Source: Clostridiales bacterium (GTDB lineage: Bacteria > Bacillota > Clostridia > Christensenellales > UBA1242). From it: DNA of 64,000 nt. The notes beneath the pieces were generated by a model. The model saw only the letters and a program-made list of their open reading frames with translations. It did no database searches and was not told the origin of the DNA. Both the position numbers and the translations under genes were made by a program. The stretch covers positions 139,538 to 203,537 of the forward strand of contig CAKJYJ010000005.1 in the NCBI GenBank assembly GCA_918262735.1, read 5' to 3'. Numbering within the stretch: the stretch's first letter is position 1; each line of letters begins with the position of its first letter. Of this stretch, positions 1-64,000 are shown piece after piece.

Positions 1-2396
1 GCAGGCTTTTGAGCGTAATCATTATAGCCAATTACACTTTGCGTTCTAGAATTATTTTCGTAAACAAAATATACTGTTACATTTTTAACTTGCCACTTTG
101 CATAAATGTCGGTGTTTTCATACACCATATCAGAATTAAAATCCCATTCGTTTTGATATAATATGTCGCTATACCAACCAACGAGTTCCCATCCTGGACG
201 AATTGGGCTTTCTGGTTCATCTATCCAATCACCATAACCAGCACTAAAAGACACATTACTTTGCCCGGGAACATTGTTATGTATTGTAACCTGATACTCA
301 ATAGCTTCCCATTTTGCAAATAGAAAAGCGCTTGCAGAGTAACCATAATCGTTATTGAATGTTGTTTGAAATTCATCCGATACTGTTGGGCTGGTTATAA
401 CCATTGCCCCACTATTTGTAAGTAACCAAATGTTCTGCCCTTGTTTTTTTGTTAGTGGATTTTCAAAGGCGCTATCATAGTACCACCCTACAAATGTGTA
501 ACCATCTCTTTGTGGGGCATATATATCCGCATTGTTAACACTTGATGTTATAACTCTTTTTTTATTGTTTGTGTTATTTGTTCCACCATTGGTTTCATAA
601 ATAACATTAACCATATTTTCATTTTGCGCCAACTTCAATATGGTGATAGTAATAACCCTTGATTGCCCACTATTATTCCTTAATGTTACGGTGTAATCTG
701 TTATTGTATTCAAATTATAGTTGATTTGTACACCAAGATATTTACCAGATTCAGATATGTCTGTTCTTTGATTAACCAAAGAACCACAAATTGTGTTAGA
801 TTCTTTAACCGAATTATATGTTGAATAATATATTCTTGCGATAAAATATCCAGTTGTGGCGGTTGTTCCAACAACAACATTAACATCGGCATCCGTGTAG
901 TTTGTATATAGTTGATACCTCCCGTTATTTGAAACCTGGTTGCCATCTCCACTATCAAAATTATATAGCACATGGCTTAATTCCAAACCATTATTTACAT
1001 AAAAAGCCTTTACATGAGTTTGGGTTTTATTTAATGTCTGATTGGTGTATGTTATAACCAATTTGTAACCGCCCGCCTCAATTCCGGTTCCAGAAATACC
1101 AATTGTTCTGGCACTAGGATTAATAGCAAAGTTAAATAGGCTTGTAACATCTCTCGTTGTTTTGTATATTCTTATTTTATCAATTTTGGTGTTTGCAGAA
1201 ATATTGTAATTATAATTAAGGTTTACGCTTGAAGAAAAATACATGTTTCTCTGTTTCGTTTTACCATAGTCTGGATTGTAGTTTCTGTAATAATATTTGC
1301 CCTTTAGGGTGGTTGTGTATGCACCATAACTTGCGCTTTCACTGGCCATTTGTTCTGGTGTGATAGTTGTTTCTAAGTAGGTGTTTCCCTGAGTTGTCGA
1401 CTCTTCATATTTGTAACCAATGAAATAACTATGTATGTTTGTATCCTCGTACATTAAATAGAAAATACCATCATTGTCAACATGATTGCCCCATTGGTTT
1501 AGAGCAATCCATGCGCCAGTTTTGCCACCAACAGCAAATGTGTCATCCCATCCAATAATTGAAATTGCGTGACCAGACACCCCATCGCCGGGAACTTTAT
1601 AGTAATAATTAACTCCCTCATATTCATCAATCTGGGTGCTACCAGAATTGTTTATGTCTATTCCAACCATCAATGAGCCATAATTTTTAATGTGATATTT
1701 TATTGAATTTCTCGTGTCTGCATTTGTTGTGTGAACATTGCCAGAATCTTTTTGCCCATAACGAACCGTCTTAATGTTCTTTAACAGCTCTTTATTAGCA
1801 AATTGTGAATAGTAGTTGTAGTACTGTTCTTTATTCTCTTGACAAATAATAGGTAGATTTTCAAACTCAAAATCTTGTTCCAAAACAACCCCGTAATTCT
1901 TAACAACTGCGTCAAACATAAAGAACCAACCACCACCGCCAACAGTGTAGCTAACTGGTGCCCCATGGTCAACCAACAAATTACTACTCCCAACAAGATT
2001 TTGTTTGATGCTAGCATAGTTGTAATCCATTGCAAGTGTTACCCACGCCTCCGAAAAATCCATATATTCGCCAGTTGCCATCATTAATGTTGTTGATAGT
2101 GCCTCAGACGAAGCGAATGCCCAACAAAGATTGGCTGGGTTTTGGTTTTTGGTGTAAATAACATAATCATCTCTTAAACAGTAGTTCATCTCCATATTGG
2201 CAGTATGATTTGCGGAATAATCTATGTAATCAGAGTGAATTGCTTCCAGTGTGGTTTCATTTATACCAACATTCAAAGCATCTATTGTTTGAGCATAAAT
2301 ATCTTTTTTGTTCGGAATGGCAACAAAAAAAATTCCAAGTGTAAAAATAACAATAAATGCTAAAAGACCAAATAGTTTTAATTTATTACGTTTCAT
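1..2396 (-). CDS. Papain-like (C1 family) cysteine peptidase with N-terminal signal/anchor and C-terminal Listeria-Bacteroides (Flg_new-type) repeats; 3' end lies outside the window
   Basis: ATG at 2394-2396 preceded by GAGAGGAAGAG. The frame stays open to nt 3 (798 codons). It is absent from the ORF track because no stop falls in the window. My translation: MKRNKLKLFGLLAFIVIFTLGIFFVAIP..., QNPANLCWAFASSEAL (catalytic Cys), VSGHAISIIGWDD (His), WIALNQWG (Asn/Trp). Later repeats: APQRDGYTFVGWYYD and PGWELVGWYSD. Confidence 0.85.
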   Translation of the reverse strand, partial: MKRNKLKLFGLLAFIVIFTLGIFFVAIPNKKDIYAQTIDALNVGINETTLEAIHSDYIDYSANHTANMEMNYCLRDDYVIYTKNQNPANLCWAFASSEALSTTLMMATGEYMDFSEAWVTLAMDYNYASIKQNLVGSSNLLVDHGAPVSYTVGGGGWFFMFDAVVKNYGVVLEQDFEFENLPIICQENKEQYYNYYSQFANKELLKNIKTVRYGQKDSGNVHTTNADTRNSIKYHIKNYGSLMVGIDINNSGSTQIDEYEGVNYYYKVPGDGVSGHAISIIGWDDTFAVGGKTGAWIALNQWGNHVDNDGIFYLMYEDTNIHSYFIGYKYEESTTQGNTYLETTITPEQMASESASYGAYTTTLKGKYYYRNYNPDYGKTKQRNMYFSSSVNLNYNYNISANTKIDKIRIYKTTRDVTSLFNFAINPSARTIGISGTGIEAGGYKLVITYTNQTLNKTQTHVKAFYVNNGLELSHVLYNFDSGDGNQVSNNGRYQLYTNYTDADVNVVVGTTATTGYFIARIYYSTYNSVKESNTICGSLVNQRTDISESGKYLGVQINYNLNTITDYTVTLRNNSGQSRVITITILKLAQNENMVNVIYETNGGTNNTNNKKRVITSSVNNADIYAPQRDGYTFVGWYYDSAFENPLTKKQGQNIWLLTNSGAMVITSPTVSDEFQTTFNNDYGYSASAFLFAKWEAIEYQVTIHNNVPGQSNVSFSAGYGDWIDEPESPIRPGWELVGWYSDILYQNEWDFNSDMVYENTDIYAKWQVKNVTVYFVYENNSRTQSVIGYNDYAQKP

Positions 2397-2433
2397 CTCT
2401 TCCTCTCTGACTTATCTACTATTGTTTGCAAGT

Positions 2434-2461
2434 ATTATAACATATATTTATGATTAGACAA
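2434..2461 (-). promoter_or_regulatory. Sigma-70-type promoter of the peptidase gene
   Basis: Minus strand reads TTGTCT (2461-2456), a 16-nt spacer, then TGTTATAAT (extended -10, TATAAT at 2439-2434). It lies about 40 nt upstream of the ATG. Confidence 0.5.
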
Positions 2462-2558
2462 AATAAATTCATGGGTAAATAATAAATTATTTAATTTTGA
2501 AGCAGTGGCCTAAAAGATTTAAGAATAATAATTCAATTACCTCGTCATTATATAAAAA

Positions 2559-2586
2559 ACAAAATTGCCAATTAGGACAATTTTGT
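2559..2586 (-). terminator. Rho-independent terminator after the flavoprotein operon (looks bidirectional)
   Basis: 9-bp perfect stem ACAAAATTG / CAATTTTGT with a 10-nt loop, flanked by an A-run on one side and a T-run on the other. It sits 25 nt past the stop at 2611. Confidence 0.7.
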
Positions 2587-2610
2587 TCTGTTTTTACAAA
2601 GAATTACTAT

Positions 2611-4188
2611 TTAAATATATTTTTTTATAATTTTTTCTGCACATTTAATTCCATCAACCGCACTACTGATAATTCCACCAGCATAACCAGCACCCTCTCC
2701 ACAAGCATATAGGCCACCAATTGTGCAAATATAGTCTTCTGTTCTATTAAATTGAACCGGACAACTTGAGCGAGTTTCTGGAGCAATCAAAACTGCATTG
2801 TTTGCTGTAAATCCTTTAATTTTTTTATTAAACAATGGTAAAGCCTCCCTTATGCTAGATGTAACAAATTCAGGCAAACACTTCCCAATATCACACCACT
2901 TAACGCCCGGCAAATATGTTGATATCTCAACTTTTTTGTTGCCCTCATTCAAAAAAGAGCCAACCGTTTGTGCTGGGGCAAAATAATTTTTGCCCGCAAG
3001 CTCATATGCTAATTTTTCGTATTTACGTTGAAAATATAAACCCTGCAACACATCATCTCCACCAAAGTCAGAAGGCAAAACATTAACCAAAACCGCAGAA
3101 TTGGCATATTTTCCATCTCTTTTATAATTGCTCATACCATTGGTGATTACCCCGCCATGCTCACAAGATGATGCAACAACACTTCCTCCAGGACACATGC
3201 AAAACGAAAAAACACTTCTGCCATTTTTTAGATGCTCTACCAATTTGTAATCCGCACTTGGCAACTGTTTATTATATCCATTTCCATATTGGGCAACATT
3301 AATCAACTCTTGTTCATGTTCAATTCTAACACCCATTGCAAACGGTTTTTGACGCATATAAATGTTTTTACTTTTTAATAACTCAAACGTGTTAATTGAA
3401 CTGTGCCCAATTGCCAAAATTAATTCATCACACTCAAGTTTACATATCTCTCCGTTTAATGTGTTTTTATAAAAAATTGATGAAATATTGCCATTTTTTA
3501 TTGAAAAATCACAAAAATTAGCATTAAAAATAACATTTCCGCCATTTTTTATTATTTCTTCTCTTATATTTTTAACAATCTTCTTTAGGTTGTCAGTTCC
3601 AATGTGTGGTTTATTTTTATAATATATTTCTTTTGGGGCGCCATGCTTTATGAACTCGTTTATAACCTTTTTACAATAAGAATTATTCAGCGTTGTGTTC
3701 AATTTTCCATCGCTAAAAGTTCCTGCACCACCTTCTCCATATTGCACATTTGAATACACATTAAGCTCACCGCCTCTCCAAAAATTTTCAACATCAATTT
3801 GCCTTTCTTCAACACGTTTTCCTTGTTCAATAACAATTGGATTTAGCCCAGCATAACTAAGCACAAGTGCACAAAACATTCCGCTTGGGCCAAAACCAAC
3901 AACAACTGGTCTTTTTTTATTTGAGCAAATTTGTTCATAAATTAAACCAGCGTGGTCTGGAACAATGTCTTGGAATTTTAACAGCTGCTTATATGCACAC
4001 TCATCAACATCTATTGCAACATTCATTACATAATAAACATTTGGCTTTTTTCTTGCATCTATTCCCTGTTTTATAATTTCATATGAACGTAAATTCTTTT
4101 TGTTTATTTTAGCTCTGCTGCAAATTGCAGAAATCAAATCTTCTTCCGAATACTCTGGCTTTAATTTTATTTCAGTAATTAATTTCAT
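2611..4188 (-). CDS. FAD-dependent dehydrogenase (COG2509-like uncharacterised flavoprotein)
   Basis: Start re-set to MKLITEIKL (ATG 4186-4188), which forms an ATGA overlap with the upstream stop. Dinucleotide-binding motif VVVGFGPSGMFCAL, then GEGGAGTFSDGKL and a C-terminal GEGAGYAGGI. Confidence 0.8.
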   Translation of the reverse strand: MKLITEIKLKPEYSEEDLISAICSRAKINKKNLRSYEIIKQGIDARKKPNVYYVMNVAIDVDECAYKQLLKFQDIVPDHAGLIYEQICSNKKRPVVVGFGPSGMFCALVLSYAGLNPIVIEQGKRVEERQIDVENFWRGGELNVYSNVQYGEGGAGTFSDGKLNTTLNNSYCKKVINEFIKHGAPKEIYYKNKPHIGTDNLKKIVKNIREEIIKNGGNVIFNANFCDFSIKNGNISSIFYKNTLNGEICKLECDELILAIGHSSINTFELLKSKNIYMRQKPFAMGVRIEHEQELINVAQYGNGYNKQLPSADYKLVEHLKNGRSVFSFCMCPGGSVVASSCEHGGVITNGMSNYKRDGKYANSAVLVNVLPSDFGGDDVLQGLYFQRKYEKLAYELAGKNYFAPAQTVGSFLNEGNKKVEISTYLPGVKWCDIGKCLPEFVTSSIREALPLFNKKIKGFTANNAVLIAPETRSSCPVQFNRTEDYICTIGGLYACGEGAGYAGGIISSAVDGIKCAEKIIKKYI

Positions 4189-5342
4189 AAACTCTCCCCA
4201 ACAATCCTGCCGCTGGTCCAAGCCCATTGGAGATTATACCCACCGCACACTCCATCAACATCAACAACCTCTCCCATAAAATATAATCCATTGTTATTTG
4301 TTGATTGCAAATTATCATCAAGGAAAGAAAGTTTAACTCCGCCAGAACAAACCTGGTTATTATCACATGGTGAAAATGTTTTTATGTGATAATTTTTTAT
4401 AATGTCAACAATACATTCAATTTGTTTGTTGTTGATAGTCGATACGCTTAAATTATAATTGAGATGAGCCTTACTTAAAATTTGTTCGGATATTGCACCA
4501 ACAAATAGTCCAGTAAAAAAATCTTTTACTTTCAATTTGCTTAAGTTAACCACCCTCTTTGATAGTTCGTCAATTAAATCTTGTTTGTTCATTTTTGGCA
4601 AAAAATCAACATATATATCATTTGCAAAACTTTTTTTTCTGGACATAAATGCAGAAAGATTAAAAATAACAATACCACTTATAGCATCTTCTTTAAAAAG
4701 CACCTCGCCCTCTTCATAGAATTTATCATTATTAATGCTGCAAGAAACTCCAACATTAAAAACCCGTATCCCACTTAAGTTTTTATTGGTGTCGGTGTGT
4801 AACGCACACAAACTTGGTAAAAAATTATTATATTCAACGTTGAACTTATCTAATAGTTTAAGGTTTGTTTGATTTCCAGATGCAAAAACAACCGCGTCAT
4901 ATTTTTTTATGCTTGAATCTGAAAGTTTAACAAAATATTGTGATTTTTCATTAAAAACATCAATAATTTCGGTATTTTGGACGAACTTTATGTTATTTTT
5001 TTGTTTAATATAATTATTTAATACATCAACAACAGATTGTGACGAATTTGTTATTGGATAAACCCGCCCCTCATTGTCTGCATAAGTTTCAAGTCCGATA
5101 CTATTAAAAAAATCAATCGTTTGCTCATTTGTGAATCTCTGCATGTGATTATTTATATTACAACTATATGAATATTTGTTCATATTTATATTGGTTAAAT
5201 TACACCTGCCATTCCCTGACACAATTATTTTTTTACCCAGTTTTGACGTTTTTTCATAAATTGTTATATTTACATTATTTTTAACAAAGCAGGCACACAT
5301 CAGCGCACTTGCACCGCCACCAATAATACAAACCTCTTTCAT
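4185..5342 (-). CDS. NAD(P)/FAD-dependent oxidoreductase, HI0933/YhiN (BaiN-like) family
   Basis: N-terminal VCIIGGGASALMCA Rossmann motif. GNGRCNLTN and a C-terminal GGYNLQWAWTSG are typical of this family. Confidence 0.8.
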   Translation of the reverse strand: MKEVCIIGGGASALMCACFVKNNVNITIYEKTSKLGKKIIVSGNGRCNLTNINMNKYSYSCNINNHMQRFTNEQTIDFFNSIGLETYADNEGRVYPITNSSQSVVDVLNNYIKQKNNIKFVQNTEIIDVFNEKSQYFVKLSDSSIKKYDAVVFASGNQTNLKLLDKFNVEYNNFLPSLCALHTDTNKNLSGIRVFNVGVSCSINNDKFYEEGEVLFKEDAISGIVIFNLSAFMSRKKSFANDIYVDFLPKMNKQDLIDELSKRVVNLSKLKVKDFFTGLFVGAISEQILSKAHLNYNLSVSTINNKQIECIVDIIKNYHIKTFSPCDNNQVCSGGVKLSFLDDNLQSTNNNGLYFMGEVVDVDGVCGGYNLQWAWTSGRIVGESL

Positions 5343-5344
5343 AT

Positions 5345-5668
5345 CTAGTTTTCCTTTTTAGATTTTTCTAATTCATCAATCAATTTTTTTAGTTTTTCAA
5401 ACTTACTGTCTAAAACTCTTTCAACCTTATCTTCGCCAACATATCCCCAAAGTTGTTCCATACACATTTTAACATCAGCAAGTTCTTCAATTAAGTTTTC
5501 CTCAATTTTTGGATCGCTTTTATATTCTCCGTATAAACATTTTCTTTTGTACTTATTTATTGCCACAGTTAATTCTGCCATTTCTTCTATTGCCTGGTCA
5601 TACTGTGCAACAAGTCCCCACAATTCTTCCGCTTTTTTATATATTGTTTGTCTTTCCTCTTTGTTCAT
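5345..5668 (-). CDS. MazG-like nucleotide pyrophosphohydrolase domain protein
   Basis: Start re-set to MNKEERQ (ATG 5666-5668) behind AAGGAG. EEMAELTVAI ... EELADVKMCMEQL is the paired acidic-helix pattern of small MazG-type proteins. Only a 2-nt gap separates it from the next gene. Confidence 0.7.
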   Translation of the reverse strand: MNKEERQTIYKKAEELWGLVAQYDQAIEEMAELTVAINKYKRKCLYGEYKSDPKIEENLIEELADVKMCMEQLWGYVGEDKVERVLDSKFEKLKKLIDELEKSKKEN

Positions 5669-5849
5669 GTTTTTTCTCCTTGAATAAAGTTTATCACATA
5701 TAACCATTAATGTAAAAACAAATTTATTCTTTTATTCGGACATATGAAAGAATTTACAATTTTGTAGTATGCTTTATTGAAAAATAAATAAAAACTCAAA
5801 AATTATTTGTTTATTATGTTTTTTTAATGAATTTTCATTATTTTTTTAT

Positions 5850-5889
5850 TTTAATAAAAAATAAAGAGTAGATTTTATTTCTACTCTTT
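5850..5889 (-). terminator. Rho-independent terminator of nrdDG
   Basis: Stem AAAGAGTAG / CTACTCTTT (9 bp, 5863-5871 / 5881-5889), followed on the minus strand by a T-rich run. It sits 25 nt after the nrdG stop. Confidence 0.75.
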
Positions 5890-5913
5890 AATTCATATTT
5901 CAATTATTTTATA

Positions 5914-6459
5914 CTAATAACCGCAAGAACAACCAGTCCAGCTGTTTTCTATTCTTTCATCGCCAGAATCATTATCTCTAACAAATAACTTACCCTCTTT
6001 AAGCGATTTCTTAGCTAAAATTAATCTTTGATTACTGCTACCTTTCCACTTTAGTCCCAGTTCTTTCATTGATGGTATAAATGGGCCATCAACCAAAACA
6101 TCAACATATTTTAACCCTTCCAAATCTTTAATTTGCTCAAAAGTATAGCCGGTATAGCACCAAATTGTTTTATTTGGATATCTTTTATGTATTTCTTGCA
6201 TTAATGCAAAAACTTCATCTCTATTTCCCGGAAACAATGGATCGCCGCCACTAAAAGTTATTCCGGAAATATAGTCTTTTTCTAGTTCTGCAAATATCTC
6301 TTCTTTTGCATCATTATCAAATGGTATTCCGCCATTGCAGTCCCAAGTTTCTGGGTTTTGACAATCCTTGCATTTATGATTACAACCAGCAAGCCAAAGC
6401 ACAACCCTAAGACCATCGCCATTAAGCATATCAACCTTAGTAATGTTATGATAATTCAT
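5914..6459 (-). CDS. nrdG: Anaerobic ribonucleoside-triphosphate reductase activating protein (radical SAM)
   Basis: N-terminal DMLNGDGLRVVLWLAGCNHKCKDCQNPETWD (CxxxCxxC cluster). It sits immediately downstream of nrdD. Confidence 0.92.
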   Translation of the reverse strand: MNYHNITKVDMLNGDGLRVVLWLAGCNHKCKDCQNPETWDCNGGIPFDNDAKEEIFAELEKDYISGITFSGGDPLFPGNRDEVFALMQEIHKRYPNKTIWCYTGYTFEQIKDLEGLKYVDVLVDGPFIPSMKELGLKWKGSSNQRLILAKKSLKEGKLFVRDNDSGDERIENSWTGCSCGY

Positions 6460-6467
6460 TTTTCCTC

Positions 6468-8645
6468 CTACATAGACTTTCTGTCTCTAATTTCGGCAAG
6501 CTTACCATCATTCATAAAGCTTCTACCCTTAACCCTTGAATAGCCAAGGTAACCACAAACCCTGTTAACCTCTGTTATGTCCTCACTTCCACATTTTGGA
6601 CATACCTTCATATCAATTTGTTCGTATCCACAGTTTTCACAATAGCATTTTTCCATGTTAACACCCTGATAATAACCCTTTGCCATACCTCGACGAACAA
6701 TTGTTTTAAATGCTTCAATATTATAATCCACAGGATATCTTGTGTATGTTATTTTACCACCATTAGAAAGTTCCCAGAAACGCCCCTCGTAATCTTGTTT
6801 TTCAATTGGGGTTATTTCTTCTGAAACATGACAGTGGAAACTATTTGAAAAATACTCTTTGTCTGAAACTCCAGGAATAATTCCATATTTTTCTCTAAAT
6901 TGTTGAACCTGAAGTGCAATCAAACTCTCTGCAGGCGTTCCATAAATAGCATATAAAATATGATCCTCTGCTTTAATTTTTGCAACATAATCGTTCAAAT
7001 ATTGCATAACCTTAATAGCAAACTCACCATCCTCTATTATTGATTTACCATTATATAATCTTTGAAGCTCATTTAATGCTGTGTATCCAAAACTAAATGT
7101 AACATAGTCTAAAAGTGGTTTGATTGTTTCATCGGCCTTTAAATTTCCTCTATATAATCCGCCCTCCATAAATGCAAGTGGAGATTTTGATGCTTTTATT
7201 TTTGCTAGATAATCTCTTGTTTTAATATGAAGATGTCTAATCATCTCAAGATAATACTTATAAACTTCAAAGAAATCTTTGCCTTCTGTTTTGGCCTTCA
7301 TAAACACCATTGGTAAATTAAGGGTTATGGCCCCACCATTCCACCTTCCAACATACACCGGAACATCATTTTCATCAGCCGGTTGTTGTCCACCCCTTTC
7401 ATAATATGGGCTAAGGAATGCACGGCAACCCATTGGCGAAATAACCTTGCCGTATTTTTTGTAAATTGATGCAATATATCCCTCACCACTCATACTTAAA
7501 TAGTCTGGATATTGAGCTCTTGAAGAACAATCTATTGCGGCGTCAAATAAATCTTCACAGCATTTACCTTCACCATGTATGTTTTCGTCATATAAGAAAA
7601 CAAGTTTAGGGAATAAAACTGCCTTTTTAAATCCAGGCGCTCCTTGCCCACCCTTTCTTACTTTAAGCATAGCAAGTGTTGCCATCTTTTCAAATTTGCT
7701 GGTTCCAAGACCAAATGTAAATGTAACAAATGGATAATCACCACGAGAAGAACCAACAGTGTTTAATTTATACTCAAGAGCTTGGAAGCCTTGCTCAAAA
7801 TCTCTTCTTACCTTGTTGGTTGCAAATTCGTCAGCCCTGGCCTCCATTTCTTCTTGGCTTATTGAAACGTTATCGCCAAGCCCTTTTACCATATCCATAT
7901 ACTCGGTATAGAATTTTTTATAACTCTTTTGTGCATAAGGCTCTAAAATTTTATCCATTTCTGGGGCCGTCCAACCACCATATTGCTGGCTTGCTGATGC
8001 CATAATAACATCGCCCAAAACGTTAAACGCAATGGCAAGTGTTGTTGGCTCTGTGTATTTAATGTTACCCAATTCAAAACCGCCCTTAAACACATTTGCA
8101 ACGTCAAATAAACAACAGTTGTATGTGTCTAACCTTGCACTCCTATCATGAATGTATATGTAACCATCTTTCATTGCTTGACGTTCATCTGCATTAAGGA
8201 AGAACTTTTTATAGAACTCACCATTAAGCTCGTTCCAGCCCAAACATCTTTTTGTTGAAACAAGAGTGCTATCAGTGTTTGCATTACTTCTATCACCAAT
8301 GAAATCAATTGCCTGAACTCTTCTATAAACGTTATCGATTATCTTATAGAAATCTTGCTTATAGTTTCTATAATCTCTGTAGCTCTTTGCAACATCGGCA
8401 TTGATTGTATCTAATGCTGATTCAACAATAAAATGCATCGTTGGAATGTCAATAACTTTATAATCTGCCCCTTCCTTATCTGATGCCATTTTTTCAGCCT
8501 TTTTGGTAACAAAAGACCTAACTTTATCTAATTCGTGGTCAGATAGTATAACAAGAGCCCTGTTGGCACTTTTGGTTATTGCAACAACAACCTTTTCAAC
8601 ATTGAAGTCTTCTTCTGTGCCATCTTTCTTAATAACCTTTAACAT
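6468..8645 (-). CDS. nrdD: Anaerobic ribonucleoside-triphosphate reductase (class III RNR)
   Basis: Start re-set to MLKVIKKDGTEEDFN (ATP-cone start; ATG 8643-8645 behind TAAGGAGGAAG). C-terminal Zn-ribbon CENCGYE...CPKCGS and glycyl-radical motif NRVCGYLG. Confidence 0.95.
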   Translation of the reverse strand: MLKVIKKDGTEEDFNVEKVVVAITKSANRALVILSDHELDKVRSFVTKKAEKMASDKEGADYKVIDIPTMHFIVESALDTINADVAKSYRDYRNYKQDFYKIIDNVYRRVQAIDFIGDRSNANTDSTLVSTKRCLGWNELNGEFYKKFFLNADERQAMKDGYIYIHDRSARLDTYNCCLFDVANVFKGGFELGNIKYTEPTTLAIAFNVLGDVIMASASQQYGGWTAPEMDKILEPYAQKSYKKFYTEYMDMVKGLGDNVSISQEEMEARADEFATNKVRRDFEQGFQALEYKLNTVGSSRGDYPFVTFTFGLGTSKFEKMATLAMLKVRKGGQGAPGFKKAVLFPKLVFLYDENIHGEGKCCEDLFDAAIDCSSRAQYPDYLSMSGEGYIASIYKKYGKVISPMGCRAFLSPYYERGGQQPADENDVPVYVGRWNGGAITLNLPMVFMKAKTEGKDFFEVYKYYLEMIRHLHIKTRDYLAKIKASKSPLAFMEGGLYRGNLKADETIKPLLDYVTFSFGYTALNELQRLYNGKSIIEDGEFAIKVMQYLNDYVAKIKAEDHILYAIYGTPAESLIALQVQQFREKYGIIPGVSDKEYFSNSFHCHVSEEITPIEKQDYEGRFWELSNGGKITYTRYPVDYNIEAFKTIVRRGMAKGYYQGVNMEKCYCENCGYEQIDMKVCPKCGSEDITEVNRVCGYLGYSRVKGRSFMNDGKLAEIRDRKSM

Positions 8646-8665
8646 TGTGTGCTTCCTCCTTACAT

Positions 8666-8681
8666 ATACAATATATTGTGT
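8666..8681 (-). promoter_or_regulatory. NrdR box (strong match)
   Basis: Minus strand reads ACACAATATATTGTAT, against the published NrdR palindrome acaCwAtATaTwGtgt. It lies between the promoter and the nrdD RBS. Confidence 0.6.
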
Positions 8682-8696
8682 TTGAGCACGAGCCTC

Positions 8697-8712
8697 TCCA
8701 CAATATTTGTTC
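8697..8712 (-). promoter_or_regulatory. Second, degenerate NrdR-box-like palindrome
   Basis: Minus strand reads GAACAAATATTGTGGA. The right half fits the NrdR consensus, but the core is one nt short. Its centre is 31 nt from the strong box and it sits 3 nt downstream of the -10. Confidence 0.35.
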
Positions 8713-8714
8713 AT

Positions 8715-8743
8715 ATAATAACAAACCCAAAAATATAAGTCAA
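8715..8743 (-). promoter_or_regulatory. Sigma-70-type promoter of nrdDG
   Basis: Minus strand reads TTGACT (8743-8738), a 17-nt spacer, then TATTAT (8720-8715). Confidence 0.6.
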
Positions 8744-8970
8744 ACAAAAATACACATATTTTTTTATTTTTTTTTATTAATTTTATTTGACATAAAAATA
8801 ACAATATGATATACGCACAACCACCCAAACATACACTAGGAGCGGTGTTGTATATAAATCCTAGGAAAATAAAAACAACCCAAAATATCAGTCTATGAAC
8901 ATCTATTCATACGACCATAAATTACAAATAAAGCACAAAAAATACAAACTAAAACATGCGTTCAGTTTTT

Positions 8971-8998
8971 ATAAAAAAAATTGGGCGAATGCCCAATT
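8971..8998 (-). terminator. Rho-independent terminator of the metallophosphoesterase operon
   Basis: Stem AATTGGGC / GCCCAATT with loop GAAT (8979-8998), followed on the minus strand by eight T. It starts 2 nt after the stop at 9001. Confidence 0.85.
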
Positions 8999-9000
8999 CC

Positions 9001-9240
9001 TTAAATATCTTTTAATATGGTTGCAAGTTCTTCAAGAACCTTTTTGTTTTCAATCTTTTCTGCCAAAACTCCAACAAGTTCAATTTTTAGTTTTTTATCC
9101 TGTTGGTCTCGGAGCCTTATTGCCTCATCTGTTAAAGGGTTCCCACATTTAGGACAAAAGTTATATATCTCTAAATTTACTTTTGCATTGCAGTATGCAC
9201 AGAAATCTCCATTTTCAAGTGTTTTAATTCCTCTTATCAT
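9001..9240 (-). CDS. Small zinc-ribbon protein with helical K/E-rich C-terminus (function unknown)
   Basis: CAYC-x13-CPKCG four-Cys ribbon followed by a helical K/E-rich segment. Its GGAGGG RBS lies inside the end of the upstream gene. Confidence 0.7.
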   Translation of the reverse strand: MIRGIKTLENGDFCAYCNAKVNLEIYNFCPKCGNPLTDEAIRLRDQQDKKLKIELVGVLAEKIENKKVLEELATILKDI

Positions 9241-9243
9241 GGT

Positions 9244-10428
9244 TTAACCCTCCATTTCTTTAATAACCAATGTTTGTTTTTGCATTGATTTTCTGTCTGG
9301 TTTCACAATTTGAGGCTCTTGTTCCTCTCCATTTTTTTCTTTGTGCTCTTCAATAATTTTTAATGTGTTTTCTTTATTAATTTCTTCAACCTTTTGTCTG
9401 ATTAAGTCAATAATTGCTTCCCTGTTTAAAACGTTCTCTTCATTTAATTTTGCAATGTCTTCAATTATATCATAATCAAGTTCTAATGGTTTTGTTCTTC
9501 CAAAATTAATAAACTCTTGACATATCTTGTATTGAGGCTCACTTAAATAGTCATGGCCCCTAATGTTGTTTCTGTCTGGATTTGGAACAACAAACACCCT
9601 TATCATTCCGTTATTTGTGTTTGATGGGCTTGTGTTCCTGTTTGATGTTAATCTATTTGCAAAATCTCTATAGCCTCCAACTGAAACGAAATAGCATGGG
9701 TTTTTAACCATTCTTGTTCCGCCATTTGTGTTCAAAACTGCAGATTTTTTGATAAATAGTTTGTTGTAATGGCTAGTAAAGTAGAAATCTTTTCCGTTAA
9801 TTTTATTTTGTAGTCCCTCTGTTTTCTTTGTTATTGTTGTTAATGCATTGGCAACCAAGAAACCATGGTCAAAAAGCATATTAACAGCTTTGGGGTTATC
9901 GTTTGTATATTCATTTCTAAAAACAAAGTCAACCTCTGCCATTTGCCCACAATATCTGTCTGGTATTCCAAGTTTTTCCATCAACATTTTTGTTAAATCT
10001 TGGTGGTCTTTCTCAAATATTTGAATTTCATCAGTTCCTGCATACGCACCAATTATTTTATCTTTAATTGGCTCTAAAAGCTCTGCCATTAATTCAACTT
10101 GATTCTCATATGAAGGTTCATATAACTCTCTTGCAATTTTTCCACCACCTGGGTAGTAGAATAAATCTCCACCCAAGAAAACTCTAGCATTTGGATTTTT
10201 TGCAAGTTCCGCAATGTGTGCCTTGAATTTGTTAATTCTAAAAGGTTTATCATTTTTTGCAGTTGGATTATGAGCACCAGTTAAACCTATTTGAACATTT
10301 GAAAGGACACATATATCTATATACTTTACATTCTTTCCTAAATTGACTGTTATGTGTTTTTGTCTTGGAAGTTTTAGTTCATTATTTCCACTGTTTTTTA
10401 TTTGCTCTTGAAGTTCGTTAAGATCCAT
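9244..10428 (-). CDS. Metallophosphoesterase-like protein with degenerate metal-binding motifs (probably inactive paralog)
   Basis: Same motif order as the upstream gene but substituted. SNVQIG replaces DxH. GGDLFY is retained. GTDE replaces GNHE. FDHG is retained. TSHYNK replaces GHTH. Coiled K/E-rich C-terminus. Only a 1-nt gap to the upstream gene. Confidence 0.6.
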   Translation of the reverse strand: MDLNELQEQIKNSGNNELKLPRQKHITVNLGKNVKYIDICVLSNVQIGLTGAHNPTAKNDKPFRINKFKAHIAELAKNPNARVFLGGDLFYYPGGGKIARELYEPSYENQVELMAELLEPIKDKIIGAYAGTDEIQIFEKDHQDLTKMLMEKLGIPDRYCGQMAEVDFVFRNEYTNDNPKAVNMLFDHGFLVANALTTITKKTEGLQNKINGKDFYFTSHYNKLFIKKSAVLNTNGGTRMVKNPCYFVSVGGYRDFANRLTSNRNTSPSNTNNGMIRVFVVPNPDRNNIRGHDYLSEPQYKICQEFINFGRTKPLELDYDIIEDIAKLNEENVLNREAIIDLIRQKVEEINKENTLKIIEEHKEKNGEEQEPQIVKPDRKSMQKQTLVIKEMEG

Positions 10429-10429
10429 A

Positions 10430-11545
10430 TTATTCCTCCCTTCCTTCAGCTTGCACCTTTGGTGCTCTTTTTTTACGTGGTTTTACAGTTATTCTGTTTG
10501 CAAATTCATTAACAGCTTTTTCTATTCTTTTGTCAGGTATCTTGTAGTGCTTAAAGTTTTTTTCGCCAAGTTGAACAAGCTCTGGCCTATCTAAACTAAT
10601 TGTGTCAACAACAAATGTGTATGGCAAAACTTCATAACCATCATTTAAGTATGAATCTAATGCGTCATAGTTTGTTACCGTGTGAAGACAATAGAAACTG
10701 TTATCGGTGTTTGGTGGTGGGTATGCCGCTTCCATTGCATATTGGCTTGCCTCCTCAAATGCTGGAACATTAATAACTGAAACAGACTTTTTAATTGTTG
10801 AATATTTTCCATTTTGAACAATTTGGTCATCAACAGACATTAAGTTCTTGTGGGTGTGACCTTGGAATAATAAATCATAATTTCCAAAAGACTTAACCAT
10901 GTTGTACATTTTTTCAAGTATTGCGCCATCTCTTCCAGACATACCACTTCCGTGTCTAACCAAAATTCTACAATTTGCCGTTCCACTAGTCGTGTATGGA
11001 CATTTTACTTTTAATACGATTTGTGCCATATATCTGGTATATTTATCCAAAATTCCAAGTGATGCCATTGGAGTTACCAACGAATCAAGACCACTATCCT
11101 TGGCTCTTGCACCACTTTCGTGGTTACCACTTGTTGAACATATTATTTTATCTTTAATAATTGGGTCACTTAAAAGTGTGTGAATGATTTTTTGCTCATT
11201 CATTGGAGATAAGTCATTTTCCAAAGGATTAGACTTACCCAAGTTGTTTGCATTATTCATCAAGTCACCATTCAAAATTATGTATGCATTAGGAATGTGT
11301 TTAACTTGTTTTAATGCACGTATGATCTTATCTATATTGCATCCTGGAGAGCCAATATGAAGATCATTTAATACAAGCAAAATAACATCATCAAATTGTG
11401 AAGCATCAACAGGAATTGTTTTGATTGGGCTAAAATCGTCGGCAGCAATTTGTTCTTTGAAACTTTCAACCCTTTTGTCAACTTCCGCAATTGTAAGAAT
11501 ATCGTTTTGTTGTTTCAATTTTGTGTACTTTGGGTTATTTGCCAT
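10430..11545 (-). CDS. Calcineurin-like metallophosphoesterase (complete motif set), subfamily unknown
   Basis: LNDLHIG (DxH), LNGDLMNN (GD), SGNHES (GNHE), VRHGSG (H) and QGHTHK (GHxH), in canonical order. Confidence 0.8.
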   Translation of the reverse strand: MANNPKYTKLKQQNDILTIAEVDKRVESFKEQIAADDFSPIKTIPVDASQFDDVILLVLNDLHIGSPGCNIDKIIRALKQVKHIPNAYIILNGDLMNNANNLGKSNPLENDLSPMNEQKIIHTLLSDPIIKDKIICSTSGNHESGARAKDSGLDSLVTPMASLGILDKYTRYMAQIVLKVKCPYTTSGTANCRILVRHGSGMSGRDGAILEKMYNMVKSFGNYDLLFQGHTHKNLMSVDDQIVQNGKYSTIKKSVSVINVPAFEEASQYAMEAAYPPPNTDNSFYCLHTVTNYDALDSYLNDGYEVLPYTFVVDTISLDRPELVQLGEKNFKHYKIPDKRIEKAVNEFANRITVKPRKKRAPKVQAEGREE

Positions 11546-11565
11546 TTATGCACCTCTCTGTCTGC

Positions 11566-11594
11566 ATTGTACCACACAATGCATAACTTGTCAA
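11566..11594 (-). promoter_or_regulatory. Strong sigma-70-type promoter of the three-gene operon
   Basis: Minus strand reads TTGACA (11594-11589), a 17-nt spacer ending in TGTGG, then TACAAT (11571-11566). It lies about 20 nt upstream of an AGAGAGG RBS. Confidence 0.7.
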
Positions 11595-11698
11595 TATCTG
11601 TTGGGTGTTAAATTAAAAAAAAGTGTCTATGTCAAATTCAAATTTATGTATTACACCCATAAAAAATACTATTAATTGCCGTATAATCCTTATCATTT

Positions 11699-11732
11699 AT
11701 AAAAAAATGCAAGAAAACATAGATTTTCTTAC
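11699..11732 (-). terminator. Rho-independent terminator of lysS
   Basis: Minus strand reads GUAAGAAAA / UUUUCUUGC (9 bp including one G-U pair) with loop UCUAUG, followed by a T-run. It starts 15 nt after the lysS stop. Confidence 0.7.
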
Positions 11733-11746
11733 ATTTTTATTAACTG

Positions 11747-13222
11747 TTATTTCATTAATGGAAACAAAACAACGTCTCTAACAGATGGTTGATTGTATAT
11801 TAACATCAAAAGCCTATCTAACCCACATCCAAGGCCAGAGATTGGAGGCATTCCGTGTTCCATTGAAAGCATAAATCCCTCATCTAAATCCATTGTTTCG
11901 TCATCGCCTTGACTTTTTGCTATTAATTGGTCTTCAAATGCTTTACGTTGAACAATTGGGTCAACAAGCTCTGAATATGCCTTGCACACTTCGGTTCCCA
12001 TAACAACAACCTGGAAAACGTCAATTATTCTCTTGTCAGCATCATTTCTTCTAGCAAGAGGAATTAAAACTGCTGGATAGTTGTATAAAATGGTTGGCTG
12101 AACAATTTTTTCTCTAATTGTTTTTTTATAAACAAAATCTATTATTTGGCTTAAAGATTTGTAGTCATCAATTTCCGCTCTGGTAAATAATCCACCATCG
12201 ATAATTTTTTGTTTTAACGCTTCTGGATCATTATATTCAAGAAAATCAAAACCCAAAATTTCTTTCATTCTTTCGGCGTAGTTTAATCTTTCAAATTCTT
12301 TTCCAAAATCAAGAAGTTGCCCATCTTTTTCTATTGTTGTTTTACCGGTTAGTTCTAAAAGAAGACCTCTGATAAATTTTTGGAAGAAAACAATATTATC
12401 TTCAAAATTCCAATAAGAAGCATACCACTCAACCTGTGTAAATTCTTGAAGATGCTGGGTATCCATACCCTCATTTCTAAAACATTTTGCAACTTCAAAT
12501 ACCCTATCAAAACCTGCACATATGCACTGTTTTAGATATGTTTCTGGTGCTATTCTTAAATTAAAGTCTTTATCTAGTGCGTTATGGTGAGTAAAAAATG
12601 GCTTTGCACTTGCTCCACAAACAGCACTTTGAATGATTGGCGTTTCAACCTCCATAAAACCATTGTCACCCAAAAATTTACGAATATATGAAAGCAATTT
12701 GCTCCTTCCAATAAACACTTCTCTTGATTCTTCATTTGAAATTAAATCCAAATATCTTTGACGATATTTTGCTTCTAAATCGGTCAATCCATGGAACTTT
12801 TCTGGAAGTGGTCTCATTGCCTTAGATAAAAGCACCACTTTGTATGCCCTCACGGTAACCTCTCCTGTTTGTGTTTTGTATAGCTCACCCTCAACACCAA
12901 CAAAGTCGCCTATATCAATCATTTTTTTGTAGAATTCATATGCTTCTGCATCAAGTTCATTAACACCAACAGAAACTTGAATTTTTGCAATTAAATCTCT
13001 AATTTGCATAAATCCAAATTTACCCATAATCCTTCTAAAAACCATTCTTCCGGCAACCTTAACTTTTGTTCCTTCTGGAAGTTCTCTTGCATCACAAATG
13101 GTGTGAGTTCTTTCAAATTTTTCCTTATATACAATTTCACCTTGGTTTTCAAGATTTAATATTTTTTGCTTTCTAATATCAACCTCATTAGAAAGCCCTT
13201 GTAAGTTATTATTATTTTCCAT
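11747..13222 (-). CDS. lysS: Lysine--tRNA ligase, class II
   Basis: Start re-set to MENNNNLQG (ATG 13220-13222 behind GGAG). It has an OB-fold N-terminal region, the class II core motif FRNEG, and a C-terminal GxGxGxDR-like GCGLDRLLM. Confidence 0.95.
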   Translation of the reverse strand: MENNNNLQGLSNEVDIRKQKILNLENQGEIVYKEKFERTHTICDARELPEGTKVKVAGRMVFRRIMGKFGFMQIRDLIAKIQVSVGVNELDAEAYEFYKKMIDIGDFVGVEGELYKTQTGEVTVRAYKVVLLSKAMRPLPEKFHGLTDLEAKYRQRYLDLISNEESREVFIGRSKLLSYIRKFLGDNGFMEVETPIIQSAVCGASAKPFFTHHNALDKDFNLRIAPETYLKQCICAGFDRVFEVAKCFRNEGMDTQHLQEFTQVEWYASYWNFEDNIVFFQKFIRGLLLELTGKTTIEKDGQLLDFGKEFERLNYAERMKEILGFDFLEYNDPEALKQKIIDGGLFTRAEIDDYKSLSQIIDFVYKKTIREKIVQPTILYNYPAVLIPLARRNDADKRIIDVFQVVVMGTEVCKAYSELVDPIVQRKAFEDQLIAKSQGDDETMDLDEGFMLSMEHGMPPISGLGCGLDRLLMLIYNQPSVRDVVLFPLMK

Positions 13223-13233
13223 ATTTTTCTCCG

Positions 13234-14355
13234 TTATTTTAGTTTTTTTACCCAACATCTACGACGCCTTACGACATCAAATTTGAAATAGTCCCATGTT
13301 TGAGCAATTTTATAGTTGTCTTCCAAGCAAAGATTTGTTTCACAATATTCCACAAGTTTGCCCATATTTTGTTGCATCATTTCAAGAGCAAGAGAAATGA
13401 CGCCTTTGTTTTGATAATCTGGTCTAACTCCAACAATCGCAAAATCAACAACCCTTGGATGTTTAAGTGCGTGCAATAATCTAAATATTGCTGGAATTGT
13501 TAATCTTCCTTTAGACTTATACACAGCCTTGTTAAGTGCTGGCAGAGCAATTCCAAATGCGATTACCTTGTCTTCCTTATCAACAATAACAAAGCAGAAT
13601 TTTAAGTCAATAAAACTCTTAAACTGCTTAAATAATTGTTCTTTTAATTCTTCAGTGTATGGCACAACGCCATAAAGTGAGCCATAAGCCTCATCTAAAA
13701 CCTCAAAGATACCATCTTTATATTTTTTTAGAAACTTTGATTTTGATTTTTCATCAACAAGCCTAAGCCCATATCTTTTTGCAACCATTTCCGCAACACG
13801 TTTGACCTTTGGGTCAACCTCTGTTGGTGGATATATTTTTCGCTCCAACCAGTCGCAATCTTTTTCATATCCACAGGCTTCCATTAAATCTTTATAATAA
13901 GGGTAATTATACCATTCTTCAAAGGTGCTCATTGAATCAAAACCATCAATTAACATTCCCTCGCGATCTAAATCACTGTACCCCAGAGGACCGTGAACTA
14001 TGTCCATGCCTTTTGCTTTTGCCCAGTTTTCAACAGCAGATAAAAGGGCTTTTGCAACCTCTTTGTCGTTTATACTATCAAACCTAGAAAATCTAACCCT
14101 GTTTTCTTTTACCTTTTCGTTATATTGCTTTTGAATTATTGCCTGAACCCTTCCGACAACCTCACCATCTTTATAAGCAAGGTATGTTGCCACCTCGCAG
14201 TATTTTAATGAAAGATTCTTTTTTGGATTAAAGTTTCCCATTTCATCACTTCTAAGTGGATATGAAAAAAATTCACAATCTTTATATAACTTATTTGGAA
14301 AATCAACAAATGTTTTTATATCTTTTTTAGTTTTTACTTCTCGTATCTCTATCAT
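13234..14355 (-). CDS. GNAT-fold acyltransferase-like protein (two-lobed, 373 aa), substrate unknown
   Basis: C-terminal lobe VVDFAIVGVRPDYQNKGVISLALEMMQ is the acetyl-CoA-binding-type GNAT motif. The N-terminal lobe is of similar size. Only 11 nt separate it from lysS. Confidence 0.65.
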   Translation of the reverse strand: MIEIREVKTKKDIKTFVDFPNKLYKDCEFFSYPLRSDEMGNFNPKKNLSLKYCEVATYLAYKDGEVVGRVQAIIQKQYNEKVKENRVRFSRFDSINDKEVAKALLSAVENWAKAKGMDIVHGPLGYSDLDREGMLIDGFDSMSTFEEWYNYPYYKDLMEACGYEKDCDWLERKIYPPTEVDPKVKRVAEMVAKRYGLRLVDEKSKSKFLKKYKDGIFEVLDEAYGSLYGVVPYTEELKEQLFKQFKSFIDLKFCFVIVDKEDKVIAFGIALPALNKAVYKSKGRLTIPAIFRLLHALKHPRVVDFAIVGVRPDYQNKGVISLALEMMQQNMGKLVEYCETNLCLEDNYKIAQTWDYFKFDVVRRRRCWVKKLK

Positions 14356-14375
14356 ATTTTTTCCTTAATGGAAGA

Positions 14376-14404
14376 ATTATACTATATTTTTTTTACTTTA
14401 TCAA
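14376..14404 (-). promoter_or_regulatory. Sigma-70-type promoter of the GNAT-lysS unit
   Basis: Minus strand reads TTGATA (14404-14399), a 17-nt spacer, then TATAAT (14381-14376). Confidence 0.6.
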
Positions 14405-14437
14405 CAATTTTAACACTATTTAATTATTTTATAAACC

Positions 14438-14698
14438 CTAATCAATATCTATTTTTTGGCCAACAAAAATGTTATTACTCTTGAGTTTTTTTATTAAATT
14501 TTCTTCACTTATATTAAGTTTGTTGGCAATTTTAGAAATTGTGTCTAATGGTTTAACTATGTAACAGCTTGCGTTTTCCAAACTCCCGTATAGGTTTGTG
14601 CCAATACCATAATCTTTGCTATATTTATTTTTAATATATGAAATATCACTCTCATCCTCTATTGAAATTACAATTGGTTTTATGTCTGTTAAAATCAT
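14438..14698 (-). CDS. Small LysM-domain protein with no signal peptide
   Basis: C-terminal YIVKPLDTISKIANKLNISEENLIKKLKSNNIFVGQKIDI fits the LysM pattern. Confidence 0.7.
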   Translation of the reverse strand: MILTDIKPIVISIEDESDISYIKNKYSKDYGIGTNLYGSLENASCYIVKPLDTISKIANKLNISEENLIKKLKSNNIFVGQKIDID

Positions 14699-14730
14699 AT
14701 TTTTTATAACCTCATCAATATATATATATT

Positions 14731-16275
14731 ATGAAATCTTTATTCAAAACCGTTTTCGTTATAATGATGTTTTCAATCATTACAAGGGTTGTTGGGTTTT
14801 TGTTCAGAATCTACATATCAAGAACAATTGGCTCACAATCACTTGGAGAATACCAAGTAAGTTTTTCAATTTTTATGGTGCTTTTAACTATTATATCTAG
14901 CGGACTTCCATTTATTATTAGTAGACTCACCGCAAAATACGAAGTTGGTAATAATAAACAACAAGAGCACAAAATGGTTACTGCCGGATTAATTATTGGT
15001 GTTGTTTTAAGTTTAATCCTGTGTGCACTAGTTGTTATTTTCATTCCCGCTTTTAAACATATTTTTGCAGATGAGAGATGCATAACTATTTTGTTAATTC
15101 TTTTACCCGCCCTTGTTTTTTCATCAGTTTATAGCACTCTTCGTGGAAATATTTGGGGTAAAAGGCAATACTTCGCTTTATGTATAACCGAACTCTTTGA
15201 ACAAATCGCCCGTGTCATTATTTTTATTATTTTGATACAAGGAGCAATGGCAACAAAAGATGGAGCATATGTTTCGGCCATTTCCCTTTCTGTAGCATGC
15301 TCGCTATCTGCAATTATGGTTATTATTATTTATTTCGCGCTTGGAGGAAAACTAAAACGTAATAAAGACAAAACTTTTTATAGGTACCTAATAAAAAAAT
15401 CAACACCAATAACTGGTGTTAGGCTTGCAGGAAGCCTGGTTCAACCAATAATTGCTTTAGTAATACCTCTAAGGCTTGTTGCCAGCGGTTATTCTTCAGC
15501 CCAAGCTTTAAGTTTATATGGAATTGCAATGGGAATGACGCTTCCATTTTTATTCATACCTTCAACAATTATTGGCTCGCTATCAACAGCCCTCGTTCCA
15601 GACCTGTCAGCCGCATTTTCAATTAATGATATGGAGCATATCCGTTCAAGGGTTGTTTCTTCAATTAAATTTACTGTTTTTATTTCCGTTATTTTTATTC
15701 CAATTTTCCTTGGCGCAGGAACGCTGATTGGTAACTTCTTTTATAATAACAGCCAAAGCGGAATAATGCTTGAACAATCCGCTTGGGTTATTCTTCCGCT
15801 CGGATTAACAAATATTTCATCATCGCTGTTAAACTCATTAGGATACGAAATAAAATCAATGCGAAATTATATTCTTGGAGCAATAATAATGTTACTTTCA
15901 ATTTGGTTCTTACCACTAATTATTGGAATAAACGCACTGGTTTGGGGATTTGGAATATGTTTTGTTATAACAAGCATCTTAAACCTTAAAATGATTGGTA
16001 AAATTGTTGGTGGAAAAATAAATATATTAAAAACTATGTTTGTTCAATTGTTATTTGTAATTCCATCTGCAAGTATATGCGCTTTTGTTAGCGGAATTCT
16101 CGCAAACTTTTTACCATTGTTTTTTAATCTTGTGATTTCTTGTGGTGTGTGTGCTTTGTTTTATTTTTCACTTTGCATTGTGTTTAATCAGATTGAAATT
16201 AATTCAATTGTGATAAAAATTAAGAAAAAATTTTATATAAAACGTAAAAATAAACATAAAAAGCTTAATATTTGA
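14731..16275 (+). CDS. MOP-superfamily flippase (SpoVB/MurJ-type polysaccharide or lipid II flippase)
   Basis: 514 aa and highly hydrophobic, with roughly 14 predicted TM segments. The N-terminus FSIITRVVGFLFRIYISRTIGSQSLGEYQ is typical of SpoVB/MurJ-like proteins. Confidence 0.8.
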   Translation: MKSLFKTVFVIMMFSIITRVVGFLFRIYISRTIGSQSLGEYQVSFSIFMVLLTIISSGLPFIISRLTAKYEVGNNKQQEHKMVTAGLIIGVVLSLILCALVVIFIPAFKHIFADERCITILLILLPALVFSSVYSTLRGNIWGKRQYFALCITELFEQIARVIIFIILIQGAMATKDGAYVSAISLSVACSLSAIMVIIIYFALGGKLKRNKDKTFYRYLIKKSTPITGVRLAGSLVQPIIALVIPLRLVASGYSSAQALSLYGIAMGMTLPFLFIPSTIIGSLSTALVPDLSAAFSINDMEHIRSRVVSSIKFTVFISVIFIPIFLGAGTLIGNFFYNNSQSGIMLEQSAWVILPLGLTNISSSLLNSLGYEIKSMRNYILGAIIMLLSIWFLPLIIGINALVWGFGICFVITSILNLKMIGKIVGGKINILKTMFVQLLFVIPSASICAFVSGILANFLPLFFNLVISCGVCALFYFSLCIVFNQIEINSIVIKIKKKFYIKRKNKHKKLNI

Positions 16276-16310
16276 TTTTGAAATCAGATTTTTTGTCAAA
16301 AATATAAACC

Positions 16311-17009
16311 ATGATAACAATTATTTTAAGGGTTTTAATTATATATGTTTTGGTACTTTTTGTTTTTAGATTGATGGGTAAAAGACAACTTGGACAAATG
16401 CAACCATTTGAGTTTGTTTTAACTTTAATCATTGCAGACCTAGCAACAATTCCAATGGCGGAAATATCCGTTCCTCTACTTAACGGAATTATTCCTCTTT
16501 TAACTCTGGTCTTTTTCCATTTTGTTCTCACAACGCTAACAAGAAATAGTAATATGTTTAGCAAAATTATAAGCGGAACACCGGTTATTGTTATCAATCC
16601 CGATGGTATTGATTATGATGCAATAAAAAAACTAAATATTACAATTGATGATTTATTTGAAGCCATACGCAGTGCTGGGTATTTTAATATCTGTGATGTT
16701 CAGTATGCAATTATGGAAACAAATGGAAAAGTTAGTGTTATGCCAAAACCAGAAAGTTCACCAGTAACAAACTACGACCTAGATATTAAAAAAGAAAAAA
16801 CATCACTTCCCCTCACAATTATCTCTGAGGGTAAGTTTATGAAAGACAATTTAAGCCTCAGCTCAAAAGATAAAAATTTTTATACTAATCTATTAAAAAA
16901 ATATAAAATTTATTCAATAGACTCGATATTATTATTAACAATAACAAAGCCTGGCGAAGTGTTTTTACAACAAAAGAATAAACCTTGCAAAATAATTAAT
17001 TTGGAGTGA
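16311..17009 (+). CDS. DUF421 (YetF-like) membrane protein
   Basis: N-terminal TM region with MGKRQLGQMQPFEFVLTLIIADLA followed by a soluble C-terminal domain, the typical DUF421 layout. Confidence 0.8.
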   Translation: MITIILRVLIIYVLVLFVFRLMGKRQLGQMQPFEFVLTLIIADLATIPMAEISVPLLNGIIPLLTLVFFHFVLTTLTRNSNMFSKIISGTPVIVINPDGIDYDAIKKLNITIDDLFEAIRSAGYFNICDVQYAIMETNGKVSVMPKPESSPVTNYDLDIKKEKTSLPLTIISEGKFMKDNLSLSSKDKNFYTNLLKKYKIYSIDSILLLTITKPGEVFLQQKNKPCKIINLE

Positions 17010-17012
17010 TAT

Positions 17013-17402
17013 ATGAGAAGAGGAATCTGTATTACTTTTATTGTTGTTTTTCTTTTTGCCGTTTGCCTGCTTGAACAAATTTTGGTTAGTGGCACCTTGA
17101 CTGAACTAAAACAACAAAGTCAAGAGTTATATGAAATTACAATTAATTCAGAAAATGTTAACTCTCAGACAATATTTGAAAAAACGAGTAACTTGAAAAA
17201 CTTTTGGCAAGAGCGTGAAAATCTTTTATGTTTTTTTATAAACCATAAAGATATGCAAGAAATGGGAATTGAACTTACAAAAATGATTTCTTACTCAACC
17301 AGCAACACCAAAGAAGAATATATGAACTCGTTGGAGCTTGTTAAATACTATTGCACAACTTTTAACCATATTATGGGTTTAAGTCTTCAAAATTTAATAT
17401 AA
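17013..17402 (+). CDS. DUF4363-like small membrane-anchored protein
   Basis: Single N-terminal TM segment plus a helical domain. Its position directly after a DUF421 gene is a common Firmicutes pairing. Confidence 0.6.
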   Translation: MRRGICITFIVVFLFAVCLLEQILVSGTLTELKQQSQELYEITINSENVNSQTIFEKTSNLKNFWQERENLLCFFINHKDMQEMGIELTKMISYSTSNTKEEYMNSLELVKYYCTTFNHIMGLSLQNLI

Positions 17403-17443
17403 CTAAATATATCTCTCATATATGTCCGAATTTCAATAAAAAC

Positions 17444-17475
17444 GACCCAGTTTTGTGCTAGGTCATTTTTATTTA
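17444..17475 (+). terminator. Rho-independent terminator (usable from both directions)
   Basis: Stem GACCCAG / CTAGGTC (one mismatch) with loop TTTTGTG, then ATTTTTATTT. An A-run upstream lets it also serve the convergent minus-strand gene. Confidence 0.6.
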
Positions 17476-17513
17476 TATGTTTTATTTAACGTTTTTGTAC
17501 CACCATAAATTGT

Positions 17514-18176
17514 TTATATTTTTACTGTGTGTGTATAATTATATTCACCTATTGAGCCATACCCCCAGCCAGTACTTAAGCTTTCACTATCCACAGAATT
17601 ATTTAAAAACTCCTCATCTATTGTTTCATTTGTAAAAAATATACAAATACCCTCGGGGTTACCAAGGGACCAAGAATTTGTTCCACCATATCTGTACACA
17701 CAATACCCCTGGTATGAATAAACGTTTTGGGTAACAGTTCCATCATCTGCAACTTCAGCATAAAAACCACCAACCAATCCATTTAATTTATAGATTGCAA
17801 ATGATTGACTTTTTGAAACACTGGCCAGCCTTGCATTGGTTTTATATACTTTATATTTCTGTTCAAATTTACCAACAAATTCCCAAGTGCCTTCCACTCT
17901 GCCAAAATTTACATCGGTGAATGCCCTATTGTTTACAGAATATTTATGCTGAGTAAATTCAAAATAATAACTGCCATCTTTTTTAATCCCAAAATCAAAA
18001 CTTTCCCAATCTGAAGTCGTTAAAGGACTGTACTCCACATATGGACTATTTTTAAATATTAATTTACATGGATCAGTTGAACCACAGGACTTAAAACACA
18101 ATAAGCAAATAATTATGCAAATAATAGAAACAATAGCATATTCTATACATTTTTTTTTAATACTTTTATTTTTCAT
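17514..18176 (-). CDS. Membrane-anchored or lipoprotein-like protein of unknown function
   Basis: N-terminal hydrophobic segment AIVSIICIIICLLCFKSCGS followed by a beta-rich Y/G/W-rich domain. I recognise no family signature. Confidence 0.55.
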   Translation of the reverse strand: MKNKSIKKKCIEYAIVSIICIIICLLCFKSCGSTDPCKLIFKNSPYVEYSPLTTSDWESFDFGIKKDGSYYFEFTQHKYSVNNRAFTDVNFGRVEGTWEFVGKFEQKYKVYKTNARLASVSKSQSFAIYKLNGLVGGFYAEVADDGTVTQNVYSYQGYCVYRYGGTNSWSLGNPEGICIFFTNETIDEEFLNNSVDSESLSTGWGYGSIGEYNYTHTVKI

Positions 18177-18251
18177 AGTTTACACCCAACCCTTTTTCTA
18201 TATTATAACATAATATTATTCGTTCTGTATTAAAAAATATAAGATTTATTG

Positions 18252-18292
18252 AAATAAATAAAAAACGCTTCAACCATTCAGGCTAAAGCGTT
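18252..18292 (-). terminator. Rho-independent terminator of the 611-aa gene
   Basis: Stem AACGCTT / AAGCGTT (7 bp, 18264-18270 / 18286-18292), followed on the minus strand by TTTTTATTTATTT. Confidence 0.6.
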
Positions 18293-18348
18293 CAATTATT
18301 CAACTAATTTCAATAATAAGTGACAAACTGTGAATATGTTTTATTAAA

Positions 18349-20184
18349 CTATTTAACATCATTGATTTTTAGTTCATCATCAACATATTTGTTTATAACT
18401 AGATCTATGCCATTCTTTAAGATAGCTCTGAGTGTTGAACCGTCTTTATTATTTTCATTTTTAGTCATTTCTCTGAATACTCTATTTACATATGTTTCAT
18501 ATTTCTCAGAATCTTTTATATCATCTCTTTCTGCAAAGAATTCAAGAAATTTCTTTTTCAATGCTATAAGTTGTGCTGTGATCTCTCTAGCATTTTTATA
18601 TTCAGACCCATCTCTATTAGCATCTCTTCTTTTGCTTGTTGTTTTGTTTTGATAATAAGCCAAAACGTTTGCAAATAATCTTGCTGTTTTTGTTCCTTTT
18701 TCCTTACCACCAACAGCTGCATAATCATGAGTATCTAGGTGTCTAACAACACTAACAGCCCTGCCAGATAAAAGTTTTATAACTGCCTTGTCAATAACTC
18801 TTTCAACCGCCTTTACATTAACCTTTGGCTCTTCGTGGGTTATTGTTTCCTGCTCAATATTTTGAAGCTCGCCACGAACATATGGAACTAAAGCGTTATT
18901 TTTGTTTGTGCCAGCAGAAAGCAATAACATATCTGAAGCGTTTGGAAGCTCTGGAAGTTTGCCGGCAACTGGTATTTCTGGCAATTGAATATCCTTATTT
19001 TTAGCATATTCTTCAAAAATATTGCCCTTTTTAATTACTTTCTTTTTAGAAACTTTTTGTTTTTTTGGTTCTTCGGTTTTATTTTCTTGTTCATCTGTGT
19101 TTGTTGCAAATTTTTCGTAAGTTTTATCTTTTGCCAAAAGGAATGCTTCCTTCATTGTTTTTGGAACAGAAGTATATTCAAAGCCATTTTGCATCATTGC
19201 ATGCATAACACTTTCTTTTGTCATTTTGTTTTGCTTGCATGTGTCACAAACAACACTTGCACCAAGCTCTGTTATTAATTTTAATTGTTGAGAATTGAAA
19301 TTTGCCCTGTTTAGCACATTTGAAAATTGTAAGAACAAACATGATTCAACCTTTTTATTTGTTTCTTTGTCACCAAAATCTGTTGCTCTTGCCATTAATA
19401 TGTCTGCAAATAATCTTGAAGCAAACTTAACATCCTTTGTTATTTTGCCCTTATTTTCTTTTCTTAAATCTCTAACATTCTTTGCAATTGCTACTCTAAA
19501 CAATTCATCATGAATTTTGACAACTCTTTCAATATTTGAATATTCATAGCCATCTGCTGATTTTTGAGCTAAAAGAAGACTGCCTTTGAATGAGTTTTTA
19601 ACCTTGTCTAAATTTTTTGTTAATCTATAAAAAACATTTTTTACTTTTGTTATAGCTAAATTAACTAGACATCTTCTATAAATGTTAAGTGTTGAATATT
19701 TACCGTCAAAAACCTTAACACCCAAATTTTCTTCTAAATTTTTTAGAATGGTTTGATAGTTTGCGGCAGGCATTTCTGCGCCCTTGAATGGTGGAACCGG
19801 CTCGGTGTAATCATTATCTAATGGATATGAAAGTGAATACTTATTTGGAATTTGTTTTAATGCGTATGATGAAAATAGTCTCTCACCCTCACCATTATTA
19901 TCAGTTGTGTCAACAACTGGCTCCAAACCCTCAGCAACCTCGTTTGGCTCATAGGATTCGTTTTGCCACCAACCATTCATTCCGTTTGATTGTAGGTGAT
20001 TTATCTGTGGATTAACCAAAAAATATTGAAGTTGCAATCTTGACGTTACGTCCAAAGCATTACATTCATTTTTGCCCATATAGTTTGCAACAATCATATC
20101 AAAACCCGCTTGTTTATCAACAACAAGCGCACGCAAATCTTCTTTTGCTTTTTTAGATAATTTACTAAAATATTTTATATGCAT
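18349..20184 (-). CDS. Hypothetical soluble 611-aa protein with an internal duplication
   Basis: The ORF-track start is TTG. I prefer the ATG at 20182-20184, 7 nt after AAGGAG. No TM segments. The motif pair KFASRLFADILMA and KTARLFANVLAYY sits either side of a K/E-rich linker (EEPKKQKVSKKKVIKK). Confidence 0.6.
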   Translation of the reverse strand: MHIKYFSKLSKKAKEDLRALVVDKQAGFDMIVANYMGKNECNALDVTSRLQLQYFLVNPQINHLQSNGMNGWWQNESYEPNEVAEGLEPVVDTTDNNGEGERLFSSYALKQIPNKYSLSYPLDNDYTEPVPPFKGAEMPAANYQTILKNLEENLGVKVFDGKYSTLNIYRRCLVNLAITKVKNVFYRLTKNLDKVKNSFKGSLLLAQKSADGYEYSNIERVVKIHDELFRVAIAKNVRDLRKENKGKITKDVKFASRLFADILMARATDFGDKETNKKVESCLFLQFSNVLNRANFNSQQLKLITELGASVVCDTCKQNKMTKESVMHAMMQNGFEYTSVPKTMKEAFLLAKDKTYEKFATNTDEQENKTEEPKKQKVSKKKVIKKGNIFEEYAKNKDIQLPEIPVAGKLPELPNASDMLLLSAGTNKNNALVPYVRGELQNIEQETITHEEPKVNVKAVERVIDKAVIKLLSGRAVSVVRHLDTHDYAAVGGKEKGTKTARLFANVLAYYQNKTTSKRRDANRDGSEYKNAREITAQLIALKKKFLEFFAERDDIKDSEKYETYVNRVFREMTKNENNKDGSTLRAILKNGIDLVINKYVDDELKINDVK

Positions 20185-20235
20185 AATCAAACTCCTTGCT
20201 TCAAATTTTGACCTACATCTTCTCTGCTACAACAT

Positions 20236-20264
20236 ATTATAACACGCTTTTATTAAATATTCAA
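20236..20264 (-). promoter_or_regulatory. Sigma-70-type promoter of the 611-aa gene
   Basis: Minus strand reads TTGAAT (20264-20259), a 17-nt spacer, then TGTTATAAT (extended -10, TATAAT at 20241-20236). Confidence 0.65.
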
Positions 20265-20335
20265 TACCCAATTTTTTTGTTTTTGTAAAAATTATGCGAA
20301 ATACCATTAAGTTTGATATAAATATAAAGTTTGCG

Positions 20336-20374
20336 AACAAAAAATAACCCCATATAGATATATATGAGGTTATT
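20336..20374 (-). terminator. Rho-independent terminator after the VirB4-like gene
   Basis: Long hairpin AATAACC-c-CATATA-ga-TATATG-a-GGTTATT (20343-20374), followed on the minus strand by TTTTTTG. It starts 4 nt after the stop. Confidence 0.65.
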
Positions 20375-20378
20375 GATT

Positions 20379-23069
20379 TTATGAGAATATTTTTTTAACG
20401 TATTCGCCGGCAAATATTTGAAGTGTTGTTCTATTCATTGGACTTGTGATAACAAATGCTTGACCAACACCGGCAGTAACAATACTGTTTTGCTCCTCTT
20501 TATTAATTTCACCAGATTTTCTATATAGTTCAACAAGGTCATTTAAGTCAGATGGAGCCAGCGAGAATATCATTGAATACTGACAGGCATTAATAACGGC
20601 TGTTGATTGCCTTTCAATTTCTGGAGAACCAACAAAGTCTTTAATGTTCTGTGTAATAACAATTTGCATACCGCCATATTTACGAATTCTTTTTGCCATC
20701 TGAGCCATAAAGTCTAGTGCTATTGGATACTCTGGGTTAATGAACATATGCGCTTCATCAACGGTAACAATAATCTTACGATTTAACTTATACTTTTGGT
20801 TGAAGTCTTTATTTTTAATAATTTCGTTCATTAAGTACTTAAATATAATAAGCATCTGTGCATTCGCAATAATTTGGTTGTTATTTGCAAGCAAACTCTG
20901 AAAGTTAAATGAAATAAAGTTTTCTTTTGTTTCAAGAGATGTTGGACCATTCCAAAGTTTACTATTACGTCCACCCCTTGCAAATTTTTTAATATATGTT
21001 TCAACAACCATCAAATTTGTTCTAGCATACTCATTCTTCTCTGTTTTAATTCTTTCAACAATTAAATCGTATAGGTCATCAAAAATTGGGAATTCGTCGG
21101 CACCCATCGTGCTAAAGTCTGAGTGGTCGGTTATGCCCTTTTGACGATACATATCAACAACACAAGAGTTTAATATTTCAAAAGCATCACTTGAAATACC
21201 AACCAAAATAACTCTAAAGAACTGCTCCAAGAACTGCAAGTGCTGAGCAAATGTGTCTGACGTGTCAATTTCTTCTGTTAATTCAACCCCAGCTTCAACT
21301 TCTTCTGCGGTTAGTTTTGATTTTTTAATTTGAAATGAAAGCGAATCGTCTTGCAAACTGGTGAACACGTGGAACGGATTAATAATACCCATTGCAGATG
21401 TGCCGACATCAATAACCTTACCATTTAAGTTTAATGCAAGGTTGGTATATTCGTTTTCTGGGTCAAGAATAAATATCTTGGTGTTATCTGCCGCAAAATT
21501 CGCAAGCAGAGTTTTTGTGGCATATGATTTACCAGAACCAGATTTTCCAATAACCATCATATTGCTATTAACACGCTCTCTATCACGCTTAAAAAAGTCA
21601 ATGAAAACTGGAAATTCATTATCTCCAACATAGAAGCCATCGTCATCTTGAAGTGCAGATGAAATAAATGGGAACATTGCAGCAATTGATGTTGTTGGAA
21701 TTCCACGTTTTGCTTCTTTACATGAATTACGCATTGAAATATTTGAACTAACAAAAGCATCAACCTGTCTACCAAACATTTCCGAATATTTGAAGCCTTC
21801 TTGTTTTAATATTGCCCTAACATCTTTTCTTGCCTGGTCTTCACATGTGATATATACACTTGTTTCAAACAATTGTTGGTTGTTACTTTTTAGCTGAACT
21901 AAAAGTTCTTGCAAGGTTCTTAAATGTGTTTGATTTTCAATTTGTTTTGATGAGGTTCCACCATGCATCAACTTACTTTCCATTTCCATTATTGCTTTAT
22001 CTATTGCTTTTTCAGATTCGTATTTTGGAACTGGTTTGAACTTTGTTACAACTTTTGTACGGTCTAAAAGATAAAATGGTGCCGCCCACGCATTTCCAAC
22101 TTGAACGGGATAATCGGTTATGGCAAATGACCTATAATATTTATCATCAATAATAGTTCTTGCTGCTTGAAATTTTATGCTAGTTGGAACAACCCAGTCA
22201 AAATATTTATCCATTGATGTTGTTTCAAGTTCTCTTTCATCAAACTCTTTGCCATAGTTTGCTCTTAAGAAAATTAACAAGTCTTTTCCAACAACAAGTT
22301 TGCTATATATTGCAGTAACTGCACTTTGAAGAGTTACCATAATTCCATTAACTGTGGTTTCTAGTGATTCACGGTCCTTATCGTAAACAACAATATAGAA
22401 ATAGTCTTTATATATCTTATCTTCACGATTCATTCTTTCCATATTGGCAACACGTTCCTCAAAAACTCCGGAACGAATTTCAACCTCTTTCATGGTCATT
22501 TCGCCTTCACTTTGAAGGTCCATTAATTTATTGTACTTTTTATCCTCATTGTATATATAGTTATCTAGAACCATTGCTTTATTAATTTTAATAATACTAG
22601 CAACCTGATCATTTGCAATTCTTGTTAGTGCTTTTGAAACTGAACCAATAACTAGGTTTTGCCTATCTTCATTCAAAAGTCCAAAAACAATTGGTTTAAC
22701 CTCTATAACTTGAGCATAGTATTCATCAAAATTTATGAACCTGTCCTGATATAACCCAACAAATGGAATTATTTTTTTAATTGGCATTGCGCCCCTTCTT
22801 GCAGTTGCCGAATACTTTTTGGTTTGTGCAAAAAATCTAAACAAATAACCCAGAGTTTGATAAAGCCTAGTTTCGTCGCCAGTTTTAACAAAATAAAAAA
22901 CAAGGTCAAAACCAAGCCAAGCAAAAGCAAACATTTCGTGATATTGAAAGTTTGCTAAAAACAGCCCCACAAGACCAACGGCACATATTATCATGAATAT
23001 TATATCTGAAGATGTGATGCCTTTAACGATTTCCGCTTTAACTTTTGTGTTTCTAGGAATAATATACAT
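20379..23069 (-). CDS. VirB4/TrsE/ConE-type type IV secretion ATPase with fused N-terminal VirB3/PrgI-like membrane segment
   Basis: The N-terminus has two TM helices (IIFMIICAVGLVGLFLANF, FAFAWLGFDLVFYF). Walker A is MVIGKSGSGKSYATKTLL. FILDPENEYTNL...INPF follows. Walker B is IIVTVDEAHMF. RKYGGMQIVITQNIKDF completes the AAA_10/VirB4 layout. Confidence 0.85.
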   Translation of the reverse strand: MYIIPRNTKVKAEIVKGITSSDIIFMIICAVGLVGLFLANFQYHEMFAFAWLGFDLVFYFVKTGDETRLYQTLGYLFRFFAQTKKYSATARRGAMPIKKIIPFVGLYQDRFINFDEYYAQVIEVKPIVFGLLNEDRQNLVIGSVSKALTRIANDQVASIIKINKAMVLDNYIYNEDKKYNKLMDLQSEGEMTMKEVEIRSGVFEERVANMERMNREDKIYKDYFYIVVYDKDRESLETTVNGIMVTLQSAVTAIYSKLVVGKDLLIFLRANYGKEFDERELETTSMDKYFDWVVPTSIKFQAARTIIDDKYYRSFAITDYPVQVGNAWAAPFYLLDRTKVVTKFKPVPKYESEKAIDKAIMEMESKLMHGGTSSKQIENQTHLRTLQELLVQLKSNNQQLFETSVYITCEDQARKDVRAILKQEGFKYSEMFGRQVDAFVSSNISMRNSCKEAKRGIPTTSIAAMFPFISSALQDDDGFYVGDNEFPVFIDFFKRDRERVNSNMMVIGKSGSGKSYATKTLLANFAADNTKIFILDPENEYTNLALNLNGKVIDVGTSAMGIINPFHVFTSLQDDSLSFQIKKSKLTAEEVEAGVELTEEIDTSDTFAQHLQFLEQFFRVILVGISSDAFEILNSCVVDMYRQKGITDHSDFSTMGADEFPIFDDLYDLIVERIKTEKNEYARTNLMVVETYIKKFARGGRNSKLWNGPTSLETKENFISFNFQSLLANNNQIIANAQMLIIFKYLMNEIIKNKDFNQKYKLNRKIIVTVDEAHMFINPEYPIALDFMAQMAKRIRKYGGMQIVITQNIKDFVGSPEIERQSTAVINACQYSMIFSLAPSDLNDLVELYRKSGEINKEEQNSIVTAGVGQAFVITSPMNRTTLQIFAGEYVKKIFS

Positions 23070-23322
23070 AAGCAGTATCTCCTTTTGTTATTTTGTTATA
23101 AAATGGTACTAATAATACAAATCATCTAATTAAATAATACAACAAAAATAAAAAAAATCAAAATAATTAATATAAATAATTAAAAAATATTAAATAATTT
23201 CAAATAAAATTCGTCAATCCCGCTAAAATAAACACATTCTTATTTTTATTAAAATTAAATAATTAATAATTAAATTATTATTTTAATTATTTTTACCACA
23301 ATTATTTATTATTTGTTATCAA

Positions 23323-23346
23323 TAAAAAAAATGCCCCGAAGGACAT
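23323..23346 (-). terminator. Rho-independent terminator of the alpha operon (after rplQ)
   Basis: Minus strand reads AUGUCC-UUCG-GGGCAU followed by eight U. It starts 11 nt after the rplQ stop. Confidence 0.85.
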
Positions 23347-23356
23347 TTTTTAATAA

Positions 23357-23863
23357 TTATACTAATTCAACTATTGCAAGTTCTGCAGCATCACCGCGAC
23401 GGGTTCCGGTTTTAATTACTCTTGTGTATCCGCCGTATGTGCCAAGCTCTTTTGCACGTTCATCATATTTTGGTGCATAAACATTAAATATCTTTTCAAT
23501 AAGTGCATGGTTAACACCATTTGTTCTTGCTTTGAAGTTTTCTAATGACTCCTTAGCTTCCCTTTGTTCTGCAAGGTCATATAAGAAAGCCATCATCTTA
23601 CGTCTAGCGTTAAGTTTTTTAACACCATCGTTAACAACTTCTTTTTCAACTTTTTTACCATCAAGTGTTACGGTTTTTGTTACCTTAACATTGTCTTGAT
23701 ATGTGTTGATTGCAAGGGTTAAGATTTTTTCAGCTTTTGAAGCAACTGCTTTTGCTTTTGCAACAGTGGTTTCAATTCTTCCATACCAAAGAAGATAACT
23801 AACTTGGTTTCTTAAAACTGCTAATCTTTCTTTGCTTGGTCTACCTAATTTATCGTTAGCCAT
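23357..23863 (-). CDS. rplQ: 50S ribosomal protein L17 (long form, 168 aa)
   Basis: N-terminal KLGRPSKERLAVLRN and C-terminal GGYTRVIKTGTRRGDAAELAIVELV. It follows rpoA. Confidence 0.95.
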   Translation of the reverse strand: MANDKLGRPSKERLAVLRNQVSYLLWYGRIETTVAKAKAVASKAEKILTLAINTYQDNVKVTKTVTLDGKKVEKEVVNDGVKKLNARRKMMAFLYDLAEQREAKESLENFKARTNGVNHALIEKIFNVYAPKYDERAKELGTYGGYTRVIKTGTRRGDAAELAIVELV

Positions 23864-23875
23864 TATTTTCTCCTT

Positions 23876-24829
23876 TTATTCTTCGTCGTCACGTAAACTT
23901 AAACCATAAGTTTCAAGTTTAGCAACAACCTCTTCAATAGATTTTAATCCAAGGTTTCTAACTTTTAACATATCGTTCTTTGATTTTTTAATTAAATCAT
24001 CAATCGTGTTAATGTTTGCTCTTTTAAGGCAGTTGTATGATCTTACTGAAAGATCCATTTCCTCAATTGGAAGTTCAAGAACCTTAACTTGTTCGTCTTC
24101 TTCTTTAGAAACCATAATTTGCATATCGTTCATGTTTTCACATAATTCAATAAATAAATTTACGTGTTCATGAATAACCTTTCCTGCAAGTGCAACAATT
24201 TCCCTTGCGGTTATTGTTCCGTTTGTTTCAACTTCTAATGTCAACTTATCAAAGTCAATGCTTTGACCAACACGAGTGCTTTCAACCGTGTAGTTTGCTT
24301 TTTTGATTGGTGAGAACAAACTATCCATTGCAATAAAATCAACAGAAGGAACTTTTTCTTTGTTTAGGTTGTTTGGAACATATCCTCTACCTCTACCAAT
24401 TAATAATTCAAGCTCTAAATCTGCATCATCATCACATGTGCAAATGTGAAGGTCTGGGTTTAATATTTCAACGTCACTATTTGGCATAAAGTCAGACGCT
24501 TTAACATCTCCCGCACCTCTTTTCTTCAAGTATAAAGAGGTTGTGAAATCTCTATCAGTATTTTCTGTTTTAACGGCCAAATACTTTAAGTTAAGAATAA
24601 TATCAACAACATCTTCAGTTATGCCTAGAACCGTTGAAAATTCGTGCATAACGCCATTGATTCTAACTGCGATTGGTGCAGCACCAGGAAGTGCAGAAAG
24701 AAGTGTTCTTCTCATACAGTTTCCAAGTGTTATACCATAACCCTTTTCAAGTGGTTCAACAATAAATCTTGCATATGAACCACCCTCTGTTTCTTCACAT
24801 GTTATTCTTGGCTTTTCCATTTCCATCAT
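23876..24829 (-). CDS. rpoA: DNA-directed RNA polymerase subunit alpha
   Basis: EKPRITCEE..., GYGITLGNCMRRTLLS, and the C-terminal domain ELPIEEMDLSVRSYNCLKRANI. Confidence 0.97.
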   Translation of the reverse strand: MMEMEKPRITCEETEGGSYARFIVEPLEKGYGITLGNCMRRTLLSALPGAAPIAVRINGVMHEFSTVLGITEDVVDIILNLKYLAVKTENTDRDFTTSLYLKKRGAGDVKASDFMPNSDVEILNPDLHICTCDDDADLELELLIGRGRGYVPNNLNKEKVPSVDFIAMDSLFSPIKKANYTVESTRVGQSIDFDKLTLEVETNGTITAREIVALAGKVIHEHVNLFIELCENMNDMQIMVSKEEDEQVKVLELPIEEMDLSVRSYNCLKRANINTIDDLIKKSKNDMLKVRNLGLKSIEEVVAKLETYGLSLRDDEE

Positions 24830-24849
24830 ATATTCAATTCCTCCTAATA

Positions 24850-25470
24850 CTATCTTGAATACAACTCAATAATCAAGTGTTCTTTAATGTTAAGGTCAAT
24901 GTCTTCTCTTGTTGGAAGGGCTAAAATTTTACCTGTTAATGCTTCGGTGTTAAATTCTAACCATTTTGGCATAACCATTTTCATACCTTTAAGTTGTTTG
25001 AACATCTCTAGCTCTCTTTTGTTTTCTTTAACAGCTATTTCATCTCCAACTTTAACTTGATAAGAAGGAATGTTTACTGTTTTACCATTAACTGTGATTT
25101 GACAGTGGTTAACAATTTGACGGCTCTCTTTTCTTGATGAACCAATTCCCATTCTGTAAACAACATTGTCTAATCTTCTTTCAATTAACGAAAGCATATT
25201 TTCACCGGTAACACCTTTCATTCTTTCTGCTTCGTCATAGTATCTGTGGAATTGTTTTTCTAATATTCCGTAATATTTTTTAACTTTTTGTTTTTCTCTT
25301 AATTGTGTGCCATATTCAGTTACTTTTTTTCTACCTGTTCCGTGTTGTCCAGGAGCAACTGGTCTTCTTTCCATAGCACATTTTTTTGTTGTGCATCTTT
25401 CGCCCTTTAGGAATAGTTTGCAACCTTCGCGGCGACATTCTCTACAATCTGCACCAGTACATCTTGCCAT
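24850..25470 (-). CDS. rpsD: 30S ribosomal protein S4 (Cys-rich zinc-ribbon form)
   Basis: N-terminal CRECRREGCKLFLKGERCTTKKC, then QLREKQKVKKYYG and an S4 RNA-binding domain. Confidence 0.97.
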   Translation of the reverse strand: MARCTGADCRECRREGCKLFLKGERCTTKKCAMERRPVAPGQHGTGRKKVTEYGTQLREKQKVKKYYGILEKQFHRYYDEAERMKGVTGENMLSLIERRLDNVVYRMGIGSSRKESRQIVNHCQITVNGKTVNIPSYQVKVGDEIAVKENKRELEMFKQLKGMKMVMPKWLEFNTEALTGKILALPTREDIDLNIKEHLIIELYSR

Positions 25471-25488
25471 ATTCTAAATTTCCTCCTA

Positions 25489-25878
25489 TTAAACTCTTCT
25501 AACCTTAGGTGGACGGCAACCATTGTGAGCAATTGGTGAAACATCTTTAATTAATGTTACAGCAATTCCCATTGTTTGAAGTGAACGGATTGCAGACTCA
25601 CGACCATTGCCTGGGCCTTTTACGTATACTTCAACGGATCTAATACCGTTTTCCAAAGCGACTTTTGCTGCATCTTCAACAGATTGTTGAGCTGCAAATG
25701 GGGTACTTTTTTTAGAACCTCTTAAACCAAACTTACCAGATGATGCCCAAGAAATAGCGTTTCCTTGCATATCGGTAAATGTTACTAATGTGTTATTAAA
25801 AGAACTTTTAATATGAACTTGACCTTTGTCAATGTTTCTTGAAACTCTTTTCTTTTTAGACTTTTTTACATCAGCCAT
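25489..25878 (-). CDS. rpsK: 30S ribosomal protein S11
   Basis: [18 protein letters not shown] ... [19 protein letters not shown]. Confidence 0.97.
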
Positions 25879-25892
25879 TGTTACTTATCTCC

Positions 25893-26273
25893 TTATGCTT
25901 TACCTTTCTTTGAGCTTCCGCTTACGACTTTTTTCTTGCCTTTTCTTGTTCTGCAGTTGTTTCTTGTGTTTTGTCCACGAACAGGAAGATTTCTGCGGTG
26001 ACGCAATCCTCTGTATGAACCAATTTCTGTTAATCTTTTAATATTCAAAGACACTTCTTTACGAAGGTCACCCTCAACAATAACATTGTGGTCAATATAA
26101 TTTCTTAATTTTGCCACATCATTTTCGTCAAGGTCTTTAACTCGAGTGTCTGGATTAATTCCAGTTTCTGCCAAAATTTTATTAGCAGTTACTCGGCCAA
26201 TACCATAAATATATGTTAAGCCGATTTCAACTCTTTTTTCACGTGGTAAATCAACACCAGCGATTCTTGCCAT
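25893..26273 (-). CDS. rpsM: 30S ribosomal protein S13
   Basis: Start re-set to [26 protein letters not shown] (ATG 26271-26273 behind GGAGGAAA). The 42 extra N-terminal codons in the ORF track read through a structured spacer. Confidence 0.96.
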
Positions 26274-26318
26274 ATTTTTTATTTCCTCCAAAATTATTTT
26301 TTGTGATGTATATATACT

Positions 26319-26359
26319 CGCCCTGCGAAAGTGCATATGCACCAGCCGCTCGCATGGCG
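26319..26359 (-). promoter_or_regulatory. G+C-rich stem-loop in the rpmJ-rpsM spacer (candidate r-protein autoregulatory leader)
   Basis: Minus strand reads CGCC-A-UGCGA-GCGGCUG-GUGCAUAUGCAC-UU-UCGCA-G-GGCG, with nested complementary arms. The 41 nt are about two-thirds G+C, set in an AT-rich 159-nt spacer. Confidence 0.4.
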
Positions 26360-26432
26360 TTATTTTCAAAATTACGTAACATTTTGTTACTTGCCTCATT
26401 GCTCATAAAGAGCAATAAAACAATAAGTGGGT

Positions 26433-26549
26433 TTAGCCCTGTGTTTGTTTATGTGATTTGTCTTTTGAGCATATAACCATAACTTTACCATTTCTTTTGA
26501 TAACTTTACATTTATCACACATTGGTTTAACAGATGGTCTAACTTTCAT
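26433..26549 (-). CDS. rpmJ: 50S ribosomal protein L36
   Basis: Below the ORF-track size cutoff. My translation is [38 protein letters not shown] (38 aa, C-x2-C-x12-C-x4-H), between infA and rpsM. Confidence 0.93.
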
Positions 26550-26600
26550 AATATTTCTCCTTTTTTAATTAAGGTTTTAATCTTTGTGATTATATAATAA

Positions 26601-26822
26601 TTAATTTTTTGCACGCCAAGTGATACGCCCTTTTGTTAGGTCGTAAGGACTCATTTCAATTTTTACCTTATCTCCTTCAAGAATTTTAATGTAATTAATT
26701 CTTAATTTTCCTGAAAGATATGCGGTTATGGTGTGTCCATTTGATAGTTTAACTAAAAATGCGGTATTTGGCAGAACTTCTTCAACCACCCCTTCAAATT
26801 CAATTACATCTTCTTTTGACAT
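26601..26822 (-). CDS. infA: Translation initiation factor IF-1
   Basis: 73 aa: [39 protein letters not shown]...ITWR. Confidence 0.96.
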
Positions 26823-27091
26823 ACATTCTCCTTAATTATTGTCTTTGAAAATTTTATAGCCTTTCTAATTTCAGCATTTTGAACCATTTGCTTTAATAAT
26901 AATTTATTTGCAATTTCATCAGCACAATGGTTAGTTTTTATTACATGCTTAATCTTTTTTTTCTTTGGTTTTTGAGCCGTTTTGTTTTTGCCATCAATAA
27001 GGTAAACATAATTGTTCAAAATATTTTCAACAATATACCACTCACCTATATCATGACCACAAATAGAAATAACAATGTCTCCAACTTTCAT
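26804..27091 (-). CDS. Small KOW-domain RNA-binding protein
   Basis: [21 protein letters not shown] is KOW-like. Its position between map and infA matches many Clostridia. The 3' end overlaps infA by 19 nt. Confidence 0.7.
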
Positions 27092-27094
27092 GGG

Positions 27095-27847
27095 CTAATC
27101 CTCGCACAGAGTTGTTATTTCAACACCCTTTGAAGTTACGATGACTGTGTTTTCATAATGTGCAGAAGGTTTACCGTCTTGAGTATAAACACCCCAACCA
27201 TCTTCTTTAATAAAAACATATCGCTTGCCCATATTAATCATTGGCTCTATTGCCAAGCACATTCCGTCTTTAACTCTTATTCCTTGCGTTGGTAGTCCAA
27301 AGTTTGGAACTTCAGGGGCTTCGTGCATATCGTGCCCAATGCCATGGCCAACAAGTTCTCTAACAACAGAATACCCGTTTGTTTCAGCATGATTTTGAAT
27401 TGCAGAAGAAACTTCGCCGATTTTACAACCAACAGAAAGCTTTTTTATTCCCTCAAAAAAACACTGCTTTGTTACATCAATAAGTCTTGCCTTTTCGGCA
27501 TCAATTTTGCCAACCGCGAAAGTTCTTGCCGCATCTCCGTTATACCCGTTTATTATTGCACCAACATCAATGCTAATGATGTCTCCTTCTTTAAGTATTA
27601 CATCTTTTGATGGAATACCATGAACGACCATTTCATTAACGGAAGCACAAATGCTTGCTGGGTACCCGTCGTAATGCAAAAAAGACGGAATTGCACCTTT
27701 ACTAATTATAAACTTTTCTATCAATTTGTCAAGTTCAAATGTGGAAATATTAGGCTTAATTAAAGATTCTGCATATTTCAATGCCTCGCCAGTTATTCTG
27801 CCGGCAAGCCTCATACCTTCAAAATCTTCTTCTGTCCTACAAATCAT
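27095..27847 (-). CDS. map: Type I methionine aminopeptidase
   Basis: DIISIDVGAIINGYNGDAARTF, ELVGHGIGHDMHE and CLAIEPMI metal-ligand motifs. Confidence 0.96.
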   Translation of the reverse strand: MICRTEEDFEGMRLAGRITGEALKYAESLIKPNISTFELDKLIEKFIISKGAIPSFLHYDGYPASICASVNEMVVHGIPSKDVILKEGDIISIDVGAIINGYNGDAARTFAVGKIDAEKARLIDVTKQCFFEGIKKLSVGCKIGEVSSAIQNHAETNGYSVVRELVGHGIGHDMHEAPEVPNFGLPTQGIRVKDGMCLAIEPMINMGKRYVFIKEDGWGVYTQDGKPSAHYENTVIVTSKGVEITTLCED

Positions 27848-27868
27848 TTTTCCACCAACCTTATTTGA

Positions 27869-28489
27869 CTAAATATTTTTTATAATATGTTTAACTGTTT
27901 CTTGTGTTATTGAAAACTCTTTTGAATTATCCACAATTTTTAGTAAATTTAATGATTTATAATAATTAACTAATGGAGCTGTTTGTTTTTCATATTGTAG
28001 TAATCTATTTTCAATAACTTCTGGAACATCATCAACTCTTTGAATTAGTTCTCCCCCACATTTTTCGCAAGTTGGTTTTGAATAACTAAGAGTGCTATAA
28101 ACAGATGCGCAGTTAGAACAAACTCTTCTTGCCAATATTCTAGAAACAATTATATCTTTTGGAACATCTACAAGCAAAACTAAATCAATTTTTGTTAGAG
28201 TTGCAAGAGCATCTGCTTGAGCGATATTCCTTGGATAACCATCAAATATGAATCCGTTTTCACTACCTTTTTGTATTTCTGCCTTTAACATGTCCAAAAC
28301 AACATAATCTGGAGCAAACTCACCTTTATCTATAAATGTTTGAGCAATTTTCCCATATTCGGTTTGTTCTTTTATGTTTTTTCTAAGCAAATCACCAGTT
28401 GATATGTGTGTTAAATTAAACTCATTTTTGATGTAATCCGAAATGTACCCCTTTCCAGAACCTGGGGCTCCAAGCAAAATTATATTCAT
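27869..28489 (-). CDS. adk: Adenylate kinase (zinc-lid form)
   Basis: P-loop LLGAPGSGKG. The lid carries CSNC...CEKCGGELIQRVDD. Confidence 0.96.
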   Translation of the reverse strand: MNIILLGAPGSGKGYISDYIKNEFNLTHISTGDLLRKNIKEQTEYGKIAQTFIDKGEFAPDYVVLDMLKAEIQKGSENGFIFDGYPRNIAQADALATLTKIDLVLLVDVPKDIIVSRILARRVCSNCASVYSTLSYSKPTCEKCGGELIQRVDDVPEVIENRLLQYEKQTAPLVNYYKSLNLLKIVDNSKEFSITQETVKHIIKNI

Positions 28490-28559
28490 TACTTACCTCA
28501 TATTTTCACAACAAACGGTGCAAGCACTGCCGTTTGCACCATTTGATTGTAAATATTTA

Positions 28560-29855
28560 TTAATTCAAGAATCCCTTATAGTTTCTTGTTATTAATTGCG
28601 ATTCTAATTGTTTTTCAAATTCCAAAGCAACAGAAACAACAATCATCATTCCAGTTGCACTAAATGCACCAGTAAGACCGGTTAAATTTCCACCAACAAC
28701 AGTGAACACAACCGATGGAACCAAAGCAATAAATGCTAGGAAAATTGCACCAAATAGTGTTATTCTTTTTGATACTTTTGTTAGGAAATCCGTTGTTTCT
28801 CTTCCCGGTCTAACACCATTAATAAATCCGCCACCTTGTTGAATTCTTTTACTAATATCCTCTGGATTGAAGGTTATTTGTGCATAGAAATAACTAAAGA
28901 ATAAGATTAATAATGCAGTTAGAACAATATACAACCAAGTTCCAGCTCCAAGAATTTTATTGTACCCTTCGGCTGAATCTGGTGAAAAGAGTGTTATTAA
29001 CATGTATGGGAATGAAAGTATTGCATTTGCGAAAATGATTGGAATAACGCCAGAACCATTAACTCTAACTGGAATGCAGTTACTTTGACCGCCATATGTT
29101 TTTCTACCCTTAACCTGCTTTGCATATTGAACTGGAATTCTTCTTTCTGCACCATCAATAAATACAATTAATGCAAAAACAAGAATTACCGCAACTAAGA
29201 ATATTAGCAAATTCCACAAATAATCAATATTCGTTGAAATACCTGCCAATGCGTTTAGAATTGCAGTTCCCGCAGAAGAAAGAATACCAATAAATATTAG
29301 TAGAGATAAACCATTACCAACACCCGTTTCTGTTATCCTTTCGCCAAGCCAAACTGTGAACATTGCACCAGCAACCAATATGACTATTGTGAACAATGAA
29401 GCAAGTCCAGTTGTGCCTGCAGGCCAAAGCCTTGTATCAAACAACGCACCACTACCAAGCGATGCAGTTATTCCAACAGCTTGTGCAATTGCCAGAATTA
29501 AGGCTGCAAACCTTGTGTATAAATTAATTTTTTTACGTCCATCTTCACCAGACTTTGCAAGCTCATCTAACTTTGGGAATGCAACTTGAAGAAGCTGAAT
29601 AATGATGGAAGCGTTAATGTATGGGGATACACCTAACGCAAGAATTGACGCATTAGATAATGCGCCACCGCTTAGTGTACTTAATAGTCCTAAAAATCCG
29701 TTCTTATCTTCGGTTGCAGATTGAAATACCTCTCTTTGAAGACCCGGAATTGGTAACCAACAACCCAAACGGTATAGGAACAAAAGAAATAAAGTAATTA
29801 ATATTTTACGCCTTACTTCTTTTATCTTAAAAGCGTCAATTATTGTTTTGAACAT
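28560..29855 (-). CDS. secY: Preprotein translocase subunit SecY
   Basis: 431 aa, 10-TM pattern, LGVSPYINASIIIQLL. It sits between rplO and adk. Confidence 0.97.
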   Translation of the reverse strand: MFKTIIDAFKIKEVRRKILITLFLLFLYRLGCWLPIPGLQREVFQSATEDKNGFLGLLSTLSGGALSNASILALGVSPYINASIIIQLLQVAFPKLDELAKSGEDGRKKINLYTRFAALILAIAQAVGITASLGSGALFDTRLWPAGTTGLASLFTIVILVAGAMFTVWLGERITETGVGNGLSLLIFIGILSSAGTAILNALAGISTNIDYLWNLLIFLVAVILVFALIVFIDGAERRIPVQYAKQVKGRKTYGGQSNCIPVRVNGSGVIPIIFANAILSFPYMLITLFSPDSAEGYNKILGAGTWLYIVLTALLILFFSYFYAQITFNPEDISKRIQQGGGFINGVRPGRETTDFLTKVSKRITLFGAIFLAFIALVPSVVFTVVGGNLTGLTGAFSATGMMIVVSVALEFEKQLESQLITRNYKGFLN

Positions 29856-30301
29856 TAGATAACCTCAGTTTTTCCACCGACTTTTTCAATTTTTTCAACT
29901 GCACTCTTTGTGAATTTTGCAGCCTTTACTGTTAATGGTTTTGTAAGTTCGCCATCGCCTAAAACTTTTAGACCATATGGCATAATTTTACCAATAACTC
30001 TATATTCATATAAAAGTTCTTGTGTAATTTCTGTGTTTGCATCAAAAACTTCTAAATCGCCAACATTAACTGTTGCATATTGTTTTCTAAAGTTGTAGTT
30101 ATTGAAACCTCTGATTGGAACTTTACGAACAAGTGGGAGTTGTCCACCCTCAAATCCTGGGCGAACTCCGCCACCAGATCTTGCGTTTTGACCTTTATGG
30201 CCTTTACCGCTTGTTTTTCCAAGCCCACTTCCAAGACCTCTACCAACCCTGAAAGATTTACGATTTGAATTTTTTGCTGGAGAAAGTGTTTGTATATCCA
30301 T
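29855..30301 (-). CDS. rplO: 50S ribosomal protein L15
   Basis: Start re-set to [12 protein letters not shown] (ATG 30299-30301 behind AGGAGG). [19 protein letters not shown]. Confidence 0.95.
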
Positions 30302-30311
30302 TTTTTTCCTC

Positions 30312-30500
30312 CTATATTTCTTCCACAACAACCAAGTGTCTAACATGGAAAAGTGATCCACGAATAGCTTCGTTGTCTGGGAAGATTTTTGTTTGATTTA
30401 ATTTTGTAAAGCCTAAAGCCTCAAGAACTTTGGCTTGGTTTTTGTTATATCCGATTTTACTTTTAACGTAAGTTACTTTCAATTGTTTTACCTTTGCCAT
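30312..30500 (-). CDS. rpmD: 50S ribosomal protein L30
   Basis: 62 aa, [25 protein letters not shown]. Confidence 0.95.
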
Positions 30501-30508
30501 AAGTCCTC

Positions 30509-31048
30509 CTATATTTCCTCAACCAAGAGTCCACGGCGAGCAGCAATTTCTTCTTTTGTTCTGAGTGATTTTAAGCCATTTAATGTTGCTCTAACAAGAT
30601 TGATTTTGTTTGATGAACCATGTCTTTTTGTAACAATGTCTTTAATTCCAACAAGTTCAATAATTGAACGAGCAGCACCACCTGCAATAACACCAGTACC
30701 AGTTTTAGCTGGAATAAGGTGAACGCTAGAAGCACCAAATTTTCCTATTGTTTCATGAGGAATTGTTGTTTCCGCAGTTGCAATTTTGAACATATTTCTC
30801 TTTGCATTTGCAGTTGCTTTATCAATTGCTGAAGGAACTTCACCAGCCTTACCGGTTCCAATTCCAACACTTCCTTTTCTATCGCCAACAACAACCATGG
30901 CGCTAAATCTCATTGTTCGACCACCTTTAACAACTTTAGTTACACGTCTAACGGCAACCAAAACTTTGTCAAATCCATCGTCTTCACGACGTTTTTCTTC
31001 TCTTTCTCTTCTTGGTCTTTCTTTTTTAACTTTTTCTAAATCTGCCAT
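30509..31048 (-). CDS. rpsE: 30S ribosomal protein S5
   Basis: [27 protein letters not shown] ... [15 protein letters not shown], with a basic/acidic N-terminal extension. Confidence 0.96.
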
Positions 31049-31057
31049 GATTTCCTC

Positions 31058-31420
31058 CTAAAACTCAAGCCCAGCACTTCTTGCACCATCTGCAAGAGCC
31101 TGAACACGTCCTGTGTAAATGTAACCACCGCGATCAAAAACAACATTTTTAATACCTTTAGCAGTTGCAAGTTTACCGACTTTTTCTCCAACAAGCTTTG
31201 CTTGTTCGGTTTTAGTTTTTCCAGCCATATCTAAATCTTTATCAACAGAAGATGCAGCAACAAGTGTAACACCTTTTGTGTCATCTATAACTTGTGCATA
31301 AATGCTTGCGTTACTTCTGTAAACACAAAGTCTTGGACATTCGGTTGTTCCAGAAAGTTTATTTCTAACACGATTATGTCTTTTTACTCTATCTGTGTTC
31401 CTATCTCTTTTTGTAAACAT
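31058..31420 (-). CDS. rplR: 50S ribosomal protein L18
   Basis: [18 protein letters not shown] ... [27 protein letters not shown]. Confidence 0.96.
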
Positions 31421-31431
31421 TTATTTATCTC

Positions 31432-31980
31432 CTATTTTTTGCCTTTACCGGCTGTTTTACCGACTTTTCTTATTACTACTTCATCACTATAGTGAACACC
31501 GTAGCCGTGATATGGTTCAACTCTTCTCAAATCTCTAACGTTTGATGCGAATTGACCAACTTTTTCTTTGTCTGCACCTGAAATTTTGATTTCTGTTGCA
31601 GATGGGCATTCAACCTTGATTCCATCAATAATATCAACTTCAATATCATTTGAATATCCAAGATTAAGAACTAATTTATTACCCTTAACATTTGCTTTAT
31701 AACCAACACCTGCAATTACTAATGTTTTTGAGAAGCCCTCTGAAACACCTTTAACCATATTTGCAATAAGTGCTCTATATAAGCCATGTTTTGCTTTTGT
31801 TTTATTTTCATCGTTTGCTCTAGTAAGCGAAACTTTTCCATTAGCAATATTAACAGTTATTAATCTATCAACTTCTTGTGTTAATTCGCCAAGAGGCCCT
31901 TTAACTGTAACAACATTGTTTGCAAGAGAAACGTTTACATTTGCAGGAACGATAATTTCTTTTCTACCAATTCTTGACAT
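31432..31980 (-). CDS. rplF: 50S ribosomal protein L6
   Basis: Start re-set to MSRIGRKEIIVP (ATG 31978-31980). ...RRVEPYHGYGVHY. Confidence 0.96.
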   Translation of the reverse strand: MSRIGRKEIIVPANVNVSLANNVVTVKGPLGELTQEVDRLITVNIANGKVSLTRANDENKTKAKHGLYRALIANMVKGVSEGFSKTLVIAGVGYKANVKGNKLVLNLGYSNDIEVDIIDGIKVECPSATEIKISGADKEKVGQFASNVRDLRRVEPYHGYGVHYSDEVVIRKVGKTAGKGKK

Positions 31981-31990
31981 AAATTTCCTC

Positions 31991-32389
31991 CTACCAAACA
32001 AATGCCATAACTTCGCCACCAACTCCAGCAGCGCGAGCTTGTTTGTCTGTTAATATACCTTTATTTGTTGAAACAATTGCAATTCCAAGACCAGAAATAA
32101 CTTGTGGAAGTTTGTCTTTTTGAGCATAAACCCTAAGACCTGGTTTGGAAATTCTTTTGATTCCTTGAATAACGCTATCACCATTTTCATCATATTTTAA
32201 TGTGATGATTATGTTTTTGTGACCGTTATCTTCTGTTACTTCACTACTTACAACATAACCCTCTTTAACAAGGATATTTGCAATTGTGATTTTTTCATTT
32301 GATGCAGGAACGCTAACGCTCGCAAGGTGTGCAGTTAAACCGTTACGGATACGAGTAAGCATATCTGCGATTGGATCTGTAAATACCAT
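31991..32389 (-). CDS. rpsH: 30S ribosomal protein S8
   Basis: Start re-set to [17 protein letters not shown] (ATG 32387-32389). C-terminal [11 protein letters not shown]. Confidence 0.96.
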
Positions 32390-32400
32390 TTTATTTCCTC

Positions 32401-32586
32401 CTACCAACTAGATTTCTTAACACCAGGAATTTCTCCCTTTGATGCTAATTCTCTAAAACAAATTCTGCATATCCCGTATTTTTTAAGAACTGCATGTGGA
32501 CGACCACAAAGCGAGCAACGAGTATATTCTCTTGTTGCAAATTTTTGTTTTCTTTTTTGTTTTTCTTTTAATGCTGTCTTTGCCAT
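32401..32586 (-). CDS. rpsZ: 30S ribosomal protein S14 type Z (zinc-binding, 61 aa)
   Basis: [23 protein letters not shown]. Confidence 0.96.
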
Positions 32587-32596
32587 TTAATCCACC

Positions 32597-33142
32597 TTAC
32601 TTTCTAAAAGGAATGCCTAAAGCACTAAGTAATGCTTTTGCTTCTTCGTCCGACTTTGCACTTGTAACGAATACTACATCTAATCCTCTTACTTTATCAA
32701 TTTTATCGTAAGAGATTTCTGGGAAGATAAGTTGTTCCTTAATTCCCATTGCATAATTGCCTTTTCCATCAAAAGCTTTATTTGAAACACCTTTAAAGTC
32801 ACGAACTCTAGGAAGTGCAATAGAAATAAGTCTATCTAAAAATTCATACATTCTGTTACCACGAAGTGTAACCTTTGCACCAATTTTCATTCCTTGTCTA
32901 ACCTTAAAGTTTGAAATAGCTTTCTTAGAGGTTGTTGCAACTGCCTTTTGACCAGCAATTGCAGTTAATTCGTCTAATGCGATTGCAAAAGATTTTGAAT
33001 TATCTTTAACCTCGCCAAGACCCATGTTCAAAACGATTTTTTCCAACTTTGGAACTTCGTTTACGTTTTTATAACCAAATTGTTCACGAAGAGCAGGAAC
33101 AACTGATTCTTTATACATAACGCTTAATCTTGCTTTCTCCAT
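32597..33142 (-). CDS. rplE: 50S ribosomal protein L5
   Basis: [10 protein letters not shown]..., [18 protein letters not shown]. Confidence 0.96.
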
Positions 33143-33147
33143 TATTC

Positions 33148-33537
33148 CTATTCTCCTTTAACTTCTTTTTTTGCTTTTGTTGCCTTTTTTGCTTCTTTTT
33201 TTACTTCTTTTGCAAATTCTTTATCTAAAGTTGCCCCACATTTTTTACATACACGAATATTCTTTCCGTTTAGTTCTTTATGTGCAACTCTTGTTGCTTT
33301 TCCGCAAGCTGGACAAACAACCATTACATTTGAAGCTTCAATTGGAGCAGATTTTTTAATAATTCCGCCCTTTTCTTGTTGAGATTTTGGTTTTTGGTGT
33401 TTTGTTACAACATTAACGCCATCAACAAGAACTTTTTGTGATTTAGGAGAAACTTCAACAACATCAGCAACTTTGCCTTTATCTTTACCGGTGATTACTA
33501 AAACTTTATCACCCTTTTTAACAAATGATTTTGTCAT
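33148..33537 (-). CDS. rplX: 50S ribosomal protein L24 with Cys4 insertion and K/E-rich C-terminal tail
   Basis: KOW start [17 protein letters not shown]. It then carries CPACG...CKKCG and ends [20 protein letters not shown]. Confidence 0.95.
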
Positions 33538-33552
33538 CTTAATTCTCCTTTA

Positions 33553-33921
33553 TTATATAACTTCTGGTGCAAGTGAAATAATTTTCATATATCCCTTGTC
33601 ACGAAGTTCTCTTGCTATAGGTCCAAAGATACGTGTACCTTTTGGTTGACCCTGTTCATCAATAATAACTGCGGCATTGTCATCAAATCTAATATGAGAA
33701 CCATCTGGTCTTTGAAGACCTTTTGCGGTTCTAACAATAACAGCTTTAACAACATCACCTTTTTTAACGCTACCACCAGGGATAGCCGACTTAACAGAAG
33801 CAATTATAACATCGCCGATGTTACCACTTCTTCTGAATGAGCCACCAAGAACACGAATGCATCCAATAACTTTTGCACCTGTGTTGTCGGCAACTTTTAA
33901 TCGAGTTTGTGGTTGAACCAT
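33553..33921 (-). CDS. rplN: 50S ribosomal protein L14
   Basis: [17 protein letters not shown]... Confidence 0.97.
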
Positions 33922-33934
33922 ATTAAATTACCTC

Positions 33935-34204
33935 CTACTTAGCCTTTTCAATTATTCTAACAACTCTGTGATATTTATCACGTGAGAGGTGTCTTGTTTC
34001 CATTATTTCAACAACATCACCAACTCCACACTCATTTTTTTCATCATGAGCTTTGAATTTTGTTGTTCTTTTAACGACTTTTTTATAAAGTGGGTGTTTT
34101 ACATTATCAACAATGGCAACTACAACTGTTTTATCCATTTTTCCAGCGCTGACAACTGTACCCTGTCTTGTAGGGCGGTTATTTCTTTCTAATTTATTTT
34201 CCAT
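33935..34204 (-). CDS. rpsQ: 30S ribosomal protein S17
   Basis: [19 protein letters not shown]...HPLYKK...KAHDE. Confidence 0.96.
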
Positions 34205-34210
34205 ACTTAT

Positions 34211-34399
34211 CTACGCCTTCCTTTCTCTTAATATTGTGTTGATTTTTGCAATATCTTTTTTAATGTTGTGAAGTTGCATTGGGTTAGTTAAACTACCTGT
34301 TGCTTGTGCAAAACGAAGGTTGAATAATTCAGATTTTAATTCTTTAAGTTTTGCATTTAACTCTTCATCATTAAGAGCTCTAATTTCTGCTACTTTCAT
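34211..34399 (-). CDS. rpmC: 50S ribosomal protein L29
   Basis: 62 aa, ELNAKLKELKSELFNLRFQ-like helix pair. Confidence 0.95.
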   Translation of the reverse strand: MKVAEIRALNDEELNAKLKELKSELFNLRFAQATGSLTNPMQLHNIKKDIAKINTILRERKA

Positions 34400-34830
34400 T
34401 ATTCAGCTCCTCCTTCTTCAAAATCTGCTTTTTTAACAAATTTAACTTTGCAAGGAAGTTTGTGACCAGCAAGTCTTAATGCCTCACGAGCAATATCTTC
34501 TGTTACTAATGCAAGTTCGAATAAAACTCTGCCTGGTTTAACTTTTGCAACCCAGAACTCTGGTGAACCTTTACCTGAACCCATACGAGTTTCAGCCGGT
34601 TTTTTTGTTACTGGTGTATCTGGGAAAATACCAATCCAAACTTTACCACCACGTTTAATAAATCTTGTCATTGCAATACGAGCAGCCTCAATTTGATTTG
34701 ACTTAATTTGGCAAGGCTCCAAAGCAACAAGACCATACTCACCATAAGCAAGCTTATTTCCACGTGTTGCCTTACCAGTCATACGACCACGTTGAACACG
34801 TCTTCTTTTAACTCTTTTAGGCATTAACAT
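34399..34830 (-). CDS. rplP: 50S ribosomal protein L16
   Basis: [17 protein letters not shown]... Confidence 0.97.
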
Positions 34831-35497
34831 TTGGCTTGTCCTCCTTTACTTCTTCTGCTTTACCAAGGATATCGCCTTTATAAATCCAGCATTTAACACC
34901 AAGCTTACCATAGTTGGTGTATGCAGCCGTTGTTCCATAATCGATATCTGCACGGATTGTTTGAAGTGGTAATGAACCTTCCATATAGTGTTCGGTTCTA
35001 GCGATGGTGTTTGCACCATCAACAACACCACTTACTTGAACTTTACATCCTTTAGCACCAGCTTTCATAACTTTTTGAATAGCTTGTTTTAATGCTCTAC
35101 GGAATGTAACACGTTTTTCAAGTTGTGAAGCCACACCCTCTGCAACTAATTGTGCATCAAGATCAACCTTTTTGATTTCTTTAATGTTTACAACAAGGTT
35201 TTTTGTTGGGCTTACAAATTTCTTTAATTGTTTTTTGATTATTTCAACATTTGCACCTTTTTGTCCAATTAAAACTGCTGGACGACCAGTGTAAACGTTA
35301 ACAACCAATTTTTCTTTTGTCCTTTCAATAACAACTTTTGATATTGAAGCTTGGGCATATTCTTTTGTTAAGAATTTTCTAATTTTGTTATCTTCAAGAA
35401 GAAATTTAGCAAAGTCTTCTTTTCCAGCATACCAAGTAGAATCCCAAGGTTTGTTTATACCAATTCTCATTCCAATTGGACTAACTTTTTGTCCCAT
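34817..35497 (-). CDS. rpsC: 30S ribosomal protein S3
   Basis: [24 protein letters not shown]... Confidence 0.97.
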
Positions 35498-35507
35498 ACT
35501 TTGCCTC

Positions 35508-35897
35508 CTATTCTTTTACAGTGTCAACATAAACTGTTATGTGACATGTTCTCTTTAATAATCTATTTGCTCTGCCTCTTGCTCTTATGTCTAAACGTTT
35601 AAGAGTTGGACCTGGGCAAACATAACATTCATCAACAATAAGATCCTCTTTAGCAAGTCCTTTGTTGTTTTCTGCGTTTGCAACAGCACTTTTTACAAGT
35701 TTTAAGCAAACTTCGGCAGCAGCTGTTGTTTGATTTGCAAGAATTGCCATTGCTTCTTCAACTTTTTTACCTCTGATTGTGTCAAGGGTAATTCTAACTT
35801 TTGAAGGGCTCATTCTAACATATTTTACGACTGCAAATGCTCTTGCATCTGCATTCTCTTTTCTTGTTTTTGCTTTTTCTCTAATTCTTGTTGCCAT
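35508..35897 (-). CDS. rplV: 50S ribosomal protein L22
   Basis: AVVKYVRMSPSKVRITLDTIRGK... Confidence 0.96.
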   Translation of the reverse strand: MATRIREKAKTRKENADARAFAVVKYVRMSPSKVRITLDTIRGKKVEEAMAILANQTTAAAEVCLKLVKSAVANAENNKGLAKEDLIVDECYVCPGPTLKRLDIRARGRANRLLKRTCHITVYVDTVKE

Positions 35898-35906
35898 AAG
35901 TTACCT

Positions 35907-36197
35907 CTACTTACCTGATTTTGCTGTTGTTGTCGACTTTTGACCTGCGTGTCCTTTGAAGGTTCTTGTTGGAGCAAATTCACCAAGTTTATGGCCAACC
36001 ATTTCTGATGTGCAATAAACTGGAATGTGCTTTTTGCCATTGTGAACGGCAAATGTAAATCCAACGAACTCAGGATATATTACTGAAGAACGTGACCAAG
36101 TTTTGATAGGTTTTTTATTACCGGTTTGGTTCATTTCTTCAACTCTTTTCAATAATTTAGAAAAAACATATGGTTTCTTCTTCAAACTTCTACTCAT
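35907..36197 (-). CDS. rpsS: 30S ribosomal protein S19
   Basis: [11 protein letters not shown]...[10 protein letters not shown]...[13 protein letters not shown]. Confidence 0.97.
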
Positions 36198-36212
36198 AAC
36201 TCACCGTTCTCC

Positions 36213-37037
36213 TTATTTAGCCCTCTTAACAATTAACTTGTTAGATGCCTTATTTGCTTTTCTTGTCTTATAACCAAGAGCTGGTTTACCCCATGGTGTT
36301 ACTGGTGAAGCCATACCAACTGGTGACTTACCTTCACCACCGCCGTGAGGGTGATCGTTAGGGTTCATAACAACACCACGAACCGATGGTCTTACGCCCA
36401 TATGACGTTTTCTACCAGCTTTTCCCAATGAAACAAGTTCATGGTCTGTGTTACCAACTGTTCCAACCGTTGCTCTACAGTTAAGTAAAACTTTTCTCAT
36501 TTCTCCGCTTGGAAGTCTTAATGTTGCATATTTGCCTTCTTTTGCCATTAAGCTGATTTCCATTCCAGCAGATCTTCCCATTTGTCCGCCTTTTCCAGCA
36601 GAAAGTTCAACATTGTGAACAACTGTACCAACAGGAATGTTTGCAAGTGGAAGTGCATTACCAACTTTGATTTCTGCCTCTTCCCCACTCATAACCGTGT
36701 CACCAACGTTTAAGCCAACAGGTGCTAAGATATATCTCTTTTCACCATCTGCATAATTTAGTAATGCAATGTATGCTGATCTATTTGGATCGTACTCAAT
36801 TGATGCAACCTTTGCTGGAACACCATCTTTATTTCTTTTAAAATCAATAATTCTGTATTTTCTTCTGTTTCCGCCACCTTTGTGTCTTGTGGTTATTCTG
36901 CCTTGTGAATTTCTTCCGGCAGTGCTATTCAAAGAAACAACAAGTGATCTTTCTGGAGTTTTTTTAGTTACTTCTTCGAAAGATGCAGTGCTGTATGCTC
37001 TTGAACCGGCAGATGTAGGTTTTCTATTTCTTACCAT
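36213..37037 (-). CDS. rplB: 50S ribosomal protein L2
   Basis: ...[15 protein letters not shown]...[13 protein letters not shown]. Confidence 0.97.
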
Positions 37038-37054
37038 AAATAACTAAACTCCTT

Positions 37055-37357
37055 TTATTGTAAACTATCGAAGAACGCAATAGTTTTTGAATCTTTTGTT
37101 AGGGTAACAACTGCTTTTTTGTAATCGCTAGTTTTACCAATTGTTCTTCCTTGTTTTGTGTTTTGGGCTTTTGTTCTACCCTTAACATTAATTGTGTTAA
37201 CTTTTTCAACTTTAACGCCAAAAATTTCTTCAACGGCTTTTCTTATTTCAACTTTGTTTGCGCCTTTTGCAACTTTGAAAGTGTAAACTTTATTTGCAAT
37301 TCCGCTATAACTCTTTTCTGTTAAAATAGGTTTAATAATAATATCATGTGTATTCAT
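37055..37357 (-). CDS. rplW: 50S ribosomal protein L23
   Basis: IIIKPILTEKS...FKVAKGANKVEIRKAVEEIFGVKV. Confidence 0.96.
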   Translation of the reverse strand: MNTHDIIIKPILTEKSYSGIANKVYTFKVAKGANKVEIRKAVEEIFGVKVEKVNTINVKGRTKAQNTKQGRTIGKTSDYKKAVVTLTKDSKTIAFFDSLQ

Positions 37358-37980
37358 TATTCTACGTAAGCCTCCTCAATAAATTTAACAGCGTCACGAG
37401 TTAAAACAACTTTATTGTTTTTAACAATGTCGCTAACATTCAAAAGATTTGCTGTTGTTACATCAACTCTTGCAATGTTGTTAGAAGCTCTTAAAACATC
37501 ATCATTCTTTTCTGGTAAAACCAAACATACGGTCTTATTAAAATTGAATGCATCTAAGAAATTTTGAACTTCTTTTGTTTTAACATTCTCTAATTTGAAT
37601 TCGTCTAAAATAACAACTTCGTTTTGAGCAAGTTTTTGAGAAAGTGCTGAAACAAATGCTGTACGTTTAGCCATTTTGTTTATCTTTTTAGAGAAATCTC
37701 TTGGCTTTGGAGCAAACACAACGCCACCACCAACGAATTGTGGACCTTTTGTTGAGCCCTGACGAGCGTGACCTGTATGTTTTTGCTTCCAAGGTTTCTT
37801 TGCATGTCCTCTTACTTCACTTCTTGTAAGAGTGCTTTTTGTTCCTTGACGAAGATTTGCATCTTGAGCAACAACAACCTGGTGAATTAATGCTTCGTTA
37901 TATTCGGCACCAAAAACCGCATCGTTAAGTTCAATTTCTGCAACTTCGTTATTTTGCATATTATAAACTTTTGCTTTCAT
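37357..37980 (-). CDS. rplD: 50S ribosomal protein L4
   Basis: ...KPWKQKHTGHARQGSTKGPQFVGGGVVF. Confidence 0.96.
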   Translation of the reverse strand: MKAKVYNMQNNEVAEIELNDAVFGAEYNEALIHQVVVAQDANLRQGTKSTLTRSEVRGHAKKPWKQKHTGHARQGSTKGPQFVGGGVVFAPKPRDFSKKINKMAKRTAFVSALSQKLAQNEVVILDEFKLENVKTKEVQNFLDAFNFNKTVCLVLPEKNDDVLRASNNIARVDVTTANLLNVSDIVKNNKVVLTRDAVKFIEEAYVE

Positions 37981-37997
37981 TACTTAATCCTCTACCC

Positions 37998-38630
37998 TTA
38001 AGCCTTAACAGATTCTTTAACTGTTACGATTGTTCCTCTTGGTCCTGGTAAACAACCTTTAATTAAAAGAATGTTGCGAGCAGTATCGACTTTAACAACT
38101 TCCAAGTTTTGAATTGTTACTTGCTCGTGACCATAATGTCCTGGCATATTTTTGTTTTTGAAAACTCTAGATGGGGTTGAGTTAGCGCCCATTGAACCAA
38201 CTTCTCTGTGAACAAGTGAAACACCGTGTGTCATTCTTAATCTGTGTTGATTCCATCTTTGTATAACGCCAGTGAAACCACGACCTCTGGTTAAACCAGT
38301 TACATCAACCTTGTCACCTTCTTCAAAAATGTCACAAGTGATTGGTTTGCCGATTTCGTATTCTCTTGCATTATCTAATTTAAGTTCTCTTAAAATTCTG
38401 TGTGCTGGAACGTTTGTTTTTTTAAAAGTTCCAAGTTGTGCTTTATTAACACGACTTTCTTTTTGCTCTTCGAATGCAACAACCACACAATTGTAGCCTT
38501 CTTTTTCTTCAGTCTTCTTTTGAACGACTGTACATGGACCAGCCTCAACGACTGTTACTGGAACAACCAAACCATCGGTAGTGAAGATTTGAGTCATACC
38601 AAGTTTTTTACCAATTATTGCTTTTTTCAT
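37998..38630 (-). CDS. rplC: 50S ribosomal protein L3
   Basis: IIGKKLGMTQIF...VTGLTRGRGFTGVIQRWN. Confidence 0.97.
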   Translation of the reverse strand: MKKAIIGKKLGMTQIFTTDGLVVPVTVVEAGPCTVVQKKTEEKEGYNCVVVAFEEQKESRVNKAQLGTFKKTNVPAHRILRELKLDNAREYEIGKPITCDIFEEGDKVDVTGLTRGRGFTGVIQRWNQHRLRMTHGVSLVHREVGSMGANSTPSRVFKNKNMPGHYGHEQVTIQNLEVVKVDTARNILLIKGCLPGPRGTIVTVKESVKA

Positions 38631-38655
38631 TTACTTCTCCTTCCTTTTAGTTTGA

Positions 38656-38967
38656 TTATAATATGATGTTGATATCAACACCAGCTGGTAAATCTAATTT
38701 TTCAAATGAATCTATTGCCTTTGAAGAAGTTGGATAAATATCAATCATTCTTTGGTGGGTTCTAGATTCAAATTGTTCACGACTATCTTTGTGCTTATGT
38801 GGTGAGCGGATAACAGTTACAACTTCCTTTTTTGTTGGAAGTGCAATTGGCCCAACAACCTTTGCACCATTCTTTTCTGCAGTGCCAATTATTTTTTTAA
38901 CAGCACCGTCTAAAAGAACGTGGTCGTAAGATTTTACTTTGATTCTGATTTTTTGCTTTGTTGCCAT
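38656..38967 (-). CDS. rpsJ: 30S ribosomal protein S10
   Basis: [15 protein letters not shown]...[16 protein letters not shown]. Confidence 0.97.
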
Positions 38968-39265
38968 ATTTTTCTATATCCTCCTGTTTATACTTGCCAA
39001 TCGATGCGCTAAAATTGTTTTCAAAACACTATGCCGTGTGTTTACAGTACTACGCACAATAAAAAAGAGCAAATTGATTTACGAGCAAAAACATTTTACA
39101 TAAATCCTTAACTCTTTTTTGATGCCACATCTAAGAACTTGGATAGATGCACCACCAAAAGCGCCACAATTGGTCGCCCCGGTCTTGTCGGGACTTGTCC
39201 ACACAAATTCTCTTAAGCTGTTTGCTAGCCAAAGTAACCTTGTGTTTCAACCCAATATCCGTAGT
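38968..39265 (-). ncRNA. Long (~300 nt) 5' leader of the S10 operon with a G+C-rich structured core; class unknown
   Basis: A strong promoter sits about 300 nt upstream of rpsJ, with no convincing second promoter in between. The core at 39121-39260 is about 48% G+C against about 20% just upstream. A visible hairpin is GUCCCG-ACAAGAC-CGGGGC. Further arms include ACCAA/UUGGU and CAUCUA/UAGAUG. Confidence 0.45.
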
Positions 39266-39271
39266 CTGCCA

Positions 39272-39301
39272 ATAATACCACATTTAACAAGTCATTGTCA
39301 A
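39272..39301 (-). promoter_or_regulatory. Strong sigma-70-type promoter of the S10 operon/leader
   Basis: Minus strand reads TTGACA (39301-39296), an 18-nt spacer, then TGGTATTAT (extended -10, TATTAT at 39277-39272). Confidence 0.7.
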
Positions 39302-39488
39302 CACTTATTTTAACATTTTTAGAAAAATTTTACAAATATGCACAAACCCTCACTTTTGTATCTTTTTTTCAACACACATCAATAAAGCAATAGCTATACA
39401 AAAACTGTTAAATATATATTATGATAATTTATTATAGTAATAATTATATATAATATATAGGCTTTTTATATAATTGTATTGTCTTGTA

Positions 39489-39519
39489 TAAAAAAAACAT
39501 CCAGCAAATGCTAGATGTT
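39489..39519 (-). terminator. Rho-independent terminator of the LRR protein gene (looks bidirectional)
   Basis: 10-bp stem with one mismatch, AACATCCAGC / GCTAGATGTT, with loop AAAT, followed on the minus strand by eight T. It starts 8 nt after the stop at 39527. Confidence 0.8.
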
Positions 39520-39526
39520 TTTGTTT

Positions 39527-42500
39527 TTAATCATTTAGTAATGCCAAATAATCTTCCAAACCTTTATCCCATGTGACCTTTACTTTGTTATATCTCGCAT
39601 AGTTATTCCAGTATGTTTGCCAGCCACTTGGTTTACTGCTAGCATCTGCAACATCTGTATATATCGTTAGTGTGCTTGAACAGCCATAAAATGGTGAATA
39701 AGAATAACTTGATGCAGAAATGGTCGTTACTGTACTTGGAATATATATGCTTGTTAACCCGCTGCAACCAGAGAATGCATTGTTTCCTATGCTTGTTACA
39801 CTGCTTGGAATGGTTACGCTTGTTAACCCACTGCAACTATCGAATGCAGAGCTTCCTATACTTGTTATGTTGCTTGGAATTGTTACGCTGGTTAGTCCAG
39901 TGCAACCATAAAAAGCACGTGCCTTTATTTCTGTTATTGTGTTTGGTATAGTAAGTTCGGTTACTTCTTCCTCCCCTATATATAAATGATGAGCGTAATA
40001 TAGTGGGTTAGCACAAACGCCTCCAAATGATATCTTTAACCAATCTTCTATACTTGAGGTTACAACCCTTGTTAGCCCACTGCAACCCCTAAATGCATCA
40101 TCTCCTATGCTTGTTACACTGCTTGGAATTGTTACGCTTGTTAACCCGCTGCAATAATAGAATGCACATTCCCTTATTTTTGTTGTATTGCTATTTAATT
40201 CAACTTGAGTTATAGATTTATCCGCAAGCCCAACAACATAATAACTATTTTCATTTTCTTTATAGTAAATAATACCTTCAATGGTGGATAATTTGCTTTC
40301 TGTATTTTTATCTGTATAAATATCCTCGGCATAATAAGCAACTGCACCACAATTGTACAAATTATGTTTGTTTACTTTTAAATCTGACAAATTATATATT
40401 TCCGTCAACATATAACAGCCAGTAAATGCGTAACTACCTATTTCGGTAACATGTTTTGGAATAGTGAATGAGGTTAAGCTACGACAATTTGAAAATGCAT
40501 AGCCTCCTATTGTTTCTAGCTGTGAATCGCCCTCAAATGTAACACTTAGCATATTAGAACAATATTCAAACGCGGCCTGACCTATAGTTTTAACACTGCT
40601 TGGTATTATTAGGTTAAACTCACCCATATAGTTGGCGAATACATATGGTTTAATTTCTGTAACTTCTGGCATTCTTATATCATTTATAAGCTCAATGCCA
40701 TTTAAAAATATATGAGTTGCATAGTATAATGGATTTGCCCTATCACAAGTTTGTATTTCAAATGATATAGACACCCAACTTTCTAGACTTGAAATCATAA
40801 CATTTGTCAGTTTTAAACAACCGTCAAATGCAGCGTCTCCAATTTCTGTTACACTATTTGGAATTGTTATATTAACAAGTTCCCCACAATGGCTTAAGGC
40901 TCTTGAGCCTATGCTTGTTACGCCATTTGGCACTTCAAAACTTGTGATTTTTGAACAGCCACTAAATACGAAATTACCTATACTTTTTAAACTAGAATTA
41001 TTTTCAAATGTTACTTCGGTTAATTCATCGCATCCATAAAAAGCACCCTCACCAATACCCGTTACACTTTTTGGTATTAGTAACCCAGTTATACATTTAC
41101 AATTATAGAATGCGTAATTTTTTATTTCAGTAACCGAATTTGGAATTACTAATTCAGTTATCTCCTGATTGCCCACATAGAAATGGTTTGCGACACTTAA
41201 CGGATTAGATTCGTATGTTGCAAAATTAATGTTTAGCCACGCTTCAAGGCTTGACACAACAACCTTATCTATGTTTGTCAACCCACTAAACACATAACTA
41301 TTTATTTTAGTCGTATTGTTTGGTATAACAATTTCAGTTATTTTATTTTCACCAATATACAACTCTCCGGTATAACAAAGAGGATTAGATCTGTACTCGC
41401 CAAATGATATTTTTAACCACCCTTCTAAAGTTGGAGTTGTGACTTTTTGTAAACCATTGCAAAAATCAAATGCGCACGAGCCGACAGTTATAACACTGCT
41501 AGGTATTACTATTTCTTGTAGGCTTGAGCAGTTACTAAATGCGCCATATCCTATATCTGTTAAAGAATTTGGTAATGAAACGCTCACCAATTCTCCACAG
41601 CGACTAAATGCATTTTGGTAGATAACCCTACAATGATCTTTTATTTCATACTGCGTGATCTCTTTATTAGTTAAACTATATAATACAACATATGGATTAT
41701 TAGTATTACCTAAATAATTTACATCAATATCTGAATTTGTGGTTAAATTACCGCAACCTTCAAAAGCGTTATAACCTATAGTTTCTATGCTATCAGGTAT
41801 TTTAATGCTTGTGAGAGATGTACACCTATTAAATGCATAAGCTCCTATTGTGGTTAAGCCATTTTGTATTTCAATGGTAGTTAAAGATTCGCATCTACTG
41901 AAGGCATTTTCAACAATCTCTGTTATTCCCTCACATAATATAATTGACTGAATATTTGTTCCTTTAAAAAGCTTACCAACTATTTTGTTTTCAGTTCCTG
42001 GAATAACTGAAATTTTCGCACTTAAAACAGAATCTAGCACTAAAGAGTTCATGTTTGTTAATGAACAAGGTATAGTTATTTCCTCAATATTGTTAAGCCC
42101 AGCAAGCGCATTTGACCCCGCAGTTGTTATTGTGCTTGGAAGTGTTAGTGTGGTTATTGCATCACAGCCGGCAAACACATAATTGCCAAGCGTGGTTAAG
42201 CCAGCTGGTAGTTCTGGTAATATTAATTTTTTACACCCACTAAACAATCTGCTTGGAAGTTCGGTAACCCCAGTTGGAATGTTTACACTTGTTAAATTTG
42301 CACAATCTTGAAATAAGTTTGAGCCAAATGTTGTTATTGTTTGTGGAATGGTTAAACTTGTTAGCGAACTACATTTAGAAAACATATATCCACCAAGCGT
42401 TGTTAAACCTTTACCTATTGTTACTTTATTTAGTTTTGTACATTCGGTAAACAGGTTTGTTCCTGCTGTGGTAACACTATCTGGAATTGATATTTTTGTA

Positions 42501-43378
42501 AGTGATGTACACTTTTGGAATAGTTTGTTGCCAAGTGTTGTTACCGTTTCTGGAATGTTTATGCTTGCAAGATTAGAACATCCTTCAAACGCACTGTTGC
42601 CCAAACTTTTTATTGTGTATGGAACCTCCACCTTGGTTAGCCTTGTGTTGTTTTTAAATGCATTTTGGTCTATTCCTATTATTGTGTAGGTTCTTCCATC
42701 TTTTATTACCTGCATTGGAATTGTTAATTCTGTGTCGGTTGAGGTGGTTGAAAGCCCTGTTATTACCGCAGTGCCGTTATCTTGGTTGTATTTAAAAATT
42801 AAATCTGTGGTTGTAACCAAACCAGACTCTGCTTCCGGATTGTTTCTTAACCTAACCTCATACCTATACTTTATATTTGTTGAAACATCATGTTCTTTTC
42901 TAAACTTTACTGTAAATATAGTTTCTTTTTCTTCTTCATTTCCTGCTTGAAGAAAAACAATTTTACCACTCGTGTATTCTTCACCATTGTTGTATATTGT
43001 TTTTGTAACATTGCTTATTTCCTCGCCATTATCAACTAAAAAAACATACAATGGTTCATTGTTGTAGTTATTTACAGTTATGGTAATGGTGATTTCATCA
43101 CCCTCGCCAAACTCTAGGTTTGTTTCCCAAGACGAAACATCCTCATCTGTTGGTGATGTTCCATTAGAATATGTAAGTTCATTAAAAGTTACCACATTGG
43201 CACTGCCAGAAACACTGCCAGTGACTTTTGCATTAATATTTTCATCTGTTTTAAAAGATATGCCACTTTTGCTTGTGGCAACTTTTGGAACAAAAAACAA
43301 AATACCAACAACGCCTATTAATATTATTACACTTATTCCTATTAACAGCTTTAGTTTAAATTTCATAATTTTCTCCAA
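39527..43378 (-). CDS. BspA-type leucine-rich-repeat (LRR_5-like) surface protein, N-terminally anchored, 1283 aa
   Basis: N-terminal TM segment LLIGISVIILIGVVGILFFV. More than 40 copies by eye of the roughly 23-aa unit IPxSVTxIGxxAFxxCxxLTSV. C-terminal ...PFYGCSSTLTIY...GWQTYWN. Confidence 0.85.
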   Translation of the reverse strand: MEKIMKFKLKLLIGISVIILIGVVGILFFVPKVATSKSGISFKTDENINAKVTGSVSGSANVVTFNELTYSNGTSPTDEDVSSWETNLEFGEGDEITITITVNNYNNEPLYVFLVDNGEEISNVTKTIYNNGEEYTSGKIVFLQAGNEEEKETIFTVKFRKEHDVSTNIKYRYEVRLRNNPEAESGLVTTTDLIFKYNQDNGTAVITGLSTTSTDTELTIPMQVIKDGRTYTIIGIDQNAFKNNTRLTKVEVPYTIKSLGNSAFEGCSNLASINIPETVTTLGNKLFQKCTSLTKISIPDSVTTAGTNLFTECTKLNKVTIGKGLTTLGGYMFSKCSSLTSLTIPQTITTFGSNLFQDCANLTSVNIPTGVTELPSRLFSGCKKLILPELPAGLTTLGNYVFAGCDAITTLTLPSTITTAGSNALAGLNNIEEITIPCSLTNMNSLVLDSVLSAKISVIPGTENKIVGKLFKGTNIQSIILCEGITEIVENAFSRCESLTTIEIQNGLTTIGAYAFNRCTSLTSIKIPDSIETIGYNAFEGCGNLTTNSDIDVNYLGNTNNPYVVLYSLTNKEITQYEIKDHCRVIYQNAFSRCGELVSVSLPNSLTDIGYGAFSNCSSLQEIVIPSSVITVGSCAFDFCNGLQKVTTPTLEGWLKISFGEYRSNPLCYTGELYIGENKITEIVIPNNTTKINSYVFSGLTNIDKVVVSSLEAWLNINFATYESNPLSVANHFYVGNQEITELVIPNSVTEIKNYAFYNCKCITGLLIPKSVTGIGEGAFYGCDELTEVTFENNSSLKSIGNFVFSGCSKITSFEVPNGVTSIGSRALSHCGELVNITIPNSVTEIGDAAFDGCLKLTNVMISSLESWVSISFEIQTCDRANPLYYATHIFLNGIELINDIRMPEVTEIKPYVFANYMGEFNLIIPSSVKTIGQAAFEYCSNMLSVTFEGDSQLETIGGYAFSNCRSLTSFTIPKHVTEIGSYAFTGCYMLTEIYNLSDLKVNKHNLYNCGAVAYYAEDIYTDKNTESKLSTIEGIIYYKENENSYYVVGLADKSITQVELNSNTTKIRECAFYYCSGLTSVTIPSSVTSIGDDAFRGCSGLTRVVTSSIEDWLKISFGGVCANPLYYAHHLYIGEEEVTELTIPNTITEIKARAFYGCTGLTSVTIPSNITSIGSSAFDSCSGLTSVTIPSSVTSIGNNAFSGCSGLTSIYIPSTVTTISASSYSYSPFYGCSSTLTIYTDVADASSKPSGWQTYWNNYARYNKVKVTWDKGLEDYLALLND
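39750..39956 (-). repeat. Best-conserved tandem 69-nt (23-codon) LRR units at the 3' end of the LRR gene
   Basis: Units begin at 39750, 39819 and 39888 (CTTGTTAACCCGCTGCAACC... / CTTGTTAACCCACTGCAACT... / CTGGTTAGTCCAGTGCAACC...). A closely related pair occurs near 40070-40200. These repeats explain the stack of spurious antisense ORFs at 39639-39951. Confidence 0.7.
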
Positions 43379-43415
43379 TTATTTTTATTTTTTACAATAT
43401 ACCAATAAACACAAT

Positions 43416-43439
43416 AATGCACATAGTGGTATGTGCATT
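43416..43439 (-). terminator. Perfect 10-bp hairpin after the lipoprotein gene (probable terminator)
   Basis: AATGCACATA-GTGG-TATGTGCATT, 12 nt after the stop at 43452. The downstream tract on the minus strand (ATTGTGTTTATT) is only moderately T-rich. Confidence 0.55.
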
Positions 43440-43451
43440 ATCGTTTATTAA

Positions 43452-44447
43452 TTATTCTTCAACTGATTCGTTGTGAAGCCATGAGTAACCATCAAGTCTA
43501 TCGGCACTCAAGCGGAAACTAAAGATTGATGCAATACCCCCTTCACTATTTAAGTAATCTGTTAAAACTTCCAACTGATCAGCATCCATATCTTCTGCTA
43601 TATTTAAATACACATACAAATATCTTGATGCTCCTGGAGCAATTGTAAAGAATGTTGGTTCCGCTGCTACTTCATCGCTCGCCCCCCAATCTTCTAAAAC
43701 ACTTTTGTTGTCAATAACTAAACTATCGGCAGAGTTTTCGGATGTTGCTTCCATAAACATGTACTCAGGATGGGACCAATAAAAATCGTCTTGTGACTCG
43801 CTAACCATCTTTTTTACAGCCTCAGAATCTAAAGATTCATAGAGTTCTCTAATTTCAAATAAACCTTCTTCATCTTCTGTGAAACCCAAATCGTCATCGT
43901 CATACATTGCTTGAATGTCTTGAACATCTTTTTCATTGTTAGTAATATGGTATAATGCATATTCAGGGACCATCTCTCCAACAACAATCATTGCGTCGCC
44001 AGTTTCAGCGTCTGTTTCAATTGAAACACTACTATTTATTAAATTAATTAAATAGTATAGTGGATCTTCTGTGTTGTTTGTTATTTTAAACTCCAAAACT
44101 GCTGTGCTTGCTGTGCTAAGATCTGCAACCGCATCAAAATTTATTTCATCAAGTGGGGTTAAAACATTGCTTATTCCTGTTTCGGCATCTGTTCCAAATT
44201 CATCATAGCCAACTTTCTTTTCCCCATCTTCTGTGGTTGCGTACTCCCAATCATTACCATCTAATGAATATCTAAATGAAAATTCTATATTATATGTTTC
44301 TTCTTGCTCTGCTGGTGAGATTACTTGACCACCATTATCTATTACCGTGTTGTTTGGGTTTGTTTCACCGCAACCAGCAAATGTTACGCCTGTTACAGCA
44401 AGCATAAATGCTAACATTATTCCTAATATTTTTTTCCTTAAATTCAT
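43452..44447 (-). CDS. Acidic lipoprotein of unknown function (331 aa)
   Basis: Signal peptide with lipobox: MNLRKKILGIMLAFMLAVTGVTFAGCG. The mature part is rich in D/E. I recognise no catalytic motif. Confidence 0.75.
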   Translation of the reverse strand: MNLRKKILGIMLAFMLAVTGVTFAGCGETNPNNTVIDNGGQVISPAEQEETYNIEFSFRYSLDGNDWEYATTEDGEKKVGYDEFGTDAETGISNVLTPLDEINFDAVADLSTASTAVLEFKITNNTEDPLYYLINLINSSVSIETDAETGDAMIVVGEMVPEYALYHITNNEKDVQDIQAMYDDDDLGFTEDEEGLFEIRELYESLDSEAVKKMVSESQDDFYWSHPEYMFMEATSENSADSLVIDNKSVLEDWGASDEVAAEPTFFTIAPGASRYLYVYLNIAEDMDADQLEVLTDYLNSEGGIASIFSFRLSADRLDGYSWLHNESVEE

Positions 44448-44579
44448 TTGTTTTTATTCCTCCCTTTTTACATATATTTTTTCACATCTTGGCTTTTAGT
44501 TTACCCTCATTGTAATTAATATCGTATTATACCCGTTTTGTCAAGCAAATTTAGATAGTTGGTAAAAGTTTTATTTCCT

Positions 44580-47500
44580 CTATGTTTTTGGCCTTTTAGG
44601 TGGTGCCGGAGGCTTTGGTCGGGTTGTTGGTTTTAGCGATGTGGAATCTTGCTTTGGTTGCAGTTTATTTTCATTGCTTAAATTCTTAACAAATTCCGCA
44701 ACATCAAATGCTTTTGGAGCTTCTGGCGTTTCAACATTGTCTAGTTCTTTTGCTTTTTCGTCAATTTGCTCCATATAGTCTTCGTTTGTCATTTCATCAT
44801 CTTCCACTGGTTCATCAGATTCTTCATATTCGCCTTCATCTTGCCATTCTTCTTCGCCTTCGCCGTCATATGAATCATCCTCATATTCACCATCGTCCTG
44901 TGGCTCGTCATCATAAACCTCGCCAGACTCTTCGTCAACATATTCATCTTCTGCGGCAACGCCATCAACAGAAACATTGTTTGCATGTTTTTGCAATTTT
45001 TTCTTCTTCTTTCTAGCTATGATGAATATAACCGTTCCAGCAATAATAGCAATTCCAAGAATTACAGAACCAATAATTATTGCAGCCTGAATTGCTGTTG
45101 TGCTTGTTATTATTTTTGCATCTTCGGTGATATAACCAAACACACCATAACAATATGCATTCCAACTTAACACTTCATATTCTTCTGCATGATATGTGCC
45201 ATAAATTCTAAAATGTCCTAGGTTGAACACGCCGCCGAATGGATTTTCTTCGGTTCCTATTGGTACCCAGAATTTATTGGTTAAGTCAATATTTGCAACA
45301 ACTTGGAAATAGTATTGCTTTTCAGATTGATCAAGCTCGCCATTGTTGATTATTTGAGCAAGATATGCGAGTTCTTCGGCCGTTCCAATTAAGAATGGGG
45401 AATCTTCGGTTCCATCACCAGCAAACTCAACTGCATCTGTCAGCCAGAACAATCTTTGTAAATTAAACTCAATTATATTTTCTTCGGTTATGCTAAATCC
45501 TCTCTCTTGGGTGAGATAGATTGATAATAACTCATTTGTTTCTTGTTCAACCCCATTAATTGTTATTGTGCCCATAGCATATCTTGGAGCAATTCTATTG
45601 TTAATTGTTATGTGTTGATTATAGCTATATGTTTGAGCCTGATTTGTTACGTCAACATTATTAACAACAACTACCGTTGAACCCTCATAATTAATAACAA
45701 ATCTAACAATTACATCCTTTGCATTTACAACTGAGTTAATTCTAATGTAGCCAAGTTCACCATCGGCTTGGGTTACATAGTATTCATAGTATGTTCCATT
45801 TCCGTCTGTTTTTAACTCTGTTAATGTTTTGCTTGTTTCGTTTGAAACGGTTATTGCTTGTAGTTCATATCCATATTCAACATCAGTTTCAACATCAACA
45901 TAAATTTTAATTGTTTGACCAACCGAGGTTGTTTCTCCATCAACATGAGTTGTTACTTTTTGCCCATCGACAAATTGAATTGCTACTGTTTTACCAACAA
46001 ACACTGCTGTGTATATGGTTGCATCATAAACATTTGTTGTGAATGTTGATGGATATAATTCAGGATCTAATTCAACTCCATTCATTAACCAATGAGAGAA
46101 CTCAAATCCTTCTCCCGCAGTTGCAACCAATGTTACTTCATCTCCAGTCATACATATTACGTCTGTTTGATTATTTACTGAAGCATTGTTGATACCTTCA
46201 AGTATTTCTTCAACAGCAACAGATACCCTGAACCCATAATGAAGTTTAAGAACCATGTCTTGTGGTAACATTGAGAATGAAATAGCACTTGTTCTTAAAT
46301 CGGTTTCATTATCCAAAGTCCAACCAACAAATATATACCCGTCAAAATCTGGAGTATTCTGCATTTTAACAACTAAGTTTTGAGCAACATTAAAGTAATC
46401 AACAATACCAGTATTTTCAATGTAAACAGCTTCAAACCCAAATGCCGGTTCAAAATAAATACCAATATCAAAATCAACACTGTCTTCAAGGTTGGTTGGG
46501 AGAAGCTCTATGGTTAACTTATAGTCTGGGTTATACCATGTTCCGTATAGGTTAATTACAACAAATCCATTTTCAACCGTTGTATCAGAAATGGTTCCTC
46601 CAGTAAATCCATATACCGCAACACCGTCAACCATTTGATATATTCTACCCTCTTCATCAAATAGATATGATTTATTAATCAAACCAAAATCTCTTGATAT
46701 ACTCCATCCACTAAATCCTCGAATTAAACCATTATAGGTGAATTCTGGACTTGTTACTTCTTGTGGCAAAGTAACCTCATTTTCGTCAACATCTGTGAAT
46801 GTTGATCTGTCATGTCTTATGTAGTATGTGTATTGAGCGTCATCTATGCCCTCATCATGATTTGTATTAAATATTACTTTATATTTTGTTGTTTCATAGT
46901 TTAGTTGCATCTCTGTTGGACGTTCAACATTGCTTAGTGTGTAGTTATCGTTAGAAATATCAAACACTGAACCCTGTTCTGAAGACTGACCAACATAGGT
47001 GTAACCCCTGTTAACATCAATATGTAATGTTACCGTTCCGCCATACCTTACATTTATATCTGCAAACACTTCATTACCTGTTCTAATAACGCTATCGTCT
47101 GAAACACCAACGCTTGAATCATTGTTGATGTATGGAGAAATTGCGTTTACCTCATTGGTAGAAACTGTAACGTTATATCTCTTTAATACCAAATTGATGT
47201 AATATGGATTTGCCAATGAATAATCGTCTGGAGACAAGTTGGTTAACGTGAATTGTAAATCACTTGTTCTTCTGCCATTTACCAATGCTTCATAGTAGAA
47301 TTCTGGGGCAAGTTCAATTGTGAATGTATCGTCAACTCTATATGAAATTTTAATTGACACCGTGTATGTTCCATCACCTGCAGTAATTTTTTCTAACTCT
47401 GTGATTGTAACATGGTCTGGGCCGTCAACAATGCTTGCAAAATTAATCAAATCTGCATTGCTTACAACTTCATATAGATTTGTTCCAACAACAAGCACCT

Positions 47501-50500
47501 TAACAGAAACTTCAAGACCTCTTGTAACTGCAACATATGTTGTGTTACCTGTGATTAATTGAGCTGGAATTGTGCTTTCGGTTGTGATTGGTTCTTGTGA
47601 TAAGGTTCCATCTTGGTTTTCAATATACCAACCAACAATTTCATATTTGTTTGCATCAGACAAAACAATTGATGTCGCAAGAGAATTTCTTTCAAATCTA
47701 ACTTTTGTTGATATTGAATCGTGTTTTGCTCCATTGCCTTGTTTTACGCTCGCGTACTTAGAATTTTGCACCTTAAACACAACGTCATATGTGCTTCTTT
47801 CAAAGATAATAAATATTTCGCAATCATCTTCTAAATCAAATGCTAAATTATTATTTGAATCAACAGAACCAATTTCAACATATTCACCATTAACATATAG
47901 TTTGTATGCTGATAGTTCGTATCCTGTTTTTTCAAATAATGTCTGAATACTAATTCGGGTTAAGTATTCTGCAACATATGTTCCGCCAAATGCAACAGTT
48001 GCTTCATCAACAAGAGCATTGCCATCTCCAATTTTTGCAACAGTTGCAATATTTCCAACAACGCTTACTGGTGATATTGTTCCAAGAACTTCATTTGCTT
48101 CAGCATATTTAATTGTTGCTGTGTAGTTCTCTTTGATATATGGAAGTGTGAACTCTCCATTTGTTGTGAATCCAGATAGAACAACCGTGAATTTACCATT
48201 GTTCTCCGTTACCGCAAATACTCCGTCTAATGCAGTGGTTTCAAAAGCTTCTTCGTTTAATGTGTAACCATGGTTTGGAATAACAACAATCGTTAAATCC
48301 GTGCCAGTTTTCTTGGTTATGCTATTTGATTCTGCTAAAACGTCAAAACCGTCATATTGATATATACCATAAGTTGTATTATTTCTAATTGTTATTGTTA
48401 AGTCCTTTGCCTCATATTCTGCGAATATAGTTGCATTAGACGTGAATTCCTTAAATGTATATTCATTGTCGGTGTTGGCAACTTTAACAATTGAGCCAGT
48501 GCCCATAACTTTTATTGATTTTAATTCATACCCTCTGTTAACAACAACGGTAACAGTGCATGTTTCATCGGTTAATAGCGTGAACGCATTATCGTTTGTT
48601 CCAGATCTGTATGTGCTTGTGACATTGTTATCTGTTATTTGAACCTGAACATAACCAGCAGCATCTACATTTGAAATTAATTCAATTGTATTGGCGTTTG
48701 CTTTACTTTCCGCCGTTAATTCAAGAACGCTATTGTTCTCGCCAGAGAAACCATTGAAGTAATATACATTCTCAGTTCTTGTGCCTTGACCTTGTGCCAT
48801 TGTGTACTTAAAGAATGTGTACCCTGCATTTGGAGTTGATGTTACAATAACTTTATAAGATGTTAAAACATTAAATGCGTATACGCCTGTCTCGTTGCTC
48901 TGATTTTGTAATCTTAATGCCGTACCATTTGCATCTTTAACGTCAATTGTAATATCTGTATGAATTGTATTGATTTGTAATGTATACTCAAAGTCGCTAT
49001 ATTTTGCAAATATCTCTAAGTTATCAGCAGTTGTCCATGTTTCTGGTTTTTCATAATCAGAACCGTTTTCAAATGTGTAACCAAGGAATGTATAGTAGTT
49101 CTTTTGTGCATTAATTAATCTTGGCACTTCACCATCATAACTGATTTGAATTTTTATGCTTTCGTGTCTTTCATTAACATATGCCCAACCATTTTCAATA
49201 TTCACTTCATTAAGTGTGTATTGACCACTCATAGAATTAAGGGTTAACCAATATTTATTTGCTTCCCACTCGGCAACAAGAGATGTGTCGTTTTGAACTT
49301 CATAATTTGCAATGTAGTTTACCGTTTTGCTCTCATTGTTCAATTTCCAAGTTGTAAGACTATATCCTAATCTTGTAACAGCCAATAGATTTTCAACATT
49401 TAGAGCACTTCCAACAACATCTTGTAATTTTTGTCCGTACATCAATGATATTGTGCCAACATTGTTGTTGTATGTAACCAATTGATTTGGTTTGCTGAAC
49501 ACACCTTGGTTGGCATTAATTGTAACCGTGTATTCATCTAATGCATAAACAACATAAATACTTACATCATCCACCAATGTGTGTGCTGTGGTTGTGAATA
49601 AATTAACTATATTATTTACGCCATAACCAATGAAGTGATGATTTGCAAATACTGTTTGATTTGGATAATTTAATATAACACCACTATCCACACCATTATA
49701 CCTTATGTCATTCAGCGCCGAGTCAAATGATATTTCTGTTCTATATTGTTTTGTGTCGGCACTATTTCCAACCTTAACACCTAAAGTGTCATAACCATTT
49801 GTTGCCAAAGAATAAACGGCTAAATATACATTAACCTTAAAGCTGTTAATTGACCAAACTGCATACAAATTAACAGATGCTGAATAGTTTGTTATGTATG
49901 TGCTAATTCTTGCATTTGGATCTATTATATTTCCACCTTGTGTTAGACTCCAACCAACAAATGAATATCCTTTATCTTTATAGGATGGTTGTGGAAGCGA
50001 ATTAACGTTGTGTTCATTAACACTCTTATAATAATCGTAGTCAGCGCTGGTTATTCTTCTTGAACCTTCAAGTATGTCGCTAATTCCAACAGGACATCCA
50101 GTGTATGAATAATTATAGTTGAATGTTATTGTTTTTTGTAAAATATCGCCAAGAACATCACCTGCTGAGTAGTTGTTTGAATCTGCACCAGAAAGAGTGA
50201 ATGAAACGACCTTATTAATTCCAATATATTCGTTGTCGTATGATGCACTGGCAACGGATACAACATCTGGACTAATTACCCCATCAATTGTAATGGTGTA
50301 TTGAGACAGGTCAACGCTATTATTTTCACTTTGTACCCTTGATATTCTTGGTGTAACCGATACCGCAACACCCTTTTTGCCAACAATAACTCTTGATGTT
50401 ATTGTGTTCTTTATTATAACGTTTCCGCCATTACCATTTTCATCTTTTGGAGATGCAACGATTTGGTAATTGCCAACCTTTGTTTTTCCTGCACTTGAAA

Positions 50501-53500
50501 GGTTTGTAACCGTATCTGAACCACTTGCAGAAACTGTAACTTCAGCTTTTAGTTGATTTAATGTTAAGTCTTTTGTTATTAAGTCATCATAGTATTCAAC
50601 ACTATAAGCTAAATCAATTGCGTTTTGTATTGAATCACCATAAATAACATTAACATCACCAACTGTAACATTAACCTCCAATTTGTTGATTGTTCCAAAT
50701 GTTACTTTCATTTGTGGGTTAAAGTTTCTAGATGCACAGGTAACAAGTATTGTTCTGTTGCCTGCTATTGCCTTGTCATATGTAACATTAACAATAACTT
50801 GTCCAAGATTTGCAATGTCGGTTGAATCTAACTCTCCTTCTGCAGGAACACTATTAAAGTTGTATGACAAACCATGCTTAAATTCATTTGTACCGTCATA
50901 AACTTTATCGTATCCGTTATTAAGTGTGGTTGAAGAGACTTGTAATGTTCTTGGAGCAATTGTTAATTTAACATTTGCACCGCTTTGTATGTTAAAGTTT
51001 GTAAAGTAATCACTAACAATACTGCACTCGCTAGCACTAATTGGATATTCTCCAACATTTCCCGTGTTAAACACTATTCTACTTGAAGCAGAATTAATTA
51101 TGTTGTTATTTAATGTTTCTTCTTTTAGAAGCGTTGTGAATGTGAATTGAGAAAGTGTAAACCTTCCAATATTTTTTAATCCGTAGTATCTTGTGCTATC
51201 GGTTATGTTTATGAATGATTGCAGTGAAATAACAACAACATTTGAAACATTTTTAACGATTGTAAACTTATTGTTCAACATCTCTGACGTTGTTCTGAAA
51301 TCAATATTTCCATTTAAGCTTGTTGCTGATGTATAGTTATAACTACCTAAATCCTCACCAGCCTCTCTAACATATTGAACCTTAAATGAGTAGTTGCTTC
51401 CACCAATAGTGGTTGCAAAATTTTGAACAAGTTCTGGATCTTTTGTTGCATATTCTTTGCTGAAGCTATTTATTTGTCCCGCTGTGGCATTATAAACATA
51501 TGGAATAATCTCAAACACATAATCAGAAGCTCCAACCATTGAATAATTTGTTGAACCAAAGTACACTGCACTAGCAATATATTTGCCAGCATTAACTGGT
51601 GCCCCTGATATTTTTGCTCCGTTTGCATATTGTTTATAATCTATTCTTACAGCACCCATTATTTGTTGTTTTTCGGTGCCATCTAGCCCACTGATGTCAA
51701 ATGTAACAATTTTTTGTGATGCACTAAATGTTGTTATGTCATCAGCGAATTCATCGAATACAATACTAAATTCTTTTGCATTTATTGTTACATTCGCCAT
51801 AACAGAAATCTCGTAACACCCGGTTACGACATCTGTGCCGTTATGTTTTATTTCAAATTCAGATAAACCAAGAGTTGTGTTTGTATCGCTAACAGCAAAT
51901 GTCTTAACATTGTTGTCTCTGAATGATAGCTTAACTGTATTTTGTGTTATTGAATCATTTGTTGCAAGCGTTAAAACACTTCCGGTATATGTTTTAGTAT
52001 ATTGATTATTTGCATCATATGTAAACGATATATTACCAAAACCTAAAATCAATGATTTAGGAGTTATTTTACCTGTTGTGTTTTGAGGGGCAATATAGTT
52101 CCCTGCGCTTGTTCCGGAAAGAATAAATGTTATTGTTTGGTTAACATCAACTGCTTTATAGTCCTCATATGTGGCTGTTAAAACAACATCATCATTCTGA
52201 ACAAGTTGAGCACTTGGAAGTGATGTATTACCAGAATATTTAACTTCGTTTGTTCCATCATAAACCTTGTCTTTATCGTAACTAACACTAGTGATTTGAA
52301 CTTTGTTTATTTTAACATTAACGTTGTATTCTGCACTATCAACAATAACAGTAATTACATAATCTCCAGCATTAATAAGTTGAACGCCAGCAACATTCTT
52401 AATGCTTCCATATGTCGTGTTGTTTTTTGTTATAACACCACTTGCACCGCCCTCATAAGTAAAGTTAATTACCAATTCATCAATATGGTCTTGGGCGTTG
52501 TAGGTAAATGGGGTTATTTCTTCAAATACTAATTCCTCGTGAACAAGTTTAATTCCACCTTGTTGGTTCGTTATGTTATAGTTTTTAACAATAACAGGAC
52601 AAGTCATGGCGATTTTGTTATTTTCAATTAAATACTCTGTGTCAACCCTATATTCATTATTGTTAATAATACTACTAATAAGATTATAAGTACCTAATTC
52701 AATTGATGCCCTGTCATCTGGAAGAAGACCAGTAAACATTTCATACTTTAATCCATAGCCTGTTGAAAGGTATGTGCTCTTGTATATCTTATATAACTCT
52801 TCGTGAACACCCAAATTCACCGTGATGTCTTGTTTTATGATTGTTATAGAAATTGGTGAAAGTATTGTGTATGCATAGTTTCCAGATGAAGATGTTATAC
52901 CATTAACTGTATATGTGTCGGCATCTTTAACTTCAACCGCGCCTCCAACAAATGATATGGTCATATCTTGACTAACACCAGCAGTATATCCACCAACAAC
53001 ACCAGGTGTTGCTATGATTGCATTTTTAATGTCTTGTAATCTATCTTTTGCATTATATGTTAAGTTGCCAGCAGTCCATGTTAAATTAACAGGAGCCGTG
53101 TTGACCGTCAATTTTGCACCAACATCAAATGTAATTACATAATTAGACGTTACATCAAATCCACCACTTGTTATAACAAGATTATTTTCACCATTGGCAA
53201 CAAGATAATCTCCAACGTCGCCAACCGTAACCTTAACATTACCAGATAAAACATGTCCTGTAACAAGATCTCCACTTGAATATATGAATCTGCTATCTGA
53301 AGTTTTTAATTCAATTACAACATTGCCAGAATAATTCATTGTGTTGTTTGTAATGCCGGTAATTGTTAGGGTTCTTTGAGAAATTGAACCTTGTCTGCTT
53401 GCCGTTGTCAAAATATAGTTACCCAAATTATTTGAATCAACAATTTCTAACGCAATGGTATATCCTGTGCCATAAGTTTTAACTGGAGTATTCCCGTTAT

Positions 53501-56500
53501 AGTATGTTCCCAAAACCTGAACGCTTGTTTTATCTGAGGCATATATATCTGATGAATCAAGAACTATTTCTTCGCTGTCGTCATATACCTTTGAACCAGT
53601 GAATGGCACACCATTTGCTGTTAGGGTGTTTAATGTGATTGTTTTTGGAAGAACATTAAACCTTGTGTAATATATTGATTGAGGAAGATTTAGTGATGCA
53701 TCAAACTCAACCCTAGCATAATACTCTCCTGCATTTTTGATAGATGTTAATGCATTGGTGTTATCTCTAGCGTCTTCATTATTTGCATAGAATCCAACAA
53801 TTGTTACATTCGTTCCCTGGTTATTAAGGGTAATTGTTTCGGTTTGAATAGTACCACTGTTCATATATTCAGCAACAATGCTGACTCCATTAATTCTTTC
53901 GGTTGCATTATATGTTAAATTCTCAATTATAACATTTGCACCGCTTGTTGAACTTATAACAATTTCGATATTGTACTCAATATTATAATTGCCTATAACG
54001 TTGTTTGTATCGGCATCGGTTAATGAGAAATTCTGAATTTCAATCTCGTTATTCATTGTTCCGCCAGTTTTATACTCATATGTTGTTTCTATATAATTTG
54101 CTGGACTGATGCTTATTTTTCCGCCAAGAATATGCCCTCTAACGATATTCGTTAAATCTGAGGCTGAGAATGGATATTCATACCCTGTTGTGTTGTTGCT
54201 GTTATATAGAAGTGAAACTTGAATATCTAGTGTTGCCGTTCTTTGATTAATTGTGAGTTTATCGGTTAGGTATTCATTACCAATATACTTATAATTTGAT
54301 ACATATGCGTCATTTACTTTAGGATAAATATAGTATTGCCCATAATTGATTGGGGTAACGTTTGCCCCGCTGGTTGTGGTCTTATATGTTTGTCCTAAAA
54401 TCATTCTTGCTTCATCTGGATTAATTGCACCATTGCTTGCAGTTGCCGTTAAAACAACATCGTGTGATTCTGCATCATATGTGTAAACATTATCACTAAC
54501 AACAGAAACATAAACCTCTGCTTTTTTAATTGTTACACTACCTGCAAACACAAGAGTGTAATTATTTAATGATGAAGCAACAGTTAAGTCGTTTCTAATT
54601 TCTTCGCTAACAAGGCTATATGTGCCCGCATTAACAACATTCTTAAATGTAACGCTTCCACCAAATGGCTCAACGTCTAGTGCATTTGCAATGTTACTAA
54701 AATCTGCAACATTCAATGTTAGTTGTGCACCGGTGTAATATAGCGAACTATTGTTATATGTGAATGTAACTGTTCTTTTGCTAATTTTACCAATAATATT
54801 TAAGTTTGCATCAAGAACATATGAACCAACAAGAAGTTCATAGTTTGTGGCAGATAAATCGCCTCTATAATTGTTAAAGGTAATAATTATTGCTATTGAT
54901 TCGCCAACATCTTTTGATGTGTATGCTCCAGATAGTTTTATGTTATTTGTATCATCTGGAACAATATCGCTTGATGTTACAGTTCCATCAACGGCATACG
55001 TTCCGTCATACACCTTGTTTTTAGTTAAAGAAACTTGGGTTATAACAATTTTTTCCATTTCAACATTAAATGAATACTCATTTGAACAGTTGCTTCCATC
55101 ACTACCTTTAAGCCTAATTTTAACAGTGTATATGTTTGCATACTTAAATGATGCTGGAGACAGCGTTGATTCACCAACAGTTCTATATATACGTGCATCT
55201 AATGTTGCCTCATTAAAGGCATATTCATATGTGCCATCAACAATTTGGAATTCATTTCCTAAAACTTTAATTCTTAATGTTTGAACACTTCCGTTATAGG
55301 TGTATTTTCCAATAACAAGCACATTAGATGAAGTTAATTCGGCTTCGTTAATAACAAGCCTTACATTATACCTAAATGAGTAGTTTGTTGTTGCTATTTC
55401 ACCATCTTTGTTTTTAACCGTTATAGATTTATTTACGTGTCCTATTTGTAAATCATTACTGTTTAAAACATATTCCCATCGGTATTCGCCAGCAGATTCA
55501 ACATAACTATTATAGAATGTGTCACCGAAGCAAAGAATTGAATTGTCTTCAATGTTAACTCTTAATTTTTTACCGTCAAAGAATTTTGAAGCATTAACAA
55601 CAATTGTTACCTCTTTAGCCACGACAGTTACGGTAAATGTTGAAGAAGTAAAATTATAATTGCCAGAATGTTCGGCTTTAATTGAAACGGTGCATGAATA
55701 TGTCCCAACATTAACCGGATTTTCGGTTGCAGTTATTTCGAATAAATCTGTGATATTTTCATTATCGTGATCTCTTGTTGCTGTCCAAACAGGAGTAATA
55801 ACCTGAGCCGTATATGTGTACTCAGTTGTTGGTACAAAATCAACATCCGCGCGTGAAATGGTTATGGTCCCTATTAGACCAGTTATTTCATAGTTTGTTG
55901 AAATTGAATTGTCATCACTCATTACCAAATCGTATGTATAACCAACCGCATTTGCCAAATTGTATGTTCCTGCATTAATTGCAAATGTTAGTGGTAGGGT
56001 CAATCCTTCGCCAGATGTGATTGTTTCACCATTAACTGCACCATTTGCCTGCAATAAACTATATGCAAATTCAATTGATTTCCCATCATATATTTTTGTG
56101 TATGTCTCTTTTAAGCTTATGGCTGTTTGCTTTTTGGTTATTGAACCGCTAAGCTCTGGATTTTGTGTAATCACAAAATTGTCACTTGATGTTTCAATTG
56201 AAAGACCAATGTTATTCCCAGCGTTTTTATCTTCAAATTTAATATCAAGGCTGTTTTTAATTTCGGTTGCAAAAGCCCCGGTAACTTCCTGTGACTTGCT
56301 AGAATCTGTGTAAATTCTACTGCCTGAGGTAAATGTAAATGGAACCCCAGAAACCCCAAAGTAATTTACCGTTCCATCGTATACCTTTGTTAAAGGTGTT
56401 GCGATTATGTCAACGTACGCATTAAATGGTGTTATTTCAAATGACACCCCGGTTAATGTGTAAGTGTTGTAGTTTGGATAATTAAGTTCAAATGTGATGC

Positions 56501-59500
56501 CACTGTTAACACTAACGTCTTTTGCACCAGTAAATGCCTCGTCATTTTTTGTTAGTGTGTAATATGTGGTAATTAACTCATCAAACACATAAACATCAAT
56601 GTTTTGAGTTGTTGAATTATAAACCTTGCTTGTAACAAGCCTAATATCTGTTTCGGCAAATGATTTTTTTGTGATGATTATTGTTCCATCAATAATTAAT
56701 TCTAGGTTTGTTAATTCAACTGCAAGTTTTCCAACCCTAGCATCTAATGAAACAATTTCCAATTTTTGTGGACCATAGGTTCCTGCATCAGCTTCCTGTG
56801 TTTCAATTATAATATTGCTAAGGGTTACCGCCTCGTCGCTAACGCTTTCAATTGTTACCCTTGCTTTTTGACCAGTATATTCTTGAGAAGTTTCAGCAAA
56901 ACTTATTGTCATTTGTCGTTTAACAATAGTACCGCTAACATCATTGCCCTCTTTTGAAATTGGGAAGTTATAACTTGCTGAAATAACATCTAGCCCCGTT
57001 ATGCTTACAATTGTTGCCCCAACTTCTGTTGAACTATATTTAACAAGCACTGATGTTCCAATAAGTTCGCTATATGGCGTGTCGGTATTTTTTAGAATGT
57101 ATACCATTTCATTGGTTCCATCATATACCTTATTCATTGTTCCGCCAATTAAAACCGCATCTTTTGCTATTGAAATTCTGTAAGTTGTTGTTGAGTTCGT
57201 TACATCGCAAATAATGCTTGATAAAGATACCCCTGCACTAATTTGATATTCAATAACATCTGTGAGTGCAAAGTTAAATTTATAGAACCCTGAGTCAGAG
57301 TAGTTTTTAACGGTAAGTGTTGAAACCCCCGAAACTTCATTTGTGTCAGGGTCAGTGACTCGTGCGTTTACTGTTGTTCCATTAAGGCTTGTGATATATG
57401 TGCCATTTTCTGCCAAACAATACAACCATTCATAGTTATAGGTTAGGCTTGGATTGGTTGCGTAATTAACGGTTGCAATAAGGTTATATGATGCGTTTTC
57501 ATCATATATTTCTTCAACATCTTCACCCGTTGTTTCAACGGTTGCTGTGTAGCTCCAAACAGCATAGAATGTTATGTCTCTTTTAATGTTCCATACCGAA
57601 CCATTGGTAAATAGTGTTGCTGTGTCACCACTATCGTAATAATACCAACCAACGAATTCAAGACCAGTTCTTTCTGGAACCGGAGCCGTGAATGCAACTG
57701 CTTGTGTTGCAATTTGGGATGCGTCATATGTGTCATGCGTTTCACCGTCAACGTATCCATATTCAAAACTAACTTCACTCTTATTTGTTAATAATAGTTC
57801 AAGAGTATACTCAAAAGTTGCATCTGGTACAACTGTTATTACATAAGAGTAAACATTTCCACTTGTGCCAGATAGTTCAAAGGTTGTTTCTGCACCACTT
57901 GTGCAGGTTGCAGATTTTAACCAGAAATTAGCGTTTATGTAATTTACATCAACATCAAACACAAGTTTTCCTGCGTTAACGATGGTGTTGATGAGCAGGT
58001 TATAATCGTCAATAGAAACAATTTTGTCCTCTGAATCTATTGTCGCAACTTCTTCAATGTCGCCATCATTAGTTTTAACGGTTACTCTAATTGAACGAAC
58101 ATCACCTTCTGGTTCTGGAAGAACAATAGAAGATTCATCAAAATCGAATGCAAAATTGTTCTGTTCGTTCTCGTTTTGTGTTAATGCTATATCTTCCAGT
58201 TTGTAAACTCTGCTTTCTAAAGCTCCAATATAAACATCTATGTCAGCCGCCAAGCTGTTTTTATTATAGGTTTTGTAACCATTAACATCGTTTAGTTTAA
58301 TGCTAAATGCAACAGTTCTTTGCCCACCAGTAATCATTTTTAGTCTGGTTTTGATAAATGTTGCCACATCGGATTGATTGTCAAAACTGTATGTTAAACC
58401 ATAGTAATCTTGTGTTATTACAAGTTCTCCATTTGAGAAGTATCCATCAAGCAATGTTATGTTTCTTGTTGGATTAATAAGGACGTTTCCTGTTAGTTTT
58501 AACTTAATAATATATGGCGTTATTGCTCCCTTTACTGAAGGTTCTGGAACGGTGTAACAACTCTTTAATTCATCAGAGCCTGTAATGTTATAAACCAAAT
58601 CAATACTGTTTGAAACATTAATTCCACCATAGGTTGCAACCACCTTGTAGGCATCTTTATCAACGTCTAAAATGTTATCTGAAATAGACTGTTTTACTTT
58701 GTTTGTACCATCATACATCTTTGTTACAGTGTCATCAAACTCCAACCCAATTGGAATAATGTTTATATCTGACACGTTTGCCACGTTTCCGCCAGCAATT
58801 TGAGAAACTTGCGTGTGCGCTAAAGTGTTTAACAAGTAGTATTCACTGCTTACATCATCTTCATCTGATTCTTGATAAACATAATCAAAAACAACGTAGA
58901 AGCTACCAGAATCTAAAGAATATTTTAATGATGTTGCGTAAACGTTAACAACATTATTAACTGTGTCAACCTTAAACTCTAAATCACCATCAAACTCTTC
59001 AAATTCGTCAGCACTATTTGCTTTGTAATATACTGTTATATTATCTGTGTATGACGCATTGCCGTTTACATCAATACCATTTATATCTTGAATCCAAGAG
59101 AACGTTGCAATAAGACCATCATAACCAATATAGTCGCCATCATAGGTCACTGAAACACTGCTTTTTGTTATGGTAACATCATCAATATTCCAGTATGCAT
59201 AAAATTTAATTGGGCTTGAATTTGCATCATCAACATCAGTGATGAATGTGCTTGTTTCTCTATCAACAACATAATTACCGTTTGAACTCTTTAGATAAAT
59301 TATGTATTTAGGGTTACCAGAGTCATCTTTTATTTCAGAACCCCAGTAGGCAAATGTATATCCCGTTCTGGTTGGAATAATATTGTTTACTTGATAATTG
59401 TTTCTATTAAACGTTACGTAATAATCGGTTGGGTTATTTTGAAGGCTTGTTTTTTGAGCATTTGTAAGATACGTTCCATCAAGGTCTAGTAATATTTTGG

Positions 59501-62500
59501 CTGGAACGGTTATCGCTTCAATCTCGTATTCCTCAGATTCATTATAACCACCAAATGATTCTGGGGTCCAGTCATTATATGCGTATTCATCATGTACAAA
59601 ATCATATTCACAAAGCACAACGCTTGGATCATCTTTTTTAACCCACTTGTAAATAATTTTTCCGGTTTCGGCATATTGATTGCTGATGTAACCAAGAGTT
59701 TTGTTATTTCCATACTTTTTGCCGCTTATTTTATTGTAGGTTGACCAATCAATAACCCCATCTCTCTCTGGATAAACACCATTTAATTCTCCGTAACCGT
59801 ATTTAACAACTGTTGATGCAACTGTGGCATTATCAATAATGAATAATAGGGTTACATCATTACCTTCAAAGTTAGGAACAAGGGTTTCGCTATATGAAAC
59901 GCTTGATCCATCATCACTATGACCAAATGTTTCTGGCAATAAAATATCATTTACTTTTGAAGTTTTTTGAATTGGTGGTACATCTCGATATACTATATGG
60001 CCACCGCCACTCCCCTCAACTCCTTGAAAAACATAAAGTTTAGATAGTGTGTAACCTTCTGTTTGAGCAAAAGCATATTCACCAATAACGTCCCATATTG
60101 TTATATTTTCAAAATCTTCGCCATATCTGATGTACATATCTAACGTTTCATCATCGGCATGTACATTTATTGGGTCTTTGGTGAATGTTAATGAGTATAC
60201 AATTGGATTATAATAACTTTCAACATAAAGTTTTGGAACGGCAGCTCCGGAGCCGGCATTAAACGTTATGTTAATATAATTAATCACACAATCCACACCC
60301 GAGCCAAAATTGTCGTATGGCATTGCAGAAACTGCACCAAGGTTTTCTGAACTTGCTCCGTTTTTATCAATAAAGTACATCTCGCTAAAACGATAACCTA
60401 TAATTTCTTCTGCACTTATTCCTGTTGAATCGTAATACGTGTCTGTTTTATCACCATAATTAATATTGGCAGTTTCCTCCGTCCCAGGAACATAATATTT
60501 ATTAACGAGTTGATATGTTAGTTCCAAAGGAATAAATGTTATTTGCGCGTTGACTGTTTCTTCTGGACAAGCAATAATTACATCATCGCCATCCATAGCT
60601 CCAACAAGACCACCATCAATAAGGTCGGTTAGCCCAACACCACTGGTTGAAGCCCCAGCAATACTAACATCGTCGGGGTTATATAGATAAATATAGTCAT
60701 TTGAACCTATGCCGTATGTGAGTTTTTTAGGAACAATTGTAAATGTATTATTATTTGCTCCAGTTTTAACCTTAAACTCAACATAACCACCCTTTAGGCT
60801 ATTAGTTTTAACTGTTGGTGTTTGTATTTTAGATACTGAAGTGAATGTGAAGTATTGTTTTTGGTCTGCCGAATCTCCACTTTGCGTGTGATAATTAACA
60901 CCAATTGAGTAAACATATGGAATGTACTCCGTGTAAACATAAATATCATAGCCTTCGCTTTTGTATGCAAGATTTGTTAGACTAATGGTAATGATAGAAC
61001 CATCAATAACCTTATTCCCGCTATTGGTTTTTGAATATTGTACTGTAACAGATATCGCCCCTCCATCACCACTAGTTTGATAAATGTTTCGAGCAATATT
61101 GGTTTCTTCAAGTGATGAAGAAATATTCAAACCATCAACTGGGTTTGTGTTGTTTTCATCGAATAAATAAACCCGTTGACCATTAGAGAATATCTCAATT
61201 CCTGTTATTTTTTTATATGGTAAAACACCTTTGTGAACGCTTATTGTTCTTGTGAAACTTTCTTCCTCACAAAAATATTCTTCATCAACCTTGCCTTGGT
61301 AAATGTTTGTTGTGACCGTGCTGTCGTATATTTTGTTTTCAGATGTATTATCAAATATTTTTATATCGGTTTCTTTCTGTTCAAGTTGAATAATTATTTC
61401 GTACTCTGTTTCACTGTTAATAATGCCACTTATTGTACTAAAGCTAAAATAACTGGCGTCGCCAATTAATTTAAGTGGTCCAAAATTTTCACCTGCACTA
61501 AAGCCATGTATTTCAAAATGCTTGCCAAGATAATCATTTAAAGAAACGTCGCAATAAAAACGTACATCATTTATGTAGTTGTATGTCACATAATCTGGAA
61601 CCACATTAGATGTTTCGCCTTCAAACACAAGCGGATATACCCTTGCTGCACTTATTTGTTGATATTCATTCCCCTTGCCTCTATAACACTTCGCTGTGAT
61701 TACAAAACTATCAATAACATCTTCATTTGATGGTTGTGGAGTAAGTTCATTAAATTTACCATTTTTATCAACAATTCCATAACTTGTTTTAAATTTGAAC
61801 TTAATTGCTTGGTCTTGTAGTCCAATTTCAAGTTGAAGGGTCTGCAACGCTCTAAACGTGAACGCCCTGCCATAGTTTGTGCCAACAACGCTTAAATAAC
61901 CAGAACCATTAACACCGCCAACAACCGTAAGCGCATAAATATTGGTTGTGTTAATTGTTCTATCTCTCGATTCTTCCACATTTAACACATATGCCGTGTT
62001 ATCTGGATTACCACTATCAAAAATTGTTACTTGATATGTTGCTGGAATATTAATGCTGGTTGAGTCGGTATAACAATCAGCACTAACCTTATCAATCACA
62101 TAAGTTCCTGAGCCTTGGTTTGTGACATAAGGATTGGTAAATAATACCTCTAATGAGAGCACATCTTCCACACTGTTACTAATAAAAATTGCGTTCGTCA
62201 TCAAAATCCAGTTTGCATAAAAAGTGTCACCATCATTGGCGTTTGCTAGTATTGCTGGGTATTTATCATCTGTAGCCTCACCTATTTTGAGATTTGTTGT
62301 ATAACTAACAGCATTTCCGCTTGTGTTAAGGTAAGACTTATCAATACAAAGATAAGGAAGATCTTCATCACCAGCTGCTTTACATGCACCCTTAAATGAG
62401 AGATTTAACCCATCGCCGTCATTATTATAGCAACTACTAGCATATATGCTTTCGAATAAATGCGTGTCCCCCATGCTGTTTATGCTACTAGCAGTTAAAC

Positions 62501-64000
62501 ATACAGCACTTAGATAATTTTTAGCATCACTTGCTGGTGCCATTGCAGTTTTGAAGAAAATTTTAGCATCTCCCTTAGTGCTTGAAGAATAGGACGTTAC
62601 AATATAACCGCTTTGAGTTGAGCTCCCAACACCCAACATTCCAGCACCATATGTAACCGACGCATTGTTAATTGTAACCTTGTTGATATTTCGTAGGTAA
62701 ATGTAAATATTCATTGTCAGTTCGCCAGAAGCATTCTGAGTAACAACAAAGTATTTTGTATCTTCTTCTTGTGTATCGGGTACAACTAATACGGGTACAA
62801 TCTTATTTTTTGTGTCAGCAGAACTCCATTGTTTATTACTTGTTGTGGCATTAGTTACAAACATTTTTGAGGCACGGTCAGGTTTTGCTAGCACTATTTT
62901 GCTACCAAGTGTGGCGTAATAATTCTCTGAAATTCCCGTTATTTCAACTGCAAGCATAGGATTATCTGTCAAAACATATTTTCCATTAATATTCTCATAT
63001 GCACCGCCAATGTCACTTATACTTGTTTGGTTTGTCAACTTTTGACCATTAAAAGCGTAAGCGAATTTATTAACTTGAACCTTTCTTTCTGCAACGGTAA
63101 CTTCAATTTTTATTGCTGTTTGATTGGCATATTTTGCGGTTATTGAACCACTACTATTATCAACCGAACAACTAAAACCACTTTGACCATTAGTTAAGAT
63201 AAGTTTAAAATCATTTCTTTTTGAACATGCTGAAGAGGTTGTTGCAGCAAAATCAGACTCGCATGCAACCCAACTCATTGTTGAATTATTATATATGTAT
63301 TGCTTTACCGTTAGTGATGTTATTGTGTATTTATTAACACCGTTCTCTGTCTTATTGTATGCTAAACTTGCGTTTTTCCAATTGGTGTTGTCTGAAGTCG
63401 TCTGTCCTAATATTTTCCAATTATCACTACTTGTGATTTTTTTTGCTGTGTCGTATTTAACCTGGTAAGTTACCTTATTATTTTCATCCGTAAATGCTAT
63501 TTCGTTATTCCCATCTTTATAGGTGACCCCTTCAGGGAAGGTTGCCTCAACTTCAACATAAACATTGTTTGTTCCAATATATGAACCATCTTTTTTTTGT
63601 GTATCACCACCTTTCAGAGTACCATCGCTTTCGCAGTGAACGGTGGTAATACCACTTGGGGATTTATAAATTGGACCGCCAATGCTTGCACAGTTTGTTA
63701 TTGTTGTGGATGATAAACTACTATAAACAATATTTGCATCAGTTCCAACACAGTCTTTAACAATTAAATTGTCAATCAATGCCCCGTGTGTGCATGCAAA
63801 AAGAGCCTTTGAACTATAACTTTGGCTGGAGTCAAATGTAACACCTTTTATTATGTGCCCATTGCCGTAAAATTTTCCCTTAAAAGCAGTAGTTCCGCTT
63901 CCAATTGGAATCCATAGTTTTGAAGAAAGGTCAATATCGGCAGTAACATTAAATGTGATCCCAGAAAAGCCTGAATTGGAATCACAGTTAACCGCTATCC
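44580..64000 (-). CDS. Giant cell-surface protein (at least 6472 aa within the window; N-terminus beyond the right edge) with Flg_new-type repeats, YDG(T)/MBG-like repeats, InlB-B-repeat-like modules, a C-terminal TM anchor and an acidic cytoplasmic tail
   Basis: Single stop-free frame from 63998 down to the TAG at 44580-44582. The track start at 63779 is a TTG, and I translated the 73 codons above it with no stop. Motifs include GYTFAYWGSE, GLEFVGWYYYD, GYSFVGWSLTQGG and GYIFVGWTLDN, plus many KVYDGT signatures. Confidence 0.9.
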   Translation of the reverse strand, partial: IAVNCDSNSGFSGITFNVTADIDLSSKLWIPIGSGTTAFKGKFYGNGHIIKGVTFDSSQSYSSKALFACTHGALIDNLIVKDCVGTDANIVYSSLSSTTITNCASIGGPIYKSPSGITTVHCESDGTLKGGDTQKKDGSYIGTNNVYVEVEATFPEGVTYKDGNNEIAFTDENNKVTYQVKYDTAKKITSSDNWKILGQTTSDNTNWKNASLAYNKTENGVNKYTITSLTVKQYIYNNSTMSWVACESDFAATTSSACSKRNDFKLILTNGQSGFSCSVDNSSGSITAKYANQTAIKIEVTVAERKVQVNKFAYAFNGQKLTNQTSISDIGGAYENINGKYVLTDNPMLAVEITGISENYYATLGSKIVLAKPDRASKMFVTNATTSNKQWSSADTKNKIVPVLVVPDTQEEDTKYFVVTQNASGELTMNIYIYLRNINKVTINNASVTYGAGMLGVGSSTQSGYIVTSYSSSTKGDAKIFFKTAMAPASDAKNYLSAVCLTASSINSMGDTHLFESIYASSCYNNDGDGLNLSFKGACKAAGDEDLPYLCIDKSYLNTSGNAVSYTTNLKIGEATDDKYPAILANANDGDTFYANWILMTNAIFISNSVEDVLSLEVLFTNPYVTNQGSGTYVIDKVSADCYTDSTSINIPATYQVTIFDSGNPDNTAYVLNVEESRDRTINTTNIYALTVVGGVNGSGYLSVVGTNYGRAFTFRALQTLQLEIGLQDQAIKFKFKTSYGIVDKNGKFNELTPQPSNEDVIDSFVITAKCYRGKGNEYQQISAARVYPLVFEGETSNVVPDYVTYNYINDVRFYCDVSLNDYLGKHFEIHGFSAGENFGPLKLIGDASYFSFSTISGIINSETEYEIIIQLEQKETDIKIFDNTSENKIYDSTVTTNIYQGKVDEEYFCEEESFTRTISVHKGVLPYKKITGIEIFSNGQRVYLFDENNTNPVDGLNISSSLEETNIARNIYQTSGDGGAISVTVQYSKTNSGNKVIDGSIITISLTNLAYKSEGYDIYVYTEYIPYVYSIGVNYHTQSGDSADQKQYFTFTSVSKIQTPTVKTNSLKGGYVEFKVKTGANNNTFTIVPKKLTYGIGSNDYIYLYNPDDVSIAGASTSGVGLTDLIDGGLVGAMDGDDVIIACPEETVNAQITFIPLELTYQLVNKYYVPGTEETANINYGDKTDTYYDSTGISAEEIIGYRFSEMYFIDKNGASSENLGAVSAMPYDNFGSGVDCVINYINITFNAGSGAAVPKLYVESYYNPIVYSLTFTKDPINVHADDETLDMYIRYGEDFENITIWDVIGEYAFAQTEGYTLSKLYVFQGVEGSGGGHIVYRDVPPIQKTSKVNDILLPETFGHSDDGSSVSYSETLVPNFEGNDVTLLFIIDNATVASTVVKYGYGELNGVYPERDGVIDWSTYNKISGKKYGNNKTLGYISNQYAETGKIIYKWVKKDDPSVVLCEYDFVHDEYAYNDWTPESFGGYNESEEYEIEAITVPAKILLDLDGTYLTNAQKTSLQNNPTDYYVTFNRNNYQVNNIIPTRTGYTFAYWGSEIKDDSGNPKYIIYLKSSNGNYVVDRETSTFITDVDDANSSPIKFYAYWNIDDVTITKSSVSVTYDGDYIGYDGLIATFSWIQDINGIDVNGNASYTDNITVYYKANSADEFEEFDGDLEFKVDTVNNVVNVYATSLKYSLDSGSFYVVFDYVYQESDEDDVSSEYYLLNTLAHTQVSQIAGGNVANVSDINIIPIGLEFDDTVTKMYDGTNKVKQSISDNILDVDKDAYKVVATYGGINVSNSIDLVYNITGSDELKSCYTVPEPSVKGAITPYIIKLKLTGNVLINPTRNITLLDGYFSNGELVITQDYYGLTYSFDNQSDVATFIKTRLKMITGGQRTVAFSIKLNDVNGYKTYNKNSLAADIDVYIGALESRVYKLEDIALTQNENEQNNFAFDFDESSIVLPEPEGDVRSIRVTVKTNDGDIEEVATIDSEDKIVSIDDYNLLINTIVNAGKLVFDVDVNYINANFWLKSATCTSGAETTFELSGTSGNVYSYVITVVPDATFEYTLELLLTNKSEVSFEYGYVDGETHDTYDASQIATQAVAFTAPVPERTGLEFVGWYYYDSGDTATLFTNGSVWNIKRDITFYAVWSYTATVETTGEDVEEIYDENASYNLIATVNYATNPSLTYNYEWLYCLAENGTYITSLNGTTVNARVTDPDTNEVSGVSTLTVKNYSDSGFYKFNFALTDVIEYQISAGVSLSSIICDVTNSTTTYRISIAKDAVLIGGTMNKVYDGTNEMVYILKNTDTPYSELIGTSVLVKYSSTEVGATIVSITGLDVISASYNFPISKEGNDVSGTIVKRQMTISFAETSQEYTGQKARVTIESVSDEAVTLSNIIIETQEADAGTYGPQKLEIVSLDARVGKLAVELTNLELIIDGTIIITKKSFAETDIRLVTSKVYNSTTQNIDVYVFDELITTYYTLTKNDEAFTGAKDVSVNSGITFELNYPNYNTYTLTGVSFEITPFNAYVDIIATPLTKVYDGTVNYFGVSGVPFTFTSGSRIYTDSSKSQEVTGAFATEIKNSLDIKFEDKNAGNNIGLSIETSSDNFVITQNPELSGSITKKQTAISLKETYTKIYDGKSIEFAYSLLQANGAVNGETITSGEGLTLPLTFAINAGTYNLANAVGYTYDLVMSDDNSISTNYEITGLIGTITISRADVDFVPTTEYTYTAQVITPVWTATRDHDNENITDLFEITATENPVNVGTYSCTVSIKAEHSGNYNFTSSTFTVTVVAKEVTIVVNASKFFDGKKLRVNIEDNSILCFGDTFYNSYVESAGEYRWEYVLNSNDLQIGHVNKSITVKNKDGEIATTNYSFRYNVRLVINEAELTSSNVLVIGKYTYNGSVQTLRIKVLGNEFQIVDGTYEYAFNEATLDARIYRTVGESTLSPASFKYANIYTVKIRLKGSDGSNCSNEYSFNVEMEKIVITQVSLTKNKVYDGTYAVDGTVTSSDIVPDDTNNIKLSGAYTSKDVGESIAIIITFNNYRGDLSATNYELLVGSYVLDANLNIIGKISKRTVTFTYNNSSLYYTGAQLTLNVADFSNIANALDVEPFGGSVTFKNVVNAGTYSLVSEEIRNDLTVASSLNNYTLVFAGSVTIKKAEVYVSVVSDNVYTYDAESHDVVLTATASNGAINPDEARMILGQTYKTTTSGANVTPINYGQYYIYPKVNDAYVSNYKYIGNEYLTDKLTINQRTATLDIQVSLLYNSNNTTGYEYPFSASDLTNIVRGHILGGKISISPANYIETTYEYKTGGTMNNEIEIQNFSLTDADTNNVIGNYNIEYNIEIVISSTSGANVIIENLTYNATERINGVSIVAEYMNSGTIQTETITLNNQGTNVTIVGFYANNEDARDNTNALTSIKNAGEYYARVEFDASLNLPQSIYYTRFNVLPKTITLNTLTANGVPFTGSKVYDDSEEIVLDSSDIYASDKTSVQVLGTYYNGNTPVKTYGTGYTIALEIVDSNNLGNYILTTASRQGSISQRTLTITGITNNTMNYSGNVVIELKTSDSRFIYSSGDLVTGHVLSGNVKVTVGDVGDYLVANGENNLVITSGGFDVTSNYVITFDVGAKLTVNTAPVNLTWTAGNLTYNAKDRLQDIKNAIIATPGVVGGYTAGVSQDMTISFVGGAVEVKDADTYTVNGITSSSGNYAYTILSPISITIIKQDITVNLGVHEELYKIYKSTYLSTGYGLKYEMFTGLLPDDRASIELGTYNLISSIINNNEYRVDTEYLIENNKIAMTCPVIVKNYNITNQQGGIKLVHEELVFEEITPFTYNAQDHIDELVINFTYEGGASGVITKNNTTYGSIKNVAGVQLINAGDYVITVIVDSAEYNVNVKINKVQITSVSYDKDKVYDGTNEVKYSGNTSLPSAQLVQNDDVVLTATYEDYKAVDVNQTITFILSGTSAGNYIAPQNTTGKITPKSLILGFGNISFTYDANNQYTKTYTGSVLTLATNDSITQNTVKLSFRDNNVKTFAVSDTNTTLGLSEFEIKHNGTDVVTGCYEISVMANVTINAKEFSIVFDEFADDITTFSASQKIVTFDISGLDGTEKQQIMGAVRIDYKQYANGAKISGAPVNAGKYIASAVYFGSTNYSMVGASDYVFEIIPYVYNATAGQINSFSKEYATKDPELVQNFATTIGGSNYSFKVQYVREAGEDLGSYNYTSATSLNGNIDFRTTSEMLNNKFTIVKNVSNVVVISLQSFINITDSTRYYGLKNIGRFTLSQFTFTTLLKEETLNNNIINSASSRIVFNTGNVGEYPISASECSIVSDYFTNFNIQSGANVKLTIAPRTLQVSSTTLNNGYDKVYDGTNEFKHGLSYNFNSVPAEGELDSTDIANLGQVIVNVTYDKAIAGNRTILVTCASRNFNPQMKVTFGTINKLEVNVTVGDVNVIYGDSIQNAIDLAYSVEYYDDLITKDLTLNQLKAEVTVSASGSDTVTNLSSAGKTKVGNYQIVASPKDENGNGGNVIIKNTITSRVIVGKKGVAVSVTPRISRVQSENNSVDLSQYTITIDGVISPDVVSVASASYDNEYIGINKVVSFTLSGADSNNYSAGDVLGDILQKTITFNYNYSYTGCPVGISDILEGSRRITSADYDYYKSVNEHNVNSLPQPSYKDKGYSFVGWSLTQGGNIIDPNARISTYITNYSASVNLYAVWSINSFKVNVYLAVYSLATNGYDTLGVKVGNSADTKQYRTEISFDSALNDIRYNGVDSGVILNYPNQTVFANHHFIGYGVNNIVNLFTTTAHTLVDDVSIYVVYALDEYTVTINANQGVFSKPNQLVTYNNNVGTISLMYGQKLQDVVGSALNVENLLAVTRLGYSLTTWKLNNESKTVNYIANYEVQNDTSLVAEWEANKYWLTLNSMSGQYTLNEVNIENGWAYVNERHESIKIQISYDGEVPRLINAQKNYYTFLGYTFENGSDYEKPETWTTADNLEIFAKYSDFEYTLQINTIHTDITIDVKDANGTALRLQNQSNETGVYAFNVLTSYKVIVTSTPNAGYTFFKYTMAQGQGTRTENVYYFNGFSGENNSVLELTAESKANANTIELISNVDAAGYVQVQITDNNVTSTYRSGTNDNAFTLLTDETCTVTVVVNRGYELKSIKVMGTGSIVKVANTDNEYTFKEFTSNATIFAEYEAKDLTITIRNNTTYGIYQYDGFDVLAESNSITKKTGTDLTIVVIPNHGYTLNEEAFETTALDGVFAVTENNGKFTVVLSGFTTNGEFTLPYIKENYTATIKYAEANEVLGTISPVSVVGNIATVAKIGDGNALVDEATVAFGGTYVAEYLTRISIQTLFEKTGYELSAYKLYVNGEYVEIGSVDSNNNLAFDLEDDCEIFIIFERSTYDVVFKVQNSKYASVKQGNGAKHDSISTKVRFERNSLATSIVLSDANKYEIVGWYIENQDGTLSQEPITTESTIPAQLITGNTTYVAVTRGLEVSVKVLVVGTNLYEVVSNADLINFASIVDGPDHVTITELEKITAGDGTYTVSIKISYRVDDTFTIELAPEFYYEALVNGRRTSDLQFTLTNLSPDDYSLANPYYINLVLKRYNVTVSTNEVNAISPYINNDSSVGVSDDSVIRTGNEVFADINVRYGGTVTLHIDVNRGYTYVGQSSEQGSVFDISNDNYTLSNVERPTEMQLNYETTKYKVIFNTNHDEGIDDAQYTYYIRHDRSTFTDVDENEVTLPQEVTSPEFTYNGLIRGFSGWSISRDFGLINKSYLFDEEGRIYQMVDGVAVYGFTGGTISDTTVENGFVVINLYGTWYNPDYKLTIELLPTNLEDSVDFDIGIYFEPAFGFEAVYIENTGIVDYFNVAQNLVVKMQNTPDFDGYIFVGWTLDNETDLRTSAISFSMLPQDMVLKLHYGFRVSVAVEEILEGINNASVNNQTDVICMTGDEVTLVATAGEGFEFSHWLMNGVELDPELYPSTFTTNVYDATIYTAVFVGKTVAIQFVDGQKVTTHVDGETTSVGQTIKIYVDVETDVEYGYELQAITVSNETSKTLTELKTDGNGTYYEYYVTQADGELGYIRINSVVNAKDVIVRFVINYEGSTVVVVNNVDVTNQAQTYSYNQHITINNRIAPRYAMGTITINGVEQETNELLSIYLTQERGFSITEENIIEFNLQRLFWLTDAVEFAGDGTEDSPFLIGTAEELAYLAQIINNGELDQSEKQYYFQVVANIDLTNKFWVPIGTEENPFGGVFNLGHFRIYGTYHAEEYEVLSWNAYCYGVFGYITEDAKIITSTTAIQAAIIIGSVILGIAIIAGTVIFIIARKKKKKLQKHANNVSVDGVAAEDEYVDEESGEVYDDEPQDDGEYEDDSYDGEGEEEWQDEGEYEESDEPVEDDEMTNEDYMEQIDEKAKELDNVETPEAPKAFDVAEFVKNLSNENKLQPKQDSTSLKPTTRPKPPAPPKRPKT
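44583..45014 (-). other. Predicted cytoplasmic tail of the giant protein (144 aa: basic stop-transfer, poly-acidic block, Pro/Lys-rich end)
   Basis: RKKKKKLQKH..., then AEDEYVDEESGEVYDDEPQDDGEYEDDSYDGEGEEEWQDEGEYEESDEPVEDDE, ending ...KPTTRPKPPAPPKRPKT. Confidence 0.7.
45015..45095 (-). other. Single C-terminal transmembrane helix of the giant protein
   Basis: AIQAAIIIGSVILGIAIIAGTVIFIIA (27 hydrophobic residues) followed immediately by RKKKKK. Confidence 0.8.
50890..58722 (-). repeat. Protein-level array of divergent YDG(T)-signature (MBG-like) domains inside the giant CDS
   Basis: KVYDGT or close variants are encoded at about 50890, 52250, 53580, 55000, 56085, 56375, 57115 and 58702. Degenerate [FL]TY[DN][AG] variants are interspersed. 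The copies are not identical at the DNA level. Confidence 0.6.

Follow-up and report, generated by a model that had tools for sequence, protein, structure and literature searches.

The DNA studied here, a window of 64,000 nt (the whole stretch that was analysed), carries a 24.5-kb block of predicted surface-protein genes against the promoter of the S10 ribosomal operon. The question raised by this locus is whether the block was inherited as one adhesion island or consists of parts with separate histories. Comparison with conspecific and more distant genomes suggests that it is probably a composite variable surface-protein slot at the S10 promoter, made up of two independently inherited units. 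The main features of the locus were as follows.

3-2411, minus strand: left-edge ORF, Peptidase_C1 and Flg_new, N-terminal TM
39272-39301, minus strand: S10 operon promoter, TTGACA-18-TATTAT, extended TG
39527-43378, minus strand: BspA-type LRR_5 protein gene, predicted N-terminal signal anchor, 1,283 aa from TTG start
43452-44447, minus strand: acidic lipoprotein gene, 331 aa, signal peptide and FAGC lipobox
44580-64000 and beyond, minus strand: giant surface-protein gene, frame open to base 64000, 5' end cut by the window edge

The initial annotation of this DNA, made from the letters and ORFs without database searches, described three consecutive minus-strand genes upstream of the S10 promoter, and the ORF coordinates bear out this layout: the BspA-type LRR protein gene, the lipoprotein gene and the giant ORF, all co-oriented, fill positions 39527-64000. 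Together with the left-edge ORF, the four predicted surface-protein genes comprise 26,680 of 64,000 nt (41.7%), in agreement with the earlier estimate of about 42%. The block contained three ORFs only, and a secretion or glycosylation gene was not found inside it, as the annotation had said of dedicated genes of either kind. The three predicted anchoring modes that it listed (N-terminal TM, lipobox and C-terminal TM) were all recovered from the sequence. An LPXTG-like motif, reported as absent, was matched in none of the four surface proteins (regex [LNSI]P.[TAS][GNASD]), which distinguishes them from sortase-anchored LPXTG proteins. GC content was 0.34-0.36 across the window, with the 24.5-kb block equal to the remainder. 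Codon usage of the giant gene correlated with that of the other window genes at r = 0.97 and with that of ribosomal genes at r = 0.96; the LRR gene (r = 0.86) and the lipoprotein gene (r = 0.80), which are short or repetitive, were somewhat less typical. The composition of the block gives no sign of a horizontally acquired island. No tRNAs were found in the window, no Rfam family matched anywhere in it at gathering thresholds, and the S10 leader region (38900-39600) had no Rfam match even in a permissive E-value search. The L4 protein was 82-88% identical to proteins of Clostridia MAGs, more distant matches being labelled Christensenella, Christensenellales and Catabacter.

The giant gene had also been placed correctly in the block and on the minus strand, with the correction that its ORF runs past the window edge, the 6,472 aa visible being partial. 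No in-frame stop was present up to base 64000. A stop-free frame of 19.4 kb is impossible by chance in DNA of 34% GC. The gene call for the giant protein on the conspecific contig L100 is 6,586 aa, so that about 114 N-terminal residues are missing from the window. The following parts of the protein were distinguished.

63681-63998, minus strand: N-terminal cap motif, aa 1-106, ...DLSSKLWIPIGSGTTAFKGKFYGNGHIIKGV..., similar to the beginning of GLUG-type beta-helix domains
50598-58778, minus strand: central stalk region, aa 1741-4467, 8 or more YDG-like modules of about 120 aa each, strongly diverged
45996-49973, minus strand: membrane-proximal region, aa ~4676-6001, InlB B-repeat-like modules (Flg_new, Flg_new_2)
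45114-45431, minus strand: second cap-motif copy, juxtamembrane, GDGTEDSPFLIGTAEEL...NIDLTNKFWVPIGTEENPFGGVF, similar to the N-terminal motif
45015-45101, minus strand: C-terminal TM helix by hydropathy scan, aa 6300-6328, followed by KKKKK
44583-45014, minus strand: predicted cytoplasmic tail, 144 aa, highly acidic, Pro/Lys-rich end

Within the N-terminal 599 aa, the cap motif was the sole portion that matched metagenome proteins in a metagenome scan (30-55% identity), and in 5 of 15 matches it stood directly after a signal peptide. The N-terminal and C-terminal caps have in common a 28-aa stretch of 50% identity. Pfam GLUG did not match the cap motif, and the GLUG-like assignment of the head reflects motif resemblance only. 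Pfam YDG matched the giant protein with 36.5 bits (cutoff 25), and iterative HMM search gave 8 copies of the YDG-like module with 17-39% identity in alignment A4. Flg_new_2 matched with 63.7 bits (cutoff 23.6); matches to Flg_new and List_Bact_rpt were sub-threshold only. There was no domain match in about 2,000 N-terminal aa, internal sequence repeats were almost lacking, and no adhesive domain was found in Pfam or NCBIfam. The visible protein contains one TM-like segment only, with a positive-inside signature. No homologue of the giant protein was detectable among the databases searched, a negative weakened by the use of a database without the giant protein itself and by the scoring of only the 8,000 candidates that shared most words; the C-terminal 1,200 aa gave one marginal match and residues 1700-2900 gave none in the protein database search. 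In PDB sequence searches, neither of the two cap regions nor the entire protein matched anything. AlphaFold2 modelling of a YDG-like module with the 8 internal copies reached a pLDDT of 46.

Between the window and L100, the giant gene was 98.9% identical over 9,239 nt with zero indels, and dN/dS between strains was 0.08 (3,079 codons). The gene is under strong purifying selection between strains. Such a value, together with near-identity between strains, is not the usual pattern of diversifying host-exposed adhesins. The product would be a type-I membrane protein, probably with an N-terminal signal peptide encoded beyond the window, and its predicted order is a GLUG-like head, about 6,000 aa of divergent beta-rich modules (YDG-like and InlB-B-repeat-like), the second cap, the TM helix and the acidic tail. 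Solely from composition and weak domain matches, we infer that the protein may be fibril-shaped. It could stand out from the membrane as a long fibril that crosses the wall and offers its distal end to the surface of a host, particle or partner cell for binding.

Several known systems are comparable in part. Staphylococcal Ebh has a C-terminal transmembrane domain and is not known to carry a sortase motif. Ebh and Embp are like the giant protein in their megadalton size; Ebh is unlike it in having many similar repeats. For the giant, Pfam gave no FIVAR or GA matches and PDB sequence searches gave no relatives. Fibrillar adhesins of Gram-positive bacteria combine, as the giant appears to do, a single very long chain, an N-terminal head motif, a stalk of beta-rich modules and a C-terminal anchor (PMC8286594). 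In the survey of Monzon et al. 2021 (PMC8286594), many of them had no known anchor, and TM regions occurred in about 20% of those. The apparent envelope anchor of the giant is a TM helix with its acidic cytoplasmic tail of 144 aa, not LPXTG, and this helix is not among the anchor domains listed in that survey (PMC8286594). The giant further differs from fibrillar adhesins, which are expected to have at least one known adhesive domain (PMC8286594), in that no such domain was found in it with Pfam or NCBIfam. Classic fibrillar-adhesin stalks are tandem repeats of one family, whereas the modules of the giant are so divergent that hardly any internal repeats can be detected. The Giant1-5 proteins of Apilactobacillus kunkeei, a Firmicute with a small genome, are extracellular, measure 3,000-8,000 aa and have a predicted beta-solenoid N-terminal head, a long elongated body, a narrow taxonomic range and a locus shaped by recombination (PMC12863079). 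They are without TM and are thought to attach via C-terminal SH3b-like DUF5776 domains (PMC12863079). In contrast, the window giant has a predicted TM anchor and zero DUF5776 matches and is encoded by a single gene, not a cluster of five; homology between them was undetectable.

The other two genes of the block encode a different kind of surface protein. For the LRR protein, an ATG at 43366, giving 1,279 aa, is the more likely start; a GGAGAA ribosome-binding site lies in front of it, and the relative L110 has the same start. Pfam LRR_5 matched in 9 stretches (E = 1.2e-197, 646 bits against a cutoff of 27.7), and the DNA of the gene showed a 69-nt periodicity. By its domain content it is a BspA-type LRR_5 protein, almost entirely LRR_5 like Tannerella forsythia BspA, Treponema LrrA and streptococcal HupY/LrrG, and set apart from these relatives by a predicted N-terminal membrane anchor and by an N-terminal domain and a C-terminal tail that are both lineage-specific. 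Its match to the HupY/LrrG equivalog NF047961 of NCBIfam was partial and stayed at 209 bits, far below the cutoff of 1,250. A motif of the C-terminal tail is common to P0003-5 and P0012. The lipoprotein-LRR_5 fusions have this motif.

The 331-aa product begins with MNLRKKILGIMLAFMLAVTGVTFAGC, a predicted signal peptide ending in a lipobox Cys as in bacterial lipoproteins. In alignment A1 this Cys is invariant, homologues having the canonical LVGC, and the window lipoprotein corresponds to the N-terminal module of lipoprotein-LRR_5 proteins of about 500 aa, minus the LRR part. Only about 8 homologues were obtained in two very large searches. The nearest full-length ones are single lipoprotein-LRR_5 fusions located downstream of hrcA-grpE-dnaK-dnaJ. 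The lipoprotein had zero Pfam or NCBIfam matches and no match in GTDB species genomes; its AlphaFold2 model, built with 5 sequences, had a pLDDT of 49, and Foldseek against the PDB with this model returned nothing significant. Both cassette proteins, as we call the lipoprotein and the LRR protein below, are, by these shared modules, predicted members of a lineage-specific, domain-shuffling LRR_5 surface-protein family. We considered whether the lipoprotein and the LRR protein's N-terminal domain have one domain in common with the small secreted proteins encoded upstream of rpsJ in L003-L007, and rejected this as unproven (BLASTP E = 1.8; hhalign probabilities of 26% and 0.3%, limited to a short I-x-I-T-V-x-N motif).

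Alignment with conspecific contigs divided the block.

39328-44645, minus strand: strain-variable segment, 5.3 kb, blastn breakpoints against L100 and L101

This segment comprises the last 22 codons of the giant gene, the gap behind it, the lipoprotein gene, the LRR gene with its terminator and an AT-rich spacer; conspecific contigs carry about 400 unrelated nt instead. L100 and L101 were 98.9% identical to the window up to 44646 and 99.2% identical from 39327 on, and in both the giant gene stands directly upstream of the S10 promoter and the lipoprotein and LRR genes are absent. The last 22 aa of the giant's tail depend on the haplotype, being DSTSLKPTTRPKPPAPPKRPKT in the window and DNATPKSTSPGVPKPPKPPKKP in L100 and L101. 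Four shorter contigs (L102, L104, L106 and L107) have the L100-type intergenic sequence upstream of the S10 promoter. The cassette was absent in 6 of 6 informative conspecific contigs, four of which show only 60-250 nt upstream of the promoter. L110, from a separate lineage, matches the window at 89% identity over the lipoprotein gene, the hairpin and the beginning of the LRR gene, and has an unrelated upstream flank. No flanking repeats were found at the cassette borders. Since conspecific strains have the giant without the cassette, and the lipoprotein-LRR pair has another flank in L110, the block is two units: a giant gene common to the sampled conspecific strains and a two-gene cassette that others lack.

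The signals between the genes were mapped by folding.

39489-39519, minus strand: intrinsic terminator of the LRR gene, -16 kcal/mol, z -6.8, then U8
43411-43444, minus strand: hairpin between the lipoprotein and LRR genes, -22 kcal/mol, z -5.3, weaker U tract
44448-44579, minus strand: gap from the giant gene to the lipoprotein gene, 132 nt, unstructured, z -0.33

Both hairpins, earlier described as the terminators of the lipoprotein and LRR genes, are real by their folding z-scores. The one at 43411-43444, also kept in L110, may be a weak terminator or an attenuator. The 132-nt gap proved unstructured and without terminator, as had been noted; it contains a TATAAT box, for which there is no good -35, as well as a GGGAGG ribosome-binding site. 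A terminator belonging to the giant gene itself is present in the L100 haplotype. The S10 promoter is conserved in L001-L005, and homology with the five congeneric genomes ends exactly upstream of its -35 hexamer, in keeping with the earlier observation that the block adjoins this promoter. The promoter forms the proximal limit of the variable region. In both haplotypes the S10 promoter is predicted to be insulated from upstream transcription by an intrinsic terminator.

Homologous recombination is the most likely way in which the cassette was exchanged, with one putative breakpoint within the final 22 codons of the giant gene and another at the -35 region of the S10 promoter. The event may have been an insertion here or a deletion elsewhere. 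The exchange would have taken away the giant's own terminator, with probable read-through from the giant into the lipoprotein gene in the window strain. The locus is like genomic islands and variable surface-antigen loci in its within-species presence or absence and in its fixed position between conserved genes, and unlike genomic islands in that it showed neither an integrase nor a tRNA, and neither flanking repeats nor a deviating composition. A mobile island fits this cassette pattern less well than does allelic replacement by homologous recombination.

The same chromosomal site was compared in relatives. In congeneric species the place upstream of rpsJ is taken by recR, with recR/ybaB/dnaX in L001-L003, or by genes for unrelated small secreted proteins, and the giant gene is absent from this position in 5 congeneric species. 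Among 43 related loci, the gene directly upstream of rpsJ encodes a predicted secreted or surface protein in 16. Eleven of those 16 proteins are large: ten have at least 1,000 aa, and the other is an LRR_5 ORF of L038, truncated at its N-terminus, with 696 aa or more. There are at least five apparently independent occupants, namely the window giant, an orthologue group of LRR_5 lipoproteins of about 1,300 aa, the giant of L045/L049, and the proteins of L041 and L010. Genes for large surface proteins occur repeatedly at the site upstream of rpsJ in Christensenellales-like genomes, and we read this site as a variable slot for such genes. A bolder reading, which we consider rather unlikely, is that Christensenellales as a lineage use it as a preferred docking site for surface-protein genes that are very large and turn over fast, and that the 6,586-aa protein founds a new class of giant type-I membrane proteins, almost repeat-free and under strong purifying selection. 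If true, this would point to a conserved mechanical or envelope role, not to one more adhesin. Proteins of L006 and L007, encoded upstream of the small secreted proteins, were considered as SipW-type signal peptidases and dropped, as Pfam gave no match.

The initial annotation had interpreted the block as one adhesion island, whose three anchoring depths form a layered surface apparatus placed beside the S10 operon for co-expression. The three genes are indeed adjacent and co-oriented, all three products are predicted envelope proteins, the junction of giant and lipoprotein genes has no terminator in the window strain, and the lipoprotein and LRR genes occur together in a second lineage (L110). 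However, conspecific strains keep the giant beside rpsJ minus the other two genes, the pair has a different upstream flank in L110, homologues of the lipoprotein are found elsewhere in the genome as dnaJ-linked LRR_5 fusions, and the block would be cut off from S10 by terminators. The synteny comparison that the annotation proposed found none of the three genes at the site in congeneric species. Variability, which it had also asked about, is confirmed as presence or absence between conspecific strains. Scattered and unlinked genes in relatives, which it had named as evidence against its own reading, are close to what was observed, and we regard a single island as very improbable. Even less probable is an assembly artefact that put a 5.3-kb segment from a different strain or species between the giant gene and the S10 operon. 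The contig containing the window is of metagenome type, and this junction was seen in 0 of 6 informative conspecific contigs; such a chimera, however, needs two joins, each restoring collinear flanks exactly. The giant ORF stays in frame for 22 codons past the left breakpoint, giving a tail that equals the L100 tail in length and character, GC is constant across the junctions, border repeats able to mislead an assembler are absent, and the lipoprotein-LRR pair exists independently in L110.

A further alternative concerns the function of the giant protein. Overproduction of Ebh in Staphylococcus aureus blocks clumping. By analogy, the giant could be a structural or shielding spacer of the envelope, acting on envelope properties, cell size or aggregation and not primarily an adhesin; we give this a minor chance. 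Its predicted topology is like that of S. aureus Ebh, which has a secretion signal sequence and a transmembrane domain (PMC4856396). The strong purifying selection (dN/dS 0.08), the native codon usage, the long and conserved acidic cytoplasmic tail and the absence of a recognisable adhesive domain (Pfam, NCBIfam) are also consistent with a spacer. On the other hand, the giant has no sequence similarity to Ebh or to any characterised protein, and its distal head motif, InlB-B-repeat and YDG modules are typical of adhesin-like proteins. Since it is absent from congeneric species, it does not belong to the core envelope of the genus.

We therefore return to a slot with two independently inherited units as the probable nature of the block. 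Surface exposure of its products is predicted, and adhesion by them is plausible from their domain content. The bacterium that carries the locus is an uncultured member of the Clostridia from gut or rumen and probably belongs to the order Christensenellales. Bacteria of this order are heritable, health-associated members of the gut community. Christensenella is reported to form flocs with methanogens (PMC7002349), and no characterised surface structures for Christensenellales were found in the literature. The locus offers concrete candidates for such interactions, a giant protein with a predicted membrane anchor and a swappable LRR cassette that may alter binding specificity between strains. 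It also indicates that a chromosomal site beside a core ribosomal operon can be a hot spot of surface-gene turnover, which affects strain typing and, since contigs of the source species often break there, the interpretation of MAG assemblies. The general principle is unchanged: each of the three kinds of feature, giant adhesin-like proteins, BspA-type LRR proteins and variable surface loci, was known before.

The ORF map confirmed three consecutive minus-strand genes upstream of the S10 operon promoter, as the initial annotation had described. They lie in the window as follows.

38656-38967, minus strand, rpsJ
39301-39272, minus strand, S10 promoter (TTGACA, 18 nt, TG-n-TATTAT)
39527-43378, minus strand, LRR gene (1,283-aa ORF)
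43452-44447, minus strand, lipoprotein gene (331-aa ORF)
from 44580, open to base 64000, minus strand, giant ORF (ORF map and translation of the last 600 nt)

The giant gene is present as described; it is not complete, since the ORF is truncated by the window, with 6,472 codons inside and the frame open to base 64000. The LRR gene is also present, with the ATG at 43366 a more likely start than that of the 1,283-aa ORF. Both hairpins previously named (43416-43439 and 39489-39519) were borne out by folding. The one at 39519-39489 (-16 kcal/mol, z = -6.8) is followed by eight U, and the one at 43444-43411 (-22 kcal/mol, z = -5.3) has a poorer U tract. The 132-nt gap 3' of the giant gene, where no terminator had been seen, gains no folding stability over shuffled sequence (z = -0.33). 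The three genes and the left-edge ORF make up 41.7% of the window, close to the earlier figure of about 42%. A motif search found no LPXTG-like motif in any of the four proteins, including the left-edge peptidase, in agreement with the original reading. All three anchoring modes were recovered: a signal peptide ending in FAGC in the lipoprotein, a hydrophobic stretch of ~20 aa at the N-terminus of the LRR protein, and a C-terminal helix in the giant protein. The left-edge ORF (3-2411, minus strand), which runs off the window, combines an N-terminal TM segment, a papain-family Peptidase_C1 domain and Flg_new repeats, and has the InlB-B-repeat module type in common with the giant protein.

Metagenome contigs of conspecific strains were retrieved with the exact S10 protein of the window. 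Their comparison shows this surface-protein locus to be real and composite, consisting of a giant gene common to the sampled strains and a strain-variable cassette of the lipoprotein and LRR genes. Contig L100 (40.8 kb) contains a 6,586-aa gene call ending 696 nt before rpsJ. It matches window 53884-44646 at 98.9% identity without indels and window 39327-28655 at 99.2% identity, and about 400 unrelated nt separate the two blocks. Contig L101 is the same, and ahead of the S10 promoter L102, L104, L106 and L107 are also of the L100 type. Because the matches to L100-type contigs break at these borders, window 39328-44645 is a strain-specific 5.3-kb segment. It takes in the alternative tail of the giant gene, the gap, both cassette genes and the terminator that follows the LRR gene. 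The variability about which the initial annotation had asked is thus real, these contigs having about 400 nt in its place. The giant gene has its own terminator in the L100 haplotype; the exchange would have removed it, which explains why the window lacks one. The cassette borders carry no repeats, tRNA or mobility genes, in keeping with allelic replacement by homologous recombination. The recombination breakpoint falls inside the coding sequence of the giant gene. The last 22 residues of the giant protein occur as two alleles (window 44583-44648 and L100:9240-9302) of equal length, both Pro/Lys-rich.

A contig from another sample, L110, matches window 44466-43258 at 89% identity across the lipoprotein gene, the same hairpin and the LRR gene start. 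Its upstream flank is unrelated to the window, so the lipoprotein and LRR genes move together and do not depend on the giant gene. The proposal of one integrated layered apparatus did not hold, as conspecific contigs keep the giant gene without the cassette and L110 has the pair beside another flank. An island upstream of rpsJ in relatives was recovered in part: the giant gene is there in the conspecific L100 and L101, and the rpsJ loci of five congeneric genomes (L001-L005) have none of the three genes.

Both cassette proteins belong to a single surface-protein family that is lineage-specific and shuffles its domains. The LRR protein consists almost entirely of BspA-type LRR_5 (Pfam, E = 1.2e-197, nine stretches), and its scores against the HupY/LrrG and Gli349 models were far under their cutoffs. 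The lipoprotein had no family match in Pfam or NCBIfam, and its own family is very narrow: eight proteins in an indexed search of 5.8 billion clusters, and five in an exhaustive HMMER search of 1.84 billion representatives. The informative matches were the lipoprotein itself, a 328-aa protein at 87% identity and several ~500-aa fusion proteins that couple the lipoprotein module (46-51% identity) with a short LRR_5 domain. A C-terminal tail motif, IYTD...KP..W..WN...W...L.D, is common to these fusions, the 668-aa protein P0012 and the LRR protein of the window. Since the fusions join the lipoprotein module to LRR_5 and carry the tail motif of the LRR protein, both are assigned to one family. 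One fusion, P0009, was located downstream of hrcA-grpE-dnaK-dnaJ in four contigs (L081:4984-6486; also L082-L084). It is 47% identical to the lipoprotein and lies directly 3' of this other highly expressed housekeeping operon.

The giant protein has exactly one hydrophobic helix (aa 6300-6328), followed by KKKKK and an acidic 144-aa tail with a Pro/Lys-rich end. Searched whole or as 690-aa pieces, it gave only YDG (36.5 bits), Flg_new_2 (63.7 bits) and sub-threshold Flg_new matches, with no family matches in the first ~2,000 aa. It is nearly without internal sequence repeats. An iterative HMM delimited eight YDG-like modules of about 120 aa each (aa 1741-4467; 17-39% pairwise identity). The cap motif W.PIG....F.G.F.GNGH.I is present at the visible N-terminus and again in the juxtamembrane segment; in unrelated metagenome proteins it opens GLUG-type beta-helix regions, directly after the signal peptide in 5 of 15 matches. 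Two 1,200-aa segments had no homologues in a protein-cluster collection, and searches of PDB and of large proteins from related genomes also found no relatives. The giant protein itself is absent from the 5.8-billion-cluster collection, which does include the 331-aa lipoprotein encoded beside it on one NCBI contig. That collection may omit very long gene products, and if it does, a failure to find homologues of giant proteins says less than it seems to. Over the last 3,079 codons, the window and L100 differ by 79 synonymous and 23 non-synonymous changes (dN/dS = 0.08; 0.02 for ribosomal genes in the same comparison). The gene matches the remainder of the window in GC, and the correlation of its codon usage with that of the other genes is r = 0.97. 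The giant gene is a resident gene under selection, neither a recent import nor a decaying ORF.

We propose that the giant protein would be exported by Sec, with a signal peptide expected at an N-terminus ~114 aa past the window edge. Its C-terminal helix would anchor it in the membrane, leaving the acidic tail in the cytoplasm, and the remaining ~6,300 aa would cross the wall and project past it as a string of beta-rich modules, forming an adhesin-like fibril with a GLUG-like head at the far end. The cassette would supply a membrane-tethered LRR_5 binding protein and a lipoprotein, its swap between strains plausibly altering binding specificity, and the terminators of both haplotypes would keep transcription that starts further upstream from running into the S10 promoter. 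The main rival reading, which carries real weight, makes the giant protein an Ebh-like structural or shielding component of the envelope. Ebh combines a secretion signal with a TM domain, and its over-production blocks clumping (PMC4856396). Strong purifying selection and the absence of an adhesive domain favour that role, and the giant protein has no homology to Ebh. Besides Ebh/Embp, the closest kinds are fibrillar adhesins (PMC8286594), whose adhesive domain the giant protein lacks; A. kunkeei Giant1-5 (PMC12863079), TM-free proteins that combine a beta-solenoid head with an elongated body, and to which it is not homologous; and BspA-type LRR proteins, to which the LRR protein belongs by its LRR_5. 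Formal membership among the known systems compared was found only for LRR_5 and the lipoprotein signal. The giant protein and the cassette belong to known kinds of feature; noteworthy are a near-repeat-free, homologue-less giant under purifying selection and, as a second point, recurrent use of the site upstream of rpsJ.

By ribosomal protein L4, the best matches (82-88% identity) were five uncultured Clostridia MAGs from gut or rumen, followed at 53-73% by MAGs labelled Christensenella, Christensenellales, Catabacter or Christensenellaceae; the species of the window is not among GTDB representatives in this comparison. In L001-L005 the S10 promoter and ~300-nt leader are conserved, and similarity ends just upstream of the -35 hexamer. 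Beyond that point, L001 has dnaX-ybaB-recR, L002 has recR, L003 has recR together with two further genes, and L004 and L005 have secreted proteins of small to medium size. All of these are unrelated to the three proteins of the window. Among 43 Christensenellales-like loci with usable upstream sequence, the same-strand gene directly upstream of rpsJ encodes a large protein in 11 and a small to medium secreted protein in five more. Ten of the 11 large proteins reach 1,000 aa or more; the other, in L038, is an LRR_5 ORF truncated at its N-terminus that still spans at least 696 aa. As a lead, the slot may recurrently host large surface-protein genes in Christensenellales, the 43 loci not being phylogenetically independent. 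L010 (2,403 aa, LRR_5 and Flg_new) and L041 (1,746 aa, Flg_new_2) contain further, unrelated occupants. Six loci encode orthologous lipoproteins of ~1,300 aa with LRR_5 in the C-terminal third.

L016:4616-8536, ~1,300-aa lipoprotein
L026:4779-8711, ~1,300-aa lipoprotein
L028:4044-7961, ~1,300-aa lipoprotein
L033:4740-8594, ~1,300-aa lipoprotein
L034:4845-8789, ~1,300-aa lipoprotein
L040:4761-8681, ~1,300-aa lipoprotein

These are only 28-54% identical, yet lie on the same strand directly upstream of rpsJ in six Christensenella-like species; the group combines stable synteny with fast sequence divergence. The L038 ORF probably belongs to it as well, and the N-terminus of the L016 member gave a sub-threshold Big_2 (22.6 bits, cutoff 22.8). 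L045:1-5145 and L049:2-8560 encode a common other giant (at least 2,852 aa, 45% identity), unrelated to that of the window; the L045 copy, the one scanned, had no Pfam match. It ends directly upstream of rpsJ in L049, and a 1,104-aa ORF intervenes in L045. No C-terminal TM was found in the ~1,300-aa group or the L045/L049, L010 and L041 proteins. In the nearest relatives, the slot holds a family of secreted beta-rich proteins with a shared ~190-aa module and a signal peptide ending in GVYAA.

L003:2899-4347, ~190-aa-module protein
L004:1-1401, ~190-aa-module protein
L005:851-1459, ~190-aa-module protein
L006:3255-3833, ~190-aa-module protein
L007:7210-7791 and 7851-8423, ~190-aa-module proteins

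Their only Pfam match was to DUF6273, in the C-terminal part of the L003 protein. The L006 and L007 members lie downstream of two membrane proteins without family assignment.

The S10 leader (window 38968-39268, minus strand; ~300 nt), conserved across the genus in L001-L005, appears structured. It had no Rfam family match. RNAalifold gave 41 pairs, 14 of them with compensatory changes (e.g. CCCG/CGGG vs CTTG/CAAG vs CTAG/CTAG). The structured part is followed by a U-rich stretch and then a conserved GTAAACACACGGCATAGTGTTT hairpin, and the leader may be an undescribed autoregulatory r-protein leader or attenuator.

Follow-up and report, generated by a model that had tools for sequence, protein, structure and literature searches.

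Fibrillar adhesins and the fibrillar-adhesin-like (FA-like) proteins of Bacillota are very long, are secreted with a signal peptide and have stalks built from many small repeated domains, YDG among them (PMC8286594, PMC9210967). A published catalogue of the domains that make up fibrillar-adhesin stalks includes YDG (PMC9210967), and among FA-like proteins without a known anchor about 20% have transmembrane (TM) regions (PMC8286594). The giant protein described here is encoded on a 64-kb window, that is, the whole stretch of 64,000 nucleotides that was analysed, and it shares this plan: its anchor-distal N-terminal region is unannotated, it has a surface anchor, and its composition is biased towards T, S and N. 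Unlike the FA-like proteins, it holds no known adhesive domain, its anchor is a TM helix followed by a 144-aa tail and not an LPXTG/sortase or other catalogued anchor, and its modules have diverged so far that Pfam leaves about 85% of the protein without family assignment. The kind of protein, most likely a fibrillar-adhesin-like surface protein, is already known; the size of this one, from an uncultured low-GC anaerobe, is striking.

Several other families come close in one respect or another. M26 IgA1 proteases carry a beta-helix domain within their N-terminal region (PMC9637739), and the head of the giant protein, of the form W-x-P-I-G ... F-x-G-x-F-x-G-N-G-H, followed by rungs, is homologous to part of this region in the M26 IgA1 and Zmp proteins (Peptidase_M26_N and Glug; 7UVK, 7UVL); unlike these enzymes, the giant protein is devoid of catalytic domain, HExxH motif and LPXTG, and its GGxxG (Glug) rungs are degenerate and number two to three only. 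Periscope proteins such as SasG, Rib and CdrA (10.1101/2020.12.24.424174) have in common with it the stalk families YDG and MBG_2 and a stalk of repeated folded domains, presumably rod-like here, that projects the N-terminal region outward, but their stalks are made of near-identical tandem repeats that vary in copy number, whereas the giant gene is without DNA repeats and its length is essentially fixed. The Giant1-5 proteins of Apilactobacillus kunkeei (3,000-8,000 aa; PMC12863079) resemble it in size range, in their origin in Bacillota, in being long and, as presumed here, elongated, in their N-terminal beta-solenoid-type domain and in their fast-evolving, lineage-restricted sequence. No sequence relationship with them was found, however, and while they are encoded in a five-gene cluster and possess a large solenoid, we are dealing here with a single gene by the S10 operon, the beta-helix part of which is a short head.

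A further likeness is to a giant ORF of at least 3,515 aa (L001) in an uncultured Lachnospiraceae metagenome-assembled genome (CAZRJB010000007.1). It begins with a signal peptide and an N-terminal head (at aa 117, 55% identity), continues with about 1,500 unassigned residues, and then enters a YDG-containing tract collinear with ours (26% identity over 2,042 columns, E 3e-66). The distal regions, by contrast, have no detectable similarity to each other when the equivalent parts are compared; the locus used for L001 does not extend to its C-terminus.

A full-length protein with one membrane anchor

The frame and its parts, as they lie in the window, are as follows (aa numbers count from the first codon within the window).

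44580 to 63998, minus strand: giant ORF, 6,472 sense codons, then TAG at 44580-44582
63594 to 63998, minus strand: head module 1, aa 1-135; ...DIDLSSKLWIPIGSGTTAFKGKFYGNGH..., then 2-3 degenerate beta-helix-like rungs
58764 to 63593, minus strand: distal region without family, aa 136-1745
50118 to 58727, minus strand: stalk tract with nine divergent YDG copies, aa 1758-4627
58497-58727, 56901-57137, 56115-56393, 55848-56102, 54759-55022, 53358-53597, 52041-52274, 50664-50912 and 50118-50345, minus strand: the YDG copies, found with an HMM built from internal copies
57558 to 57713, minus strand: sub-threshold Flg_new module inside the YDG tract
45459 to 50081, minus strand: membrane-proximal stalk of Flg_new / Flg_new_2 (InlB B-repeat-like) modules, aa 4640-6180
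45996 to 46154, minus strand: best Flg_new_2 match
45099 to 45446, minus strand: head module 2, aa 6185-6300; complete N-cap (GDGTEDSPFLIGTAEEL...NIDLTNKFWVPIGTEENPFGGVF), directly before the TM helix
45018 to 45092, minus strand: TM helix IQAAIIIGSVILGIAIIAGTVIFII, aa 6303-6327
44583 to 45017, minus strand: predicted cytoplasmic tail, 144 aa; ARKKKKK, a D/E-rich stretch, a Pro/Lys-rich end

The initial annotation, made from the letters of the window, had described one minus-strand frame as free of stops between 63998 and a TAG at 44580-44582, and so it is: none of the 6,472 codons is a stop and the frame reaches the window edge unbroken, while the other five frames over the same stretch contain 309-836 stops each. 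The ORF call itself, 44580 to 63779, is shorter because the caller starts at the first TTG within the window; the start at 63779 is, as had been said, an internal TTG. It had also been argued that the N-terminus lies beyond the window and that the real size had to be sought there. A public protein of 6,581 aa (P0003) now settles this point, since the entire window ORF (6,472 aa) matches residues 110-6581 of it without a single difference, which places 109 residues off-window and gives a full protein of 724 kDa. These 109 residues, as read in P0003, include the signal peptide, and its N-terminus is MKKSIGNILLKVAQTTLVMVAFVMASFFAGQLITAKSSANLAAAE. The same N-terminus, MKKSIGNILLKVAQTTLVMVAFVMASFFAGQLI..., is present in an ortholog from an independent metagenome (L028, on a 40.8-kb ENA contig; 6,586 aa, 97.7% identical), the ATG of which is preceded by a ribosome-binding site and a promoter-like site. 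P0003 and L028 are the only full-length sequences that exist, and the comparisons between two strains below rest on them, apart from the counts given for L029.

At the other end, the order of modules from N- to C-terminus is the one first listed, and it finishes as announced with one TM helix and a tail of 144 aa. No other segment of the protein has a Kyte-Doolittle peak above 1.5; that of the helix is 2.73, and RKKKKK comes directly after it, in agreement with the positive-inside rule. Because the recovered signal peptide is combined with a single C-terminal TM helix, basic on its inner side, the predicted topology is that of a type I protein (N-out, C-in), which upholds the anchor initially proposed. 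The tail is rich in charged residues and proline (E27 D19 K16 P12); its last ~22 codons differ between strains, collinearity with L028 ending at window position 44646. A motif of the LPXTG kind ([LIVFS]Px[TSA][GNSA]) is absent from the last ~380 residues of the protein.

We can understand this single real gene, with good though incomplete assurance, as coding for a Sec-exported, C-terminally anchored protein of 6,581 aa, most likely a fibrillar-adhesin-like fibre. The signal peptide seen in P0003 would direct export and would then presumably be cleaved, and some 6,300 residues would be threaded outside the cell, there to form a string of small beta-rich modules, each of them very different in sequence from the others. 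The C-terminal TM helix would halt translocation, and the acidic, Pro/Lys-rich tail would stay in the cytoplasm, as its basic border suggests. The far end would be made of a beta-helix-type head and of a lineage-specific, fast-evolving region of ~1,100-1,600 residues, the proposed ligand-binding tip. The giant adhesin SiiE has 5,559 aa for a length of about 175 nm. Scaling from this analogue would give our fibre a reach of ~0.2-0.3 micrometres, and the length of several hundred nanometres first suggested is a scaling argument of the same kind.

The distal region and the head modules

Behind head module 1, a long T/N/S/Y/V-rich stretch had been set apart as resisting assignment, and it still does so: about 1,600 residues are without family, structure or homolog. 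The region found no match in Pfam, NCBIfam, PDB sequences or PHROGs, and HMMER with aa 111-1310 against 1.84e9 representatives returned the protein itself as its sole match. A homolog search with aa 1-1200 yielded two proteins only, both aligning to the head alone, and when aa 1-400 were compared with genome and metagenome contigs, the matches were to head modules in unrelated proteins only, with no close relative. Evolution is fastest in the first ~1,200 residues, counted from the start of the ORF, which overlap this region. There dN/dS is about 0.5, and amino-acid changes between strains are, per residue of aa 1-1195, ~8 times as frequent as in the stalk; nonsynonymous and synonymous changes stand at 96:52 in aa 1-1195 versus 55:135 in aa 1196-6300 (Fisher p=5e-11). 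Half of all cysteines sit in these distal 1,200 residues, and the cysteines are not conserved.

We propose the distal region as the ligand-binding tip of the fibre because of its position, of its evolutionary rate and of the general plan of fibrillar adhesins. Relaxed constraint, instead of diversification driven by a ligand, could also account for the speed at which the tip evolves (dN/dS about 0.5). One may go further and imagine that the first ~1,200, perhaps all ~1,600 residues, make up one or several new ligand-binding folds under diversifying selection, while the tail couples the fibre to a partner within the cell, a view that we put forward as speculative and rather doubtful. Cytoplasmic tails of mycoplasma adhesins and of eukaryotic adhesion receptors do couple to intracellular partners; if this were true here, the protein would be a transmembrane link and no passive tether.

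It might be asked whether there is a dedicated tip at all, or whether the protein is a non-specific surface coat or spacer, a long protective layer displayed at high density that would hold off phages, immune factors or other cells. Searches of Pfam, NCBIfam and PHROGs found no adhesive domain anywhere in the giant protein, tip and stalk are alike in their T/N/S/V/Y-rich composition, and the single-sequence AlphaFold model of the tip, of a confidence too low to be usable (pLDDT 30.5), displays scattered predicted strands only; in some FA-like proteins, furthermore, the N-terminal regions are nothing else than additional stalk domains (PMC9210967). Against this stands the marked polarity of the molecule, with distal 1,200 residues that evolve very differently from the rest, half of the cysteines gathered there and a conserved head module at the N-terminal end. 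Such polarity in rate, cysteines and head cap is not expected of a uniform spacer, which is disfavoured for this reason and appears to us unlikely.

The head modules deserve attention in their own right. The two that had been recognized are indeed alike, with 50% identity over 28 residues. The first ~15 residues of head 1 are off-window; the module aligns to residues 840-907 of a public protein (P0001), within the Peptidase_M26_N (PF05342) match of that protein, and a Glug motif comes after. Head 2 matches the head modules of the loci L001-L018, a match to phrog_30905 (PHROGs) was obtained for the head module, and a profile of the head family (A2) matches the Gemella IgA1 protease 7UVK/7UVL with E 8e-6 to 2e-5. 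Between strains, aa 1-100 show a single amino-acid difference and head 2 is identical. The relationship in sequence between the head and the beta-helix region of M26 IgA1 proteases runs via intermediate family members; taken alone, the window protein has no match to PF05342 or PF07581, even at E<=1.

This homology of the head family with the N-terminal region of M26 IgA1 proteases, the beta-helix of which gates the active site in the solved structure (PMC9637739), is what could bring to mind a surface-tethered enzyme, where the distal region would conceal a catalytic domain, diverged very far from its relatives (protease, glycosidase or lyase), and the stalk would present it; some 1,600 residues without assignment leave room for it. 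The HExxH motif, however, is absent from all 6,581 residues, even with the limit set at E<=1, Pfam, NCBIfam, PDB sequences and PHROGs yielded no catalytic family, and a dN/dS of about 0.5 together with non-conserved cysteines would be unusual for a catalytic core, so that a tethered enzyme seems improbable.

One gene, complete in public data

The 19.4-kb open frame is one real gene, complete in public data, and no assembly artefact. It had been held from the start that such a length without a stop could not be chance, and in DNA of this composition a run of 6,472 codons without a stop has in fact a probability of ~1e-227. Host codon usage ranks the frame of the giant ORF best in all 63 sliding windows of 600 nt, its RSCU correlates with that of housekeeping genes (r=0.96), and comparison with the L028 ortholog gives a whole-gene dN/dS of 0.22. 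A check for collapsed or expanded repeats had been called for. The longest direct DNA repeat in the gene is 37 nt at 78% identity, and Tandem Repeats Finder detected two trivial arrays and nothing more. The gene is intact in two independent assemblies, the 287-kb NCBI contig (6,581 codons) and the 40.8-kb ENA contig (6,586), which are within 5 codons of each other in length. As no DNA repeat exceeds 37 nt and the two assemblies agree, the worry of a misassembly caused by repeats can be dismissed.

A third public assembly (L029), a fragmentary 5.8-kb scaffold, asks for a more careful account. Aligned to the window with blastn, it lacks a short piece of the gene:

48382 to 48397, minus strand: site of a frameshifting 16-nt deletion in L029, aa ~5201-5206

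Its frame is split by this deletion into gene calls of 687 aa and 1,213 aa, and a frameshift of this type would eliminate the anchor. Long-read evidence of frameshifts, stops or misassembly was what the initial annotation had named as fatal to a single giant ORF, and one assembly out of three does carry a frameshift, while two are intact. One could then think of an assembly chimera, or of a dying gene no longer made as one protein. Yet the 16 nt are retained in L028, and on either side of the deletion L029 itself is stop-free in the original frame, with nonsynonymous to synonymous counts of 6:20 and 9:29, which makes of the lesion an error or a very recent event. With two independent intact copies, which differ by in-frame indels only (of 1, 4 and 2 codons), with a dN/dS of 0.22 and with no repeats to misassemble, an artefact or a decaying gene is very improbable indeed.

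As for its surroundings, the giant gene adjoins the S10 ribosomal operon, as a single gene in a chromosomal context. A separate neighbouring gene, variable between strains, encodes a BspA-type LRR protein. Searches for rRNA, tRNA and Rfam families gave zero matches within the 64-kb window.

The stalk and what the protein tells of surface proteins

Within the fibrillar-adhesin-like fibre that we favour, the stalk is the part to which known families can be attached. The label YDG is well founded (PF18657, 32.6 bits versus a cut-off of 25, E 1e-7), while the extent first given to these domains, a tract of 7.8 kb, has to be redrawn: the tract covers 8.6 kb, and the nine copies that can be recognized, recovered with an HMM made from internal copies, account for ~27% of its residues, with unassigned beta-rich modules between them. 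Among the aligned internal copies, 12 of 15 match PF18657. The modules in between, when compared by hhalign with YDG and with each other, gave probabilities below 10% and no detectable relation; iterative HMMs started from seven non-YDG module seeds did not grow; and BLOSUM autocorrelation revealed no sequence periodicity. Internal modules are at most ~35% identical to one another. Homolog searches with aa 1745-3558 and with a two-sequence alignment to L001 came back empty, even of the protein itself, and weigh little, as the filter of 8,000 word candidates is apparently swamped by such T/N/S-rich sequence.

The YDG profile found nothing significant among PDB sequences. AlphaFold, given YDG and two modules with the 12 internal copies as alignment, produced a model of pLDDT 43.8 (54-73 for the YDG part alone), and Foldseek against the PDB with the predicted model returned nothing below E=3. 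Because both AlphaFold models (pLDDT 30.5 and 43.8) were unusable and Foldseek came back empty, the rod-like shape of the stalk and the Ig-like nature of most of its modules are assumptions of ours.

Nearer to the membrane, the labels of the Flg_new and InlB-B-repeat kind stand in part. Flg_new_2 is clearly present, with matches at 60.4, 37.6 and 35.7 bits (cut-off 23.6), but Flg_new remains, at 25.4 bits, below its cut-off of 27, with sub-threshold matches near aa 4660, 4841 and 5859. This membrane-proximal stalk has a dN/dS of 0-0.19. A search of NCBIfam gave nothing useful, and neither half of the protein found a match among PDB sequences.

The families YDG and MBG_2 go back to the Periscope Proteins study (10.1101/2020.12.24.424174), where they received their first definition, and this might evoke a protein of variable length where near-identical tandem repeats tune the reach between strains, but two trivial tandem arrays, a longest direct repeat of 37 nt at 78% identity, modules no more than ~35% identical without periodicity, and strain differences of 1, 4 and 2 codons effectively refute this reading. 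Other candidates were likewise rejected: a polymorphic or contact-dependent toxin, as the C-terminus is a TM helix and a tail, with no toxin domain; a phage tail fibre, in view of the chromosomal context beside the S10 operon and of the lack of any PHROG match beyond the head; a sortase substrate, for want of an LPXTG-like motif and with a tail of 144 aa versus the few residues of a sorting signal; and an RTX/T1SS giant adhesin of the SiiE or LapA type, as Pfam gave neither HemolysinCabind nor Big, the signal peptide is of the Sec type and the C-terminus is a TM helix. The protein does not belong with the internalins either, having Flg_new/Flg_new_2 B-repeat-like modules only and no LRR match, nor with the M26/Zmp metalloproteases, since it has no HExxH and no match to Peptidase_M26_C or another peptidase.

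With its 724 kDa, the protein counts as one of the larger proteins of bacteria, and hardly any of it carries an annotation. It illustrates how much of the surface-protein sequence of uncultured gut-type anaerobes is missed by family databases: the modules of its stalk have diverged past recognition by HMMs, and its presumed working end stands alone among 1.84 billion representatives. If the tip turned out to be a novel adhesive fold, the catalogue used to predict attachment to hosts or partners from metagenomes would gain an entry. In contrast to periscope proteins, its length is fixed and it has no repeats at the DNA level. Nature offers here an instance of a very long fibre of many domains that can escape recombination and, possibly, the misfolding of adjacent domains with one another.

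A single giant gene, complete in public data

The giant open reading frame is one real gene, on four independent lines of evidence, and it is complete in public data. The stop-free minus-strand frame that the initial annotation had read from position 63998 down to 44580 is borne out as 6,472 sense codons followed by TAG, and it is indeed open up to the window edge, the TTG at 63779 being an internal start at which the ORF caller begins because it requires a start codon inside the window. Stops number 309-836 in the five alternative frames over this 19.4-kb span, and at this composition, with a stop probability of 0.078 per codon, a frame this long would stay open by chance with a probability of about 1e-227. 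Scored with a codon model trained on the housekeeping genes of the window (ribosomal proteins, SecY, RpoA, NrdD, LysRS and others), the frame of the giant ORF ranks best in 63/63 sliding windows of 600 nt; RSCU of the ORF and of these genes correlates at r=0.96, and GC at codon positions 1/2/3 is 0.43/0.37/0.25 in the ORF and 0.44/0.33/0.26 in the reference genes.

When ORF residues 111-1310 were compared exhaustively, by HMMER, with 1.84 billion representative proteins, exactly one match came back: P0003, a public protein of 6,581 aa encoded on an NCBI contig of 287 kb. From its residue 110 to its last, 6581, P0003 is identical to the window ORF over the whole length of the latter. The full giant protein is therefore 6,581 aa long (724 kDa), which settles the size initially left open: 109 residues only lie off-window, where ~105 had been predicted, before P0003 was found, from the head position in L001, a Lachnospiraceae MAG locus. 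The 90% cluster of P0003 includes an ortholog of 6,586 aa, P0005, encoded by the independent ENA metagenome contig L028, in which the gene has an ATG start with GAGG before it and a promoter-like TTTACG-16-TATAAT ~38 nt upstream. Compared at the codon level, the two genes show 97.7% amino-acid identity, indels of 1, 4 and 2 codons and at the extreme end, none of which breaks the frame, no stops, and a whole-gene dN/dS of 0.22 (164 nonsynonymous and 204 synonymous changes).

These data bear on the rival reading of an artefact or pseudogene. The worry about repeat misassembly was allayed, as Tandem Repeats Finder gave two trivial arrays only and no direct repeat exceeds 37 nt (78% identity). A third, fragmentary assembly, L029 (ENA ERZ28653989, scaffold_22053; 5.8 kb), lacks 16 nt at window positions 48382-48397, near L029 position 2019, a deletion that shifts the frame and leaves 687 and 1,213 aa as separate gene calls. 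Its flanks are stop-free in the original frame on both sides, with nonsynonymous:synonymous counts of 6:20 and 9:29, which leaves two options for the deletion, an error of assembly or a lesion of very recent date; selection still seems to be maintaining both flanks. If the deletion were real, the protein of that strain would be truncated and devoid of its anchor.

Neighbouring genes and a strain-variable cassette

The window is bacterial chromosome of 34% GC, and downstream of the giant gene it carries:

43452-44447, minus strand: lipoprotein gene (331 aa, acidic, lipobox FAGC, no family)
39527-43378, minus strand: BspA-type LRR gene (1,283 aa)
downstream, minus strand: S10-spc-alpha ribosomal operon with SecY and RpoA
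farther downstream, minus strand: TraG-like ATPase, LysRS, NrdD/NrdG and a YetF-family protein

An anaerobe within Bacillota is indicated by the NrdD/NrdG pair, which is oxygen-sensitive, by YetF and by the nearest relative. Neither rRNA nor tRNA was found in the window, and no Rfam family reached gathering score anywhere in it.

On L028 the S10 operon lies directly behind the giant gene, 400 nt (24392-24792) standing there in place of the 5.3 kb of window 39328-44645, with the lipoprotein gene, the LRR gene and the last 22 codons of the giant. The 5.3-kb stretch between giant gene and S10 operon is a strain-variable cassette, and its left breakpoint falls within the last ~22 codons of the giant, so that the Pro/Lys-rich C-terminal ends differ between the two strains, the end of the tail being replaced. 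In the gap that separates the giant and lipoprotein genes no terminator turned up; a promoter-like TTGACA-17-TATAAT, absent from the promoter scan output, was spotted there by eye.

A leader of ~330 nt (window 38968-39327, minus strand; L028 24793-25152) separates a strong promoter-like TTGACA ... TATTAT from the S10 gene rpsJ; it has GC-rich segments, lies inside a block 99.3% identical between strains, and might represent a type of ribosomal-operon leader not yet catalogued. Downstream of the RpoA gene (window 17514-23069, minus strand), the gene of an 896-aa TraG/VirD4/HerA-like P-loop ATPase (20379-23069) is followed by ORFs of 613 and then 220 aa, both devoid of Pfam matches, and the three may be what is left of a system for conjugation or DNA translocation. 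Pfam matches are lacking for several medium-sized ORFs near the giant gene, at window 9244-10428 and 18349-20190 (both minus strand) and at L028 74-1039 (plus) and 3238-4347 (minus); among these ORFs is the divergently oriented 369-aa gene directly upstream of the giant on L028, for which a faint PKD-like match is all that was seen.

Modules of the giant protein

The architecture first proposed (module order, TM helix, tail) proved largely right. The signal peptide, off-window and taken from P0003, is MKKSIGNILLKVAQTTLVMVAFVMASFFAGQLITAKSSANLAAAE; the modules follow in window numbering, to which P0003 adds 109.

aa 1-135: head 1
aa 136-1745: unassigned distal region
aa 1758-4627: YDG tract, PF18657 YDG above gathering score
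aa 2096-2147: sub-threshold Flg_new module within the YDG tract
aa 4640-6180: membrane-proximal stalk, several Flg_new_2 above gathering threshold, several Flg_new below
aa 6185-6300: head 2, a complete copy of the head N-cap
aa 6303-6327: TM helix, sole strong hydrophobic peak in the protein, RKKKKK next
144 residues: tail, very acidic first, Pro/Lys-rich after

Head 1, in which the usual GGxxG rungs are degenerate, has no direct match to any Pfam model. It is 36-43% identical to repeated modules of the public proteins P0001 and P0002, and the P0001 stretch aligned to it lies within a Peptidase_M26_N match, with a Glug motif after it. A head profile of 22 sequences matches residues 1063-1150 of Gemella IgA1 protease (PDB 7UVK, 7UVL; E 8e-6 to 2e-5), the N-terminal region of which includes a beta-helix domain (PMC9637739). 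Profile similarity relates the head to the beta-helix-bearing N-terminal region of M26 proteases. The module bears the signature DIDL...W-x-P-I-G...F-K-G-K-F-Y-G-N-G-H. Surface proteins of Clostridia, Treponema, Acholeplasmataceae and Bacteroidota (the last with T9SS sorting tails) also carry it close to their N-terminus, as does a single phage protein family in PHROGs, phrog_30905. Of the 27 fetched proteins, 13 have it at a distance of 50-130 residues from the N-terminus, and some have two to four copies; it is widely shuffled among these (L001-L027) and P0001 and P0002.

The tract initially described as made of YDG domains does contain them, nine by an HMM from internal copies, but these cover only ~27% of it. 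PF18657 matches 12 of the 15 aligned YDG copies, those of L001 and of L005 (a Clostridia MAG locus) included; the modules between copies show no detectable kinship to YDG or to each other, and no sequence periodicity was found. Flg_new_2, in the stalk, is a divergent InlB B-repeat. Since both AlphaFold models were unusable (pLDDT 30.5 and 43.8) and a Foldseek search with a predicted model gave no match, no fold is established for ~85% of the protein.

The closest architectural relative is the L001 ORF (at least 3,515 aa, uncultured Lachnospiraceae), which likewise has a signal peptide and, starting at residue 117, a head (55% identity to that of the giant). Behind this head come ~1,500 residues without similarity to the giant protein, and after them a tract with YDG that is collinear with that of the giant (26% identity, 2,042 columns, E 3e-66; sub-stretches reach E 1e-32). 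The L005 ORF (at least 4,024 aa) has two heads.

An orphan tip on a predicted fibre

Residues 136-1745 match nothing in Pfam (even at E<=1, in 708-aa pieces), NCBIfam, PDB sequences or PHROGs. Its orphan status is based on the exhaustive representative search, which covered aa 111-1310 and found no relative besides the protein itself. Between the two full-length strains, nonsynonymous/synonymous changes number 96/52 in aa 1-1195 (dN/dS ~0.5) and 55/135 in aa 1196-6300 (dN/dS mostly 0.04-0.2; Fisher p=5e-11); a single change falls within 100 residues of head 1, and no change is seen in head 2 or over the final 600 residues of the ectodomain. Half of the 35 cysteines lie within the first 1,195 residues, three of them not conserved.

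The protein combines a Sec-type N-terminus, stalk-type YDG and Flg_new_2 modules, and one TM helix near the C-terminus, flanked according to the positive-inside pattern; its topology would be type I, with the tail in the cytoplasm. It would form an extended fibre of ~0.2-0.3 micrometres, scaled from the length of SiiE, and the orphan region that evolves fast behind the distal head may bind a ligand. The best-supported reading is that of a putative adhesin and fibre: the protein resembles fibrillar adhesins as defined in the literature (PMC8286594, PMC9210967) in all but an identified adhesive domain. A non-specific surface coat is a less probable rival reading, and a hidden enzyme another; neither an HExxH nor an LPXTG-like motif is present in the protein, and catalytic, sortase, RTX and LRR features are absent. 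Unlike periscope proteins (10.1101/2020.12.24.424174), another rival, it has no near-identical repeats and its length is essentially fixed.

The giant protein is best seen as a new and very divergent addition to a known kind, the giant fibrillar surface proteins of Bacillota. It is of interest for how large it is, for being almost wholly unannotated, for an orphan tip that evolves fast and for a predicted TM anchor with a long cytoplasmic tail.
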